A stretch of 64,000 nt of DNA from Thermoanaerobaculia bacterium (GTDB lineage: Bacteria > Acidobacteriota > Thermoanaerobaculia > UBA5066). A program made the position numbers and the translations under genes. Shown piece after piece: positions 1 to 64,000 of this stretch (positions are counted from its first letter, which is position 1; every line of letters begins with the position of its first letter). Under the pieces are notes generated by a model that had not been told where the DNA came from, made no database searches, and was given only the letters and a program-made list of their open reading frames with translations. The stretch lies in contig JBBRRY010000001.1 of the NCBI GenBank assembly GCA_038245905.1, positions 224,001-288,000 of the forward strand, written 5' to 3'.

Positions 1-150
1 CGTCGTGACGAGCGTCTCGCACGCGACGCGCCCCATCGGATCGTCCTTCAGAATCGCGTCGAGGATAGCGTCCGAGATCTGGTCGGCGATCTTGTCCGGA
101 TGGCCTTCGGTCACCGATTCCGAAGTGAAAAGGCTGCGGTTCTTGCCCAT
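1..150 (-). CDS. metK: S-adenosylmethionine synthetase, N-terminal part (runs off window)
   Basis: Not in ORF track. Manual translation [50 protein letters not shown] has the MetK signature [13 protein letters not shown]. Confidence 0.95.
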
Positions 151-210
151 GTTTCTGCGCTCCAAAGCCGCCACGCGGCGAAGGGCGGAGTTTAGCAGGG
201 CACACCGAGC

Positions 211-804
211 TCAAGGCCGGAATATAAGGAATCGAGTCGTTCCGTATCGGCGGCGGTCGGCGGGCTCGAGACCCGACGGGCGATAGACCTCGTCGTCGCC
301 GCGTTCGTGAAACAGCCAGCCCGCCGGTCTGACGAGAGCGAGTAGAGATTGAAGATCGGATTGGGAATTTGCTCCGAAAGGGGGATCGTGGAAGACCACG
401 TCGAACAGGGAGACGCCTCGGTTCCCGAAAGGGCCCGCGGCGGCGCCTGCGATGTCGGCGCCCGAGACTCCGGCGCGTCCCTCTTCATCTTTCGAAGCAA
501 ATCTCTCTACGGACGTCACCTCGACGCGAGACGCATCCCCCGCACCCAGCCGCTCCAGATTCCCACTCAAAGCCCTCGCAACCATCCGGTCCGCCTCGAC
601 GAAGGTCGCGTGCTTCGCTCCGCGCGAGAGCGCCTCGAGCCCATACGCTCCCGAGCCCGCGCACGAATCGAGGACGCGCGCGCCGCGCACGGCCTCGCTG
701 AGGATGTCGAACGCGGCCTTGCGCGCGAGCTCGGTTGTCGGGCGGATGCCTTCGGGTACTTCGAGCCGGCGTCCCCGCCACAGGCCGCCCGTCAGGCGCA
801 CCAC
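211..804 (-). CDS. rsmD: 16S rRNA (guanine966-N2)-methyltransferase RsmD
   Basis: GGLWRGRRL, IRPT, VLDSCAGSGAYGLEALSRGA and FDVVFHDPPF motifs; an apparent extra loop precedes the DPPF strand. Confidence 0.9.
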   Translation of the reverse strand: MVRLTGGLWRGRRLEVPEGIRPTTELARKAAFDILSEAVRGARVLDSCAGSGAYGLEALSRGAKHATFVEADRMVARALSGNLERLGAGDASRVEVTSVERFASKDEEGRAGVSGADIAGAAAGPFGNRGVSLFDVVFHDPPFGANSQSDLQSLLALVRPAGWLFHERGDDEVYRPSGLEPADRRRYGTTRFLIFRP

Positions 805-806
805 GC

Positions 807-1526
807 TCAGCGCCTCTTCGCCGGAGAGGCTTCCGGCGGGCGTGACCCGGCCGCGGAGGGATCCTCGAACAGCCGCGGCAGATCGCCGCGGTATGCGAAG
901 ACCCTCATCTTGTAGCCTCCGTGCTCACCTCCCGGGGCGAGCTCCTCGAGCTCGAAGTCGTGATCCAGGGTGTCGTCGTGAACGACGCGATACCAGACCC
1001 CGTCGACCCGCCGCCGGAGAAACGCCCCGGGCTTCAGGGCTCCGGTGTCCCACTTCGTCTCGGCCAGATCCTGCTTTTCGAAGCGGTCTCGAAGATCTTC
1101 CAGCGCCCCCCGCGCCCGCCCCACTGCCAAGGGAAGCGAGACGAAATCGTCGAACGTATACAGGCGGGACCCTCCGGCGGGATCGACGATCTCGAGTGTG
1201 ATCCGCCGGCCGCCCGCGTCACCGAGGACCGATCGGCCCGGGTCGTCGACGTCCTTCGCCCGCACCGCGAGCGCCTCGAGACAGACCCCACGCACGACCG
1301 CCACCTCCTCGGGCGCCAGCGCCTTCCGGTCGACGATCCGCTCACCCCTGAACCCACGGACACGGACGAGAGCGCCGTCGTCGAAGAGTGCCACGCGCTC
1401 CATGCCGACGCCCTGGTGCGATTCGAGAGCGGCGACGAGGTGCGGGTCGCGCTTTTCGGGCGTCGGAACAGGTGCCGGGACGGCCGCCGGAGCGAGCAGA
1501 ACGAGGAGGAGCAGGCCTCCCATCAT
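807..1526 (-). CDS. hypothetical secreted protein
   Basis: Signal-peptide-like N-terminus MMGGLLLLVLLAPAA; 4-nt overlap with the upstream gene and 2-nt gap to rsmD. Confidence 0.7.
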   Translation of the reverse strand: MMGGLLLLVLLAPAAVPAPVPTPEKRDPHLVAALESHQGVGMERVALFDDGALVRVRGFRGERIVDRKALAPEEVAVVRGVCLEALAVRAKDVDDPGRSVLGDAGGRRITLEIVDPAGGSRLYTFDDFVSLPLAVGRARGALEDLRDRFEKQDLAETKWDTGALKPGAFLRRRVDGVWYRVVHDDTLDHDFELEELAPGGEHGGYKMRVFAYRGDLPRLFEDPSAAGSRPPEASPAKRR

Positions 1527-2494
1527 CGCGGCTCCAGTCCCGCGGCATGCCTCAGGGCCTTCGAAAAGTTCAAGCGCGACGCGATGGCGGCGCGCTCGGG
1601 CCGCGGCAGCGGCTCGAGGAGGCGTCGCCAGACTTCTCCTGGTTTCGGACGCGCATCCACCCCGCGCGGCCCGTCTGCAGATGTCTTCGGAGAAAGTACC
1701 GATAGATTTTTCTTAGAAGGAAATACGGGCCCCAACCACCCGGGAAGGACGTCACCGAAAAGTGAAGGGCCGCTCGCGAGGGCCGCCGCAGCCTCCCATT
1801 CACGTTCTAAGAAAATCTCTTCTATTCCTTTCCTCATTCGGTCGCCCGAGAGAGCTGCGAAAGCGCCTGCGGCTCTCGCCGCCTTCAACGCCTTCAGAAA
1901 CTCTCCGTCCCAGCCGAATCCGAGCCGCGCTGCGTACTTGACCGCGCGGTAGGCCCGCGTCGGATCGTCGACGAGCGATTTCGGATGGAGGAGTCGGATC
2001 TTCCTTGCTTCGAGGTCGGCGCGCCCTCCAAAGGGATCGAGCACGCGCCCGACGAGGCCGCGACGTCCGACCCGCCGCGCCATCGCATGGATCGTGAAGT
2101 CCCGGCGGCCGAGGTCGTCCTCGATCGTGGTCGTGCCGATCACGACCGGCAGACTGGCTGGCGACGGGTATTCCTCGCGGCGGGTCGCCGCGATATCGAC
2201 GCGGAGGCCGCTCGGCCCGCGGAGAGTCGCGGTCCCGAAACGGACGTGCGTCTTCTCGAGCGTCCAGCCGGGCAGAGCGCCCAGGCGGGCCGCAAACTCC
2301 AGAGCGCTCGCCGCACCTGCCTCGACGGCCAGATCGACGTCGCGAAGAGGGCGCCCAAGAAGGAGGTCGCGCAGCGCGCCTCCGACGAGCCACAGTCCCA
2401 CCTCGCGCCGGTCGGCAACCTCGCCCGCGCGCGCGAGATGAACCCCGATTGCTTCGGCATCGAGCCTGGGAACGGGCTCGCCGATTTCGCTCAT
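1523..2494 (-). CDS. tRNA nucleotidyltransferase / poly(A) polymerase family (class II NTase)
   Basis: LVGGALRDLLLG..DVD, FGTA, VDIAATRREEY, EDDLGRRDFTI and DDPTR motifs. Start set at ATG 2494, which overlaps the dnaE stop (ATGA). Confidence 0.85.
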   Translation of the reverse strand: MSEIGEPVPRLDAEAIGVHLARAGEVADRREVGLWLVGGALRDLLLGRPLRDVDLAVEAGAASALEFAARLGALPGWTLEKTHVRFGTATLRGPSGLRVDIAATRREEYPSPASLPVVIGTTTIEDDLGRRDFTIHAMARRVGRRGLVGRVLDPFGGRADLEARKIRLLHPKSLVDDPTRAYRAVKYAARLGFGWDGEFLKALKAARAAGAFAALSGDRMRKGIEEIFLEREWEAAAALASGPSLFGDVLPGWLGPVFPSKKNLSVLSPKTSADGPRGVDARPKPGEVWRRLLEPLPRPERAAIASRLNFSKALRHAAGLEPR

Positions 2495-5400
2495 GAAGCG
2501 GATGCGTAGACGTATCGGACGGAGCCGGGGCCGAGTAGGGTCTGCATAGACGCCGTGAATTCGGGCGAGGGTCGGACCCACAGGCGGGAGTCGATCCTTT
2601 GGCGGGCGGCGAAGTGGCCGGGCCGGCGCAGCTCAAGCGATACGGGCACCGAGCCCGCATATCTTCTGAGAACCTCCCTAAGGGCCTCTTCGTCGAAGGT
2701 CTCGAAGTTCTGAGGAACGATCAGCACTTCCCGCGCGGCCTGCTCGCGCATGCCCTCGAGAGGCTGGATCTCGCGCGCGATGAGCTCGACCGGAATGCCG
2801 GCGGTCTCGCCCTCGGAAGCGTCGTGCGTCGCACCGCCGGGCGCCATCGAGAGGCGCACCGTCCCGGTGACGAGCACGGCCCGCCCGGGGGCGAGCCACG
2901 AGCCCACCCGCTCGAGAAGACTCGCGAAGACCGTGACGGGCACGGAGCCCGTCAGGTCCTCGACGACGGCTTTCGCCATCATCTTTCCTTCGTTCTGCCC
3001 CTTCTTGATCTGATTCTTCTTGATCGCGCCGACGAGGCCCACGAGCTTCACCGGCGCGTCGAGACGATCGCGCAACGTCTCGCACGTCACGTCGCCGAAC
3101 AGCCGGATCTCGTCCTCGAAGCGCGCGAGGGGGTGGCCCGTGATGTAGAAGCCGAGCGTCTCCTTCTCGTAGCGGATCTTCTCGTCGACGTTCCACTCCG
3201 GCTTGTCCGGGAACTGGTCCTCGACCCTCGATTCTTCGGGGACGTCGAAGAGAAGGTTCTGGCTCGACGCCGCGGCGTCGCGAGCCGCCGCCGCGACGTC
3301 GACGGCATGGTCGAGCCCGTCCAGAAACGCCGCGCGGCTCTTTCCCAGCGAGTCGAAGCAGCCGGACTTGATGAGCGCCTCGATGACTCTCTTGTTGTTG
3401 AGACGGAGATCGACGCGCGAGCAGAAGTCCGTGAGGGACTTGAACGGCCCGTCGCCTGCGCGCGCCGCGAGAACGGACGCGACGGCGCCTTCTCCGACAC
3501 CCTTGACGGCTCCGAGCCCGAAACGGATGGCCGGCCCGTCGGGCGTGAACGAGAGATCCGACGCGTTGACGTCGGGCGGCAGCACGGCGATCTTCATGTC
3601 CCGACACGTGTTCACGTACTTCACGACATCGTCCGAGCTCCCCGAGCTCGCCGTCAGGGTGGCCGCCAGGAACTCCACCGGGTAATGCACCTTCATCCAC
3701 GCGGTGCGATACGCGAGAAGCGCGTAAACGACCGAGTGAGACTTGTTGAAGCCGTACCGGCCGAAGGGCAGGATGAGGGCCCACAGCTCCTCGGCCTTCC
3801 TCTTCGGAGTCCCGTTCGCGACGGACTTCTTGATGAACTTGTCGCCCTCGGCCTTGAGCAGCGCGTCGTCCTTCTTGCCGATCGCCTTCCGGAGCTTGTC
3901 CGCTTCGCCCGGCGTGTAGCCCGCCACGGCCCGCGCCGCGAGCATGACTTGCTCCTGATAGACGAGGACGCCATGCGTCTCCCGGAGAATCGGCTCGAGC
4001 TGCGGCAGCGGATACTCGAACTTCGTTCCCCGGCGTCTCTGGATGTAAACCTCGACGGTGCCGGCGTCCAACGCGCCCGGACGATAGAGCGCGTTGAGCG
4101 CCGCGAGGTCGTCGAACACCTCGGGCTTCACGCGGCGGAGAAGATCGCGCATCCCGGACGACTCGAACTGGAAGACCCCGTCCGTCCGACCGTCGGCGAA
4201 GAGCCTGTAGACCTCGGGGTCGTCGAGTGGAATCGCATCCACGTCCGGGCGCTTTCCGTCCTTCTTCTCCGCGAAACGCAGCGCGTCGTCGAGGATCGTC
4301 AGCGTGATGAGTCCGAGGAAGTCCATCTTCAGGAGGCCCATCCGGTCGACGGACTTCATCTCGAACTGCGTCGTGATTTCGTCGTTGCTGTTCCGGTAGA
4401 GAGGGAGGTACTCCACGAGCGGCCTCGGGGCGATGAGAACGCCGGCCGCGTGCACGCCCGCGTGCCGCGACACACCCTCGAGGCGCTCGCCGAGGTCGAA
4501 GAGACGCCGGTAGGTCTCGTTGTCCCGGAGCGCGTCGGCAAGCTCCTTCACGTCCCGGCGCGCCTCGGCGAGCATCGTCGGCTTTCCCGGGTTCGCCGGG
4601 ATGAGCGAGCAGAGGCGGTTCACCTCGGCCAGCGGCACGTCGAGGACGCGGCCCACGTCGCGGATGACGGCCCGGGCCTTCATGGAGTTGAACGTGATGA
4701 TCTGGCCGACGTTCTCGCGCCCGTACTTCGTGCGCACATACTCGATGACCTCCCCGCGGCGCCGCTCGCACAGGTCGACGTCGATGTCGGGCATCGAGAT
4801 GCGGTCCGGGTTCAGGAAACGCTCGAACAGCAGATCGTACTTGAGCGGGTCGACGTCCGTAATCTTGAGCGCGTACGCGACCAGCGAGCCGGCCGCGCTC
4901 CCCCGCCCCGGACCCACGGGAATAGCCTGGTCCTTCGCGTACTTGATGAAGTCCCACACGATGAGGAAATAGCTCGAGAGGCCCATCTTCCGGATGACGG
5001 ACAGCTCCCAGGTCAGGCGTTCGTCGTACTCGACCCGAGTCTTTTTCGCCGTGCCGTTCTCGAACGACGCGCGCAGCGGCTCGAGCCGGCGCTCGAGGCC
5101 CTCCTTCGCGAGGTCCTCGAGATACTCCTCGGGGGTCTGCTCCCCTCCCGGAACGGGGAACGTGGGGATCTTGAGGCCGGTATCCAGGATGACGCTCGGT
5201 GTGACGCGCTCGGCGATCGCGGCCGTGTTCTTCACCGCTTCGAGCGTGTATGGGCGGAACACGTCGCTCATCTCCTCGGCGTTCTTCACGTAGAACTCCG
5301 AGTTGTAGAACCTCATCCGCTTCGCGTCGTTGAGCGTCTTCCCCATCCCGATGCAGAGAAGGACGTCCTGCGCCGCGGCGTCGTCCCGAGTCAAATAGTG

Positions 5401-6036
5401 CGAATCATTCGTCGCGACCGGCGGAATGCCGGTCTCCGAAGAAAGCCGCAGGAGATCCGGGAGGATCTGCCGCTGCTCGGGGAGACCGTGATCCATGAGC
5501 TCGATGAAGTAGCGGTCCTTCCCGAAGAGGTCGCGGTATTTCAGCGCCGTCTTCTTCGCCCCTTCGTAGTCGCCGATCCGGAGCCTTTTGGAGACCTCCG
5601 AGTTCAGGCAGCCGGACAGGGCGATGATCCCTTCGTGGTACTTCTCGAGGAGCTCCCAGTCCATCCGCGGCTTGTAGTAGAAGCCGGAAAGGAACGCCTC
5701 CGAGACGAGCCGCGCGAGATTCCGGTAGCCGTCGGGATTCTCCACGAGGAGCGTCAGGTGATAGTTGCTTCCTTCTCCGTCGAACGTCTTCACGCTTTCG
5801 CGGTCGAATCGCGAACCGGGTGCGATATACGCCTCGACGCCGAGGATCGGCTTGATCCCCGCCTCGAGCGCGGTCGTCTGGAGCTCGTACGCCCCGAACA
5901 TGTTTCCGTGATCCGTGACCGCGACGGCGTCCATGCCGGTCGACTTGACCTGCCTGATCAGGTCCTTGAGCCGGTTCGCGCCGTCGAGGAGGGAGTACTG
6001 GGTGTGGAGGTGGAGGTGAACGAAGTCGCCGGACAT
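2491..6036 (-). CDS. dnaE: DNA polymerase III subunit alpha
   Basis: FVHLHLHTQYSLLDG PHP domain, GPGRGSAAGSLVAY, MPDIDVD, YGFNKSH and a C-terminal OB fold; 1181 aa. Confidence 0.98.
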   Translation of the reverse strand: MSGDFVHLHLHTQYSLLDGANRLKDLIRQVKSTGMDAVAVTDHGNMFGAYELQTTALEAGIKPILGVEAYIAPGSRFDRESVKTFDGEGSNYHLTLLVENPDGYRNLARLVSEAFLSGFYYKPRMDWELLEKYHEGIIALSGCLNSEVSKRLRIGDYEGAKKTALKYRDLFGKDRYFIELMDHGLPEQRQILPDLLRLSSETGIPPVATNDSHYLTRDDAAAQDVLLCIGMGKTLNDAKRMRFYNSEFYVKNAEEMSDVFRPYTLEAVKNTAAIAERVTPSVILDTGLKIPTFPVPGGEQTPEEYLEDLAKEGLERRLEPLRASFENGTAKKTRVEYDERLTWELSVIRKMGLSSYFLIVWDFIKYAKDQAIPVGPGRGSAAGSLVAYALKITDVDPLKYDLLFERFLNPDRISMPDIDVDLCERRRGEVIEYVRTKYGRENVGQIITFNSMKARAVIRDVGRVLDVPLAEVNRLCSLIPANPGKPTMLAEARRDVKELADALRDNETYRRLFDLGERLEGVSRHAGVHAAGVLIAPRPLVEYLPLYRNSNDEITTQFEMKSVDRMGLLKMDFLGLITLTILDDALRFAEKKDGKRPDVDAIPLDDPEVYRLFADGRTDGVFQFESSGMRDLLRRVKPEVFDDLAALNALYRPGALDAGTVEVYIQRRRGTKFEYPLPQLEPILRETHGVLVYQEQVMLAARAVAGYTPGEADKLRKAIGKKDDALLKAEGDKFIKKSVANGTPKRKAEELWALILPFGRYGFNKSHSVVYALLAYRTAWMKVHYPVEFLAATLTASSGSSDDVVKYVNTCRDMKIAVLPPDVNASDLSFTPDGPAIRFGLGAVKGVGEGAVASVLAARAGDGPFKSLTDFCSRVDLRLNNKRVIEALIKSGCFDSLGKSRAAFLDGLDHAVDVAAAARDAAASSQNLLFDVPEESRVEDQFPDKPEWNVDEKIRYEKETLGFYITGHPLARFEDEIRLFGDVTCETLRDRLDAPVKLVGLVGAIKKNQIKKGQNEGKMMAKAVVEDLTGSVPVTVFASLLERVGSWLAPGRAVLVTGTVRLSMAPGGATHDASEGETAGIPVELIAREIQPLEGMREQAAREVLIVPQNFETFDEEALREVLRRYAGSVPVSLELRRPGHFAARQRIDSRLWVRPSPEFTASMQTLLGPGSVRYVYASAS

Positions 6037-6079
6037 TCCGGGGCCGATTGTAGTGCCTCATAATTCCGTAGCGGGCCCA

Positions 6080-7243
6080 ATGCGCTTCCTGTCTCTCGTC
6101 CTCAAGAACCTCCTCCGCAAGAAGACGCGGACGCTCCTGACGGTCGGTTCGGTCCTATTCCCCGTGTTTCTCGTCGCGTTCATGGCGACGTTCCTGAGGA
6201 CTCTCGCCCTTCCCGATCCGGCGCGCGAGCGCGGCCTCTACCGGCTCGTCACGCGGCACAAGGTTGGCCTCACGACACCTCTCCCGTATGGGATCCTCGC
6301 GAAGATCGCCCCCCTCGAAGGCGTCCGTGCGATCACGCCGATCGACCGTTTCGGCGGCCTCTATCGCGATGCGAGCGCCGGGAACGTCTTTCCGCGGTTC
6401 GCCGTGGATGCCGAGCAATTTCTCCGGGTCTTCGACGACGCGACGATCGTGAAGGGGTCGGCCGACGACTGGAAACGGGACCGGGCGGGCGGCCTCGTCG
6501 GGATCGCCCTCGTGAAGAAATACGGCTGGAAGATCGGCGACCGCGTCACGATCACAGGCACGCTCTATCCGGTGGACCTCACGTTCACGGTCCAGGGCGT
6601 CTATAGCCTCCCGTACGAGAACTCCGCGAGCATCTTCTTCCACCGCGCGTACCTCGAGGAGGCGTACCCGCCCTTCCGCGGCAACGTCTCGACCGTATGG
6701 ACTCGCTGCACGGACGCAGCCTGCGCCGGGCGGCTCCCGCGGCAGATCGATGACTTCTTCGAGAACTCACCCGCCCCGACGAAGACCGAGAGCGAGAACG
6801 CCTTCACGTTGGGTTTCGTCTCTCTCCTCGGGAACGTCCAGTTCCTCCTGACCTCGATGGGCGCGATCATCATCGGCGTCGTCGTCCTGATCGCGGCGAA
6901 TACGATCGCGCTCAACGTGCGCGAGCGTGTCGTCGAGGTCGCCGTCCTCCGGACGCTCGGTTTCTCGCGCATGCGGGTCGTCGGCCTCATCGTGAGCGAA
7001 AGCATTGCCCTTGCGGGCGTCGGCGGTGGCCTCGGATTTCTCCTGTTCGTGGCCGCGTTCTCGCGCCTCAAGAGCGCTCTCATGGAGACGAGGATGTCGC
7101 CCTTCGCCGCAGGAATGAAGATTTTCCCCGAGGTCGTCGCGCTCGCGGCGGCCGTCACGCTCGTCGTGGGCCTGCTCGCGGCGATCGTCCCAGCGGCGAG
7201 AGCCGCGCGGCGGCCCATCGTGGACGGCCTGCGCGCGCTTTGA
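6080..7243 (+). CDS. ABC transporter permease, MacB/FtsX family
   Basis: LKNLLRKKTRTLLT N-terminal TM, periplasmic domain, RERVVEVAVLRTLGF and PAARAAR. Start ATG 6080 preferred. Confidence 0.9.
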   Translation: MRFLSLVLKNLLRKKTRTLLTVGSVLFPVFLVAFMATFLRTLALPDPARERGLYRLVTRHKVGLTTPLPYGILAKIAPLEGVRAITPIDRFGGLYRDASAGNVFPRFAVDAEQFLRVFDDATIVKGSADDWKRDRAGGLVGIALVKKYGWKIGDRVTITGTLYPVDLTFTVQGVYSLPYENSASIFFHRAYLEEAYPPFRGNVSTVWTRCTDAACAGRLPRQIDDFFENSPAPTKTESENAFTLGFVSLLGNVQFLLTSMGAIIIGVVVLIAANTIALNVRERVVEVAVLRTLGFSRMRVVGLIVSESIALAGVGGGLGFLLFVAAFSRLKSALMETRMSPFAAGMKIFPEVVALAAAVTLVVGLLAAIVPAARAARRPIVDGLRAL

Positions 7244-7255
7244 CCGGGCGAGCGC

Positions 7256-7729
7256 CTAGAGCCAGCGGTGCGTGCGCGCCTTGAAGGCCCAGTACTCTTC
7301 CCCGAACTTCCGCTCGAGGTAGGCCTCCTCCCGGTCGATCACGAAACGCCGGAGCGCGAGCCATACGGGCGGCAGCGCCGCGAGAAGCCATGGCGTGTTC
7401 GCGATCAGCGCGATCCCCGCCACCCCGGCCGAGAGACCGACGTACATCGGGTTACGCGAGACGCGGTATGGCCCCGACGTCACGAGGGCGCTCACGGCGT
7501 GGTTCGGGTGCGGCGTCGTCCGCGCCCTCAGGAACATCGCGAGTGCCCAGCCTCCGAAGGCAAGACCGACGAGGGCGAGTGCGGAGCCCGCGATGCGGGC
7601 GGGCCCCTCGAGGGCCGGCGGGACCACCCGGACCGGGACGAGCCACTTCAGGAGGAAACCCGCCGCGAGCCCGAGCCCGAAGAGGACCGGCGGGATGACG
7701 GGGACGTTCGCGTGGGTTTCCGTCGGCAT
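7256..7729 (-). CDS. isoprenylcysteine carboxyl methyltransferase (ICMT/PEMT) family membrane protein
   Basis: LVTSGPYRVSRNPMY, EEAYLERKFGEEY and RW C-terminus; GGGGAG RBS before ATG 7729. Confidence 0.9.
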   Translation of the reverse strand: MPTETHANVPVIPPVLFGLGLAAGFLLKWLVPVRVVPPALEGPARIAGSALALVGLAFGGWALAMFLRARTTPHPNHAVSALVTSGPYRVSRNPMYVGLSAGVAGIALIANTPWLLAALPPVWLALRRFVIDREEAYLERKFGEEYWAFKARTHRWL

Positions 7730-7759
7730 GGCTTCTCCCCGCACAGGATACCCGCGCCT

Positions 7760-8494
7760 TTACCGCACGTCGCCGTACCAGTAGCGGTCCAGAAAGCGGG
7801 ACCCCTTCTGGCCGCGCCGAAGCACCTCGAGGGCGACGGCAGGCATCAGCCGGAAGTAGTGCCAGTCGCCGTACGCGTCGAATTTCCGGACGGACGCGAT
7901 TGCCTTGGCACTCCGGAGGCGCGTCAGGTGCTGGCCTCGGGGCCGGCCGAGGCGCCTCAGCGCGAAGAGCAGCGCCACGTCTTCGGCCACGAGCAGACTC
8001 TCGTCGTATCCGCCGATCGCCTCGAAATAGGATCTCGGGACGAACGTGGGGCCCGTGTCCATGCGCATCAGCCACACCATCGGCATGAGAGCGGCGTAGG
8101 TCAGCGCGAGCCCGATCGACATGCGCTCCAGACGCACCCCCGTCGCGCCGCCGACGACGCGACCCGTCGCGAGCGCCGCGTCGATCGCGTCGAACGTCCC
8201 GGGATGCATCCGGATGTCCGCGTCCACGAACACGAGGACCTCGCCGCGGGCCTCGTGGGCTCCCCCGTTCCGGACGGCGCCGATCACGCGTTTCTCGACT
8301 CTCACGACCCGGGCGCCCGTCGCGCGGGCGACCTCGGCCGTTCGGTCGGTCGAGATGTTGTCCGCGACGACCACCTCGACCCGCTCCGCGCCCCCGCGGT
8401 AGGCCCGGCGTGCCGCCTCGACCGTGTCGAGCAGTCGCGGCAGAACCTTCTCTTCGTTCCGGGCCGGAATGACGACCGAGAACCTCACTCCCAT
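7760..8494 (-). CDS. glycosyltransferase family 2
   Basis: FSVVIPARNEE, VVADNISTDRT, RNGGA, FVDAD (DxD), IGGYDE..AED. Start trimmed to ATG 8494 (GTG 8488 is an alternative). Confidence 0.9.
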   Translation of the reverse strand: MGVRFSVVIPARNEEKVLPRLLDTVEAARRAYRGGAERVEVVVADNISTDRTAEVARATGARVVRVEKRVIGAVRNGGAHEARGEVLVFVDADIRMHPGTFDAIDAALATGRVVGGATGVRLERMSIGLALTYAALMPMVWLMRMDTGPTFVPRSYFEAIGGYDESLLVAEDVALLFALRRLGRPRGQHLTRLRSAKAIASVRKFDAYGDWHYFRLMPAVALEVLRRGQKGSRFLDRYWYGDVR

Positions 8495-8562
8495 TCGAGT
8501 GTGCCGAATGCCATCGAAATCCAGAACAGCAGTGGATTCACGAGACGGGACCTCAGGCAGTC

Positions 8563-8961
8563 CTATGCCGGGCCCGGCGATCCCGGTTTCGGAAGGGGCG
8601 GCGCCTCCCTTTTCTCGTCGAGGAGGTGCCGGATCGCGAGGGCGGGGTGCCGCAGGAGCATCCGCGGCCCCGCGAAGCGCATGACCTCGTGCATCTGCTC
8701 GCGCTTGTCCTTCGTGTAGCAGTGGATCGGGCACTTCTTGCAGGTCGGCTTCTCCTCGCCGTACGGGCACTTCAGGAGCCGGTAGCTCGCGTACTCGAAC
8801 AGCCCCTCGCACGCCGCGCAGAGCTCGCCGTACGGGGCGCGCACATGGAGCGGGTGCGCCTCGCACCAGATGTGGAGCATCGCCGCGATCGTGCGCTGCT
8901 CGCGGCGGAGGCGCGGGGTCGTGAGAAGGAGGTCCTGGTGTTCCTTCGGGACGGCGATCAC
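8563..8961 (-). CDS. YgbA-like (nitrous oxide-stimulated promoter family) Cys-rich protein
   Basis: RLRREQRTIAAM..WC, LCAAC, RLLKCPYGEEKPTCKKCPIHCY, MRFAGPRMLLRHP. Confidence 0.85.
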   Translation of the reverse strand: MIAVPKEHQDLLLTTPRLRREQRTIAAMLHIWCEAHPLHVRAPYGELCAACEGLFEYASYRLLKCPYGEEKPTCKKCPIHCYTKDKREQMHEVMRFAGPRMLLRHPALAIRHLLDEKREAPPLPKPGSPGPA

Positions 8962-10289
8962 GGGAGTTTCAGACCCCGGTCGAGATGCTCCATCAGCACG
9001 TCCGGCCCCTCGAGCCCGACGCTCATCCGGATGAGGCCGGGGGTGATGCCGCGGGCGAGGCGGTCGGCCTCTGGGACGACGGCATGCGTCATCGTCGCGG
9101 GCTGCTCGACGTATGTGATGGCCCCACCGAGGCTCACGGCCAGCTCCGTCGGGACGTCCTTACGGGCGAGGTAGTTCATGAGCTTCTCGCCCGCTGACGC
9201 GCCACCCTTCACCTCGAACGAGATGAGGGAACCGCCGTCGCGCATCTGCTTTTTCACGACGTCCTTCTGCGGGAAGTCGTCGAAGCCGGGGTACGTCACG
9301 CGCGCGACCCCCGGGTGGCTCTTGAGAAAGGCCGCGATCATCGCGGCGCTTTCGCTCTGCGCCTTCTGGCGGACGGCAAGGGACTGGACCGTCATCGAGT
9401 TCAGCCACGAGTCGAACGGCGATGGCGTCGCACCGAGATCCTTGTACCAGGGAAAAAGGTCTGCCTTGAGGAAGCGGAACGGCCCGAGGAGGGCGCCGCC
9501 GACGGACGTCGAGTGGCCATTGATGAACTTCGTGAGCGAGTGGACGATGAAGTCCGCCCCGAGGCGGAAGGGCTGCTGGAGGTAGGGCGAGCAGAATGTG
9601 TTGTCGACGATTAGAGGGATGCCGAGCGCCTCGGTCAGGCGCGAAATCGCCTCGATGTCCGAGATGCGGAGCGTCGGGTTCTCGGGGGATTCGAGGAAGA
9701 CGGCCGCGATGTTCGGGTGCTGCTCGAGATGGCGCGCGACGTCGTTCACGTCGCCCGTGTTGCAGAACACGGCTTCGACGCCGAACTTCGACATGTTGCG
9801 CAGAAGGCTGTCCGTGCATCCGTAGATGTTGCCCGCGAGGACGGCGTCGCCCGCCTTGAGCAGCGAGAGGAGGAGCGTCGAGATCGCCCCCATGCCCGAA
9901 CCGAAGATGAGGCAGCCGATCGTCGGCTCCGTTTCGTCGGCGGCAAGCGCCTTCTCGATGACATGCTGCGCCTCGAGGCGGAAGAGAACGCGCTCGAGGT
10001 ACTCGGAGGTCGGGTTGCCAAGGCGCGTGTAAATGCGCGCGTACGGCCGCTCGCCGCCCTTCGACATGCCGAGGAAGCGGTCGGCGCCGTCCTTCACGTT
10101 TTGGAAGGGGAAGGTCGAGCGTTGGTGGATGGGCGGCAGCCCGGTGCCCGCCGCGAGCGCGCGGAAAATGCCTTCGTCCATCTGGTGGACGTCGTCGCGC
10201 ACCCAGCGGGTCTTGCGGTCGACCCACCACTCCCAGAACGAGAAGCGCGCGGCGCCGTGGAGGACGGGGGAAGGCGAGGTGGTGCTCAT
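8958..10289 (-). CDS. PLP-dependent Cys/Met metabolism enzyme (methionine gamma-lyase / cystathionine gamma-synthase family)
   Basis: YTRLGNPT, SGMGAI, ESPENPTL, VDNTF, HSLTKFINGH (PLP lysine), AVSLGG. Start ATG 10289. Confidence 0.9.
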   Translation of the reverse strand: MSTTSPSPVLHGAARFSFWEWWVDRKTRWVRDDVHQMDEGIFRALAAGTGLPPIHQRSTFPFQNVKDGADRFLGMSKGGERPYARIYTRLGNPTSEYLERVLFRLEAQHVIEKALAADETEPTIGCLIFGSGMGAISTLLLSLLKAGDAVLAGNIYGCTDSLLRNMSKFGVEAVFCNTGDVNDVARHLEQHPNIAAVFLESPENPTLRISDIEAISRLTEALGIPLIVDNTFCSPYLQQPFRLGADFIVHSLTKFINGHSTSVGGALLGPFRFLKADLFPWYKDLGATPSPFDSWLNSMTVQSLAVRQKAQSESAAMIAAFLKSHPGVARVTYPGFDDFPQKDVVKKQMRDGGSLISFEVKGGASAGEKLMNYLARKDVPTELAVSLGGAITYVEQPATMTHAVVPEADRLARGITPGLIRMSVGLEGPDVLMEHLDRGLKLP

Positions 10290-10372
10290 GCGGAGGAATT
10301 TAGGCCCTTTGCGGCCCCGGTGCACTGATGCGCGTGGCGGGGACTCCCCTGGGTCGTAGACTAGGGTCTTCC

Positions 10373-12223
<1,851 letters not shown>

Positions 12224-12257
12224 CGGGCCCTCTTGTCTCGTGCTCCCCGGACCCGGC

Positions 12258-12686
12258 TCACGGAATCGCGATCGCCTTCAGGATGTTGACGACCATCCCC
12301 GGAAGGCGACCCGGTTCGTGTTCGAGAGAGGACAGGACGCTCCCGATCGTCGTGGCGCCGTCGAGCTCGGCCCAATTGGAGACCTCCTCGGCGCTCGGAC
12401 TGAGATAGGCCATGTTCCACGACGCGAAGGCGCGCTCGTCGGTCTCCTCCTCGTGGAAGACTTTGACGCCTTTGTGCCTCGGGTCGCGCTCGATCCTCTC
12501 CATCAAGGCGAGGACATCATCCTTCTCCCCTTCGAGGATCTGGAGGAAGGCGCCGTCGACGTATACGAGCACGCCGGTGATCCCGCATACCCGGTTTCGG
12601 ATCCGGGACTCCGCCAGCATTCCCTCGAGGTCCGGCGTGGCGAGGCCCGGCGCCGCCTCGGAAGAGTAGATCAGCCGAAAGGGCAT
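12258..12686 (-). CDS. BLUF domain blue-light sensor (short, stand-alone)
   Basis: LIYSS (Tyr), RNRVCGITGVL, FLQILEG (Gln), DPRH, RAFASWNM (Trp/Met); GAAGGAGG RBS. Confidence 0.92.
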   Translation of the reverse strand: MPFRLIYSSEAAPGLATPDLEGMLAESRIRNRVCGITGVLVYVDGAFLQILEGEKDDVLALMERIERDPRHKGVKVFHEEETDERAFASWNMAYLSPSAEEVSNWAELDGATTIGSVLSSLEHEPGRLPGMVVNILKAIAIP

Positions 12687-12738
12687 GGAGCGCCTCCTTC
12701 GGACGGAGTCTAGAGCCCCGGGCCCCCGTTTCGTTCAG

Positions 12739-12754
12739 GTTTGCGCACGCAAAC
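12739..12754. promoter_or_regulatory. palindrome GTTTGCG-CA-CGCAAAC, possible operator
   Basis: Perfect 7-bp inverted repeat in the divergent BLUF/ECF intergenic region. Confidence 0.4.
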
Positions 12755-12817
12755 TCCGCAAGGGTCGGGATCTGACAAGACGAGCGCCTTCGCGCGTCTT
12801 TCCCTACGATGGTCGCA

Positions 12818-13393
12818 ATGGCCGAAGAGCTGGACGGGTTCCTCCCGGTTTCGGAAGTCTCGTGGGGAGACGCGCTTCGCGCGCCTTTCGCCGCTCTTGC
12901 CGCCGGAGACCGGGACGCGCTCGAGACGGTCTGGCTCCTCGCCTCGCGGCGGCTCTACGCGCTCGCGCTCTGGCGTACGGGAAATCTCGAGGACGCCGCC
13001 GACGTCGTTCAGGATGTCTTCGTGAGGCTTGCGTCCGGGCGGGCCGACCTCCGGAAAGTCGAAGTGCCGCACGTCTGGCTCCTCGCGGTCGCGCACCGCG
13101 CGGCCGTGGACGTGACACGCCGCCGGGCGCGCCGCCGCGCCGAGCCGCTCGAGAACGCCGGCTTCCTCGTCACGAAAGACGGGGACCCCGAGCGGGACGC
13201 CCGTGCCGGCGAGTTGTCACGAGCCGTCGCGCTCCTGCCGGAGACCCAGCGCGAGGCCGTCGCGCTCCGGCATTTCGGCGGCCACTCGTTCCGCGAGATC
13301 GCGCGGATTACCGGCGTCCCGACGTTCACTGCTGCGAGCCGCTGCCGCCTCGGCCTCGCGCGGCTGCGCGCGCTCCTTGGAGGATCACGATGA
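12818..13393 (+). CDS. ECF-type RNA polymerase sigma factor
   Basis: DAADVVQDVF (region 2), WLLAVAHRAAVD, LPETQREAVAL..SFREIARITG (region 4). ATG 12818 lies 7 nt after TACGAT; ORF track start is 12809. Confidence 0.9.
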   Translation: MAEELDGFLPVSEVSWGDALRAPFAALAAGDRDALETVWLLASRRLYALALWRTGNLEDAADVVQDVFVRLASGRADLRKVEVPHVWLLAVAHRAAVDVTRRRARRRAEPLENAGFLVTKDGDPERDARAGELSRAVALLPETQREAVALRHFGGHSFREIARITGVPTFTAASRCRLGLARLRALLGGSR

Positions 13394-13725
13394 GCCACGA
13401 CCTCTTCCCGCCCGGCTTCGAGCCGCCTCCCCCGCCGCCGGACCTCCGCGATCGCGTCCTTGGCGCCGCGGCGCGCGCTTTTGAAGCGGCGCCCCTCGCA
13501 GACCTGTGGACAAGGGCCTTCCGCAGCCACATGCTGCGCGTCGCGTGGGCGGCCTCGGTCGCGGCCCTCGCGGCGGCCCACCTTTTCGCTCCGCTGCGCC
13601 CGGCGCGCAGCGAGGACCCTGAGCCGCCCGAGATCCGCCAACTCGCCCGCCTGCCGCGCATCGACAGCCGCAATCTTCCCACCGAAAGCACGGCCCCTCC
13701 CGCACCACCGGAGAAACGCTCATGA
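13390..13725 (+). CDS. putative single-TM anti-sigma factor
   Basis: ATGA overlap with the sigma stop. MSHDLFPPGFEPPPPPPDLRDRVL.. is followed by one hydrophobic helix (VAWAASVAALAAAHLF). Function inferred from position. Confidence 0.6.
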   Translation: MSHDLFPPGFEPPPPPPDLRDRVLGAAARAFEAAPLADLWTRAFRSHMLRVAWAASVAALAAAHLFAPLRPARSEDPEPPEIRQLARLPRIDSRNLPTESTAPPAPPEKRS

Positions 13726-14813
13726 AGAACGCCCGTACTCTCGTTCTCGCCGCTCTCACCGTCGTCCTCGTCCTCGCCGGCGGACTCGCCTGGCGCCTCT
13801 ACGGGCGACCCGCGGCCACGCCGGCTCATCCGGTCGCCGCCCTGCCGCGTTTCACGGCGGCGGCGCCGCCGGCCCGCGTTCCGGCGCCGAAGCCTGTCGT
13901 CCTCGCCGAGCTGAGGCCGCCCTGCTGGGGCTGCCCGGAGGCCGAGAAGTGGCCCGTGCAATTCCGGACCGACCTCGATCTCCTCGCACCGCTCGGCGAC
14001 GGTGCCACTAACGCGGCGCTCTGGCTCAAAGACTTCGCGCGCCCGGTCGGTTCGCGGCTCGCCGAGGCCGAGGCCGCAATGAAGAGGCGCGTGGAGGGTC
14101 GGGATGGCGTCGGCCTCGTCCTGCCGCCGGAAGACCCGCTCCTTCGAGAGGCGGAATCGTGGGCGGACCAGTCGACGATGCGCTTCTATCCGCACGTCTG
14201 GGCGCTCGAGGGCTTCTCGACTCCAATTCCGAACCTCCTCGTCGCACTTTCGTTCGCGCGTTCGTGGGTCGAGCGCGCGCGGCTGCATCCCGACTCGCCC
14301 GAAGCGCTCGAGGATTGCCGGCGTGCGCTCCGCTGGGGCCGCCTCCTGCGCCAGGAGGACGTGACCGTCATCCAGGACCTCATCGGTCTCGCGTGCATCC
14401 GGGTCGGTGCCGACGAGATGTACGACCTCGCCAGGCGGCGGGGCGATCAGCCCCTCATGCTCGCCGCCGCGATTGTCGTTGGCGAACATGCTCCCCAGCG
14501 GCTTCGGACGGCGCAATCCCTGACGAGGGTCGGCCTCGCGCCCGGCGACATGGGCCGAGGCGCCCTCGAACCGAACGACAAACTGGTCGACGAGGTCATC
14601 GGCATTGCCCGGAACGACCCGGACCGCCGCTTCCGTCTCGAGGCGATCACCCAGCTCGCGTTCGCGAGATCGAAGGGCTCACGCGAGCAGAAGAACAAGG
14701 CGGAAAATGCTCTCGACAGCCTCTTGTCCCCTCCGAGGAGCGAGGCCGACGCCGCCCAAGCGCGATGGGCGCGTCGCGTCGACGTGCGGGAACTCTCCCG
14801 GTCCCTCGAGTAG
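13722..14813 (+). CDS. hypothetical membrane-anchored protein with CWGC motif
   Basis: N-terminal TM, Pro-rich linker, PPCWGCP, then a helical domain; ATGA-coupled to the upstream gene. Confidence 0.75.
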   Translation: MKNARTLVLAALTVVLVLAGGLAWRLYGRPAATPAHPVAALPRFTAAAPPARVPAPKPVVLAELRPPCWGCPEAEKWPVQFRTDLDLLAPLGDGATNAALWLKDFARPVGSRLAEAEAAMKRRVEGRDGVGLVLPPEDPLLREAESWADQSTMRFYPHVWALEGFSTPIPNLLVALSFARSWVERARLHPDSPEALEDCRRALRWGRLLRQEDVTVIQDLIGLACIRVGADEMYDLARRRGDQPLMLAAAIVVGEHAPQRLRTAQSLTRVGLAPGDMGRGALEPNDKLVDEVIGIARNDPDRRFRLEAITQLAFARSKGSREQKNKAENALDSLLSPPRSEADAAQARWARRVDVRELSRSLE

Positions 14814-14828
14814 CGCCGCCGCCCGCCG

Positions 14829-15401
14829 TCAGCGCGCCGCGGCCGCCTTCTCCGCGATGAGCCGCGCCCGCGTGTACGGGATCAGCCCGCCCGCGTCGAT
14901 GATCGCCTGACGGGCGAACGGGAGCGGCACGATGTCGAACGCCGTGCGCTTCGTGCGGTTCTCGACTCCGCCGCCGTCGAAGCCGATCTCGTCGCCCTCG
15001 TCCGCGGCGAAACCGGGCGCGACGACCACCTTGAGACCAAGGTTGATCGCGTTCTGCAGGAAGATGCGCGCGAAGCTTTTCGCGACGACGACGACGTCGA
15101 GGCCCTTAAGGCACGACGCGGCCTGCTCGCGCGAGGAGCCGCAGCCGAAGTTGTCGCCCCCGGAAATCACGGCGCCCTTCGGGATCGACTTCGCCTTGAC
15201 GGCCGCCTGGAACTCCGGGACGTCCGCGAACGCGAACGCGGGAGTCTCGGACGGGAGCACGGTCGCCATGTAGCGGCCGGGGTAAATGAGGTCGGTCGAC
15301 ACGTCGTCGCCGAGGCTCAGGATGACGCGGGCCGTCGGGACCGCCGGCGGCGCCGCCGCCTTCCGGCCGCGGGCTGATCCGGCCTTTTTCGCACGGGGCA
15401 T
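14829..15401 (-). CDS. 3-isopropylmalate dehydratase / homoaconitase small subunit (LeuD/HacB type)
   Basis: DDVSTDLIYPGRY, NFGCGSSREQA, SFARIFLQNAINLG, GGLI. Confidence 0.9.
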   Translation of the reverse strand: MPRAKKAGSARGRKAAAPPAVPTARVILSLGDDVSTDLIYPGRYMATVLPSETPAFAFADVPEFQAAVKAKSIPKGAVISGGDNFGCGSSREQAASCLKGLDVVVVAKSFARIFLQNAINLGLKVVVAPGFAADEGDEIGFDGGGVENRTKRTAFDIVPLPFARQAIIDAGGLIPYTRARLIAEKAAAAR

Positions 15402-15402
15402 C

Positions 15403-16707
15403 TCAGTGCTCCTTCCGCGGGTCCGTGATGACACCCGTGAGGGCCGACGCCGCCGCGACGGCGGGCGACGCGAGGTAGACGTCGGCTTCCGGGTTCCCCA
15501 TCCGCCCCTTGAAGTTCCGGTTCGTCGTCGAGATCGCCGTCTCGCCGTCGCCGAGCGCCCCCTCGTGGATCCCGAGACAAGGGCCGCAGCCCGCGTTCAT
15601 GACGACGGCGCCGGCGGCCATGAAGTCCGCGAGATAGCCGAGCTTCATCGCCTCGGCGTAAATCTTCGCGGAGGCTGGAAAGACGAGCATGCGCGTCCCG
15701 GCCGCCACGTGTCGCCCTCTCACGATGCGCGCGGCCTCGGCGAGGTCGTCGAGCCGCCCGTTCGTGCACGAGCCGATGACGACCTGGTGGACAGGAATCC
15801 CCTCGACCGCCGTGACAGGTTTCACGTTGTCTACGGTGTGCGGGCACGCGACGAGCGGCACCAGCGACGAGACGTCGATTGCGATCGTCCGTTCGTACAC
15901 CGCATCCGCATCGCTCGTCACGAGGTCGAGCGGATCGGTCACGCCCGCCTCCTCGCGGAGGTAGCGCACCGTCTCCTCGTCGGCCGGCACGATGCCCGAC
16001 GTGGCGCCCGCCTCGACGGACATGTTGCACAGGACGAGGCGGCCCGAGGTCGAGAGGCGCGCGATGGTCTCGCCGGTGAACTCGAGGACGCGGAAGTTCG
16101 CGCCCTGCGCCGTCAGGACACCAATGAGGTGCAGGATGAGGTCCTTCGGGCCCACGAGGCCGGGAAAGCGCCCGGAGATCTCGACGCGGATCGTCGCGGG
16201 GACCTCGATGTTCAGGGCGGCGCCGAGCGTCCAGGCGCTCGCCATCTCCGTGGCGCCGATCCCGAACGCAAACGCCCCGAGCGCACCGTGGCTCGTCGTA
16301 TGAGAGTCCGTCCCGACGACGACCATGCCGGGCCGCACGTAGCCACGCTCGGGGAGGATCTGGTGGCAGATGCCACCCGTGTCGCCGCGGATGTCGTGGA
16401 ACTTCGCGATCCCATGTTCGGTGACGAAGGCGCGGACCATCTTCTGATTCGTTGCGGTCTTCGCGGACTCGGCAGGGACGCGGTGGTCGAAGATGATGGC
16501 GATGCGTGAGGGGTCCCACGGCTTCGGGGCGACGCCCGTTCCCTCGTGGATCTCCTTGAACTGGTTGATCACGAGGGCTGCGTTCTCGTGCGACATCGCG
16601 AGGTCGACACGCGGCTCGACGACATCCCCTGCGCGGACCGCCTCCTTCCCCGACGCCCGTGCGAGAATCTTCTCGACGATAGTGGCCCCCAAGTTCTTCT
16701 TCTTCAT
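15403..16707 (-). CDS. 3-isopropylmalate dehydratase / homoaconitase large subunit (LeuC/HacA type)
   Basis: TIVEKIL, DH, GICHQ, GTDSHT, IGSCTNGR, GCGPCLG, STTNRNFKGRMG. Start ATG 16707. Confidence 0.93.
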   Translation of the reverse strand: MKKKNLGATIVEKILARASGKEAVRAGDVVEPRVDLAMSHENAALVINQFKEIHEGTGVAPKPWDPSRIAIIFDHRVPAESAKTATNQKMVRAFVTEHGIAKFHDIRGDTGGICHQILPERGYVRPGMVVVGTDSHTTSHGALGAFAFGIGATEMASAWTLGAALNIEVPATIRVEISGRFPGLVGPKDLILHLIGVLTAQGANFRVLEFTGETIARLSTSGRLVLCNMSVEAGATSGIVPADEETVRYLREEAGVTDPLDLVTSDADAVYERTIAIDVSSLVPLVACPHTVDNVKPVTAVEGIPVHQVVIGSCTNGRLDDLAEAARIVRGRHVAAGTRMLVFPASAKIYAEAMKLGYLADFMAAGAVVMNAGCGPCLGIHEGALGDGETAISTTNRNFKGRMGNPEADVYLASPAVAAASALTGVITDPRKEH

Positions 16708-16718
16708 CGTCGTTCCTT

Positions 16719-17846
16719 TCAATTCTTCGGGAGAGCGCGGGCGACGGCTTCGCCCATCTCGCGGCACGTCGAGGCACCACCCATGTCGTACGTTCGGACC
16801 TTTCCCTCGAGGAGAACCTTCGCGACGGCGGCCTCGACGGCGCGGCCCTTGGCGCCCTCTCCGAGCCAGTCGAGCATCATTTTCGCGGCGAGGATTGTCG
16901 CGATCGGGTTCACCTTGTTCTGCCCCGTGTACTTCGGCGCCGAGCCGTGCGACGGCTCGAACACGCCGAGCTTTACGCCGATGTTTCCCGAGCAGCCAAA
17001 CCCGAGGCCGCCGACCATCTGTGCGCAGAGGTCGGAAATGATGTCCCCGTAAAGGTTCGGCGCGACGAGGACGTCGTAATTCGCGGGGTTCTTCAGGAGC
17101 CACATGCAGATTGCGTCGACGTTCGCTTCGTCCACCTGGATGTGCGGATAGTCCGCCGCAACCTTGCGCGCCTCCTCGAGGAAGACGCCGTCCGAGGCGC
17201 GGACGACGTTCGCCTTGTGGACGACCGTGACCTTCTTTCGCTTGTTCGTGCGCGCGAACTCGAACGCGGCGCGCACGATGCGTTCGGAGCCCTTACGCGT
17301 GTTGATCTTGCAGGAGATCGCGTAGTCGTCCGGCCTGAGGTCCTTGAATGGCGCGAAAGCCGGCGCAAGCTTCGCAAGTGTCTCCGAAAGCTCCGGAGGC
17401 ACTGGGGAAAACTCGACGCCCGCGTAGAGATCCTCCGTGTTCTCACGGAAGACGACGAGATCGAGGCCTTCCTTGAAGTTGAGCGGGTTGCCTGCGTAAC
17501 CCTTGCAAGGCCTCAGGCACACGTACAGGTCGAAGAGCTGCCGCATCCGCACGATCGGCGAGCGGTAGACGAGGCCCTTTTCCCTCAGAGCGGGCGCCAG
17601 CTCGTCGTGAGCCGCTTTCGACGGCTTGGACGTGATCGCGCCGAACATCGCGGCGTCCACGTTTCGGAGGAGGTCGACCGTGCGGGCGGGAAATGCATCC
17701 CCTTCCCGGCACCAGAACTCCCAGCCGATGTCGCCGTGACGGTACTCGGCGTCGAGGCCCGCCGCGTCGAGAACGAGCCGCGTCGCGTCCATGACTTCCA
17801 CGCCCACGCCGTCCCCCGGGAGCCACGCAATCCGGTAACGAGGCAT
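16719..17846 (-). CDS. isocitrate/isopropylmalate/homoisocitrate dehydrogenase family
   Basis: LPGDGVGVEV, FRENTEDLY, HKANV, NLYGDIISD, FEPSHGSAP. Confidence 0.92.
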   Translation of the reverse strand: MPRYRIAWLPGDGVGVEVMDATRLVLDAAGLDAEYRHGDIGWEFWCREGDAFPARTVDLLRNVDAAMFGAITSKPSKAAHDELAPALREKGLVYRSPIVRMRQLFDLYVCLRPCKGYAGNPLNFKEGLDLVVFRENTEDLYAGVEFSPVPPELSETLAKLAPAFAPFKDLRPDDYAISCKINTRKGSERIVRAAFEFARTNKRKKVTVVHKANVVRASDGVFLEEARKVAADYPHIQVDEANVDAICMWLLKNPANYDVLVAPNLYGDIISDLCAQMVGGLGFGCSGNIGVKLGVFEPSHGSAPKYTGQNKVNPIATILAAKMMLDWLGEGAKGRAVEAAVAKVLLEGKVRTYDMGGASTCREMGEAVARALPKN

Positions 17847-17961
17847 AAGCACCCCCGCATAAGGGTGCGCGCTCGCGCCCGCCGTGCCCGTGACGCAGAT
17901 GCATCAGGGACCATTCTTTACACAAGCCCTGTTGCAGGCTTTCCGCCGGATCTCCGGGCGG

Positions 17962-19266
17962 CTACAGTTCCGACCGGACCGGGGTGACGAGCCACTCCGT
18001 CACCCTCTTCTTCAAGGGGCGTTCCTTCCACATCGCGAGCGTGTAAGGACGGCAGCGCGACAGATCCCGCCGAAAGCTCTCCTTCATCTGCCCGGCGAAC
18101 GCGGTGTCGTACACGAACAGGTTGATCTCCTCGTTCAGATGGAAGGAACGATCGTCGAAATTCGCGGAGCCCACCGTGGAAAAGACCCCGTCCACGACCA
18201 TCGTCTTCAGGTGGAACATCGTCGGCTGATACTCGAAAATCTTTACGCCCCCCTCGAGAAGCGGCCCGAAGGACGAGCGCCCAGCCGCTTTCGTCGCGGG
18301 CACGTCGCTCTCCTCGTCCGACGGGACGATCACCCGCACGTCCACTCCCCTCTTCACGGCGGCGACGAGGAGGCCGATCGTCGCATCGTCTGGAAGAAAG
18401 TAGGAATTCGCGATCCAGATCTCCTTCACGGCGGCGGCGAGCGAGATCGCGTAGACACGGCCCGCTCCCGACATCGGAGCGAGCGGTGACGACGGCACGA
18501 CTGCGACGGCGCTCGCGCCGGCCTCTCGAAGCGCCGGAAAGAACTCGTCGCCCACGAGCGCTTCGCCGGTGACCTCCGACCAGTTCTCCTGAAACGCGCG
18601 CTGAAGACCGCGGACAGCGGGCCCCGCCACCCGCACCTGCGTGTCGCGCCAGTGCACCTTCGAATCGGCGTTGCCGCTCCAGGGATCGGCGAACCCGACG
18701 CCGCCGGTGAAACCGAGCATGCCGTCCACGACCAGAACGCGCCGGTGGTTGCGATGGTTGAACACCCAGAGCATCCAGGGTCTTGTCGAGTGGAAGAACT
18801 CCACGCGGCAGCCAGCCTTGCGCAGGAGGTCGACGTCGCCCGCCTTCATGCGCCGGCCCGGGGAACCGACGGCGTCGAGAAGGACGCGGACGGCGACGCC
18901 GTGCGCGGCCCGCTCGGCGAGCGCGTCGCGGAAACGCGTGCCGACCCCGTCCGACCAGAAGATGTAGGCCTCGAAGTTCACGGTCTTCCGCGCGCCGCCG
19001 ATCGCGGCGAGCATGGCGGGAAAGATCGCGTCGCCGTTCTCGAGGAGATCGAGGCTGTTGCCGGACGTCATGGACGCGCCGGGCAGCGCCGACGGCAGAA
19101 ACGTCGGCGCGTTCAACGTGAAGTCGTGAGGCAGCTCGTAGACGGTCTGCTTCGGAGCGCCCGCCTTCGCAATGGTGACGGCCAAGGCGTAGCCCGCCGC
19201 GACCGAGACGAGAATGATCGCGACGACGGGGAGCCGCTTTGGGCGCCGGGGGCCGGAGGCTTTCAT
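17962..19266 (-). CDS. cardiolipin synthase-like phospholipase D family protein
   Basis: Two HKD-type motifs (NHRRVLVVDG and FHLKTMVVDG), VGSANFDDRS, N-terminal TM. Start ATG 19266 inferred. Confidence 0.9.
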   Translation of the reverse strand: MKASGPRRPKRLPVVAIILVSVAAGYALAVTIAKAGAPKQTVYELPHDFTLNAPTFLPSALPGASMTSGNSLDLLENGDAIFPAMLAAIGGARKTVNFEAYIFWSDGVGTRFRDALAERAAHGVAVRVLLDAVGSPGRRMKAGDVDLLRKAGCRVEFFHSTRPWMLWVFNHRNHRRVLVVDGMLGFTGGVGFADPWSGNADSKVHWRDTQVRVAGPAVRGLQRAFQENWSEVTGEALVGDEFFPALREAGASAVAVVPSSPLAPMSGAGRVYAISLAAAVKEIWIANSYFLPDDATIGLLVAAVKRGVDVRVIVPSDEESDVPATKAAGRSSFGPLLEGGVKIFEYQPTMFHLKTMVVDGVFSTVGSANFDDRSFHLNEEINLFVYDTAFAGQMKESFRRDLSRCRPYTLAMWKERPLKKRVTEWLVTPVRSEL

Positions 19267-19424
19267 CGACCGCAAGAGTACCCTTCTGCGCCCGGGGCGG
19301 CCGCTCTCGCACTGCTGCCTCGGGAAACTCCCTCGCGATCCAGCTCCAGTTCCGTCACCTGCCGCACTGGGATCCGAAACTCTAGCCCCGGTACCCGGCG
19401 CCGCCATCCGCCTACAATCGCCGG

Positions 19425-20270
19425 ATGGACGGAGCACGGGCGAGGCAGCGCGTCACCGAGGCGCGCCGAATCGTGGTCAAGGCCGGGACGAACGTCATCA
19501 TGCGCGACGACGGTGCCGTCGCGCTCGGGCGCCTCTACGGGCTCATCGAGTCCGTCGCGACCCTGAAGAAGCAGGGACGGCACGTCCTGATCGTGTCCTC
19601 GGGCGCCGTCGGACTGGGGGCCCAGCGCCTCCGCCTGGAGAAGAAGCCGAGCTCGCTCGCCCTCAAGCAGGCGTGCGCCGCCATCGGGCAGAGCCGGCTC
19701 ATGTCCGTCTACGAGGAAGGGTTCGAGAAGATGGGCCTGACGACCGCGCAGGTCCTCCTCACCGAGGACGACTTCGCGGACAAGGCGCGTTTCTCCAACC
19801 TCTCGGCGACGCTCGAGAAGCTCCTCGAGCTGGGCGCCGTGCCGATCCTGAACGAGAACGACACCGTTTCGACGGCCGAGCTGGAGTCGCCCGACGGCAA
19901 AGGCGCTCCCCGCGGACTCTTCGGCGACAACGACCGGCTCTCCGCCCTCGTGATGAGCAAGATCCGCGCGGACGTCCTCGTCATCCTCTCCGACGTCGAC
20001 GGCCTCTTCACGGGCAATCCGGCACACGACCGCAACGCCACGCTCATCCCGGTCGTCCGCGAGCTCACCGACGAGGTCGTCCGTTACGCGGACGGTGGAG
20101 GTGCGCGCGGACGCGGCGGGATGGCCTCGAAGCTGGACGCCGTGAAGATCGCGACGCAGGCGGGCGGAATCGCGGTGATTGCGAACGGGCGGACACCCGG
20201 AGTGCTCGACAGGCTCTTCGGCGGCGACGCGATCGGGACGCTCTTCGTGCCGGTCGCTGCTCGCAGGTAG
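19425..20270 (+). CDS. proB: glutamate 5-kinase (no PUA domain)
   Basis: IVVKAGT, VSSGAV, KQACAAIGQ, NENDTV, FGDNDRLSA, GRGGMASK. Confidence 0.95.
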   Translation: MDGARARQRVTEARRIVVKAGTNVIMRDDGAVALGRLYGLIESVATLKKQGRHVLIVSSGAVGLGAQRLRLEKKPSSLALKQACAAIGQSRLMSVYEEGFEKMGLTTAQVLLTEDDFADKARFSNLSATLEKLLELGAVPILNENDTVSTAELESPDGKGAPRGLFGDNDRLSALVMSKIRADVLVILSDVDGLFTGNPAHDRNATLIPVVRELTDEVVRYADGGGARGRGGMASKLDAVKIATQAGGIAVIANGRTPGVLDRLFGGDAIGTLFVPVAARR

Positions 20271-20272
20271 AG

Positions 20273-21613
20273 ATGTCCGAAGAGAAGATTCTCCTGGAAG
20301 GTGAAGAGGGGGCCCGGCGCGTCGCCGCGGCTGCGCGGACTGCTGCGCGGCGCCTCGCGGTGCTTTCTCCCGGGGAGAAGAGCTCGGTCCTCCTGGCGGT
20401 CGCCGACGGAATCGAGGCGGCGCGAGACGCCATTCTCGAGGCGAACCGGGCGGACGTGCTCGACGCTCGCACCACCTTCAAAGAAATCAACTCTCCGGTC
20501 TCCCTCCTCGACCGGCTCGTCCTCGACGAGCAGAAGGTTCGCGACATGGCCGCCGGCGTCCGCGCCGTTGCGGCGCTGCCCGACGCGTCCGGGCGAGTTC
20601 TCTCCCGCACGCTCCTCGACGACGGCCTCGTCCTCGAGAAGGTCGCCTGCCCGCTCGGCGTCCTCCTCGTCGTCTTCGAGTCGCGGCCCGACGCCGTCCC
20701 GCAGATCGCGTCGCTCGCGCTCAAGTCCGGCAATGCGGCGATCCTCAAGGGCGGGCGTGAGTCCGCCCGCTCGACCGCGGCGATCCTGGACGTCTTCGCA
20801 GGCGTCTTCGCGCGGCACCCTGAGATTCCCGGAGGCGCGCTGCAGTCCGTCGGCGGCCGCACCGACGTCGATGCCCTGCTCGCGCTCGACGACGACATCG
20901 ATCTCGTCATTCCCCGCGGCGGCTACGACCTCGTGAAGCACGTGAAGGCGAAGACGCGCATTCCGGTGCTCGGCCACGCCGAGGGCGTTTGCCACGTCTA
21001 CCTGGACCGCGCGGCGGACGAAACGATGGCGACGGCGATCGCCCTCGACGCGAAGCTCCAGTACCCCGCGGCGTGCAACGCGGCCGAGACGCTCCTCGTC
21101 CACCGCGAGGCGGCCGTCCGCTTCCTCGTTCCCCTGCTCGGACGCCTCGCCGCGGCGGGCATCGAGCTCCGCGCATGCGCGGCGACGCGCGCCCTCGCGC
21201 CGTCGCTCCGGCTCACGCCTGCGACGGAGGACGACTGGCGCGCTGAATACGGAGCGCCCGTCCTCGCCGTGAAGATCGTCGAGTCGCTCGACGAGGCGAT
21301 CGAGCACGTGAACCGCTACGGCTCGCACCACACCGAGGCGATCGTCACCGGCGACGCCGCGGCGGCGGAGATGTTTCTGTCTCGTGTCGACGCCGCGGGC
21401 GTCTTCCACAACGCGTCCACGCGCTTCGCGGACGGATTCCGTTACGGGTTCGGGGCGGAGATCGGCGTCTCAACTTCGCGTCTCCATGCACGCGGACCGG
21501 TCGGTCTCGAGGGGCTCGTGACGTACAAGTACGTCCTTCGAGGCAGCGGCCAGGTCGTCGCGACGTACTCGGGGAAGGGCGCGCGGCCCTTCCGGCACGA
21601 GCGCCTAGGCTAG
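20273..21613 (+). CDS. proA: gamma-glutamyl phosphate reductase
   Basis: PLGV..FESRP, KSGNA.ILKGG, CNAAETLL, NASTRFADG..GAEIGVST..HARGPVGL. Start ATG 20273. Confidence 0.96.
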   Translation: MSEEKILLEGEEGARRVAAAARTAARRLAVLSPGEKSSVLLAVADGIEAARDAILEANRADVLDARTTFKEINSPVSLLDRLVLDEQKVRDMAAGVRAVAALPDASGRVLSRTLLDDGLVLEKVACPLGVLLVVFESRPDAVPQIASLALKSGNAAILKGGRESARSTAAILDVFAGVFARHPEIPGGALQSVGGRTDVDALLALDDDIDLVIPRGGYDLVKHVKAKTRIPVLGHAEGVCHVYLDRAADETMATAIALDAKLQYPAACNAAETLLVHREAAVRFLVPLLGRLAAAGIELRACAATRALAPSLRLTPATEDDWRAEYGAPVLAVKIVESLDEAIEHVNRYGSHHTEAIVTGDAAAAEMFLSRVDAAGVFHNASTRFADGFRYGFGAEIGVSTSRLHARGPVGLEGLVTYKYVLRGSGQVVATYSGKGARPFRHERLG

Positions 21614-21618
21614 AAGCC

Positions 21619-23157
21619 TCACTCCCACTCGATCGTGCCGGGGGGCTTGGACGTCACGTCGTAGACGACGCGGTTGACGCCGCGCACCTCGCCGACGATC
21701 CGCCGGGATACCTTGTCGAGGAGGTCGTGCGGGAGACGCGCCCAGTCGGCGGTCATGAAGTCCTCCGTCGTGACGGCGCGAAGCGCGAGGACGCTCTCGT
21801 ATGTGCGGCCATCGCCCATCACGCCGACGGTTTTCACGGGCAGGAGGACCGCGAACGCCTGAGAGGTCCTCTCGTACCAACCCGAATCGCGCAGCTCCTC
21901 GATGAAGATCGCGTCGGCCTCCTGCAGGATGCGCACGCGCTCCTTCGTGATCTCGCCCGGAATGCGCACGGCGAGACCGGGCCCCGGAAACGGATGCCTC
22001 GAGAGCATCTCCTTCGGGATCCCGAGCTCCGCGCCGAGGCGCCGGACCTCGTCCTTGAACAGCTCGCGGAGCGGCTCGAGGAGTCGGAAGCCGAGCTTCT
22101 CCGGGAGTCCGCCGACGTTGTGATGCGTCTTGATGACCGACGAGGGGCCCTTGATCGAGACCGACTCGATCACGTCGGGATAGAGCGTGCCCTGCAGAAG
22201 CCACTCGGCGCCGTCCACGGCCTTCGCGTTTTCGGTGAAGACGTCGATGAAGAGGCCGCCGATGATCTTCCGTTTCTGCTCCGGCTCGATCACGCCCGCG
22301 AGAGCCGAGAGGAACCGTTCCGACGCATCGACTCCCGTGACGGGCAGCCCGAGGTGGCGAAACGCCTCCATCACCTGCGGCCCCTCGTTCTTCCGGAGGA
22401 GCCCGGTGTCGACGAAGACGCCACGGAACCGCTCCCCCACCGCCTCGCGGATCAGCACGGCCGCGACCGTCGAGTCCACGCCTCCCGAGAGCGCGCCGAG
22501 GACGATGCCGTGCGAGACCTCCTCCTTGAGGCGAAGGACGGTCGCGTCGCGGAATCCGGCCATCGTCCACGTCGCCTTCGCGCCGCAGACGTCGTACAGG
22601 AAGTTCTCGAGCATCTGGGCTCCGTGCACGGAGTGATGCACCTCCGGATGGCCCTGGATGCCATACAAGCCGCGCTCTGTGTCTTCGAAGGCGGCGACCG
22701 GCGCGTTCTCGGTGTCGGCCGTCACCACGAAACCCACGGGGGCGGCCTCGACGTGGTCGCCGTGGCTCATCCAGACCGTCTCGACGGGCCCGAGACCCCG
22801 GAAGAGACGACCGCCGCGCACCTTCACGGACGCCCTCCCGTACTCCCGCCCCGGCGCGCTGCCGACGCGCCCGCCGAAGCGCTGGGCGATCCACATCATT
22901 CCGTAGCAGAGCCCGAGGACGGGGACGCCGAGATCGAAAAGCTTTGCGTCTCCCTGCGGGGCCCCGCTGTCGTAGACGCTCGACGGGCCTCCGGAGAGGA
23001 TCAGTCCCCTCGGCTTCAATTTCGCAATCTCGTCGGCCTTCGCGTCGAACGGAAGGACGATCGAGCGGACCCGCGCCTCGCGGATCCGCCGGGCAATCAC
23101 CTGAGTGAACTGGGAGCCGAAATCAAGGACGACGACGGTGTCGGACGGTGCGTTCAC
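21619..23157 (-). CDS. guaA: GMP synthase (glutamine-hydrolysing)
   Basis: LDFGSQ, GLCYGM, HPEV, SGGVDS, IKTHHNVGG, KPPGTIEWE. Confidence 0.98.
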   Translation of the reverse strand: MNAPSDTVVVLDFGSQFTQVIARRIREARVRSIVLPFDAKADEIAKLKPRGLILSGGPSSVYDSGAPQGDAKLFDLGVPVLGLCYGMMWIAQRFGGRVGSAPGREYGRASVKVRGGRLFRGLGPVETVWMSHGDHVEAAPVGFVVTADTENAPVAAFEDTERGLYGIQGHPEVHHSVHGAQMLENFLYDVCGAKATWTMAGFRDATVLRLKEEVSHGIVLGALSGGVDSTVAAVLIREAVGERFRGVFVDTGLLRKNEGPQVMEAFRHLGLPVTGVDASERFLSALAGVIEPEQKRKIIGGLFIDVFTENAKAVDGAEWLLQGTLYPDVIESVSIKGPSSVIKTHHNVGGLPEKLGFRLLEPLRELFKDEVRRLGAELGIPKEMLSRHPFPGPGLAVRIPGEITKERVRILQEADAIFIEELRDSGWYERTSQAFAVLLPVKTVGVMGDGRTYESVLALRAVTTEDFMTADWARLPHDLLDKVSRRIVGEVRGVNRVVYDVTSKPPGTIEWE

Positions 23158-23175
23158 GCGCGGAGTATAGGTGCC

Positions 23176-23589
23176 TCAGTACATCTCTCCCTGACCCAGC
23201 ACGCGGCAGGTGAAGGACTTCTGGTCCGCGCCCGGCGTGCATTTCGGGTGGTCGGCCGGCGCCTGACTGACGGCGGACATCTGCATCGAGACAGCGCTGC
23301 TCTCGTTCGAGGTTCCTCGGTAGTCGCACCACAGAAGATCGCTCGTGGCGCCCGGAACGCGCCGGGCCTGAAACGCGGTGAAGCCGTCCCTGTGGAGGGC
23401 CTTCACCCTCCACGTCGCATCTCCCTTGAGGGTCACGTCGACGCTCGTTCCGCCGTTGAGTCCGGTCGCCATGATGGTAGTTGGGCACGTGAGCGTGATC
23501 GGATCAGAGGGCTTCGGCGCCGCATGCGCGGAGCCGGAGGACATGCCCGCCACGAGGATCAGGGGGATCAGGCTGCGAGAGGATTTCAT
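23176..23589 (-). CDS. hypothetical secreted 4-Cys protein (paralog B)
   Basis: Signal peptide ending AHA, GAAGGAG RBS before ATG 23589; Cys pattern shared with the neighbouring gene. Confidence 0.8.
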   Translation of the reverse strand: MKSSRSLIPLILVAGMSSGSAHAAPKPSDPITLTCPTTIMATGLNGGTSVDVTLKGDATWRVKALHRDGFTAFQARRVPGATSDLLWCDYRGTSNESSAVSMQMSAVSQAPADHPKCTPGADQKSFTCRVLGQGEMY

Positions 23590-23610
23590 CTTCGCTCCTT
23601 CCGTGATCAT

Positions 23611-24033
23611 TCAGTAGAACTCGCCCGGCTTGAGCGAATAGCAGGAAAACGACATCTTCGCGGAATCCGCCTGGCAGACGGGCTTTCCGGGAGTCGATTC
23701 CCTCTCGAGGAGGAAATTCGTCTCGGACCCCGCGACGTGGTCCGAGAGCGCCTTGTAGACGCACCAGCAGGAATCGTGAGAGACGCCGGGTGTCGTGTAT
23801 GCCGACTGCGCCGTGAGACCGGCCTTCGTGAAGTTTTTCTGCGTCCACGGGGCGATCACGCCAATCGCGGCTGTGGCGGAAACGACGGGACATGCGAAGG
23901 TCAGGGGCTCGGCCAGGATCAGCTTCTTGATTTTCGCGGAGAGCTGCGGATTGAGCTGCGCCGGGGGCGCGGCGAGCCCGATACCGCTCGTGAGAGCGAA
24001 AACGAGGGACGTACACTTCAGGAGTGCCTTCAT
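23611..24033 (-). CDS. hypothetical secreted Cys-rich protein (paralog A)
   Basis: Signal peptide, GGGAGG RBS; CP, WCxY, PxC, SFxC and GExY motifs shared with the downstream gene. Confidence 0.8.
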   Translation of the reverse strand: MKALLKCTSLVFALTSGIGLAAPPAQLNPQLSAKIKKLILAEPLTFACPVVSATAAIGVIAPWTQKNFTKAGLTAQSAYTTPGVSHDSCWCVYKALSDHVAGSETNFLLERESTPGKPVCQADSAKMSFSCYSLKPGEFY

Positions 24034-24125
24034 CGACTATGTCCTCCCTCGGGCCAGACGACCCGATTCGGGAGGACTGACGGGACGGAGGAGCTTCCGG
24101 CATAGACGGCGGGAAGGGATTCCGG

Positions 24126-24665
24126 CTATTCCGCCTTCGCGGGCCGCCGCAGCCGGCCGATCAGGGCACGCGGCCCGGCCGCGATGCCGCCCGCGACGAG
24201 CCCCGTCGCCACGGCCGCGAACGCGGCGAGGGCCACGAGCAGCGGCCCCACGTTGATGCCCCCAGGAAGGTCCCCGCCGTGCGCGACACGGTTCAGGGAG
24301 GCGCCGAAGGTCAGCGCGGCTAGCGCCGTGCCCCCGAGAAATGCCCACCGGCTCTCCCTGGGCATAGACAACTCGGCCTTGCGGGCTGGGCCTCGCGACC
24401 AGAGAGGCGCCGCGACCGACACGCCGGCGTCGGCGAAGAAAAGCAGCAGGCCCGCCATGAGATAGGGCGGCAGGAAAGCCAGGATCGACGCCACGATGAA
24501 ACGCACGAGAGGCCTTTTCGTCAGGGCAGCCCCGAGCGCATCGGCGAGAAACGGATACGCCGTGAACGACTCAGCGGCGTGGGGGTGAGCCACGAGATAC
24601 GCGCCGAGAACGAGAAGGAAGGCTCCCGGAGAGACCAGGAGGAACGCGCGCACCGTCCGGAACAT
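24126..24665 (-). CDS. hypothetical integral membrane protein (~4 TM)
   Basis: Hydrophobic segments; starts 2 nt after the transglycosylase stop. Confidence 0.65.
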   Translation of the reverse strand: MFRTVRAFLLVSPGAFLLVLGAYLVAHPHAAESFTAYPFLADALGAALTKRPLVRFIVASILAFLPPYLMAGLLLFFADAGVSVAAPLWSRGPARKAELSMPRESRWAFLGGTALAALTFGASLNRVAHGGDLPGGINVGPLLVALAAFAAVATGLVAGGIAAGPRALIGRLRRPAKAE

Positions 24666-24667
24666 CG

Positions 24668-25453
24668 TCAGAGGGCCGCTCGTGCGATCCGGCCGGGCGG
24701 GCCCCACAGCGCGAGCACGCGTTTCACGTAGTCGAGGGTCTCCCGGTAAGGCGGCACGCCGCCGTATTCCTCCACCGCATGCTCTCCCGCGTTGTACGCC
24801 GCCAGGATGAGATCCGCGTTCGTCTCACCGAACCGCTCGGCGAGCTCGGCGAGATACGCGACGCCGCCACGGATGTTGTCCCGCGGATCGAACGGGCGCT
24901 TCACGCCGAGGCGCCGCGCCGTGGCCGGCATGAGCTGCATGAGACCGCGCGCTCCCTTCCGGGACACGGCATGCGGGTGGCCGTTCGACTCGACCTTGAT
25001 GACGGCCGCGATGAACGCGGGATCGACTTTGTGCTCCTTCGCGGCCGCGAGAATCTGCGAGGAATAGGGGGACGAGAAGGAGGAATAGGGCGATTCCGAG
25101 AGGGTGCGGACGGAACGGCTTGCTTCCAAAGGCGCGCCGACCGGGACCCCACCGGCGTCTCCCGGCTTCGTCGGCGCCGGACGCTCGTACTCGTCGTCCA
25201 CGATGCGCGCGACGACGTCGAGGGGAATCGTCATCGAGCCGCCGCCCACGAGCCCGACCGTGAGCCGGTCGCCGTCCACGACCTCGTAGCTCGCGACCCG
25301 GAGATGTCGCCCGTCCTCGAACACGACGAGCGTGGCGGCCGCTGGCGCCGCGCAGAGGCCTAGAAGAGCGAACCCTGCACAGACGAGGACGATCCCTCTT
25401 CCCCTTCTGAGCAAATCCCTCTCTTTCTTCTCTTTCCGACTCATCGCCATCAT
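24668..25453 (-). CDS. lytic transglycosylase (SLT domain)
   Basis: AVIKVES, SRKGARGLMQLMPATA, NIRGG..YL, AAYNAGE, PPYRET..YV. Start ATG 25453 overlaps the xerD stop. Confidence 0.92.
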   Translation of the reverse strand: MMAMSRKEKKERDLLRRGRGIVLVCAGFALLGLCAAPAAATLVVFEDGRHLRVASYEVVDGDRLTVGLVGGGSMTIPLDVVARIVDDEYERPAPTKPGDAGGVPVGAPLEASRSVRTLSESPYSSFSSPYSSQILAAAKEHKVDPAFIAAVIKVESNGHPHAVSRKGARGLMQLMPATARRLGVKRPFDPRDNIRGGVAYLAELAERFGETNADLILAAYNAGEHAVEEYGGVPPYRETLDYVKRVLALWGPPGRIARAAL

Positions 25454-26376
25454 GCCCTCGGGTGCGTCCGGTCGTAGACCTTGCGGATGCGCGAGCGGGA
25501 GACATGCGTGTAGATCTCGGTCGTGGCGATGTCCGCATGGCCGAGCATCATCTGAACGGCCCTGAGGTCGGCGTCGTTGTCGACGAGATGCGTCGCGAAC
25601 GCGTGCCGGAGGACGTGGGGAGATACGGCGGAAGCCGGCAGGTCCGCTTTCCGTGCCGCGGCCTTCAGTGCGAGAAAGACGGTCTGCCTCGTGATCGGCT
25701 TTCCGCTCGCACCCGGGAACACCCATCGCCCCGCCGCACCCGGCTTCACGGCCCGTACCGCCTGCAGGTAGCGCGCGACCCATCGCGCGGAGGAATCCGC
25801 GATCGGCACGACCCGCTCTTTCGCGCCCTTGCCGCGAACCACGATGAAGCCTTCCGGGAGGCGCAGCGCCTCCAAGGGAAGAGTCGCGAGCTCCGAGACC
25901 CGGAGGCCGCAGGCATAGAGCAGCTCGAAAAGCGCGCGGTTGCGCAGGCCTCGCGGGGTCGTCACGTCCGGCGCGTCCAGAAGACGCATCACGTCGTCTG
26001 GCGAGAGAACCTTCGGAAGCATCGCCCATCGCCGGGCGTTCGCGAGGTCGGCCGTCGGGTCCGCCGTGAGGACCTTCTCCGCGGCGAGAAATCCATAGAG
26101 CCCACGCAGCGCCGAGGTGAGCCGCGCGAGGGTGCGGGGCGACATCCCCTCCGCGCGGCGGACGCCGAGATACGCGACAACGTCGCCGCGCGTGACCCGG
26201 GATGGATCCCTCCTAGAGGACGCGATATACGTCCCGAACGCCGCGAGATCGCGGCGGTATGCTTCGAGCGTATTCGATGAGAGGCCCTTTTCCGCCGAAA
26301 GATAGTCGAGGAAGAGCGGGAGGTGCTTCTGAAAGAAGACGCCGGCCGGCGTTTTGGCAGGAGATCCCGAACTCAC
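25450..26376 (-). CDS. xerD: tyrosine recombinase XerD
   Basis: SNTLEAYRRDL, LYACGLRVSEL, GKGAKERVVP, SPHVLRHAFATHL, LGHADIATTEIYTHV, HPRA C-terminus. Confidence 0.92.
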   Translation of the reverse strand: MSSGSPAKTPAGVFFQKHLPLFLDYLSAEKGLSSNTLEAYRRDLAAFGTYIASSRRDPSRVTRGDVVAYLGVRRAEGMSPRTLARLTSALRGLYGFLAAEKVLTADPTADLANARRWAMLPKVLSPDDVMRLLDAPDVTTPRGLRNRALFELLYACGLRVSELATLPLEALRLPEGFIVVRGKGAKERVVPIADSSARWVARYLQAVRAVKPGAAGRWVFPGASGKPITRQTVFLALKAAARKADLPASAVSPHVLRHAFATHLVDNDADLRAVQMMLGHADIATTEIYTHVSRSRIRKVYDRTHPRA

Positions 26377-26413
26377 TCGATGATTCTACGGAAGCCGGGC
26401 CGCCCGCGTCGGG

Positions 26414-27688
26414 TCACGAGCCCCGGACGCGTTCCACGGCGGGGGCCACCAGGCCGGCCGGATCCGGCAGGGCCGACAGGATCGTCCGGATCTCGGGCTC
26501 GGAAAGGACATGGTCGGAGGCCTTCGCGGCGCGATAGAGCGCGGCGACTCGCTGGGGCGTTGGCTCGACGCCCCGTTCCCGCAGCCAGAAGATCACGTTG
26601 GACTCTCCGGACATCGGGCCGACTTCGATCACTTGCGTAAGACCGACCATCGCGGCGGGAACGCCGGAGTAGACCCGGTCCGCGAGCCAGTCGTGACCCT
26701 TCGCGCGCGCCTTCACGATCGCGGCCGCGTGAACGCCCGTCCCGGTCCGGAACGCGTCGCGCCCGACGACCGGGTAGCCGTCGGGGATCGGCACCTTCAC
26801 GTACGCCGACACCTTCGAGACGTAACGCGGCAGAGCGGTCAGGTCGCGGTCGATCCAGCCGAGGAGCTGGAGGTTCACGAGGAGGAGGTCGAGCGGAGTA
26901 TTTCCCACGCGCTCCCCCACTCCCAGCGCACAACCGTGAACCCGGTGCGCCCCCGCGCGCAGGGCGGCGAGGGAGTTCGCGACGGAGAGCCCGCGGTCCT
27001 GATGGCCGTGCCAGTCGATGCGCACGGCTGGATTCTCCCGCGCCACGAATTCCGCGAGGAAGCCTACGAGCGCAGCGGCGCCCTCGGGCGTCGCGTGTCC
27101 GACCGTGTCGCAGGCACAGATCCGGGACGCCCCCGCGGCGATCGCCGTCCCGTAGAGAGCGACGAGATCCTCGGGGCGCGCGCGCGTCGTGTCTTCCGTG
27201 ACGTACGTGACCGACAGGCCGTGACGCACTCCGAGCGAGACGGCGTCGCGCGTCAGCTTCATCATGCGCGAGAGCTCCCAGTCCTCAACGTACTGCCGGA
27301 TCGGCGACGAGCCTATGAACGTCGTCATCTCGAGTGTCCGGCCCACGCGCTGGGAGATCCCGATGATCGGTTCTATGTCGGAGGCGAGCGTGCGGGCCGC
27401 GCACCCGGGGTTCACCGCGAGACCGGCCTCCGTCATGCGACGGACGAGCCACTCGACGTCCTCGCGGGAGCTCCCTCCCGCGGCCGGAATGCCGATGACG
27501 GCGGTGTCGATCCCGAGCCGCTCCATGAGGACGATCAGCTCGAACTTCTCGTCGAGGGTCGGCGTGACGGCCGACGGGGACTGGAGGCCGTCGCGAAGCG
27601 TTTCGTCGACGAGCTCGACGGGAAGGTGCCGTGGCCGGCCTTCGCCAGCGGCTCTGTTCCAGTCGTATACGAGGCGTTGAGGGTCCAT
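26414..27688 (-). CDS. DRE-TIM acyl transferase (isopropylmalate/homocitrate/citramalate synthase family), no regulatory domain
   Basis: DETLRDGLQ, EDTTRA, CDTVG, HGHQDRG, GERVGN; 424 aa. Confidence 0.85.
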   Translation of the reverse strand: MDPQRLVYDWNRAAGEGRPRHLPVELVDETLRDGLQSPSAVTPTLDEKFELIVLMERLGIDTAVIGIPAAGGSSREDVEWLVRRMTEAGLAVNPGCAARTLASDIEPIIGISQRVGRTLEMTTFIGSSPIRQYVEDWELSRMMKLTRDAVSLGVRHGLSVTYVTEDTTRARPEDLVALYGTAIAAGASRICACDTVGHATPEGAAALVGFLAEFVARENPAVRIDWHGHQDRGLSVANSLAALRAGAHRVHGCALGVGERVGNTPLDLLLVNLQLLGWIDRDLTALPRYVSKVSAYVKVPIPDGYPVVGRDAFRTGTGVHAAAIVKARAKGHDWLADRVYSGVPAAMVGLTQVIEVGPMSGESNVIFWLRERGVEPTPQRVAALYRAAKASDHVLSEPEIRTILSALPDPAGLVAPAVERVRGS

Positions 27689-27705
27689 CGGGCTAAGATT
27701 GCATT

Positions 27706-28862
27706 ATGGTCGATTCACTCGGCATCGTGGGCTACGACTCGTTCCATTTCGTCGTTAAAGACCTCGAACGCAGCCGCCGGTTTTACGCGGACGCGCTCGG
27801 CTTCACCGAGGTCGCGCGTGCCTCCGCATCAAAGATCGAAAAGGGCGGCGAGGTCGCATCTGTCTTCGGCGCCGGCCAGATCAGGGTCCTCGTCTCCAGC
27901 CCGAAGCGGAATGACTCGAGGGCGGCGCGGTTCCTGAAGATTCACCCCGACGGCATTTCCTCCCTCGCGCTCCGCGTGCGCGACATCCAGGCCGCCTGGG
28001 ATTTTCTGGCGACTCGGGGCGCCACGTTCCTGTCGGACATCGCCGTGGATGAAGTCGAGGGCGGCGCGTTCCGGACTTTCAACATCGCGACGCCGCTCGA
28101 CGACACCACGTTCCGTTTCATCGAACGGGACGGGAAGTACCCGTGCTTCGCTCCCGACTTCGAGAACGTCGGCGACGGCAAGCCGCGTGAAAACCCGCAC
28201 GGCTTCGCCACGATCGACCATGTGACGTCGAACGCCTATACGATGCTTCCGGTCGTGAACTGGTACCGCGATGTACTCGGTTTTTCGCACTACTGGGACG
28301 TCGAGTTCCACACGGCCGAGGTGGGCGCCCGCCGCATGACGGGTTCCGGCCTCCGCTCGATCGTCATGGCCGACCCCGGCAGCGGGGTGAAGTTCGCCAC
28401 GAACGAGCCCATGCGGCCGTTCTTCCGCGACAGCCAGATCAACCGCTTCTGCGAGGATCATCACGGCGCGGGCGTCCAGCACGTCGCGTTTCTCGTGAAG
28501 GAGATCATCCCGGCCGTCGAGTTCCTGCGCGCGAAAGGCATCCAGTTCCTTCCGGCGCCCGGCGCGTATTACGACCGGCTGCCGAAGCGCCTCGAAGACG
28601 TGAAGATCAGGAACATCAAGGAGTCCATGGACGCGCTGCGCCGGAACCACATCCTCGTGGACGGCGCCGACGACAAGTACATGCTCCAGATCTTCATGCT
28701 CGATGCGATGGCGATGTACGGCGACGAGCATGCCGGCCCTTTCTTCTACGAGATCATCCAGCGCGAGGGCGACCGGGGCTTCGGCTACGGCAACTTCCGC
28801 GCGCTCTTCGAGTCGATCGAGGCCGCCCAGCGCACGGACGCGAGCGCGCTCGAGGTGGTCGG

Positions 28863-28866
<4 letters not shown>
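27706..28866 (+). CDS. hppD: 4-hydroxyphenylpyruvate dioxygenase
   Basis: IDHVTSN, SGLRSIVM, SQI..GAGVQHVA, LQIF, FFYEIIQR..GFGYGNFRALFESIE. Confidence 0.93.
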
Positions 28867-30014
<1,148 letters not shown>

Positions 30015-30017
30015 CCT

Positions 30018-30452
30018 TCAACCGACGAGCGGGTTCCGGACTTTCAGATCGGGAAAGCGGCCGAAGTCCCGGTCAGCCGACCACAGCTCCTTCACTCCGT
30101 GGAGGACGCAGAGCGCCGCGATGCGGGCGTCGTGGACCCGGGGCCCCGAAACGCCGCTCGAGAGAACGGTCGAGGAGAGCTTCTCCCAGTAACCAATCTC
30201 CTCCCCGAGGAGAACGAGAGAGGGAGATTCCATCCACATGGAAACCTGCTCGAGCGCCCGCTCGACGGGCGAAGGCGGGTTGAAAACTCTCGGATGGGTC
30301 ACGACCGCAAGAAACTCGTGAACACAGGGCCAGGGAATCGCCCACGTCTCGTCCGAGGTCGCCAGGTTCGCGATACTGGTTCGGGCCGCCTCGTGCGCTT
30401 CCGACTCCGAGCGGTGGGCGTGTACCAGAATGTTGGAGTCGACCGCGATCAA
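30018..30452 (-). CDS. vapC: VapC-family PIN domain toxin
   Basis: IAVDSNILVHAHR, HEFL..THPR, HDARIAA, SADRDF. TTG start overlaps the antitoxin stop. Confidence 0.9.
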   Translation of the reverse strand: MIAVDSNILVHAHRSESEAHEAARTSIANLATSDETWAIPWPCVHEFLAVVTHPRVFNPPSPVERALEQVSMWMESPSLVLLGEEIGYWEKLSSTVLSSGVSGPRVHDARIAALCVLHGVKELWSADRDFGRFPDLKVRNPLVG

Positions 30453-30694
30453 CCGCCGCGCCCTTCGTAAATCAGCGATCGCATTTTCTCCCAATTCGAC
30501 AGATCGACCCCTGGCTGAAGTCCCTTTCCTCTGAAGCTGCCGTCGCGCAGCCGGAATTGGCCTCTTTTCCTGTGCCCCGCGAGGACCCCGCGGAGGCCTT
30601 CTTCGAGGAGGGAGCGCAGGGTTCGACCTTCGCGAACCGCGGCCGCGCGCGCCTCGCGCATCAATGGGTCGCTGATTTCGACAGTCGTCTTCAT
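30449..30694 (-). CDS. vapB: VapB-type antitoxin (RHH-like)
   Basis: MKTTVEISDPL..TLRSLLEEGLR; directly upstream of the PIN toxin. Confidence 0.85.
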   Translation of the reverse strand: MKTTVEISDPLMREARAAAVREGRTLRSLLEEGLRGVLAGHRKRGQFRLRDGSFRGKGLQPGVDLSNWEKMRSLIYEGRGG

Positions 30695-30730
30695 ATGGGA
30701 GACTATATCATTGAGTATGGCAGCCCATAT
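30693..30730 (-). promoter_or_regulatory. vapBC promoter/operator: extended -10 TG-A-TATAGT with ATATGGG inverted repeat
   Basis: TATAGT (30707-30702) is 7 nt before the ATG; inverted repeat atatggg (30693-30699) / cccatat (30724-30730). Confidence 0.6.
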
Positions 30731-30748
30731 TAGCGGCTCCGGGCGGCG

Positions 30749-31525
30749 TCAGCGCCCGGTGAACTTCGCCGGGCGCTTCTCGAGGAAGGCGCCGACGCCT
30801 TCCTTCATGTCCTCCGTCGAGACGCAGAGGCCGAAGAGCGTGGCTTCGTAGTCCTCGGCCGCGGGGAAGGACATGTCGAGACCGTGGTTCACGGCGTCGA
30901 GGACGCACCCCACGGCGATCGGAGCGCGCGAGAGGATCTTCGCGAGAAGCGCACGCGAAGCCGGGATCAGCTCCGCCGGCTCGACGACTTTGTTCACGAG
31001 CCCGATGCGAAACGCTTCATCCGCCGACACGGCATCGCCCGTGAGCAGGATCTCGAGGGCGCGGCCCTTTCCCACCAGACGCGGGAGGCGCTGCGAGCCC
31101 GCGTAGCCCGGCATGACGCCGAGGTTCACTTCGGGCTGACCCAGCTTCGCGGTGTTCGAGGCGACGCGCAAGGTGCACGCCATTGCGAGCTCGCAGCCGC
31201 CGCCGAGGGCGAAGCCGTTCACGGCCGCGACCACGGGCTTGCCGAGGTTCTCGATACGGTCGAAGAGCGCCTGTCCCTTCTTCGCGAACGCGCGCGCTCC
31301 GGCTGGCGTGAACGTCGTGAAGATGCGTACGTCGGCGCCCGCCACGAATGCCTTTTCGCCGGCGCCCGTCAGGATCACGCCGCCCACCGCCTCGTCGTAC
31401 CGGGCGCTCTCGAAAGCAGCGGCGAGCGCGTCCATGACCTCGGGGTTCAACGCGTTGAGCTTGTCCGGACGGTTGATGGTGACCGTGAGGATGCGATCTG
31501 AGGTTTCGGTGAGAACGACGGACAT
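30749..31525 (-). CDS. enoyl-CoA hydratase (crotonase)
   Basis: INRPDKLNAL, AFVAGAD, ALGGGCELAMAC, GQPEVNLG. ATG 31525 fits the GAGGGAG RBS. Confidence 0.93.
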   Translation of the reverse strand: MSVVLTETSDRILTVTINRPDKLNALNPEVMDALAAAFESARYDEAVGGVILTGAGEKAFVAGADVRIFTTFTPAGARAFAKKGQALFDRIENLGKPVVAAVNGFALGGGCELAMACTLRVASNTAKLGQPEVNLGVMPGYAGSQRLPRLVGKGRALEILLTGDAVSADEAFRIGLVNKVVEPAELIPASRALLAKILSRAPIAVGCVLDAVNHGLDMSFPAAEDYEATLFGLCVSTEDMKEGVGAFLEKRPAKFTGR

Positions 31526-31543
31526 CTTGGGCACTCCCTCGTC

Positions 31544-32047
31544 TCAGGCGAACGGATTCTCGTCCGCGCTGGGGCCGTACATGCCGGGAACGGGCACGTC
31601 CAGGAGCCTGAGGTAGACGGACAACTGGCCCCGGTGATGCACCGAGTGGTTGAGGATCATGGTCCTGACGACGGCGAGACGCGGCATGGAGAAAACCGGG
31701 TTTCCGTTCATGGAGAGAGTCCAGAGCCCCATCGCCCGGGTGTCGTCGAGTGCGTTCAGCGCCGTCTTCGCATCGGCGATGGTCTTGTCGAACAGCGCGA
31801 CGAGACCGACCGCGGTCGGAGGAGCGGGCGGGACGCCGACCGTGTTCACGCCGACGTCGAACCCGTCGTCCTTCAGGGAACTCGACCAGCTCGGAAGCGT
31901 CGCGACATGGGTCGCGAGCTTTCCGAGAGTCATCGACTTCGCGTGCGGCGCCCATGCGTGCTTGTCGTCCGGCACGCGCTCCAGCATCTTCCGGGTCGAG
32001 GACGCCTCGCGGTCGAGCTCCATGATGTAAGGGTCGATCAGCCTCAT
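31544..32047 (-). CDS. DinB family protein
   Basis: PHAKSMTLGKLATHVA, NHSVHHRGQLSVYLR, YGPSADE. Confidence 0.9.
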   Translation of the reverse strand: MRLIDPYIMELDREASSTRKMLERVPDDKHAWAPHAKSMTLGKLATHVATLPSWSSSLKDDGFDVGVNTVGVPPAPPTAVGLVALFDKTIADAKTALNALDDTRAMGLWTLSMNGNPVFSMPRLAVVRTMILNHSVHHRGQLSVYLRLLDVPVPGMYGPSADENPFA

Positions 32048-32916
32048 CTCCGGTTTCCTTTCTCGTCGTACTCGAAGAATCCCCGCCCGGTCTTCCTGCC
32101 GTAGCGGCCCGCCAGCACCATTCGTTTGAGGAGCGGTGGCGGAGCGAACCGTGTTTCGCGGTACTCACCGAACATGATCTCCGCGATCGCATACACAGTG
32201 TCGAGCCCGACATAGTCGAGCAGCTCGAACGGGCCCATGGGATGGGCGCAGCCCAGCTTCATTCCCGCGTCGATGTCCTCGAGCGAGCCGACGCCCTGCT
32301 CGGCCGCGCGGATCGCGTCGAGAAGAAACGGCACGAGCAGCCGGTTCACGACGAAACCGGAGTTGTCACGGCAGGCAATCGGCGTTTTCCCGAGCGCGCG
32401 CGCGAACTCCGTCACACGCGTGATCGTGTCGTCGGACGTTTCGATCGCCCGAACCACCTCCACGAGCTTCATGACGGGCACCGGGTTGAAAAAGTGCAAC
32501 CCGGCGAAGCGGTCTGGCCGCTTCGTCCCCGCTGCCAGCTCCGCGATCGTGAGCGACGACGTGTTCGAGCAGAAGATGGCGTGAGGCGCGCACGACTTGT
32601 CGAGCACCTCGAATACCTCGCGCTTGGCGCCGAGATTCTCGACGATTGCTTCGATGACGAGATCGGAGGAAGAGATTTCTGCTAAGGAGGAAGAGAAGAT
32701 CAGACGCGAGAGGATCGCGGATTCGTCCTCTTCTCGCAGCTTGCCGCGTTCGATTGCCTTAGAAAGGGATTGCGTGATTCGCCTGCGCCCCTTCGCGAGC
32801 AATTCGTCGGTGGGTTCGCGCACGACGACCGAGTACCCCGCCTTCGCGCACACCTCGGCGATTCCGGAACCCATCAGGCCGGCGCCCAGGACCCCAACCG
32901 CACGGATTTCAACCAA
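32044..32916 (-). CDS. 3-hydroxybutyryl-CoA dehydrogenase
   Basis: GAGLMGSGIA, EAIVE, SNTSS, GLHFFNP, GFVVNR, PMGPFELLDYVGLD. Confidence 0.93.
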   Translation of the reverse strand: MVEIRAVGVLGAGLMGSGIAEVCAKAGYSVVVREPTDELLAKGRRRITQSLSKAIERGKLREEDESAILSRLIFSSSLAEISSSDLVIEAIVENLGAKREVFEVLDKSCAPHAIFCSNTSSLTIAELAAGTKRPDRFAGLHFFNPVPVMKLVEVVRAIETSDDTITRVTEFARALGKTPIACRDNSGFVVNRLLVPFLLDAIRAAEQGVGSLEDIDAGMKLGCAHPMGPFELLDYVGLDTVYAIAEIMFGEYRETRFAPPPLLKRMVLAGRYGRKTGRGFFEYDEKGNRR

Positions 32917-32992
32917 CGGCCAGTCCCTGCCTTTCCCTCTTAGCCATTCAAAGAAGTCTTCTTTTTCTCTTCGTGCTCTTCGAACATCACAT

Positions 32993-34177
32993 TCACGAGA
33001 GCGCCTCCACGACGAGCGCGATCCCCTGCCCGCCGCCGATGCAGGCCGACGCGATGCCCCAGCGCTTGCCCCGGCGGCGCAGCTCCTTGAGAAGCGTGAG
33101 CGTCAGCCGCGCGCCGCTCGCCCCGAGCGGATGCCCGAGGGCGATCGCGCCGCCGTTCACGTTCAGCTTCGAAGGGTTCACGCCGAGCTCTTTCACGACG
33201 CCGAGGATCTGCCCCGCGAACGCCTCGTTGATCTCGAAGAGGTCCATGTCCGAGAGCGACTTCCCCGCCTTCGCGAGCGCCGCACGGCAGGCCGAGACCG
33301 GTCCGAGGCCCATCTCGGCGGGATCGCAACCCGTGACCGCTTCGGACACGAGGCGCCCGAGCGGGACGATTCCCTTGGCACGGGCCCTCTCCTCCGTGGT
33401 GACGACCGCGGCCACGGCCCCGTCCACGATGCCCGACGCGTTCCCCGCCGTCACCATCCCGTCTTTCCCGAAGGCGGGCGACAGCCTCGCGAGCCCCTCC
33501 AGCGTCGAGTCCGGCGTCAGGTGGTCGTCTTCCGTCACGGAGACGGACTTCCGGCCCTTCTTCGCGTCGACCGGGACGATCTCCTCGGCGAGTCGTCCTT
33601 CCGCCCGGGCGGCGGCGGCCTTCTGCTGGCTTTCGAGGGCGAACGCATCCTGCTCCGCGCGCGAGATTCCAAGGCGGCGCGCGATGTTGTCCGAGGTCTG
33701 CGCCATGGCGACGCCCGGAACGGTGTCGAAGAGGCCGCTCATCAGCGAGTCCTCGAGCTTTCCCTGCCCGAGCCGGAGCCCGGTTCGCGCGCCGCGGATC
33801 ACGAACGGGGACTGACTCATGTTCTCGGTGCCGCCCGCGAGGACCGCGTCCGTCTCCCCGAGCAAAATGCGGTGCTTCGCCTGGATAATCGCCTCGAAGC
33901 CGGAACCGCAGAGGCGATTCACCGTGAGCGCGGGGACTTCCTTCGGCACTCCCGATCGGAGGCCGACGTGGCGGGCGAGATAGATCGCGTCGGGAGAGGT
34001 CTGAAGCACGTTACCGAAGATCACGTGCCCGATCTCCCCGGGTTCGAACCGCGCGCGCCGCAGGGCCTCGACGGAGGCGGCGACGGCGAGGTCGGTGGCG
34101 GTCATGTCCGCGAAAAGGCCGTTGTAATCGGCCATCGGCGTGCGGACTCCTTCGGCAAAGACGATTGCGATGGTCAT
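32993..34177 (-). CDS. acetyl-CoA C-acyltransferase (thiolase)
   Basis: NRLCGSG, NEAFA, GHPLGASG, CIGGGQG. Confidence 0.95.
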   Translation of the reverse strand: MTIAIVFAEGVRTPMADYNGLFADMTATDLAVAASVEALRRARFEPGEIGHVIFGNVLQTSPDAIYLARHVGLRSGVPKEVPALTVNRLCGSGFEAIIQAKHRILLGETDAVLAGGTENMSQSPFVIRGARTGLRLGQGKLEDSLMSGLFDTVPGVAMAQTSDNIARRLGISRAEQDAFALESQQKAAAARAEGRLAEEIVPVDAKKGRKSVSVTEDDHLTPDSTLEGLARLSPAFGKDGMVTAGNASGIVDGAVAAVVTTEERARAKGIVPLGRLVSEAVTGCDPAEMGLGPVSACRAALAKAGKSLSDMDLFEINEAFAGQILGVVKELGVNPSKLNVNGGAIALGHPLGASGARLTLTLLKELRRRGKRWGIASACIGGGQGIALVVEALS

Positions 34178-34782
34178 GGCTTCTCCAGCGCTTCCTGCGC
34201 GCCCGTGAGGCGGGCCCGGAGCGGTTCGAGCGTCTTCATGTTCGCGCGGACGGAATCGGGCTCTCTCTGCTTCGACTCGCGGCGAATCCGCTCCGCCTCG
34301 GCCTCGAACTGCGCCGTCTGCTCGGCAAGAAGTTTCCGGGACCCCTCGTCCGCCGCGTCTCCCCGCCGGGCCTTCAGGTCGGCCAGAGTCTTCTCAAGGA
34401 AGGCCAGCGCCGACGCATTGAGCCGCGCTGTCATCGCGGCGGCGTCCGCTTCGAGCACGCGCTCTTTCACCCAGAGAAACTCCTCCACGTTCACGCCGCG
34501 GGCGCGGGCGGCGGCCACGTCGGCGGGCACCGTCGTGAGCGGATCGCCCGACGGAGTGGGCCGGACGCCGCGGAGGTCCAGACGCACACGATCCAGGATC
34601 GACAGGTAGTTCTCTACCTGCGCCGCAGTCACCCGTCCATCGGCCGGAGGCCGGTACACGTCGCGCGTTTCGGCCCGGGAGAGCGGCGCGCTCGTGGGAA
34701 TCCCCGGTCCGGCGTCCTTCGGGCCGCAGCCCGCGCAAACGGTCGCGAGGACCGCCACGACCCTGAAGAGGCGGTACCGCAT
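34174..34782 (-). CDS. hypothetical lipoprotein
   Basis: Lipobox-like VCAG-C after a hydrophobic signal; ATGA overlap with the thiolase. Confidence 0.7.
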   Translation of the reverse strand: MRYRLFRVVAVLATVCAGCGPKDAGPGIPTSAPLSRAETRDVYRPPADGRVTAAQVENYLSILDRVRLDLRGVRPTPSGDPLTTVPADVAAARARGVNVEEFLWVKERVLEADAAAMTARLNASALAFLEKTLADLKARRGDAADEGSRKLLAEQTAQFEAEAERIRRESKQREPDSVRANMKTLEPLRARLTGAQEALEKP

Positions 34783-34820
34783 CCCCGAATGATAGCCGCG
34801 TGGTACGATTTTTTGGTTCC

Positions 34821-36587
34821 ATGCTGACGCAGGTCGGGAAGTACCAGATCGTCGAGAAGATCGGCGTGGGCGGGTTTGGCACCGTCTACAAGGGGCGGGA
34901 TCCGTTCATCAAGCGAAACGTCGCGATCAAGACCTGCCAGAGCGAGGAAGAGGAAATCAAGAAGCGCTTCTTTCGCGAAGCCGAGTTCGCCGGAAACCTC
35001 CATCACCGCAACATCACGACGATCTACGACTTCGGCGTCACCGACGACGGCACGCCCTACATCGTCCAGGAGTTCCTGACCGGCGACGACCTCGACAAGG
35101 CGATCAAGCAGAAGGAGCCGCTCACGCTCGCGCGGAAGCTCCAGATCCTCGTCGACGTGTGCGAGGGCCTCGGCTACGCGCATGCGGCCGGCATCATCCA
35201 CCGCGACATCAAGCCGTCGAACATCAGGATCCTCGAGGACGGCACCGTCAAGATCATGGATTTCGGCATCGCGAAGTCCATGGTCTCGCAGTCGACGCTC
35301 ACGCAAACCGGCATCACGCTGGGCACGGCATCCTACCTGGCACCGGAGCAGATCCGCGGCGAGGATCTCGACCGGCGAACGGACATTTTCTCCCTTGGCG
35401 TGCTCGCCTACGAGATCGTGACCGGGCAGAAGCCGTTCACGGGCGACCACATTTCCACGGTCCTCTACAAGATCATGAACGAGACGCCAGCGCCGCCGAG
35501 CTCGCTCGACCCGGCGCTGCCCCGCGGTCTCGACGCCATGGTCCTCAAGGCTCTCGAAAAGGACCGAACGAAGCGCTTCGCCTCCTGCAACGAGTTGCGC
35601 GCCGAATGCCTGACGCTTCTCCAGACCGTCCCGGACGTGCCGGCATTCCAGATGCCGCCGGAAAACGACATGGACAAGACGCTCGCGACGCCCTCCGCCG
35701 GATTTCCGGTGTCGACCTCGGTTTCGCTCGGCACGACTCCGACGGCCAGGTCCTCCCGCGTCCTCGACACGCCCCTCGGTCCGTCCGCGACCGCACGGGC
35801 AACCGCCGGAGGCCTCGCGGACGTCCACCTCCGCAAGGACACCGGTTCGGCGGACCATCGAACCTCGCGCGAAGAGGGCGGATCGGCTCTGAAGGTGTTC
35901 CTTGCGGCGATCGTGCTCGTGGTGGTGGCAGGGGGCACCTGGTTCGTCGCCCAGAACAGGCGCTCCGGAGCCCCCGTGACACCCACTCCCATTCCGCCGC
36001 CGCGGGCCTCGACGACGAGCGCCGAACCGGCCATGGTTCCTCCCGCGACGGCGGCTCCCGGGTCAGCGGGCCCGGCCGTCTCGGCCGAGCCCGCTCCCCC
36101 GCCGCCAGCCGAGCCGACGGCCGCGCCTGTCAAGGTCAAGGAAGTCGCCACGTCGGCGCCGATCACGTTCAAGTCGAACATCTACGCCGAGCTTTCGATC
36201 AACGGGAAGCGCCAAAGCGCGAACCTTCCGAGAGCGACCACCGTCACGCTCAAGCCCGGGCGGTATTCCGCCCTTTTCGACGCGCCGGGGTTCATGAAGA
36301 TCCCGAAGGAATTCGAGGTCGCGGCCGAGCCGAAGGCGCTCACCATCTTCGCCGAGTTCCCCGGGCGCGGCCTCGTGACCATGACCGTTCTTCCCGTCGG
36401 GGCCGAGATCCGCGTGGACGGCCTCCTGATCGGGAAGTCGAAGGGCGGAGAAGTGGAGAGGACTCTTCGTTCAGGCCAGCACGAGATCAGCGTGAGCCTA
36501 GCCGGCTACAGGACGTTCACGAGGACGGTCGACCTCGAGGACGGGGTCAAGTTCGCGATCCCCCGTATCGAGTTGAAGAAGGAATAG
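34821..36587 (+). CDS. Hanks-type Ser/Thr protein kinase with TM and C-terminal PEGA-like domain
   Basis: IGVGGFGTVY, VAIK, HRDIKPSN, DFG, YLAPE, one TM, Pro/Ala linker, GAEIRVDG..GQHEISVSLAGY. Confidence 0.93.
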   Translation: MLTQVGKYQIVEKIGVGGFGTVYKGRDPFIKRNVAIKTCQSEEEEIKKRFFREAEFAGNLHHRNITTIYDFGVTDDGTPYIVQEFLTGDDLDKAIKQKEPLTLARKLQILVDVCEGLGYAHAAGIIHRDIKPSNIRILEDGTVKIMDFGIAKSMVSQSTLTQTGITLGTASYLAPEQIRGEDLDRRTDIFSLGVLAYEIVTGQKPFTGDHISTVLYKIMNETPAPPSSLDPALPRGLDAMVLKALEKDRTKRFASCNELRAECLTLLQTVPDVPAFQMPPENDMDKTLATPSAGFPVSTSVSLGTTPTARSSRVLDTPLGPSATARATAGGLADVHLRKDTGSADHRTSREEGGSALKVFLAAIVLVVVAGGTWFVAQNRRSGAPVTPTPIPPPRASTTSAEPAMVPPATAAPGSAGPAVSAEPAPPPPAEPTAAPVKVKEVATSAPITFKSNIYAELSINGKRQSANLPRATTVTLKPGRYSALFDAPGFMKIPKEFEVAAEPKALTIFAEFPGRGLVTMTVLPVGAEIRVDGLLIGKSKGGEVERTLRSGQHEISVSLAGYRTFTRTVDLEDGVKFAIPRIELKKE

Positions 36588-36600
36588 CTAGAATCGCGCC

Positions 36601-38304
36601 GTGAAACGCGCGCTCTCCCTCGTCGTCCTCGTCGCCGCGGTTCTCGCCTTTGCCGGGGCTGCCGTCGCGCAGGAAGGCTCCGAGTCCCTGGAGAAGGAAG
36701 CCCGCAAGGCCGTCAACGCCGGCCAGTTCCGCAAGGCGGCGCTCAAGTTCGAGAGCGCCGCGTCCGCGGCGAGCGATCCGCAGCGACGTTCGCGCATGCT
36801 CGTGCAGACCGGCTGGGCCCACTTCAACGACGGAAAGAAGTCCGACGCGCAGGATGCCTTGAGGCGCGCGTTCACGGGAAGCCCCGACCTCGAAATCGTC
36901 GCGGACTTTTTTTCGCCTGACTTCGTGAAGCTCGCCGGCGAGGTCCGCAGCTCGGCCGTCGCGGCGATGCCACCACCCGCGGCCGACATCGGAGAATTGA
37001 AGCGCGTCGCGAAGGAGAAGCTCGCGGACGGCAACACCGAAGACGTCATCCACGACCTCCTCTACAACGTGCCGCGCGAGAAGCTCGATGCCGAGGCAAT
37101 CGATCTCCTCGCCCAGGCGTACGAGAAGCAGGGCAAATTCACGGAGGCAGCCCGCGTGCGGGCCACGGGCGCCGAGACCCAAAAGGGCGGGGCCTCGTCC
37201 CCCTCGGCGTCCGCGTCATCGCCGGTCGCTCCCGCGTCTCCCGCCGCTCCCGTCTCTCCTGTCGCTTCCGTGGCCGCAAAGGCCGGTCCGACTCCGGCCG
37301 ACTACCTGGCTCTCGGCCGCGCGGCATTCGCGCGCGGCGACGCCCTGAACGCGCAGTCGGCCGCAAACCGGATTCTCGAGATCGATCCGCAGTCGAGCGA
37401 CGCCTACCGCCTCCTGGGAAACGCCTACACGCTGCGGGGCGAGAAGGCCATCGCGAAAGCGAATCTCGAGCAATCGCTCTTGAAGAACGAGAAGAACGAG
37501 GGAACGCTCCTCGACCTCTACGAGCTTTCGATGGGCGACAAGAACTGGGATGGCGCGCTGGACGCGCTCCGGCGGGCGACCGAGGTGAATCCCGAGAACG
37601 GAGCGAAGCTCGTGGCCCTCGGGCGCAAGGCCCGCGCGGAAAGCGACCTCGTCCTCGCGCGACAGGTCTTCGCGACGGCTGCCGCGGCAACGCCGAAGGA
37701 CGTCTCCGTCCTGACGGAGTACGCGAGCATTCTCCTCCAGGCGAAGGACCTCGACGCCGCCCTCGAGCCCCTCATGAAGGCGGCGGCCGTCGAGCCGGAC
37801 CGCGAGATCGTGCGTGCGAACCTCGCGTCGACGCTCCGCCGCAAGGGCCTCTGGAAGGATGCGGAGAAGGAGTACCGCGAGGCGATCCGGGCGGATCCCA
37901 ACTACGCCCCCGCCCTGCGTGGTCTCGGGACTCTCCTCCTCGAGCTCGGACAGACCACTCAGGCGATCGAGCCGCTCAAGAAGGCCGTACTTCGCGACCC
38001 CACGAACGTCGAGAGCGCGTGGGCGCTCGCGCGCGCGCAGCGCCAAACGGGCGCGCTGAAGGATGCCGCCGAGAGTCTCGCCGCCTCTGCCGCCCTCGAC
38101 AAGGCGCCACTCGACGACGAGGCCGGGACCGTCGCCTACGAGCGCGGGCGTTACGAGGAGGCCGTCGGGTTCTTCGACCGCGCGCTCGCGAAGGAGCCAG
38201 CCTCCCCCGTTTTCAAGGCGAACCGCGACCGTGCGGCGGCGGCCGCGCGCTTCATGGCGTCCGTGTCTGTCTCGACGCCGGCGCCGGCGTCTGTCCCGCG
38301 CTGA
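36601..38304 (+). CDS. secreted tetratricopeptide-repeat protein
   Basis: Signal peptide followed by multiple TPR-like repeats (e.g. AEKEYREAIRADPNYAPALRGLG). Confidence 0.85.
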   Translation: MKRALSLVVLVAAVLAFAGAAVAQEGSESLEKEARKAVNAGQFRKAALKFESAASAASDPQRRSRMLVQTGWAHFNDGKKSDAQDALRRAFTGSPDLEIVADFFSPDFVKLAGEVRSSAVAAMPPPAADIGELKRVAKEKLADGNTEDVIHDLLYNVPREKLDAEAIDLLAQAYEKQGKFTEAARVRATGAETQKGGASSPSASASSPVAPASPAAPVSPVASVAAKAGPTPADYLALGRAAFARGDALNAQSAANRILEIDPQSSDAYRLLGNAYTLRGEKAIAKANLEQSLLKNEKNEGTLLDLYELSMGDKNWDGALDALRRATEVNPENGAKLVALGRKARAESDLVLARQVFATAAAATPKDVSVLTEYASILLQAKDLDAALEPLMKAAAVEPDREIVRANLASTLRRKGLWKDAEKEYREAIRADPNYAPALRGLGTLLLELGQTTQAIEPLKKAVLRDPTNVESAWALARAQRQTGALKDAAESLAASAALDKAPLDDEAGTVAYERGRYEEAVGFFDRALAKEPASPVFKANRDRAAAAARFMASVSVSTPAPASVPR

Positions 38305-38314
38305 GCCGACTTGA

Positions 38315-38940
38315 CTAGGGCCCGCCCGGTTCCCCGCTCATCACCGTCAGGAAATCCGCGAGGATGCGCGCCGTCGCGCCCCAGATCGCGTGGCCCTTGG
38401 TGTGGTAGACGAGCGTCATCACGTCCTTGCCCTTCCACTTCACCGGACGCTCTTCGACCATCATGGGATCGAGCAGGCTCGAGAGCGGCACCTCGATGAT
38501 CTCCTCGACCTCGCCCGCCTGCGGCGCGAACGTGATCGGATACGGGATCGCCCCAACGAACGGCGCGACCTCGAACTCGGTGACCGTGACGAGCCGCGGC
38601 AGCGCTCCCAGAATCCTCACGACCTTTCGAGGGACCCCGATCTCTTCCTCGGTCTCCCGAACCGCCGTCTCCCAGAGGTTCGCATCGGCCGCGAGCTTGC
38701 CGCCTCCCGGGAACGAGATCTGGCCCTTGTGATGCTCGACCAGATCCGTCCGTTTCGTGAAGAGCGTCCAGAGCGCCTTCTCGCGAACATAGAGCGGGAT
38801 CAGGACGGCCGCCGGGCGCAGCGCCACCGGCCCTTCGCCCTCCAGCCGCTCCGGCACGAGCGGCCGCTCCGGCCAGCTTCGTGCGAAACGCTGCCGGAGG
38901 TCCTCCATCCAGGGGCTGTAGGCCCCTTCTTTCAGCTCCG

Positions 38941-38944
<4 letters not shown>
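38315..38944 (-). CDS. Nudix hydrolase, CoA pyrophosphatase type
   Basis: AAVLIPL, HHKGQISFPGG, AVRETEEEIG, IWGATARIL. Confidence 0.92.
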
Positions 38945-40086
<1,142 letters not shown>

Positions 40087-40090
<4 letters not shown>

Positions 40091-41649
40091 GTGGGACTTC
40101 CTCCAGGGCGTTTCCGGGGTTCGAGAACCCGCGCATGGAGGATACCGGCCAGAAGCCCTGCCGCGCAAACCCAGAGGGCGGCATCTCCCGCGGCGACGGC
40201 CGGCGGCGGCGGCCCGGGCCGGAAGACTGGCGCCGAGAACGCGCCCTTGCGTCCCGCGGACAGCGTCACGAGCGCGCGGCCGTCGGGGCCGACCGCGCCG
40301 CTGATCCCGGTGATGGCCGCACGCACGAGCGGCCTTCCCGTCTCGACGGCGCGCAAGACGGCGGCCTGCCAGTGCTGGCGCTGCGCGCCCGCGCGCCCGT
40401 ACCACGCGTCGTTCGTGAGCGTGAAGAGAACGTCGGCTCCCGCCCGCGTCTCGGCACGCGCGATCCACGGGTAGACGACCTCGTAGCAGACGGCGCCACC
40501 GAGCTTCCAGTCGCCGAGCGTGAGGAGGACCGTACCCGCACCCGGCGTGAACCCGCCCGGCACCGCGCGGCTGATCGGCCTGATCCTCCGCAGGACCGGT
40601 GCCAGCGGCACGTACTCGCCGAAGGGGACGAGGCGCTGCTTGAAGTACGGCGGGAGGATCGGCCCGGCCTTCGTGACGAGGAGCGCCGCATTGTAGTAAG
40701 GCGCGTCCTCGGACCACGGGGCGTCGGACCAGGCCGTGCTCACGAGGATCGCGACATCCAGCTCACGGCAGAGCTCGATGACGCGCTCGCGATAGGGCGG
40801 GTTGAAAGACCACGAATAGGGCGACGCGCTCTCGGGCCAGAGGATGAGGACGGGCCGGTCTGCACGGCAGAGGGCCCGCGTCTGGTCCTCGAGATCGCGC
40901 TGGATGCGCTCGGCCGTCCCCCTGTCCCACCGGATGTCCTGCTCGACGTTCGGCTGAACGACCCCGACCTTCAGGACCTCACGCGACTCGGGCGTGCGCC
41001 GCGGTCCGGCGGCGCCCGCCGCGAGCGCACACACACACGCCCCGGCGAGCCAGCTGAGGCGCGCGTTGCGCGTCGCGCGCGTCAGCGCGACGAAAAGCGC
41101 CGCGTTGAGCGCCGCGAGGAGAAAGGATGTGAGGAGGACGCCGCCAAGCGCGGCCGTTCCGAGGAGGGCAGGGACGTCCGCGAGCGGGTTCGCGAGGAGA
41201 TTCCACGGAAAGCCGCCGAAGATGAACACGTACGTCCGCGAGGACTCCTGGGCGACCCACGCGGCACCGAACGTCGCCACGACGCCGGGACCCGAGCGCG
41301 GAGCGACGACCGCGTAGAGCGATGCCATGAGGCCGAACGGGATCGCCATGAGGCCCGCCGAGATCGCGAGGGCGAGGCCCGCGAGCGGCCACCCGACGCC
41401 GCCGAAGCGGTGAACCGTGTAGGCGATCCACGGGATCGTGACGAGCCAGAACGCGCAACCGAAGACGAAGCCAGGGAGGAAGGCCCGCCGCCACGTCAGC
41501 CCGTCGAGCGCGAAGAGCAGCGGAATCAGGGCGATCGGGAGGAGCGGCAGGATCGAGAAGCTCGGAAAGCACAGCGCCAGGAGGACTCCGCCGCAGCAGG
41601 CCCAGAGCAATCGGGGGATTTTCTTAGAAGGTAGGAGAGCCAGCAACAT
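40087..41649 (-). CDS. lnt: apolipoprotein N-acyltransferase
   Basis: GGFPW, VVQPNV, WPES, KQRLVPFGEY, VCYE, TNDAWY, RAAITGIS. Confidence 0.95.
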
Positions 41650-41733
41650 TCACCTTCGAAGAAGCCGGGCCTCGGCCCCCGAGCGAGAGATGACGTACCT
41701 CCGCGTGTCCTCCGGCGGCAGACGAAAGCAAAA

Positions 41734-42633
41734 TCAATCTCTCTTCGGCGCGAACTCTTCCGCCCGGTAGCTCGAGCGCACGAAGGGTCCCGAGAACACC
41801 GCCTGAAATCCCATCTCCATCCCCCGCTCTTGAAGCTTCACGAAGCGATCGGGCGTCGCGTATTCCACGACCGCCAGGTTCCACGCGGACGGGCGGAGGT
41901 ACTGCCCCACGGTCACGACGCCGACGCCGGCCGCATGCAGCGCGCGGAAGACATCGAGCACCTCGTCGTCGCGCTCGCCGAGGCCCAGCATGAGCCCTGA
42001 TTTCGTCGTCATCGCGGGATGCCGTTCCTTCACGCGGGTGAGAAGGTCTACCGATCTCCGAAATACGGACTTCGGGCGAACGGCGTCATAGAGGCGGGGA
42101 ACGGTCTCCACGTTGTGGTTGTAGACGTCGGGGCCGGAGTCGGCCACACGGTCGATCTGGTCTGCGACGCCCTGGAAGTCGGGCGTCAGCGCCTCGACCG
42201 TGCGTGCGCCATCGTCTTCCTTCAGCGCCTGGACGACGGCCGCCCAGTGCGCCGAGCCTCCATCCGGGAGGTCGTCGCGGTCGACGGACGTGACGACGAC
42301 GTGCCGGATTCCCATCTCGTCGGCGGCCCGGACGAGCCGCGCGGGTTCCTCCGGGTCGAGCGAAGCGGGCCGTCCGGACGTGATGTGGCAAAAACCGCAG
42401 GCACGGGTGCAGACATCGCCCGCGATGAGAAACGTGGCTGTCTTCCTCTCGAAGCACTCCGTCCGGTTCGGGCAACGCGCCTCCTCGCAGACCGTCGAGA
42501 GACTGCCGCGCCGCATGCGCGACTTCATCTCGTGCAGGTCGTGGAGGCGAAGCTTCTTCTCCTGAATCCACGGGGGCAGGCCGGGCTCGCCGCGGACCGG
42601 GAGAGCACGGAGCCGAGGGATCAAGGGGATCAA
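41734..42633 (-). CDS. lipA: lipoyl synthase
   Basis: CEEARCPNRTEC, CTRACGFC, RSSY. Confidence 0.96.
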   Translation of the reverse strand: MIPLIPRLRALPVRGEPGLPPWIQEKKLRLHDLHEMKSRMRRGSLSTVCEEARCPNRTECFERKTATFLIAGDVCTRACGFCHITSGRPASLDPEEPARLVRAADEMGIRHVVVTSVDRDDLPDGGSAHWAAVVQALKEDDGARTVEALTPDFQGVADQIDRVADSGPDVYNHNVETVPRLYDAVRPKSVFRRSVDLLTRVKERHPAMTTKSGLMLGLGERDDEVLDVFRALHAAGVGVVTVGQYLRPSAWNLAVVEYATPDRFVKLQERGMEMGFQAVFSGPFVRSSYRAEEFAPKRD

Positions 42634-43355
42634 GGAACCACCAGGGGTGTGTTCTTGATCAGCTTGTCGGTCGTCTTGATCTTCTTCGCGGTCGCTTCCG
42701 CCTTGGCGCGGTCCTTGAACGGACCCACGCGCACTCGGAACCAGCCGTCTTTTCCGGGTACGGCCGAGACGTCGGCCGTGAAGCCTTCGTTCTGGAGACG
42801 CTTCCGGAGCTCGTCCGCGGCAGGCGCCTTCTTCGTCGCGAGCACCTGTACGTAGAACGGGCCCAGCGGGCGCTTCGTCGCGGCCTTCGCCGCGGGTGCC
42901 TCCTTCGGTGGGGGTTCCTTCTGATGCGCGGGCGGGGCGGCCGTCGGGACGGGAGGCTGCGGGGTGGGAGCCGATGTCGGCACGGGCGCCGGCGTCGCCG
43001 CGGCGGCAGCTTCCTTCAGCGCCGCTCGCTTCTCGGCCGCGAAGCCGAGTGCTTCTTCGGCCGGCCTCTCGGCCGAGATCCCGGCCCTCCGGGTGTCGCG
43101 GGAGCCGTCCGACGGGGCGAGCGTCGGCACCGGCAGGTCCGAAGCGTTCACGAGCGTCGCGACCGCGCCCGGACCCTTCCGCGCCACGGCGCCTGTCTTC
43201 ATCCCGAAAAAGAAAGCCAGGGCGAGCGCGAGGAGAAGAAGCAGGAAGAAGAGTCCCGCCTGCCGGCCCGTGACCGAAATCTGGTAGTGGACGGGCGGCC
43301 TCGCCGGACGGTCCGACCGGTCGTCCGGCCCGTCCGAAAGCCCAAGCGCGGTCAT
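42630..43355 (-). CDS. SPOR domain membrane protein
   Basis: N-terminal TM, Pro/Ala linker, [14 protein letters not shown]. Confidence 0.85.
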
Positions 43356-44116
43356 CCCTGCTTCTCGCCCTTCTTGAGGAACGCCGAGATCAGGTCCATC
43401 GGCAGCGGGAAGATGATCGTCGAGTTCTTCTCGGTCGCGATCTCCGTCAGGGTCTGCAAGTACCGAAGCTGCAGGGTCGCGGGCTCACGCCCGATGATCG
43501 CCGCCGCCTCGGAAAGCTGTTTCGAGGCCTCGAACTCGCCAGAGGCGTGGATGATCTTCGCGCGCTTTTCGCGCTCGGCTTCGGCCTGCTTGGCCATCGC
43601 GCGCTGCATCTCGATCGGGAGGTCGACGCCCTTCAGCTCCACCATCGAGACCTTGATGCCCCAGGGATCCGTGTGCTTGTCGAGGATCTCCTGCAGGTTT
43701 TCGTTCAGCTTGTCGCGCGACGAGAGCAGCTCGTCGAGCGTGGCCTGGCCCAGCACCGAGCGCAGCGTGGTCTGGGAGAGCTGCGACGTGGCATATAGGT
43801 AGTTCTCCACCTTCACGACCGCCTTCGACGGATCCATGACGTGGAAATAGACGACGGCATTCACCTTCACCGACACGTTGTCGCGCGTGATGACGTCTTG
43901 AGGCGGGACATCGAGAACCACGGTCCGCAGCGAGATGCGCACCATCGTCTCGAACGGCCAGAAGATGAGCGTCAGCCCGGGGCCCTTCGGGGCCGGCGAG
44001 AGACGGCCCAGCCAGAAAGTCACCGCTCGCTCGTATTCATTCAGGACGTTGATCCACTTCGAGAGAAAGATCAGTGCGACGAAGAGAACCGGGACGAGGA
44101 GCGACAGATTCGACAT
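43352..44116 (-). CDS. SPFH/stomatin (slipin) family protein
   Basis: [43 protein letters not shown]. Confidence 0.95.
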
Positions 44117-44124
44117 GAGTCTCC

Positions 44125-45411
44125 TTACGCCTCTTTCGGGGCGGGACGGACGAGGACGAGCAGGCCGTCGAGACCCGTGATCTCGACGTTTTCACCAGCG
44201 GCGACGGGTGCGGAGGAACGCGCCTCCCAGAGGGCGCCGTCCACGAAAATTTTGCCTGTCGGGGCGAAAGCAGTACGCGCCGCGACGACCTGGCCCACGA
44301 GAACGCCGGCGCCGGTGCGATCCGGCAGGCGCTTCACGGCGAGAGCCCGGAACGAAAGGGCCGCGAGGATCGCCGCGGTCGCGACGGCACCCGCCACGAG
44401 CGTCGTGAGCTCGCCGCGCGGAGCGCCGGCCCGGTCGGGAAACAGGAGGAGACCGCCGAGCACGATCGCCGCCGCGCCCCCCACGGCGAGGACGCCGTGC
44501 GCCGCGAGCTTCACCTCGAGGAAAAAGAAGAAGGCACCCAGCAATATGAGAAAAAGGCCCGCGCCGTTCACGGGGAGGACCGACATCGCGAAGAGCGCGA
44601 GGACGAGGCAGATTGCGCCGAGGACGCCCGGCAGGATTCCGCCCGGATGGGAAAGCTCCGAGTAGAGGCCGACGAGACCGATGAGGAAGAGGATTCCCGC
44701 GAGCGCAGGGCTCGCGATCACGCCGAGGATCCGTTCCTTCCGCGTCATCTCCCGCAGCTCGGTCGAGAGGCCAGCTGTCTTCAGGACGACGTCGGGCCTG
44801 CCGACGCGCTTCGCCGTACGCCCGTCGAGCCGCGCGAGAAGCTCCGGGACGTCGCGCGCGACGACCTCGATCAACTTGCGCTTCTGGGCCTCGGTCTCCG
44901 AATACGACGTCGCCTCCGTAACGGCCTTGACGGCGTCGTCCACCGGACGGCCGCGCGGCTCGGTCACGGAACGAAGCAGCGCCGAGACGTCCTCCCCCAC
45001 CTTTTTCGCGATCGTTTTCGGGAGATCCTCGCCGCCTCCCCCAACTGGCGACGCGGCGCCCGCGTTCGTGCCCGGCGCCATAGCGGCAATGTCGCACGAC
45101 ATGAGGATGAGGAACCCGGCCGATGCGGCCTGCGATCCGGGGGGCGCGACCCAGCCCACGACCGGCACGGGTGAGCCCAGGATCGCCCGCGTGATCTCCC
45201 GCGTGGAGTCAAGCCGCCCGCCCGGTGTGTCGATGCGCAGGATCACGAAGGGCGCCCCCGAGGCCCCCGCGTCCCGGATCCCGTCCGACACGAAGCGCGC
45301 GCTCACGGCGTGGATCTCGGAGTTGAGGTCGATGACGGGCACCGTCGCCGCGGGGACGGCGGCCGATGCCGCCAGCACCCCGAAGAGAACGACCACCCCG
45401 GCAAGACGCAC
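44125..45411 (-). CDS. nfeD: NfeD family membrane-bound serine protease (long form)
   Basis: [26 protein letters not shown] bundle and C-terminal OB fold (GALWEA); adjacent to the slipin gene. Confidence 0.92.
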
Positions 45412-45428
45412 GGCACCATTATAGGTTC

Positions 45429-46322
45429 GTGTTAGAACGCACCGTGCGCTGGAAGCCAGTCGACGTTCTGACGTCGCTTTTCGCGGTAGCCCTCGTGACC
45501 GCGGGCCTCACGCATCTGGCCGTCCTGGAGCACTCAGGGGTCCTTCTCAGAATGGGGATCGTCGCGCTCGTGCCGGTGCTGATCGCCACGCTTCGCGGTC
45601 GCACTCCGAACCCTTCTCGGGCGCTTCAGGTTCTCTTCGACTACTACGTGATTGCCTGCGTCGTCGTGATTTTCGACGGGCTCGGACCGCTCATTCGCGC
45701 GGTCAACCCCGTCGACAAGGACGTCCACCTCATCGCGTTCGACCGGTGGCTTTTCGGCACGGACCCCTCGGTGGCGCTCGAGCGGTTCGCGACGCCGCTC
45801 CTCTCGGACGTCCTGACCTTTTTCTACTCGCTCTACTATTTCCATCCTATCGTCCTCGGAACGCTCGTGCTGCTGGACGACCGCGAGCGGCCGGCCGCGG
45901 AGCGCGACTTCTCGCGGTACGCGTTCACGATGGTGTTCGTGTTCTTCGTGAGCTACGTGGGCTACTTCCTCGTCCCGGCGGTCGGCCCGCGCTTCACGAT
46001 CACGCACGCCGGCCCGCTGCCGCGCGGCGCGGTCTCGAGAGTCATCGACGACACGCTGAACGTCCTCGAAAGCAACAAGCGCGACTGCTTCCCCTCCGGC
46101 CACACGATGGTCGTGATCGCGGTCCTCCTCGAGGCCGCGCGGCGGTCGAAGAAGACGTTCTGGCTGTTTCTCCCGTTCGCGGTCGGGCTCCTGATGGCCA
46201 CCGTCTACTGCCGGTACCACTACGTGGCGGACGTCCTCGCGGGTTTCACCCTCGCGTTCGTGACGGTGCCGGTCGGGAACTGGATCTACAGGCGTTTTTC
46301 GACGATCCGATACCGGCGGTAG
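45429..46322 (+). CDS. PAP2 superfamily membrane protein, Aur1/Ipt1 (inositolphosphotransferase)-like
   Basis: GYFLVPAVGPR, DCFPSGHT, TVYCRYHYVADVLAG. Start GTG 45429 is uncertain. Confidence 0.8.
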   Translation: MLERTVRWKPVDVLTSLFAVALVTAGLTHLAVLEHSGVLLRMGIVALVPVLIATLRGRTPNPSRALQVLFDYYVIACVVVIFDGLGPLIRAVNPVDKDVHLIAFDRWLFGTDPSVALERFATPLLSDVLTFFYSLYYFHPIVLGTLVLLDDRERPAAERDFSRYAFTMVFVFFVSYVGYFLVPAVGPRFTITHAGPLPRGAVSRVIDDTLNVLESNKRDCFPSGHTMVVIAVLLEAARRSKKTFWLFLPFAVGLLMATVYCRYHYVADVLAGFTLAFVTVPVGNWIYRRFSTIRYRR

Positions 46323-47428
46323 ATGCGGCCGCCGAAAACCTCGAGGGGCTTGAGGATGTCGAGGTTGTCCTCGAGCATCCACGAAAACTCCGCCCACTTG
46401 TGGCCGATCCGGATGCCTTCCTTCGCCGCCTCGTAATAGAGGATGGCGTCAACGCCCCGGCGGCGGTATTCCGGCAGGACGCCCAGCGCGAGGATCCGCA
46501 CCCGGTCGATCTTCTTCCTCTCCGTGAGGAACTTCAGCCAGCCGAAGGGAAACAGGGAGCCGCCCATCTTCACGAGGACCTGGTTGAAGTCCGGAAGCGC
46601 GAGATGGAACCCGACGGGCTTGCCGTCGATCTCCACGAAGAGGATGTACGGCGGATGGATGATGGGCTTGAGCTTCTTCGCCATGGCGTCGATCTCCTCC
46701 GACGTCATCGGGACGAAGCCCCAGTTCTTCTCCCACGCCGCGTTGTAGATCGTCTTCACGATCGCGAGGTCCTCGTCGAACCTGTCCATGCGGATCGTCC
46801 GCACGACGAGCCCCTTCTCGCGCTTGCGGACGGCGTCCGTGAGGCGCCCGAGCCTCCGGAACGAGAGATCTCCCACGGGCGCGAGGATCGCGACGAGGTC
46901 CTTCTCCTTCTCGTATCCGGCCTCCCGGAACAGGTCGAGGTAGTACGCGGGGTTGTACGTCATCATCAGGAATGGCAGGCCCGGCTCGCTCTCGGCGGGA
47001 ACGAGCGCTCCGACCTCGTCGTTGAGCGACGGATTCGCGGGTCCCCGCAGCCTCTCGCAGCCGGGAACGAGGTCACGCACGGCCCCTTCGGCTGCGGCAA
47101 AGAGCGCCCGGCTCACCTCGACGTCGTTCGCGCACTCGAAGAATCCGAAGAATCCCGTTCTCTCCGCATGCACCCTGTTGTGCTCGGTGTCGCCGATCGC
47201 CGCGATGCGGCCGACGACTTTCCCGTCCCGCCGTGCGAGGAATAACGCCCTCTTCGCGTGCTTCCAGAACGGGTTCTTCGCCTCGTCGAGCATCCACCGG
47301 ACGTCGGAGCGGAGCGGTGGCGGCCAGTTCGGATCGCCGGCGTAGAGCCGGTATGCGAGCTCGACGAACTCCTTGAGATCGGACGGCGAGGAAACGGGAT
47401 CAACCCGCAAGGACGCCTGATCGTTCAC
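46286..47428 (-). CDS. GNAT-fold N-acyltransferase, bacterial ceramide synthase (bCerS)-like
   Basis: KNPFW, VVGRIAA, GFFGFFE, RGPAN, MTYNPAYY, AWEKNWGFVP, GVLPEYRRRG, SWMLEDN; ~380 aa double GNAT. Confidence 0.75.
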   Translation of the reverse strand: MNDQASLRVDPVSSPSDLKEFVELAYRLYAGDPNWPPPLRSDVRWMLDEAKNPFWKHAKRALFLARRDGKVVGRIAAIGDTEHNRVHAERTGFFGFFECANDVEVSRALFAAAEGAVRDLVPGCERLRGPANPSLNDEVGALVPAESEPGLPFLMMTYNPAYYLDLFREAGYEKEKDLVAILAPVGDLSFRRLGRLTDAVRKREKGLVVRTIRMDRFDEDLAIVKTIYNAAWEKNWGFVPMTSEEIDAMAKKLKPIIHPPYILFVEIDGKPVGFHLALPDFNQVLVKMGGSLFPFGWLKFLTERKKIDRVRILALGVLPEYRRRGVDAILYYEAAKEGIRIGHKWAEFSWMLEDNLDILKPLEVFGGRIYRRYRIVEKRL

Positions 47429-47547
47429 GTCGTGTCGTGCCTCCGGAGGCAGACGGTCTCACAGCGGTTCGGAGCGATCAAGCCCATGGAGCCCGGACCC
47501 GAATGCGTTATCGTGCCCCGTTCGTCGCGCGCGCCCGAGGAGACCGT

Positions 47548-48897
47548 ATGGGTGACTCACTCTTCCTCCACCGCCTCCAGTTCGCCTTCACGCTGATCTA
47601 CCACTATCTCTTCCCCGTCCTGACGATGGGGCTCGCGTTTCTGATCGTCGTGATGAAGGCGCTGGGTCTGAGAAGCGGCGGGGAACGCTGGAACGACGCC
47701 GCGCGCTTCTGGATCCGGATCTTCGGCATCAACTTCGCGGTCGGCGTCGTGACCGGCATCCCGATGGAGTTCCAGTTTGGGACGAACTGGGCGCGCTTTT
47801 CCCGCTACGCAGGCAACGTCATCGGGCACACGCTCGCGATGGAAGGCCTCTTCGCGTTCTTCCTCGAGTCGAGCTTCCTGTCGCTCCTCGTCTTCGGCGA
47901 AAAGCGGCTCTCGCGGGCCGGGCACTTCGCGGCCGCGGTCGCGCTCTTCGTCGGGAGCTGGCTCTCGGGCTACTTCATCATCACGACGAACGCCTTCATG
48001 CAGCATCCCGTCGGCTTCCGCGTCGGGCCGGACGGCTCCCTCCTTCTCGCGGATTTCGCTGCGTTCCTCTTCAATCCCTGGGCGCTCGCGCAATACGCTC
48101 ACAACATGACCTCGACCGTTGTGACGGCCTCCTTCGTCGTCGCGGCGCTCGGCGCGTTCTACCTGCTTCAGGGGAGGCACCTCGAACAGGCACGTCTCTT
48201 CCTGAAGCTCGGCACGACGGCCGGCCTGATCTCGAGCGTCCTCGTCGCCTTCCCCACCGGCGACACCCAAGCCAAGCAGGTGGCGCGATACCAGCCCGTC
48301 GCTCTCGCCGCCATGGAGGGCCGTTTCGAGAGCGGGCCCCGTGCGGGCCTCACGATGATCGGCCAGCCGAACGTGCGGGAGAGGCGCCTCGACAATCCCG
48401 TCACGGTTCCGCTGATCCTGAGCGTGCTCGCTTTCGGCCACACGGCGAGCGAAGTCCAGGGCCTGAACGCCTTCCCCGAGAGGGACTGGCCCGACAACAT
48501 CGAGCTGCTCTATTACGCCTTCCACATCATGGCGGGCCTCGGGACGATCCTGATCGCGATCATGGCGGTTGCGAACCTGCTGGGCTGGATGGGCCGCTTG
48601 GAGAAGTCCGGTCCGATGCTCTGGGTCCTGATGCTTGCCTTTCCGTTTCCGTACATCGCCGTCATCGCAGGATGGGTCACGACGGAGCTGGGGCGGCAAC
48701 CCTGGCTCGTCTACGGCCTCTTCCGGACGGCGCAGGGCTCGAGCCCCACGGTCCACGGCGGCACGGTGCTCTTCACGCTGCTGGGCTTCTGCGGGCTCTA
48801 CTTCGTCCTCGGCGTGCTTTTTCTCTTCCTGATCGCGCGGGAGATCGGCCACGGACCGTCGCCCGTGTCGCCGCGAGGCGAGGCTGCCCATGTCTGA
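47548..48897 (+). CDS. cydA: cytochrome bd ubiquinol oxidase subunit I (short Q-loop)
   Basis: RLQFAFT..YHY, GVVTGIPMEFQFGTNW, AAMEG, GWVTTELGRQPW. GAGGAG RBS before ATG 47548. Confidence 0.96.
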   Translation: MGDSLFLHRLQFAFTLIYHYLFPVLTMGLAFLIVVMKALGLRSGGERWNDAARFWIRIFGINFAVGVVTGIPMEFQFGTNWARFSRYAGNVIGHTLAMEGLFAFFLESSFLSLLVFGEKRLSRAGHFAAAVALFVGSWLSGYFIITTNAFMQHPVGFRVGPDGSLLLADFAAFLFNPWALAQYAHNMTSTVVTASFVVAALGAFYLLQGRHLEQARLFLKLGTTAGLISSVLVAFPTGDTQAKQVARYQPVALAAMEGRFESGPRAGLTMIGQPNVRERRLDNPVTVPLILSVLAFGHTASEVQGLNAFPERDWPDNIELLYYAFHIMAGLGTILIAIMAVANLLGWMGRLEKSGPMLWVLMLAFPFPYIAVIAGWVTTELGRQPWLVYGLFRTAQGSSPTVHGGTVLFTLLGFCGLYFVLGVLFLFLIAREIGHGPSPVSPRGEAAHV

Positions 48898-49936
48898 GCT
48901 CTGGTACGCCATCGCCGTCCTGATGCTCACGGCCTACGTGGTCCTCGACGGCTTCGACTTCGGCACGGGAGCGCTCCACCTGTTCGTCGCGAGGACCGAT
49001 CCCGAACGGCGCCAGGTGCTCGCCGCGATCGGCCCCTACTGGGACGGGAACGAGGTCTGGCTCCTAGCGGCGGGCGGCGCCCTCTTCGTGGGATTCCCGA
49101 AGATCCTGTCGTCCGGGATCTCGGGCTTCTACTTCGCGATCTTCCTCGTCCTCTGGTCTCTCGTCCTGCGGGGGATCGCGATCGAATTCCGCAGCCACGT
49201 GAACGACACGATCTGGCGGAGAACGTGGGACCTCGGATTCGGCGTCGCGAGCATCCTTCTGCCCGTCTTCTTCGGTGCCGCGCTCGGAAACCTGATCCGC
49301 GGCGTCCCGCTCGACGCCGGTGGATGGTTCGAGCTCGCGCTCTTCACGGACTTTTCGGCGAAGGACCCCGTCGGAATCCTGGACTGGTACACCGTCCTCG
49401 TCGGGGTGTTCGCGCTCGCCGCCCTCGTCGGGCACGGCGCGACGTTCCTGTCGTGGAAGACGGACGGCCCCGTGCAGGAACGCACCCGCAGGCTCGTGCG
49501 TCCGCTCCACGGCGTGATCGCGGGACTCTGGATCGCCGTGACCGCCGCGACCGCGGCTGTGAACCGCGATCTTCTCGCGGCGCTCCCGGGCCGGCCGCTC
49601 GCGATCCTTCTCGCATCCGCCGCGGCCGCCGGTCTCGTGACGGTTTTCGTGGCCTCGCCCCGCGGCCGCGATCGAGCGGCGTTCCTCGGCTCGTCCGTGT
49701 TCCTCGCGGGACTCTCCATGGCGACGGCCGCCTGCGTATTTCCGGTCATGCTGCGGTCCATCTCGGATCCCGCGCTTTCCCTGACGGCCTACAACGCAGG
49801 AGGTGACCCGACGGGCCTCAGGACCGCTCTCGGTTGGCTCGCGATCGGTCTCCCCCTCGCGATCCTCTACTTCGTCATCGTCTTCCGCGTTCACCGCGGA
49901 AAAGCGGTCGCGGCGGCGGACGGTGAAGGGTACTGA
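48890..49936 (+). CDS. cydB: cytochrome bd ubiquinol oxidase subunit II
   Basis: VLDGFDFG, IGPYWDGNEVWL, RGIAIEFR. Confidence 0.96.
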   Translation: MSELWYAIAVLMLTAYVVLDGFDFGTGALHLFVARTDPERRQVLAAIGPYWDGNEVWLLAAGGALFVGFPKILSSGISGFYFAIFLVLWSLVLRGIAIEFRSHVNDTIWRRTWDLGFGVASILLPVFFGAALGNLIRGVPLDAGGWFELALFTDFSAKDPVGILDWYTVLVGVFALAALVGHGATFLSWKTDGPVQERTRRLVRPLHGVIAGLWIAVTAATAAVNRDLLAALPGRPLAILLASAAAAGLVTVFVASPRGRDRAAFLGSSVFLAGLSMATAACVFPVMLRSISDPALSLTAYNAGGDPTGLRTALGWLAIGLPLAILYFVIVFRVHRGKAVAAADGEGY

Positions 49937-49951
49937 GCGGTCCGCCCGGTT

Positions 49952-50605
49952 TCAGACGACCGTTTTCGTGGCCGACAACTCGGGTGACGCCGGCTCGCTA
50001 TAGACGAACGTGACGAGGCCGAGCCTCACCTCGTCTCCATCCTGCAGCGAGGTGGGGCCCGAGATGCGAACGCCCTTCACGAATGTTCCATTCTTGCTCC
50101 CGAGGTCCGTGAGGGAGGCTGTTTTTCCGTCCCATCCCAATCGTGCGTGGCGCCGCGAAACGGAGGCGTCGTTGATGGTTCCGGGCAGACCCGGCTCGCG
50201 TCCCAGAATGAGCTCGGGCGAAGCAAGCCTGATCTCCGCCTTTCCGCGCAGGAGCCGGGGCGCCGGACCTTTCACCAAAGCCGTTCCGTCGTCCTCGAGC
50301 GCGTATCCGAACCCGTGCACCGTGCGAATGGGCCCTTCGCGCCCAGCCTGACCGAGCTTGGTCCGAAGCTCCTTGACGAGCGTGGTCAGGCTCGACTCGG
50401 CCACGTTTGTCCGGGGCCACAGGGCGTCCTGGATTTCGTCCTTCGAGACGGCGCGCGGCCGTTTCGAGACGAGGAGGGACAGCAGCTCGAACTCCTTCGA
50501 AGGCAACGAGACCGCGCTGCCTCCTCCGATGAGCTGGCGGCGCTCCGGATCGAAGACGAAAGTGCCGATGAAAACCTGCTTCGAAGGGCCAAGACTCGCG
50601 GTCAT
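49952..50605 (-). CDS. OmpR/CadC-type winged-helix plus FHA domain regulator
   Basis: KEFELL..LWP..LRTKLG..IRTVHGFGY (wHTH); LGRE..SVSRRHA..DLGSKNGTFV (FHA). Confidence 0.9.
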   Translation of the reverse strand: MTASLGPSKQVFIGTFVFDPERRQLIGGGSAVSLPSKEFELLSLLVSKRPRAVSKDEIQDALWPRTNVAESSLTTLVKELRTKLGQAGREGPIRTVHGFGYALEDDGTALVKGPAPRLLRGKAEIRLASPELILGREPGLPGTINDASVSRRHARLGWDGKTASLTDLGSKNGTFVKGVRISGPTSLQDGDEVRLGLVTFVYSEPASPELSATKTVV

Positions 50606-50722
50606 CAGAAAATCCTGAGAATTCTACAAGGACTTCGGGGCCCTGACGGCCCAACGTTCCCCTGACAAACAACCCCCGGTCGTTGTGCGGAATAGATGTT
50701 CAAAAGCGAAAGGAGCCCCAAA

Positions 50723-52525
50723 ATGAAGAAGTCGTACTCTCCTCGCCCGGCGTCGTACCTCTTCGCGGCTGTCACCCTGTCTGTAGCGCTCGCGGGCAAT
50801 GTTGCGATGGCGGCGGGGTCCGGACCGCAAGCAGCCTCCGTCTCCGTGTTCGCGACCGGGCTGAACAACCCGCGGGGGCTCAAGTTCGGGCCGGACGGCA
50901 ATCTTTACGTCGCGGAGGGAGGGACTGGAGGCACGCACTCGACCGTCGGTCAGTGCGATCAGGTGATCCCGCCCATCGGGTCCTACACGGGCAGCCAGAC
51001 GGGCGCGCGGATTTCGAAAATCGACCGGGGCGGGGTCCGAACGACCGTCGTGGACAACCTGCCCTCGAGCCAGACGAGCCCCGACCAGGGCAGCCTCGTC
51101 AGTGGCGTCGCCGACGTCGCGTTCGTGGGCGACACGCTGTACGCGTTGATCGGCGGTGCCGGCTGCTCGCACGGCGTTTCGAACTTCCCCAACGGGATCA
51201 TTCGCGTGCACCACGACGGTACGTGGGAGATGGTCGCCGACCTCAGCGGCTTTCTAAAGGTCCACCCTGTCGCCCATCCCGAGCCGGACGACTTCGAGCC
51301 GGACGGCAGCTGGTACGGCCTCGTCGAGGCGCGGGGGGCGCTTTACGCAGTCGAGCCCAACCACGGAGAGATCGACCTGGTCGCGCCTCAAACCGGAGCC
51401 ATCAGCCGGCTCATCGACGTCTCGGCGAGCCAGGGGCACATCGTGCCGACGGCGATCGCGTTTCATCATGGCGCCTTCTACGTCGGCAACCTCAATCCGT
51501 TCCCGATCGTCGAGGGCTCGTCGAAGATCTACAAGATCACTCTGGACGGGCACATTTCGATCGTCGCCGAGGGTCTGACGACCGTCCTTGGCGTCGCGTT
51601 CGACGCTCTGGGGCGCATGTACGCGCTGGAAAACACGACCGGCAACCCGTTCCCGACGCCGGGCACGGGACGCGTGGTCCGCGTGAAGGCCTCGGGCGAG
51701 CTCGAGGTCGTCGCGACGGGGCTCTTCCTGCCCACCGCAATGACCTTCGGGCCCGACGGAGCTCTCTACGTCTCCAACGTCGGGTTCGGCCCGCCACCCG
51801 TCGGGCTCGGGACGGTCGTGAAGATCCAGCTCGGCGACTCGTCGTGGCTTCTCCCGACGAGCGCGAGCCTGGTGTCGGGCGCTTCCGGCGTGCGGTACAC
51901 GACCGACGTGACGCTCGCGAACACCGGCGACACGGAGTCCGCGTTCACGCTTCGCTACCTCGGCCACGACATCGACGGCCGGACGGGCCCGGCACAGAGC
52001 TTCACGCTCGGCGCCGGCAAGTCCGTGACGTATCAGGATGCCCTGTCGTCCGTCTTCGGCCTGAGCAACAGCTGGGGCGCCATTCTCGTCACGTCTTCGA
52101 CGCCCGACCTCGCGGTCTACGGTCAGGTCCTCGCCGAGACGGCGACCGGACACGTCGGGCAGGGACTCCCGGCCGCCTCGGACGCCGGCTACGTCCGGCC
52201 GGGCCAGGCCCGCTCCCTCCTCGCGATCCGGGAGGACGCCCGCGCACGCACGAACCTCGTCCTCGCAAACGCCACGTCCAAGAGTCTCGACGTAAACCTG
52301 ACTCTCGTGTCCGAGGCCGGGGCCCCGCTCGGGTCGGCGACCGTGACGTTGCCGCCTCTCGGGATGAAACAGATCAACAGGGTCGCCCGATCCCTCGGTT
52401 TCACGGGCGCGCTCACGGGAGGAAGGATCGTCGTCTCCACGCCAACGACGGACGGCGCGTTCGCGGCGGTGGCCTCAGTGATCGAAAACGACTCGGGCGA
52501 CGCTCGCACGATCCTGCCGCAGTAA
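50723..52525 (+). CDS. secreted ScyD/ScyE-like beta-propeller protein with extra C-terminal domain
   Basis: Signal peptide; ATGLNNPRGLKFGPDGNLYVAEGG and GLFLPTAMTFGPDGALYVSN repeats; ~220-aa beta-rich C-terminal domain. AGGAG RBS before ATG 50723. Confidence 0.75.
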   Translation: MKKSYSPRPASYLFAAVTLSVALAGNVAMAAGSGPQAASVSVFATGLNNPRGLKFGPDGNLYVAEGGTGGTHSTVGQCDQVIPPIGSYTGSQTGARISKIDRGGVRTTVVDNLPSSQTSPDQGSLVSGVADVAFVGDTLYALIGGAGCSHGVSNFPNGIIRVHHDGTWEMVADLSGFLKVHPVAHPEPDDFEPDGSWYGLVEARGALYAVEPNHGEIDLVAPQTGAISRLIDVSASQGHIVPTAIAFHHGAFYVGNLNPFPIVEGSSKIYKITLDGHISIVAEGLTTVLGVAFDALGRMYALENTTGNPFPTPGTGRVVRVKASGELEVVATGLFLPTAMTFGPDGALYVSNVGFGPPPVGLGTVVKIQLGDSSWLLPTSASLVSGASGVRYTTDVTLANTGDTESAFTLRYLGHDIDGRTGPAQSFTLGAGKSVTYQDALSSVFGLSNSWGAILVTSSTPDLAVYGQVLAETATGHVGQGLPAASDAGYVRPGQARSLLAIREDARARTNLVLANATSKSLDVNLTLVSEAGAPLGSATVTLPPLGMKQINRVARSLGFTGALTGGRIVVSTPTTDGAFAAVASVIENDSGDARTILPQ

Positions 52526-52534
52526 TGGACAACC

Positions 52535-52561
52535 GGGCCCCGGGGACCGACCCCGGGGCCC
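52535..52561. terminator. GC-rich hairpin between convergent genes
   Basis: GGGCCCCGGGG-ACCGA-CCCCGGGGCCC, a perfect 11-bp stem 10 nt after stop 52525; no U-tract. Confidence 0.6.
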
Positions 52562-52589
52562 AGCTTGCTCCCGGATGAACGGGGAGAGG

Positions 52590-53870
52590 CTACGAAACGA
52601 GCCCGAGCTCCCGCCCGACCTTGTGGAACGCCTCGACCGCGCGCGTGAGGTGCGCGCGCGTGTGCGTCGCCATGTAAGACGTGCGAATGAGGGCGCGCCC
52701 GGGAGGCGAGGCCGGGCTCACGACGGCGTTCACGAAGACGCCTTCGTCCTCGAGCCGCTTCGCCATCTTGAATGCGACCATGTCGGGGCCGACGACGACC
52801 GGGATGACCGGCGTCGAGGACTCGCCGCAGTTGAATCCGATCGCGCGGAGCGCGGTCAACATGAACCGCGTGTTCTCCCACAGGCGCGCGCGGCGCTCGG
52901 GCTCGGCCTCGATGATGTCGATCGCCGCCAGGACCGCGGCGACGGACGCCGGCGGCGGCGCCGCCGTGAACATGAGCGAGCGGGCCCGGTGCTTGACGAA
53001 CTTGATGACGTCCGGTTCGCCCACGACGAATCCGCCCACGGTCGCGAGCGACTTCGAGAACGTACCCATGATCAGGTCGACCCTGTCCTCGATGCCGAAG
53101 TGCTCGGCGGTCCCGCGTCCGTGCTTGCCGAGGACGCCGACTCCGTGCGCGTCGTCCACCATGAACGCCATGTCGTAGTCGTCGCAGATGCGGACGTAGT
53201 CGGGGAGAGGTGCGATGTCGCCCTCCATCGAGAAGACGCCGTCCACGACGAGCATGCGGCCGGACCGGTCGGCGCTCAAAGCAAGGAGGCGCCGCAGGTC
53301 GGCCGGGTCGTTGTGCTTGAACTTCTTGACGTCCGCGCCGACGGCGAGGCGCGCCCCGTCGTAGATGCAGGCGTGGTCCTGCCGGTCGAGGTAGATCGCG
53401 TCGCCCTTCCCCGCAATGGAGGAGATGACGCCGAGGTTCACGCCGAAGCCGGTCGAGAACGTGACGCAGGCCGGCTTCTTCATGAAGTCCGCGAGACGCT
53501 CCTCGAGCTGAACGTGGATGTCGAGCGTTCCGTTCAGGAGGCGGCTGCCGGCGCAGCCCGCGCCGTATTTCCTGACCGCCGCGATCGCGGCTTCCTTGAT
53601 CTTCGGGTGGGAGGTCAGGCCGAGATAGTTGTTCGACCCGAGCATGACCATCTCGCGGCCGCCCATGATGACGACGGGATCCTGCCCGGACTCGATCGTG
53701 CGGAAAAAGGTCCAGACGCCCGCGGCCTTGAGGTCGTCCGGGGCCGTATAAGTTCGACACTTTTCGAAGATTGAGCGAGTTCCGGTGGCAGGGGACTCTA
53801 CGCGCGATCTCGCAGACATCGCTTCACCGTCTGCAGCGGCAGGCCGCCGCGCTACTCGAGGCTCTGTCAT
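52590..53870 (-). CDS. spt: serine palmitoyltransferase-like alpha-oxoamine synthase
   Basis: GSNNYLGL, GSRLLNGT, DHACIYDG, DGVFSMEGD, DDAH, and PLP motif GTFSKS (SPT-type, not the BioF/Kbl GTLGKA). Confidence 0.75.
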   Translation of the reverse strand: MTEPRVARRPAAADGEAMSARSRVESPATGTRSIFEKCRTYTAPDDLKAAGVWTFFRTIESGQDPVVIMGGREMVMLGSNNYLGLTSHPKIKEAAIAAVRKYGAGCAGSRLLNGTLDIHVQLEERLADFMKKPACVTFSTGFGVNLGVISSIAGKGDAIYLDRQDHACIYDGARLAVGADVKKFKHNDPADLRRLLALSADRSGRMLVVDGVFSMEGDIAPLPDYVRICDDYDMAFMVDDAHGVGVLGKHGRGTAEHFGIEDRVDLIMGTFSKSLATVGGFVVGEPDVIKFVKHRARSLMFTAAPPPASVAAVLAAIDIIEAEPERRARLWENTRFMLTALRAIGFNCGESSTPVIPVVVGPDMVAFKMAKRLEDEGVFVNAVVSPASPPGRALIRTSYMATHTRAHLTRAVEAFHKVGRELGLVS

Positions 53871-54886
53871 CTGGTCTCCCCTGCCCGGATTTTACCACCC
53901 CGGTCCGCGATCCAACCTCGCTCGAGATACCAGTCCCACGTCATCCGTGCGCCGCTGCGAAAGTCGGTGCGAAATGGCTGCCCGAGAGCAACTTGCGTGT
54001 CCGTGACGTCGCAGAGCCACGCTCTCTGCAGCATCTCGTCCGCCTTCTCGGAATTGAAGACAGGCGCTCCCTTCCCGAACCTCGAGAGCGCTCCCACGAT
54101 GTGACCTGCGGCACGGATCAGAGCCTCCGGAAGGGGCAGGCGGAGGGGCCTGCGGGAGGGCAGCCCGGCCAAGGTCTCCGCGATCGCGGCGTAGTCCAGG
54201 ACCTCGGGGTGGGCGACATAGAAGGTCTCCCCCCGCGGGCCGCGTTCGAGAGCTCCCTTCACGGCCGCCGCCGCGTCCGGCCCATAGACCATGTGGATGC
54301 GGGGACGGCCTCCGGCGAGGACCGGCACGACGCCCTTCGACGCCGCGACGAAGAGGTCGCGGATCGCGGTCTCGCGGGGGCCGTAGACGGCGCACGGGCG
54401 GAGGATCGTGAACGGCACGCCGGCGCGGCGGAGAGCCTGCTCCCCCGCGAGCTTTGAGCGCCCGTAGGAGGAGACGGGCCGGGGCTCGTCGCCCGCCTTC
54501 ACGGGGACGCCGCCGACGCTCGGCCCCCCTGCGGCCGCCGACGAGACCAGGACGACGTGCGCGCCGGGCGCGTGCGCCTTCACGGCGGCGGCGACGTTCT
54601 CCGTGCCGCCCGCGTTCGCGGCCATGTACTCAGGCTCGCTCCGCGCCGACGTCTTCCCTGCGACGTGGACCACGGCCGCGGCGCCGCGCACAAGGTCGGG
54701 CAGCGTTGCGGGGTCGCGCACGTCGCCTTTCACGAGGTCGACGCCGGTGCCCTTTAGCCACGCGACATCGTCGGGGCGCCGCACGAGGGCGCGCACGCGG
54801 AACCCGGCCGCGAGGAGCGCGTCTGCAACGTGGCTTCCCACGAAGCCCGTGCCTCCCGTCAACGCGACGAGATCGCCCTTCGACAT
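53867..54886 (-). CDS. NAD-dependent epimerase/dehydratase (extended SDR), candidate ketosphinganine/ceramide reductase
   Basis: TGGTGFVG, YGRSK, RPCAVYGP; ATGA-coupled to the spt-like gene. Confidence 0.85.
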   Translation of the reverse strand: MSKGDLVALTGGTGFVGSHVADALLAAGFRVRALVRRPDDVAWLKGTGVDLVKGDVRDPATLPDLVRGAAAVVHVAGKTSARSEPEYMAANAGGTENVAAAVKAHAPGAHVVLVSSAAAGGPSVGGVPVKAGDEPRPVSSYGRSKLAGEQALRRAGVPFTILRPCAVYGPRETAIRDLFVAASKGVVPVLAGGRPRIHMVYGPDAAAAVKGALERGPRGETFYVAHPEVLDYAAIAETLAGLPSRRPLRLPLPEALIRAAGHIVGALSRFGKGAPVFNSEKADEMLQRAWLCDVTDTQVALGQPFRTDFRSGARMTWDWYLERGWIADRGGKIRAGETR

Positions 54887-54924
54887 CGCGCGACTCTATC
54901 GCAGGGCTAGAATCCGCCGCGAAC

Positions 54925-57003
54925 ATGAAGCAGCTGGTTCTCGCAGCAACCGCGTCGCTCGTGCTCGGTTTCCCCGCCGCCGCGCTCGAGGGGCCGCGGA
55001 AGATCGTCGATTACGACATCGCCGTGTCTTTCGATCCGGAGACGAAGCTGGTCGAGGGATCCGAAACGCTGAAGTGGACGAACCCGGGAGACGTCCCCGT
55101 CGGCGAGCTGAGGTTTCACACTTACTGGAACGCCTTCCGCAACGACCGCTCGACGTTCTTCAAGGAGTCGGGCGGGCAGCTGCGCGGCGACAAGGCCGAC
55201 ACGGGCAAGGGCTGGGGCTACACGAACGTGACCTCGATGAAATGGGACGGCGCCGAGCTCGTGAAGGGTGCGCGCTTCGAGAGCCCCGACGACGGCAACC
55301 CGGACGACCGGACGGTCCTCGTCGTCCCGCTCCCCCGTCCCGTCGCGCCGGGCGAGACGGCTACGCTCGCGATCACGTGGAAGGCAAAGGTCCCGAGGGT
55401 CTACGCGCGCGCGGGCTACGTCCGCGACTTCTTCTTCTTCGGCCAGTGGTTTCCGCAGATCGGCGTGTACGAGCCGAAGGGCCGCCGCCGGAATTCCGAC
55501 GCGGGCTGGAACTGCCACCAGTACCACGCGAATTCTGAGTTCTACGCGGACTGGGGCGACTGGCGGGTCGCGATCACGCTCCCGGAGAAGTTCGTCGTCG
55601 GCTCCGCGGGCGCCCTCGTGGACACGGAACGTACGGGTGGAAAGAAGACGCTCACGTACGCACAGAGGTCCATCCACAACTTCGCCTTCACGGCCGACCC
55701 GCGGTACGTCCTCGTCGAAGACGTCTTCGACCCCGCGAAGGACATCCCGAAAGACGAGATCGCGCGCGCCGCGAAGACACTCGGGCGCTCCGAGTCCGAC
55801 CTCCTCTCCGGCTTCCACAAGGTCGGGATCCGGCTGTACCTCCAGCCCGACCATCACGCGTTCGACCGGCGGCACATCGAAGCGCAGAAGTGGGCGCTCG
55901 CGTGGACAGGCCTCTGGGCATTCCCTTACCCCTACGCGCAGATCTCCATCGTCGACACTCCCGAGGACGGGCTGGGCGCGACCGGCATGGAGTACGAGAC
56001 GATCTTCACGACCCTCTCGCTCAAGTGGATGGAGCGCTGGCCGTTCAACCGGATTTTCGTCCCCGAGATGGTGACGATCCACGAGTTCACGCACGGTTAC
56101 TGGATGGGCCTCCTCGCCTCCAACGAGTTCGAGGAGAGCTGGATGGACGAGGGGATCAACACCTTCACGGAGTCCGTGATGGTGGACCGCAAGTACGGCA
56201 CGTATATGAGCGTTCCGCCCGGCATCGGGTTCAAGAACGAGGAGATGAACCGCGCCCAGGCTGCCCTCACGCAGGACCACGACCCGATCCTCTCGACGGC
56301 GTGGAAATACGTGAGCGAGAATTCCTACGGCCGCAACTCCTACCCGCAGCCGGGCACGACGATCCAGCAGATCCGCAACCTCCTCGGCGAGGAGGCGTTC
56401 TGGAAGGCCTTCCGAGACTACGCGGAACGCTGGCGCTTCGACCATCCAACATCCGAGGACTTCCTCGACGCGATGCGTGCGTCGGGTAATCCGCACGTCG
56501 CCGCGCTGATCCAGAAGACGTGGTATGGCCGCGGCTGGATCGACTTCTCGATCCTGAAAGCCGAAACGGAGAAGGACGACGGCTTCACGGGCTTCGACGA
56601 CGCAGGCAAGCCCGTCAACTTCGACCCCGATCCAAGGAAAAAGAAGAAACCGAAAGAGAAGGACGACAGGGAAAAGAAGGGACCCTGGGAATCGCTGGTC
56701 GTGGTCTGCCGCGACGGCGACATCGAGATGCCCGCGAACGTCGTCCTCACGTTCAAGGACGAGACGACCGTGACACGGACGTGGGACGGCGCTGGCGGCT
56801 GGATCAAGTACCACGTGACGTCGTCCTCGCCGCTCGTGAAGGCCGAGGTGGACCCGGAGCGCCGGACCGTCCTCGACCGCAACCCCTGGAACAACGCCCG
56901 GTACACGAAGAAGTACGAGGGGCCGTCGGCCGCCGCCAAGGGCCGCACCTACGCCCTGCATCTCGTGGAGATCCTCCTCTCCACCCTGTGGGGTGTCCTG
57001 TGA
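54925..57003 (+). CDS. secreted M1 family metallopeptidase
   Basis: Signal peptide, GMEY, HEFTH..NEFEESWMDEG (HEXXH-18-E). Start ATG 54925. Confidence 0.9.
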   Translation: MKQLVLAATASLVLGFPAAALEGPRKIVDYDIAVSFDPETKLVEGSETLKWTNPGDVPVGELRFHTYWNAFRNDRSTFFKESGGQLRGDKADTGKGWGYTNVTSMKWDGAELVKGARFESPDDGNPDDRTVLVVPLPRPVAPGETATLAITWKAKVPRVYARAGYVRDFFFFGQWFPQIGVYEPKGRRRNSDAGWNCHQYHANSEFYADWGDWRVAITLPEKFVVGSAGALVDTERTGGKKTLTYAQRSIHNFAFTADPRYVLVEDVFDPAKDIPKDEIARAAKTLGRSESDLLSGFHKVGIRLYLQPDHHAFDRRHIEAQKWALAWTGLWAFPYPYAQISIVDTPEDGLGATGMEYETIFTTLSLKWMERWPFNRIFVPEMVTIHEFTHGYWMGLLASNEFEESWMDEGINTFTESVMVDRKYGTYMSVPPGIGFKNEEMNRAQAALTQDHDPILSTAWKYVSENSYGRNSYPQPGTTIQQIRNLLGEEAFWKAFRDYAERWRFDHPTSEDFLDAMRASGNPHVAALIQKTWYGRGWIDFSILKAETEKDDGFTGFDDAGKPVNFDPDPRKKKKPKEKDDREKKGPWESLVVVCRDGDIEMPANVVLTFKDETTVTRTWDGAGGWIKYHVTSSSPLVKAEVDPERRTVLDRNPWNNARYTKKYEGPSAAAKGRTYALHLVEILLSTLWGVL

Positions 57004-57998
57004 GCGCGACCGTGAGCGGCCTCTCCGCGGCCCTTCGGCACCGGCGCCTCGCCGGCGTTCTCTGGCTTTCGCTCTTCGCGTCCGCGCTCGTCACGTGGTT
57101 CCCCATGAAGTCTCTCTTTGCGGTCTTCGACGAAGGCGCGTTCCGCGAAGTGTTGATGAAGGGCTGGGACGGCTGGGCGATGCTCTCCTGGATGACCGCG
57201 GAGAGCCGGAGCCTCGCGATTGCCACTGCCTCCGTCACGGGCACATTGCTCGTTTTCGCTCTCTTGCAGATTTTCCTGACCGGCGGCGTCCTCCGCGTCC
57301 TCGTCGACGGGAAGCCCCGGCCGGTGTTCGCGAGAGTCATCGCCGAGTCGGCATCGCTTTTCAAGGCGAACCTGTGGGCCGCCGCGCGCTTCCTGCTCGC
57401 CGCGTCCATCTGGGGTGGCCTCTTCGTCGCGGCTCCCGTCGCGCTCCTCAAGAAGCTCGCCAGGGACGCGCCGCCGCACACGCTCCTTCCCGACCTCGCG
57501 TTCTGGTGGGGAATCGTCGCCGGAGCGATCGTTCTCCTGAACGTCGGCCTCCGGTACGACCTCGCGCGCATCGCTCTCGCCCGGGGAGACGCGCGAAACG
57601 CCCGCGGCGCCTACCGCGTCGCGAAGCAGCGTCTCGCCGGGCGGCGCGCCTCCGGAATCAGGGTCCTCCTCGTCTGGCTCGCCTTCGGCGCCGCCATGCA
57701 GGCGGTCTTCACGAGCGCCGGCCTCCGAATGAATCCCCACACGAACGGCGCGGTCGCCGGACTGTTCGTGTTCCGGCAGGCGGGGTTCTACCTCCTCGCG
57801 ATGGTGCGCGTCGGCTTCTGGGCGGCTCTCCTCGTCTGGGAGGAGCGCCGGCGTCCGGCCTACTCCGTGATCGGAAGCGCGAGCGGCGGCGCGACGTGGA
57901 AATTGAGCGAACCGATCGCGACGAGCGCGGCCGCGAGCGCCCGGCCCGAAACCGGCTCGAGCGTCACGACGAACGGCAGCGCGCTCTTGTCCTCGTAG
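57000..57998 (+). CDS. hypothetical multi-pass membrane protein
   Basis: GTGA overlap with the peptidase stop; about 6 hydrophobic segments; 3' end overlaps hom. Confidence 0.7.
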   Translation: MSATVSGLSAALRHRRLAGVLWLSLFASALVTWFPMKSLFAVFDEGAFREVLMKGWDGWAMLSWMTAESRSLAIATASVTGTLLVFALLQIFLTGGVLRVLVDGKPRPVFARVIAESASLFKANLWAAARFLLAASIWGGLFVAAPVALLKKLARDAPPHTLLPDLAFWWGIVAGAIVLLNVGLRYDLARIALARGDARNARGAYRVAKQRLAGRRASGIRVLLVWLAFGAAMQAVFTSAGLRMNPHTNGAVAGLFVFRQAGFYLLAMVRVGFWAALLVWEERRRPAYSVIGSASGGATWKLSEPIATSAAASARPETGSSVTTNGSALLSS

Positions 57999-59170
57999 GG
58001 AGCCTGAAATACGGCGTCGATGTTGATGCCGTTTTCCGCGAGGATCCGCGCGAGGTCGGCGAGGATTCCAGGGCGGTCGCTCACGATGAACCTCAGGTAA
58101 AAGGGCGACACGAATTCTCCGGGCGCCGCGGCCGTGCACGGCTCGAGGGACGCAAAGCCGAGCGGCGGGGCGCCATGGGCTCCCGGCACGCCGCCCCGTG
58201 CGATCTCCACGACGTCCGCGAGGACGGCCGTGGCCGTCGGATCGCCGCCCGCGCCGCGCCCCGAGAAGACGAAGGAGCCGCCGCTTTCGCCCCGGACCTC
58301 GACCGCGTTGAAGGGTCCGGTCACCTTCGCGAGGAGCGACGTCTCGGAGACGAAATGCGTCCTCACCGAGAGGAGGAGATGGCCGCTCGGGACCACGCGT
58401 GCCACCGCGAGCTGGCGCGGGGTACGCCCGAGCCTTTTCGCGTAAACGAAATCGCACGGCAGGAGGCGCATGATGCCCTCCCGCGCGATCTGGTCGACGG
58501 TGACGTCGCGCCCGAACGCAAGACGCGCGAGGAGCGCGAGCTTGTACGCGGCGTCCTCACCTTCGACGTCGCTCGCGGGATCAGCCTCCGCGTATCCGAG
58601 CCGCTGGGCCTCGGCAAGGACTTCGGCGTACGGGCGGCCCGTCGCCTCCATCTCCGTCAGGATGAAGTTGCAGGTGCCGTTCAGAATTCCAGAAACGGCC
58701 GTGACCCGGTCGCCCGTGAAGCTCGAACGCAGCGCCCTGAGGATCGGAATCCCCCCCGCCACCGCCGCCTCGATGCCGAGTCCCGCACCCTTCTCACGCG
58801 CGAGATCCTGGAGAGCGGTTCCGTGGCGCGCGAGGAGCATCTTGTTCGCCGTCACGACGCTCTTCCCGGCGCCGAGCGCCGCCCGGATGAGGCCGTTCGC
58901 CGGCTCGATTCCGCCGAGAAGCTCCACGACGAGGTCCACATCGGGAGCCGTCGCGACCGACGCGAGGTCCGTGGTCCAGCGGATGTCCCCGAGGTCCGCG
59001 TCGCGCATCTCCTCGGCCCGGCGTGTCCCGATCGCTGCGATCTTCAGTCTCACGGCGCGCCGGAGCGCGAGATCGGGCGCCTCGCGCACGAGGAGCTTCG
59101 CGAACGCACGTCCCACGGTCCCGAAACCGATCAGGCCGACGCGGACGATCGAGGCAGGATCGCTCTTCAT
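57860..59170 (-). CDS. hom: homoserine dehydrogenase with ACT domain
   Basis: GLIGFGTVG, VVTANK, EAAVAGGIP, GILNGTCNFIL, GYAEADP..DVEGEDAA.K, DRPGILA. Confidence 0.96.
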   Translation of the reverse strand: MKSDPASIVRVGLIGFGTVGRAFAKLLVREAPDLALRRAVRLKIAAIGTRRAEEMRDADLGDIRWTTDLASVATAPDVDLVVELLGGIEPANGLIRAALGAGKSVVTANKMLLARHGTALQDLAREKGAGLGIEAAVAGGIPILRALRSSFTGDRVTAVSGILNGTCNFILTEMEATGRPYAEVLAEAQRLGYAEADPASDVEGEDAAYKLALLARLAFGRDVTVDQIAREGIMRLLPCDFVYAKRLGRTPRQLAVARVVPSGHLLLSVRTHFVSETSLLAKVTGPFNAVEVRGESGGSFVFSGRGAGGDPTATAVLADVVEIARGGVPGAHGAPPLGFASLEPCTAAAPGEFVSPFYLRFIVSDRPGILADLARILAENGINIDAVFQAPYEDKSALPFVVTLEPVSGRALAAALVAIGSLNFHVAPPLALPITE

Positions 59171-59244
59171 CGGCGCGCAATCTACGGTAAGCGCCCGTCC
59201 CGGTCAAAGACCAGAGCGAGCTGCGCGCAGCCCTGAAGGCTCCG

Positions 59245-59290
59245 GGAACCGAATCTCCGCACACGGGTCCAAACGTGCGAAAGGAGATTC
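59245..59290 (+). promoter_or_regulatory. ECF-type promoter candidate overlapping an inverted repeat that covers the RBS
   Basis: GGAACC (59245-59250)-N16-GTCCAA (59267-59272); inverted repeat GAATCTCC / GGAGATTC. Confidence 0.4.
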
Positions 59291-59292
59291 TC

Positions 59293-60150
59293 ATGCGCCA
59301 CCAGGTTCTCACCGCCCTGCTCCTCGCCGCCGGGGCCGCAAACGCCGCCTCTCCATCGGGTTTCGGTCTCGATGTTCTCGTGAACGGGAGCCCCCGCCCC
59401 GAATTCGCCGCGCGGGGCACCGTCTACGTGGAGGCGCTGAAGGGGCACGACTTCTCGCTGAGGGTCACGAACCCCCTCGGAGTCCGGGTGGCCGTCGCGC
59501 TCTCCGTGGACGGCCTCAACACGATCGACGCGAAGCACACGTCCGCGATTGACGCCCGCAAGTGGGTCCTCGACCCGTACCAGACGGTCGTGATTCCCGG
59601 CTGGCAGGTCTCCGGCGAGACGAGCCGGAAGTTCTTCTTCACGGGCGAAAAGGGCTCGTACGGTGCGAAGCTGGGCGAGACGTCGAATCTCGGGGCGATC
59701 GAGGCGGTGTTCTTTCGGGAGAGGCTCCCGTACAGGGCTCAGCGGCCGTGGAGCGGGGGAAAAGAGGAAGACAAGATTTCTTCGAATGAAAGAGGAAAAG
59801 GCGCCGGACGACTCGACGAGCCTCGGGTCGAGGCGGCCGCCGGCGCGGCGCAGCTTCCCGCCCCGAGCGAGAGCGTCGCCCGCGACCATTCAAAGAAATC
59901 CTCTTCTCCCCCCCCCTCTTCTCTCGCCGACGAGATGGCCGCCACCGGCATCGGCAGCCGGACGCGCTTTGACGTCACGCGCGTCAACCTCGACCTCGAG
60001 GATTCGCCGGCCGCGTCCGTGCGCCTTCGTTACGAGTTCCGGCCGCAGCTCGTCGCGCTGGGCGTCCTGCCCAGCGACCCGGATCCCGCCCGGATCGCCC
60101 GCCGCGAGCGTGCCCGCGGCTTCGAGGACTTCTGCCCCGAACCCCGCTGA
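59293..60150 (+). CDS. hypothetical secreted protein
   Basis: Signal peptide (ANA), AAGGAG RBS, globular segment VALSVDGLN..WVLDP..IPGWQ..NLGAIEAVFFRE. Confidence 0.8.
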   Translation: MRHQVLTALLLAAGAANAASPSGFGLDVLVNGSPRPEFAARGTVYVEALKGHDFSLRVTNPLGVRVAVALSVDGLNTIDAKHTSAIDARKWVLDPYQTVVIPGWQVSGETSRKFFFTGEKGSYGAKLGETSNLGAIEAVFFRERLPYRAQRPWSGGKEEDKISSNERGKGAGRLDEPRVEAAAGAAQLPAPSESVARDHSKKSSSPPPSSLADEMAATGIGSRTRFDVTRVNLDLEDSPAASVRLRYEFRPQLVALGVLPSDPDPARIARRERARGFEDFCPEPR

Positions 60151-60166
60151 GCCCCGAAACTCTCCC

Positions 60167-60216
60167 GGCTCTCCTTCGTATGCGTAAAGGATAGATTCCG
60201 CTTACGAAGGAGAGCC
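60167..60216. repeat. 14-bp perfect inverted repeat (hairpin or operator)
   Basis: GGCTCTCCTTCGTA (60167-60180) / TACGAAGGAGAGCC (60203-60216). Confidence 0.8.
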
Positions 60217-60221
60217 CTCGA

Positions 60222-63071
<2,850 letters not shown>

Positions 63072-63091
63072 CACTGGCCATCCCGGCCCGC

Positions 63092-63128
63092 TTGACGGTC
63101 TTGTGGGTATGACCTAGAGTCATACCCA
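63092..63128 (+). promoter_or_regulatory. sigma70 promoter with 10-bp operator palindrome of the TA operon
   Basis: TTGACG (63092)-17 nt-TAGAGT (63115); TGGGTATGAC-CTAGA-GTCATACCCA spans the -10 up to the ATG. Confidence 0.8.
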
Positions 63129-63367
63129 TGAGGACCGCCAAGGTTGCCGTTTCCCTTCAGCAACGCACGCTGACGCGGGTTGACAGGCTCGTCCGGCGGG
63201 GCGTGTTCCCGAGCCGGAGCCGCCTCGTGCAGGACTCGGTCGAAGACAAGCTCCGCCGGATCGAGGGCGCGTCCCTCGCGCGCGAGTGCGCGAAGCTGGA
63301 GCGGCGCCTCGAGCGCGCTCTGGCCGAGGAAGGCCTCGAGCCGGTCGCCGAATGGCCGCCGTACTGA
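63128..63367 (+). CDS. ribbon-helix-helix (CopG-like) antitoxin
   Basis: AKVAVSL..VDRLV..FPSRSRLVQ; upstream of and overlapping the toxin. Confidence 0.85.
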   Translation: MRTAKVAVSLQQRTLTRVDRLVRRGVFPSRSRLVQDSVEDKLRRIEGASLARECAKLERRLERALAEEGLEPVAEWPPY

Positions 63368-63690
63368 GGGGCGACATCGTGTGGGCGGACCTGAACCCGG
63401 TCCGCGGGAGCGGGCAGGCTGGAATCCGGCCGGTCCTCGTCCTGAGCGCCGACGTCTTCAACCGTCATTCCGGCACCGTCGTCGCGGCCACAATCACGAG
63501 CCAGGCGCCAAAGGCCGGCTTTCCTCTCACGCTGGCCCTCTCCGACCCGAAGCTTCCCAAGAAATCCTGGGTCAAGATCGGCCAGGTCCGGACGCTCTCG
63601 ACGGAAAGGCTCGGAAAGCGCCTTGGGCGCGCGACGGCCGACGAATTGGAGCAGGTCCTCGAGGGCCTGAACGAGATTCTCGGCGGGTGA
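63352..63690 (+). CDS. mazF: PemK/MazF family endoribonuclease toxin
   Basis: RGDIVWADLNPVRGSGQAGIRPVLVLS..FN, ITS, QVRTLS..RL. Start ATG 63352. Confidence 0.9.
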   Translation: MAAVLRGDIVWADLNPVRGSGQAGIRPVLVLSADVFNRHSGTVVAATITSQAPKAGFPLTLALSDPKLPKKSWVKIGQVRTLSTERLGKRLGRATADELEQVLEGLNEILGG

Positions 63691-63692
63691 GC

Positions 63693-64000
63693 ATGGCGAT
63701 CGACAACATGTACCGCCGGCGGCGGCTCGGGCCGCCGCTCGGCGTGCGCATGGCGTTGTCGGTCCCGCCGTCGGTGTTCTTCCCGGTGCTCGGGTTCCTC
63801 TACATGGCCTTCCTCGACCACCCGCGCCGCCCGCGCCCGGCGCTGCTCTATGTCTTCGCGCCGCTGACGGCGCTCAGCGCCACGAAGGACATCGGCCTCG
63901 CGGCGATGCTCGTCGTCCTCGATATGCTGCTTTGGATGGCCGCGCTCAACGCGCTCTTCACCTTGATCGTCTGGCTGTTTGAGAGACCTGATTCCAATAC
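63693..64000 (+). CDS. hypothetical membrane protein (runs off window)
   Basis: Open frame MAIDNMYRRR..FFPVLGFLY..LLWMAALNALFTLIVWLF with no stop before the window end. Confidence 0.5.
   Translation, partial: MAIDNMYRRRRLGPPLGVRMALSVPPSVFFPVLGFLYMAFLDHPRRPRPALLYVFAPLTALSATKDIGLAAMLVVLDMLLWMAALNALFTLIVWLFERPDSN

Follow-up and report, generated by a model that had tools for sequence, protein, structure and literature searches.

To our knowledge, few genome-wide signal words have been described (Chi, KOPS, USS/DUS and HIP1 among them), and every one of them has exposed a part of the DNA machinery. REPINs lie outside genes and are copied as complete units together with a RAYT, and Rickettsia palindromic elements are inserted as a whole conserved element, which is read through as protein inside genes. 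For REPINs and BIMEs, units of about 100 bp that consist of two short inverted repeats have been described, with hundreds per genome (PMC3337134, PMC3116915). In the intragenic invertons, inverted repeats inside genes flank a short segment (PMC10028968). The uptake words USS (Pasteurellaceae) and DUS (Neisseriaceae) are described as lineage-specific and hyper-abundant, present on both strands, mostly genic, generated by substitution at tolerated peptides and showing little link to gene function, with 1,471, 765 and 1,892 copies per genome (PMC2817400). The cyanobacterial word HIP1 (GCGATCGC) is an 8-bp palindrome acting singly and recognised by methyltransferases (PMC13756078, PMC4390886). It is hyper-abundant, conserved within and between ORFs and was judged to be selected; a function at the peptide or RNA level or in gene regulation was not found by its authors, who suggested that it acts in chromosome structure (PMC5861425).

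Here, we describe a paired word for whose reader no system described so far accounts. It was followed from the window, that is, the whole 64-kb stretch of DNA analysed, into the genome of 3.8 Mb with 67.8% GC. A single copy, called arm, has the consensus [purine tract]-GATT(T)(T)CTT[A/T/C]GAA-GGTGAAGAGG, with GGTGAAGAGG on the inner side of the pair. The GAT...GAA core described in the original prediction was recovered, but the element is longer than this core: the AT-rich core of 12-13 bp lies in an asymmetric, non-palindromic arm of about 40 bp, the purine-rich strand bias spans about -20 to +18, and the information content tapers gradually at the ends with no sharp boundary.

The motif is far above chance expectation. 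Its words top the 10-mer over-representation ranking of the genome, where TTTCTTAGAA has 109 copies vs 0.54 expected and GATTTTCTTAGAA and GATTTCTTTGAA occur 37 and 53 times, respectively. In the window, GATTTNYTNNGAA is present in 5 copies vs 0.03 expected, a number reached in 0/100 shuffles, and GATTTCTTYGAA in 3 copies vs 0.02 expected. A position weight matrix (PWM) trained on the whole genome, with scores of at least 18, at least 20 and, for a partner, at least 10 used as cut-offs, detects about 650-700 arms (702 score at least 18), a density of about 1 per 5.8 kb, so that about 230-380 loci share this single 40-bp word. On the window this PWM yields 16 arms forming 8 units, each with a + arm followed by a - arm. 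They are listed below with their PWM score and, where given, the score at the mapped site in genome G014, the other species of the pair compared.

366-378, + strand: unit 1 arm in rsmD, antisense to the gene, coding FGANSQ just after the DPPF motif of RsmD; PWM 19.8, G014 site 25.6; length unchanged vs sister genera.
491-503, - strand: unit 1 arm in rsmD, sense, coding ERFASKDEEG and starting a loop of 20-30 residues absent from sister genera; PWM 30.6, G014 site 18.7.
1706-1718, + strand: unit 2 arm in the PolyA_pol nucleotidyltransferase gene, antisense, peptide FPSKKNLS in a variable loop; PWM 31.5, G014 site 25.9.
1805-1817, - strand: unit 2 arm in the same gene, sense, peptide EEIFLERE; PWM 44.4, G014 site 47.1; aligned at the DNA level to three sister genera, it shows substitutions only and no gaps.
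20287-20299, + strand: unit 3 arm at the start of proA, sense; PWM 30.3, G014 site 38.6; recognisable at 8/9 usable proA loci within the genus.
20477-20488, - strand: unit 3 arm in proA, antisense, TTFKEIN; PWM 27.1, G014 site 29.0; absent in one relative, L013, with a 27-column gap.
25092-25102, + strand: weak unit 4 arm inside the SLT gene, antisense; PWM 13.0 only.
25405-25417, - strand: unit 4 arm in the spacer upstream of the SLT gene; PWM 38.3, G014 site 43.0.
29237-29249, + strand: unit 5 arm in hmgA, sense, LFFFFEGEG; PWM 22.4, G014 site 22.4; vs four sister genera substitutions only, mostly synonymous, to A/T-ending codons.
29355-29367, - strand: unit 5 arm in hmgA, antisense; PWM 19.3, G014 site 19.3; length unchanged vs sister genera.
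32674-32685, + strand: unit 6 arm in the 5' part of the 3-hydroxyacyl-CoA dehydrogenase gene, antisense; PWM 32.3, G014 site 25.8.
32947-32958, - strand: unit 6 arm in the spacer upstream of that gene; PWM 43.4; the sole arm of 12 without a counterpart at the mapped G014 site.
41617-41629, + strand: unit 7 arm in the spacer just upstream of lnt; PWM 36.9, G014 site 36.1.
41655-41665, - strand: weak unit 7 arm in the same spacer; PWM 14.3; when the unit is folded in isolation as RNA (z -0.48), it pairs with the 41617 arm.
59775-59786, + strand: unit 8 arm in ORF 59275-60150; PWM 44.5; outside the fetched syntenic DNA.
59889-59900, - strand: unit 8 arm; PWM 32.0.

All 17 sites of the original prediction read as written there, and the 13-mer said to recur exactly at 1805 and 41617 as well as the 12-mer at 20477 and 59889 do so. 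Two of its sites were not retained: the partner proposed at 25117-25129 is unsupported, the PWM favouring 25092-25102, itself weak (score 13), and 32752-32764 does not reach a score of 10. Its gene labels match Pfam (RsmD-type Cons_hypoth95, PolyA_pol, Aldedh for ProA, SLT, HgmA_N, 3HCDH and LNT_N); for ORF 59275-60150 the Pfam search matched no family.

The inward arrangement noticed in the window holds genome-wide. Among adjacent arm pairs at 50-300 nt, 203 are +- in comparison to 9 -+, 24 ++ and 27 --. A partner scoring at least 10 within 400 nt lies on the inner side of 427 of the 553 strong arms and on the outer side of 32, and thus the functional unit is not a single copy as for USS/DUS. 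The arms are independent draws from a single consensus, and partners show no co-variation; for example, the flank identity of true partners (0.342 and 0.395) is that of shuffled partners (0.336 and 0.392). This independence fits a reader that recognises the sequence of the individual arm and not a stem.

We tentatively favour, at slightly less than even confidence, a two-site, genus-specific and cis-acting DNA signal, obligatorily paired and read by a putative sequence-specific factor. Each arm would be a recognition site that is asymmetric and spans about 40 bp, and two of them head to head, 50-300 bp apart, would form the unit. The reader would most simply be a dimeric or multimeric DNA-binding protein recognising each arm by its own sequence. 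We propose that it acts on duplex DNA, requires both arms in inward orientation and would therefore synapse or bridge them. The signal would have been installed in place, chiefly by point substitutions, either synonymous to rare A/T-ending codons or conservative replacements, and also by small indels where loops, termini or spacers tolerate them. Purifying selection would have kept it since the ancestor of the genus, or else a bias in transmission of the kind proposed for uptake sequences, and candidate benefits are nucleoid organisation and the labelling of DNA as the cell's own in uptake or recombination. We consider it somewhat short of probable that a DNA transaction needing two head-to-head 40-bp sites evolved in the genus or was acquired by it, for which a synapsing protein is the candidate, used in self-recognition during uptake or recombination or in local chromosome folding.

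If true, no fewer than 265 genes, conserved housekeeping enzymes included, have been recoded for this signal by substitution, and it would be an undescribed paired-site counterpart of USS/DUS/HIP1. Long, oriented and working in pairs, the word is strong enough to prevail over the codon preference of conserved housekeeping genes throughout a genus of widespread but uncultured Acidobacteriota, and identifying its reader would probably reveal a new DNA-binding or DNA-transfer system.

The original prediction had named a looping or nucleoid-organising protein as a possible reader. The DNA-level signal stands, but this reader is not supported: helical phasing of the arm spacing was not significant (best period 9.0 nt, R 0.17, about 48 periods tried), and the loci are not evenly spaced but clumped along contigs of up to 347 kb (CV 1.23 vs 1.00 for random placement). 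Neither of these results is expected for a strict looping or domain-boundary role. No reader was identified among the families searched, which were ParB_N, ComEC and N6_N4 methyltransferase. The genus has two copies of ParB_N, and so do its sister genera. The methyltransferase family PF01555, the only such family tried, is not found in G000 and is patchy within the genus; in contrast to HIP1, the paired motif is long and non-palindromic and has no genus-specific methyltransferase in this one family.

By analogy to USS and DUS, the word may instead be a self-recognition signal for natural transformation, a possible, if rather unlikely, explanation. Here, the uptake or recombination machinery would prefer word-bearing DNA, site-improving mutations would therefore spread by molecular drive, and in this way the word would be written into genes by substitution. 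Shared with these is a lineage-specific, hyper-abundant word whose hundreds of copies occupy both strands and lie in spacers but mostly in genes, are placed by substitution and show little link to host gene function. The word is restricted to one genus of Thermoanaerobaculia, in which it was found in 18/18 and 9/9 genomes, whereas counts elsewhere are at background and 71 kb of syntenic DNA from the sister-genus genome G072 contain zero AT-rich patches. The genus comprises GC-rich soil and sediment bacteria known as uncultured MAGs, and for binning the paired word would be a sharp taxonomic marker.

Alignments to the motif-less sister genera indicate that the arms were written mostly by substitution: the sense arm of the nucleotidyltransferase gene and both hmgA arms align without gaps, and the sister-genus peptides are sometimes already near the motif (EELL-E, FFF-GEG). 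Such hosting of substitutions by tolerant or pre-adapted peptides is in line with an uptake signal. Conservation of the signal at orthologous sites is shown by comparison of one species pair and, for proA, of 5-9 species. At the mapped G014 sites, an arm scoring at least 18 is present for 11 of 12 window arms vs 0/120 controls (control maximum 1.8), and four-fold sites elsewhere are only 55% identical to G014 (2795/5046), synonymous divergence being close to saturation. The arm pair at the start of proA (5' end) is present in 5/5 re-oriented relatives. Conservation at orthologous sites beyond neutral expectation is a feature shared with HIP1, which is reported in a 2024 preprint to raise transformation efficiency.

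ComEC was found in 12/12 genomes of the genus searched, as an uptake signal would have it, but also in 25/29 sister-genus genomes without the word, and is therefore non-discriminating. Furthermore, USS and DUS are several-fold denser than the arms and known uptake words act singly, whereas the present word is paired, about 40 bp long and asymmetric, with host DNA between the arms; the uptake model predicts no obligatory head-to-head pairs 50-300 bp apart.

It is unlikely that the units act as an RNA or single-stranded DNA structure, in which, on every transcript or unwound strand, a purine-rich arm and then its complement would close a long-range stem recognised by a protein or nuclease; such a stem could, for instance, serve the processing or stability of mRNAs or form a recombination site of the attC type. 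In minimum-free-energy folds of isolated RNA, the arms do close the unit in 4/5 window units (z -3.2, -2.1, -1.7, -0.5), loci with several arms nest like brackets, and divergent spacers are poor in fully intergenic arms (29/132 arms vs 35% of intergenic bases). Complementarity is, however, not specific to the pair: partners have 3039 Watson-Crick matches vs 3002 +/- 32 for shuffled partners, wobble-tolerant combinations give no partner-specific excess, and only 48% of the compared positions are complementary. Core lengths of partners agree in 77/226 units vs about 88 expected if independent, and at this chance concordance an AT-rich stem would often carry bulges. In addition, a stem alone does not explain the orientation bias of 203 to 9, and Rfam at gathering score gave 0 matches in the 64-kb window.

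Quite improbable is an origin from mobile elements, whether the arms are regarded as inverted repeats of MITEs, as a REPIN-like doublet or as ends bound by a transposase or invertase, and whether or not such a (possibly domesticated) enzyme can excise or invert the enclosed segment. Individually recognised inverted ends in strict inward orientation, with variable spacing tolerated above a lower limit of about 30-40 bp, would be expected of a transposase or invertase synapse, and an inverted doublet of short repeats in hundreds of copies resembles REPINs and BIMEs. The interiors, on the other hand, are host coding sequence and mutually unrelated, in agreement with the earlier view that these are not simple MITE insertions. 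A BLAST search among 226 interiors gave 17 non-self rows and only one family of 4 related interiors, the host codon periodicity is kept (GC at positions 1/2/3 of 0.74/0.55/0.81 vs 0.71/0.49/0.83 outside), and the catalytic DPPF motif of RsmD falls within a unit interior. Because the interiors are unrelated and keep this periodicity, neither MITE nor REPIN copies account for the units.

Like Rickettsia palindromic elements and in-frame MITEs, the repeats are translated within genes, but no conserved interior exists, several arms arose without length change vs outgroups, boundaries fade gradually and units lie at orthologous sites across species. The RAYT family Y1_Tnp was not found in G000 and was found, as a partial match, in 1/11 other genomes of the genus, compared with 25/29 in sister genera; reverse transcriptase (RVT_1) was found in 0/12 genomes of the genus, and a 22-base arm word had zero matches among 2.9 million viral contigs. 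Inverted repeats within genes around a short segment are also known from intragenic invertons. In contrast to these, no inversion was seen, the contigs of X1, the one run that holds the window, having no strand-changing joint at the arms, although contigs drop rare forms. Conserved catalytic regions of housekeeping genes are involved as well, and one 40-bp word at so many loci in such regions does not resemble phase variation.

The explanation that the motif merely reflects the encoded proteins and their codon usage, or picking by eye, has practically no probability left and is refuted by the codon-shuffle control, since, although some arms overlie near-motif peptides and 87 and 79 genic matches scoring at least 20 survive synonymous shuffling, the real genes hold 500 such matches and 165 +- pairs (9 and 7 in two shuffles), 136 arms are intergenic, every frame and both strands are in use, and the word is absent from sister genera that encode the same proteins.

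This also supports the original claim of a nucleotide-level signal kept despite coding constraint. Inside called genes lie 500/653 arms (77%, compared with extragenic REPINs), a share that is approximate because the calls come from our own crude codon-usage caller. Genic arms lie on the gene's own strand in 261/545 cases, and thus on coding and template strands as had been stated. Arm density falls about 6-fold from the lowest-GC3 fifth of genes (3.38 per 10 kb) to the highest (0.58), a gradient pointing to a cost or tolerance effect and not identifying a function. In the stop-making frame, where the arm centre would give an in-frame TAG or TAA, the centre is A in 1/77 sense and 4/128 antisense arms, in comparison to 106/184 and 82/156 in the other frames and 87/139 in intergenic arms. 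The arms avoid in-frame stops and are compatible with translation; the rare-codon clusters and odd loops that the word makes should be expected in annotation and protein modelling.

An AT-cored motif of about 40 bases, called an arm here, recurs throughout the source genome, mostly in units in which a + strand arm is followed by a - strand arm, head to head. The sites listed in the original prediction were confirmed letter for letter in the window (17 of 17), and the two core patterns are enriched there, with 5 and 3 occurrences against 0.03 and 0.02 expected, respectively. In the whole assembly (3.80 Mb in 113 contigs, 67.8% GC), GATTTTCTTAGAA is present 37 times and GATTTCTTTGAA 53 times. 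Furthermore, the top over-represented 10-mers under a third-order Markov model are words of this motif, among them TTTCTTAGAA (109 against 0.54 expected) and ATTTTCTTAG (47 against 0.20). Alignment of the copies revealed an element longer than its core of 11–13 bp, G-A-T-T(1-3)-[C/G]-T-T-N-G-A-A. The outer flank is a purine-rich tract with a gradual onset from about -20, the inner flank reads G-G-T-G-A-A-G-A-G-G with a purine bias up to about +18, and the arm boundaries are gradual, without sharp ends. An nhmmer search with a seed alignment (165 matches at E<=0.01) was too insensitive for such a short motif; instead, three length-variant PWMs, each covering the core plus 14 nt on either side, were trained iteratively. 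These detect 702 arms at a score of >=18, 653 at >=20 and 564 at >=24. The variable positions of 139 intergenic arms display few and weak associations (MI 0.08–0.13 bits), which may come from the alignment of length classes, and no bearing on a copy-paste origin is drawn from them.

The inward-facing arrangement, noticed by eye at a few loci, holds genome-wide: adjacent arms (score >=18, 50–300 nt apart) comprise 203 +- pairs, compared to 9 -+, 24 ++ and 27 --. Likewise, of 553 strong arms, 427 face a partner on the opposite strand (score >=10, at most 400 nt away) on their inner side, and 32 have one on the outer side. Loci with 4 to 7 arms show a bracket-like nesting, e.g., ++--, +-+- or +---. 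The interior between two arms measures 20–370 nt, the bulk being about 60–170 nt, and in genic units its length is not biased toward multiples of three (68/53/48 by remainder). A helical phasing of the arm spacing was rejected, as no period was left after multiple testing, and so was an even spacing of the 380 loci (arms clustered within 400 nt), which are somewhat clumped (CV 1.23 vs. 1.00 +/- 0.06 for random positions).

Gene context was taken from a crude codon-usage gene caller (3,174 genes, 93.6% of the genome). At a score of >=20, 500 arms are genic, 136 intergenic and 17 at gene edges; because of this split, non-coding DNA (6.4% of the genome) is about 3-fold enriched in arms, although most arms are genic. 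A signal kept at the DNA level despite coding constraint had been proposed, and this is borne out by shuffling synonymous codons within each gene, upon which genic matches drop from 500 to 87 and 79 and genic +- pairs from 165 to 9 and 7. The protein sequence accounts for a small part of the signal only. Arms use all frames, are spread evenly along the gene length and lie on the gene's own strand in 261 of 545 genic cases. A link to start or stop codons was rejected, with 18 units spanning a start and 18 a stop where 26 and 25 are expected at random, and the junctions touched by units have the same shares of co-directional, divergent and convergent arrangement as found genome-wide. Among genes of >=450 nt, 265 of 2,722 bear arms. 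Arm density falls steadily with gene GC3, the lowest fifth having 3.38 arms per 10 kb and the highest 0.58 (about 6-fold less), as would be expected if arms made of rare codons are costly in strongly codon-biased genes.

Arms within genes are translated and under constraint. In a count that depends on the crude gene calls, which themselves require open frames, A is the default centre base, found in 87 of 139 intergenic arms and, in harmless frames, in 106 of 184 and 82 of 156 genic ones; where it would produce an in-frame TAG or TAA, it is limited to 1 of 77 arms in sense and 4 of 128 in antisense orientation, with C or T used instead. Here, the informative point is that stop-prone frames still host arms, only with an alternative centre base.

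Conservation in orthologs was observed in a relative of the same genus (G014), which is syntenic with window positions 211–53,819 and has proteins 53–92% identical there. Between both genomes, four-fold degenerate sites outside the arms are 55% identical (2795 of 5046). Of 12 window arms, 11 are matched on the same strand at the mapped position with scores of 18.7–47.1, the single exception being the spacer arm at 32947; none of 120 control positions reaches 14 (maximum 1.8). At the 5' end of proA, a PWM scan found the pair in 5 of 5 re-oriented relatives. The proA alignment comprises 9 usable same-genus loci, the minus-strand loci L002, L005, L007 and L011 being left out, and the re-oriented scan covers three of those species. 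In locus L012 the left arm is missing and the right arm degenerate, and in L013 the right arm is missing, with a gap of 27 columns; these two loci hint that an arm may be lost after its partner has gone. G014 also has a unit at 38802/39061 that is without a strong counterpart in the source genome, and therefore some turnover of units takes place. As a side observation, about 13 kb of genes (window 6080–19275) are absent from the otherwise syntenic stretch of G014. This segment contains no arm scoring >=16 and one weak match (10.1 at 17466), and could have been inserted later without acquiring the signal so far.

Some units of the window (positions of the + and - arm)
366 (+) and 491 (-), in rsmD (214–804), where the Pfam RsmD match is split at an insertion and outgroup matches break at residue 102
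1706 (+) and 1805 (-), in the NTase gene (PolyA_pol)
20287 (+) and 20477 (-), proA
29237 (+) and 29355 (-), in hmgA
59775 (+) and 59889 (-), in an ORF of 291 residues without Pfam family (59275–60150); among the strongest units of the window (arms 44.5 and 32.0)

The origin of arms in genes was followed in protein and DNA alignments with outgroups. These are sister genera from the family in which the word is absent and the gene order around the window is preserved. Against them, no length change was seen for four arms: sense in the NTase gene, antisense in rsmD and both in hmgA. Where the outgroups read GA(G/C)GAGCTCCTC...GAG, the NTase gene of the carrier has changed to GAAGAGATTTTCTTAGAA; hmgA differs mainly by synonymous changes that give A/T-ending codons, and additionally by exchanges of Y to F and D to E. 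Other arms are present at termini or in variable loops. Here, the proA left arm lies at the start codon or just ahead of it, the NTase antisense arm lies within a loop of variable length, and the rsmD sense arm opens an Ala/Gly-rich insertion of 20–30 residues, located between the arms directly before FDVVFHDPPF, which the sister genera do not have. Taken together, this indicates that the arms were formed in situ, through substitutions at positions where the peptide tolerates them and through small indels elsewhere.

Within the sampled genomes, the exact word tested is confined to one genus; different words may exist in other lineages. GATTTCTTWGAAGG has 61 copies in the source genome and 23–128 in each of 18 other genomes of the genus, its reversed control has 0 copies, and the word was not found in 12 genomes from two other families of the order. 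TTTCTTAGAAGG reaches 45–138 copies per genome within the genus (9 of 9 genomes), but has 0 copies in 6 genomes from four other genera of the family and 0–2 copies, like the control, in a sample of 135 further genomes of the class, the tallies including two genomes (G019 and G024) that are both among the non-matching ones. In four sister genera, no comparable or alternative AT-rich word or patch was found in 19–71 kb of syntenic DNA each. A search of one genome per species (185,579 species) with a 20-base arm word returned at least 118 stretches; among the matches listed, 78 of 80 are titled Thermoanaerobaculia, Acidobacteriota or Acidobacteria MAGs, and the other two are an "uncultured bacterium" and a contig of 42–43% GC labelled Aquifex, which was rejected as a carrier since its lone 20-mer match is treated as chance. 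The viral contig collection was searched with a 22-base arm pattern and gave no match. Separately, proB-proA (window 19425–21613) has strong matches only within the genus, gives no match or a weak partial one (E about 1e-4) in two other families of the order and is missing from the syntenic stretch in four sister genera.

Each arm by itself fits a shared consensus, the orientation is strict, the spacing loose and pair-specific complementarity absent, which argues for a factor that reads each arm and requires a head-to-head pair. A paired protein-binding DNA signal is the reading tentatively favored here. In the simplest model, a putative bridging or synapsing DNA-binding protein would read the paired arms, and local chromosome folding is a candidate function. 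By the introduction of arms through substitution, their conservation at orthologous positions and the sharp limit to one genus, the system is grouped with USS/DUS (PMC2817400) and HIP1 (PMC5861425). Five protein families (Y1_Tnp, RVT_1, ComEC, ParB_N and N6_N4_Mtase) were rejected as the reader, none being genus-specific among 41 genomes of the family. Of these, ParB_N has two matches in most of the 41 genomes, and N6_N4_Mtase is patchy in the genus and was not found in the source genome. One of the two ParB_N genes of the source genome is located at 217197–217466 of the window's contig, roughly 6.5 kb ahead of the window.

An uptake-type drive, in which the arms would serve self-recognition in DNA uptake, is unlikely. 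ComEC is encoded in the genus throughout (12 of 12 genomes), as it is in most sister genomes.

That the arms form a structure in RNA or single-stranded DNA is quite unlikely. They are able to pair, since in isolated RNA folds the arms close the unit in 4 of 5 cases (z -0.5 to -3.2). However, this complementarity is not specific to the pair: Watson-Crick matches between partners amount to 3039 vs. 3002 +/- 32 for shuffled partners, and G.U-type combinations show no partner-specific excess. Partners have equal core lengths in 77 of 226 units (expected: about 88), their centre bases vary almost independently of each other, and flank identity is at the level of shuffled partners. Rfam gave no family match for the window, and no RNA run is listed as containing the window stretch.

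A role of the arms as transposase or invertase ends is highly unlikely. In 159 genic units, the interior retains the GC periodicity of its gene over the three codon positions (0.74/0.55/0.81 vs. 0.71/0.49/0.83 outside), and the arms themselves are without this periodicity (0.51/0.43/0.50). A BLAST comparison of the interiors of 226 units returned 17 non-self rows with one family of four, and the rsmD interior contains the catalytic DPPF motif. The interiors are thus unrelated host DNA, and therefore the units are not copies of a mobile element. An autonomous element was rejected as well, since 16 long +- pairs (0.4–5 kb) surround unrelated ordinary genes, and so was an identity as REPIN, MITE or RPE, for which several defining features were tested and not found. 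The literature searched for uptake sequences, REPINs, invertons, HIP1 and RPEs gave known families only, and no paper in it links Thermoanaerobaculia with an inverted repeat. Y1_Tnp (RAYT) was not found in the source genome; within the rest of the genus 1 of 11 genomes has a match, vs. 25 of 29 sister-genus genomes; RVT_1 is present in 0 of 12 vs. 12 of 29. By these two families, the carrier genus looks unusually poor in mobile elements. One sister-genus genome (G181) has 17 RVT_1 matches, several of them clustered on one contig, which suggests a retroelement expansion in that genome.

An artefact is practically inconceivable as the source of the signal.

The single DNA run containing the window (X1) consists of contigs, in which no joint was seen at any arm; it may represent the source sample. 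At window 20294–20296, one contig of this run lacks two individual nucleotides of the proA left arm (depth 50/122); this may reflect strain variation, or the contig may belong to another arm and be misplaced at this site.
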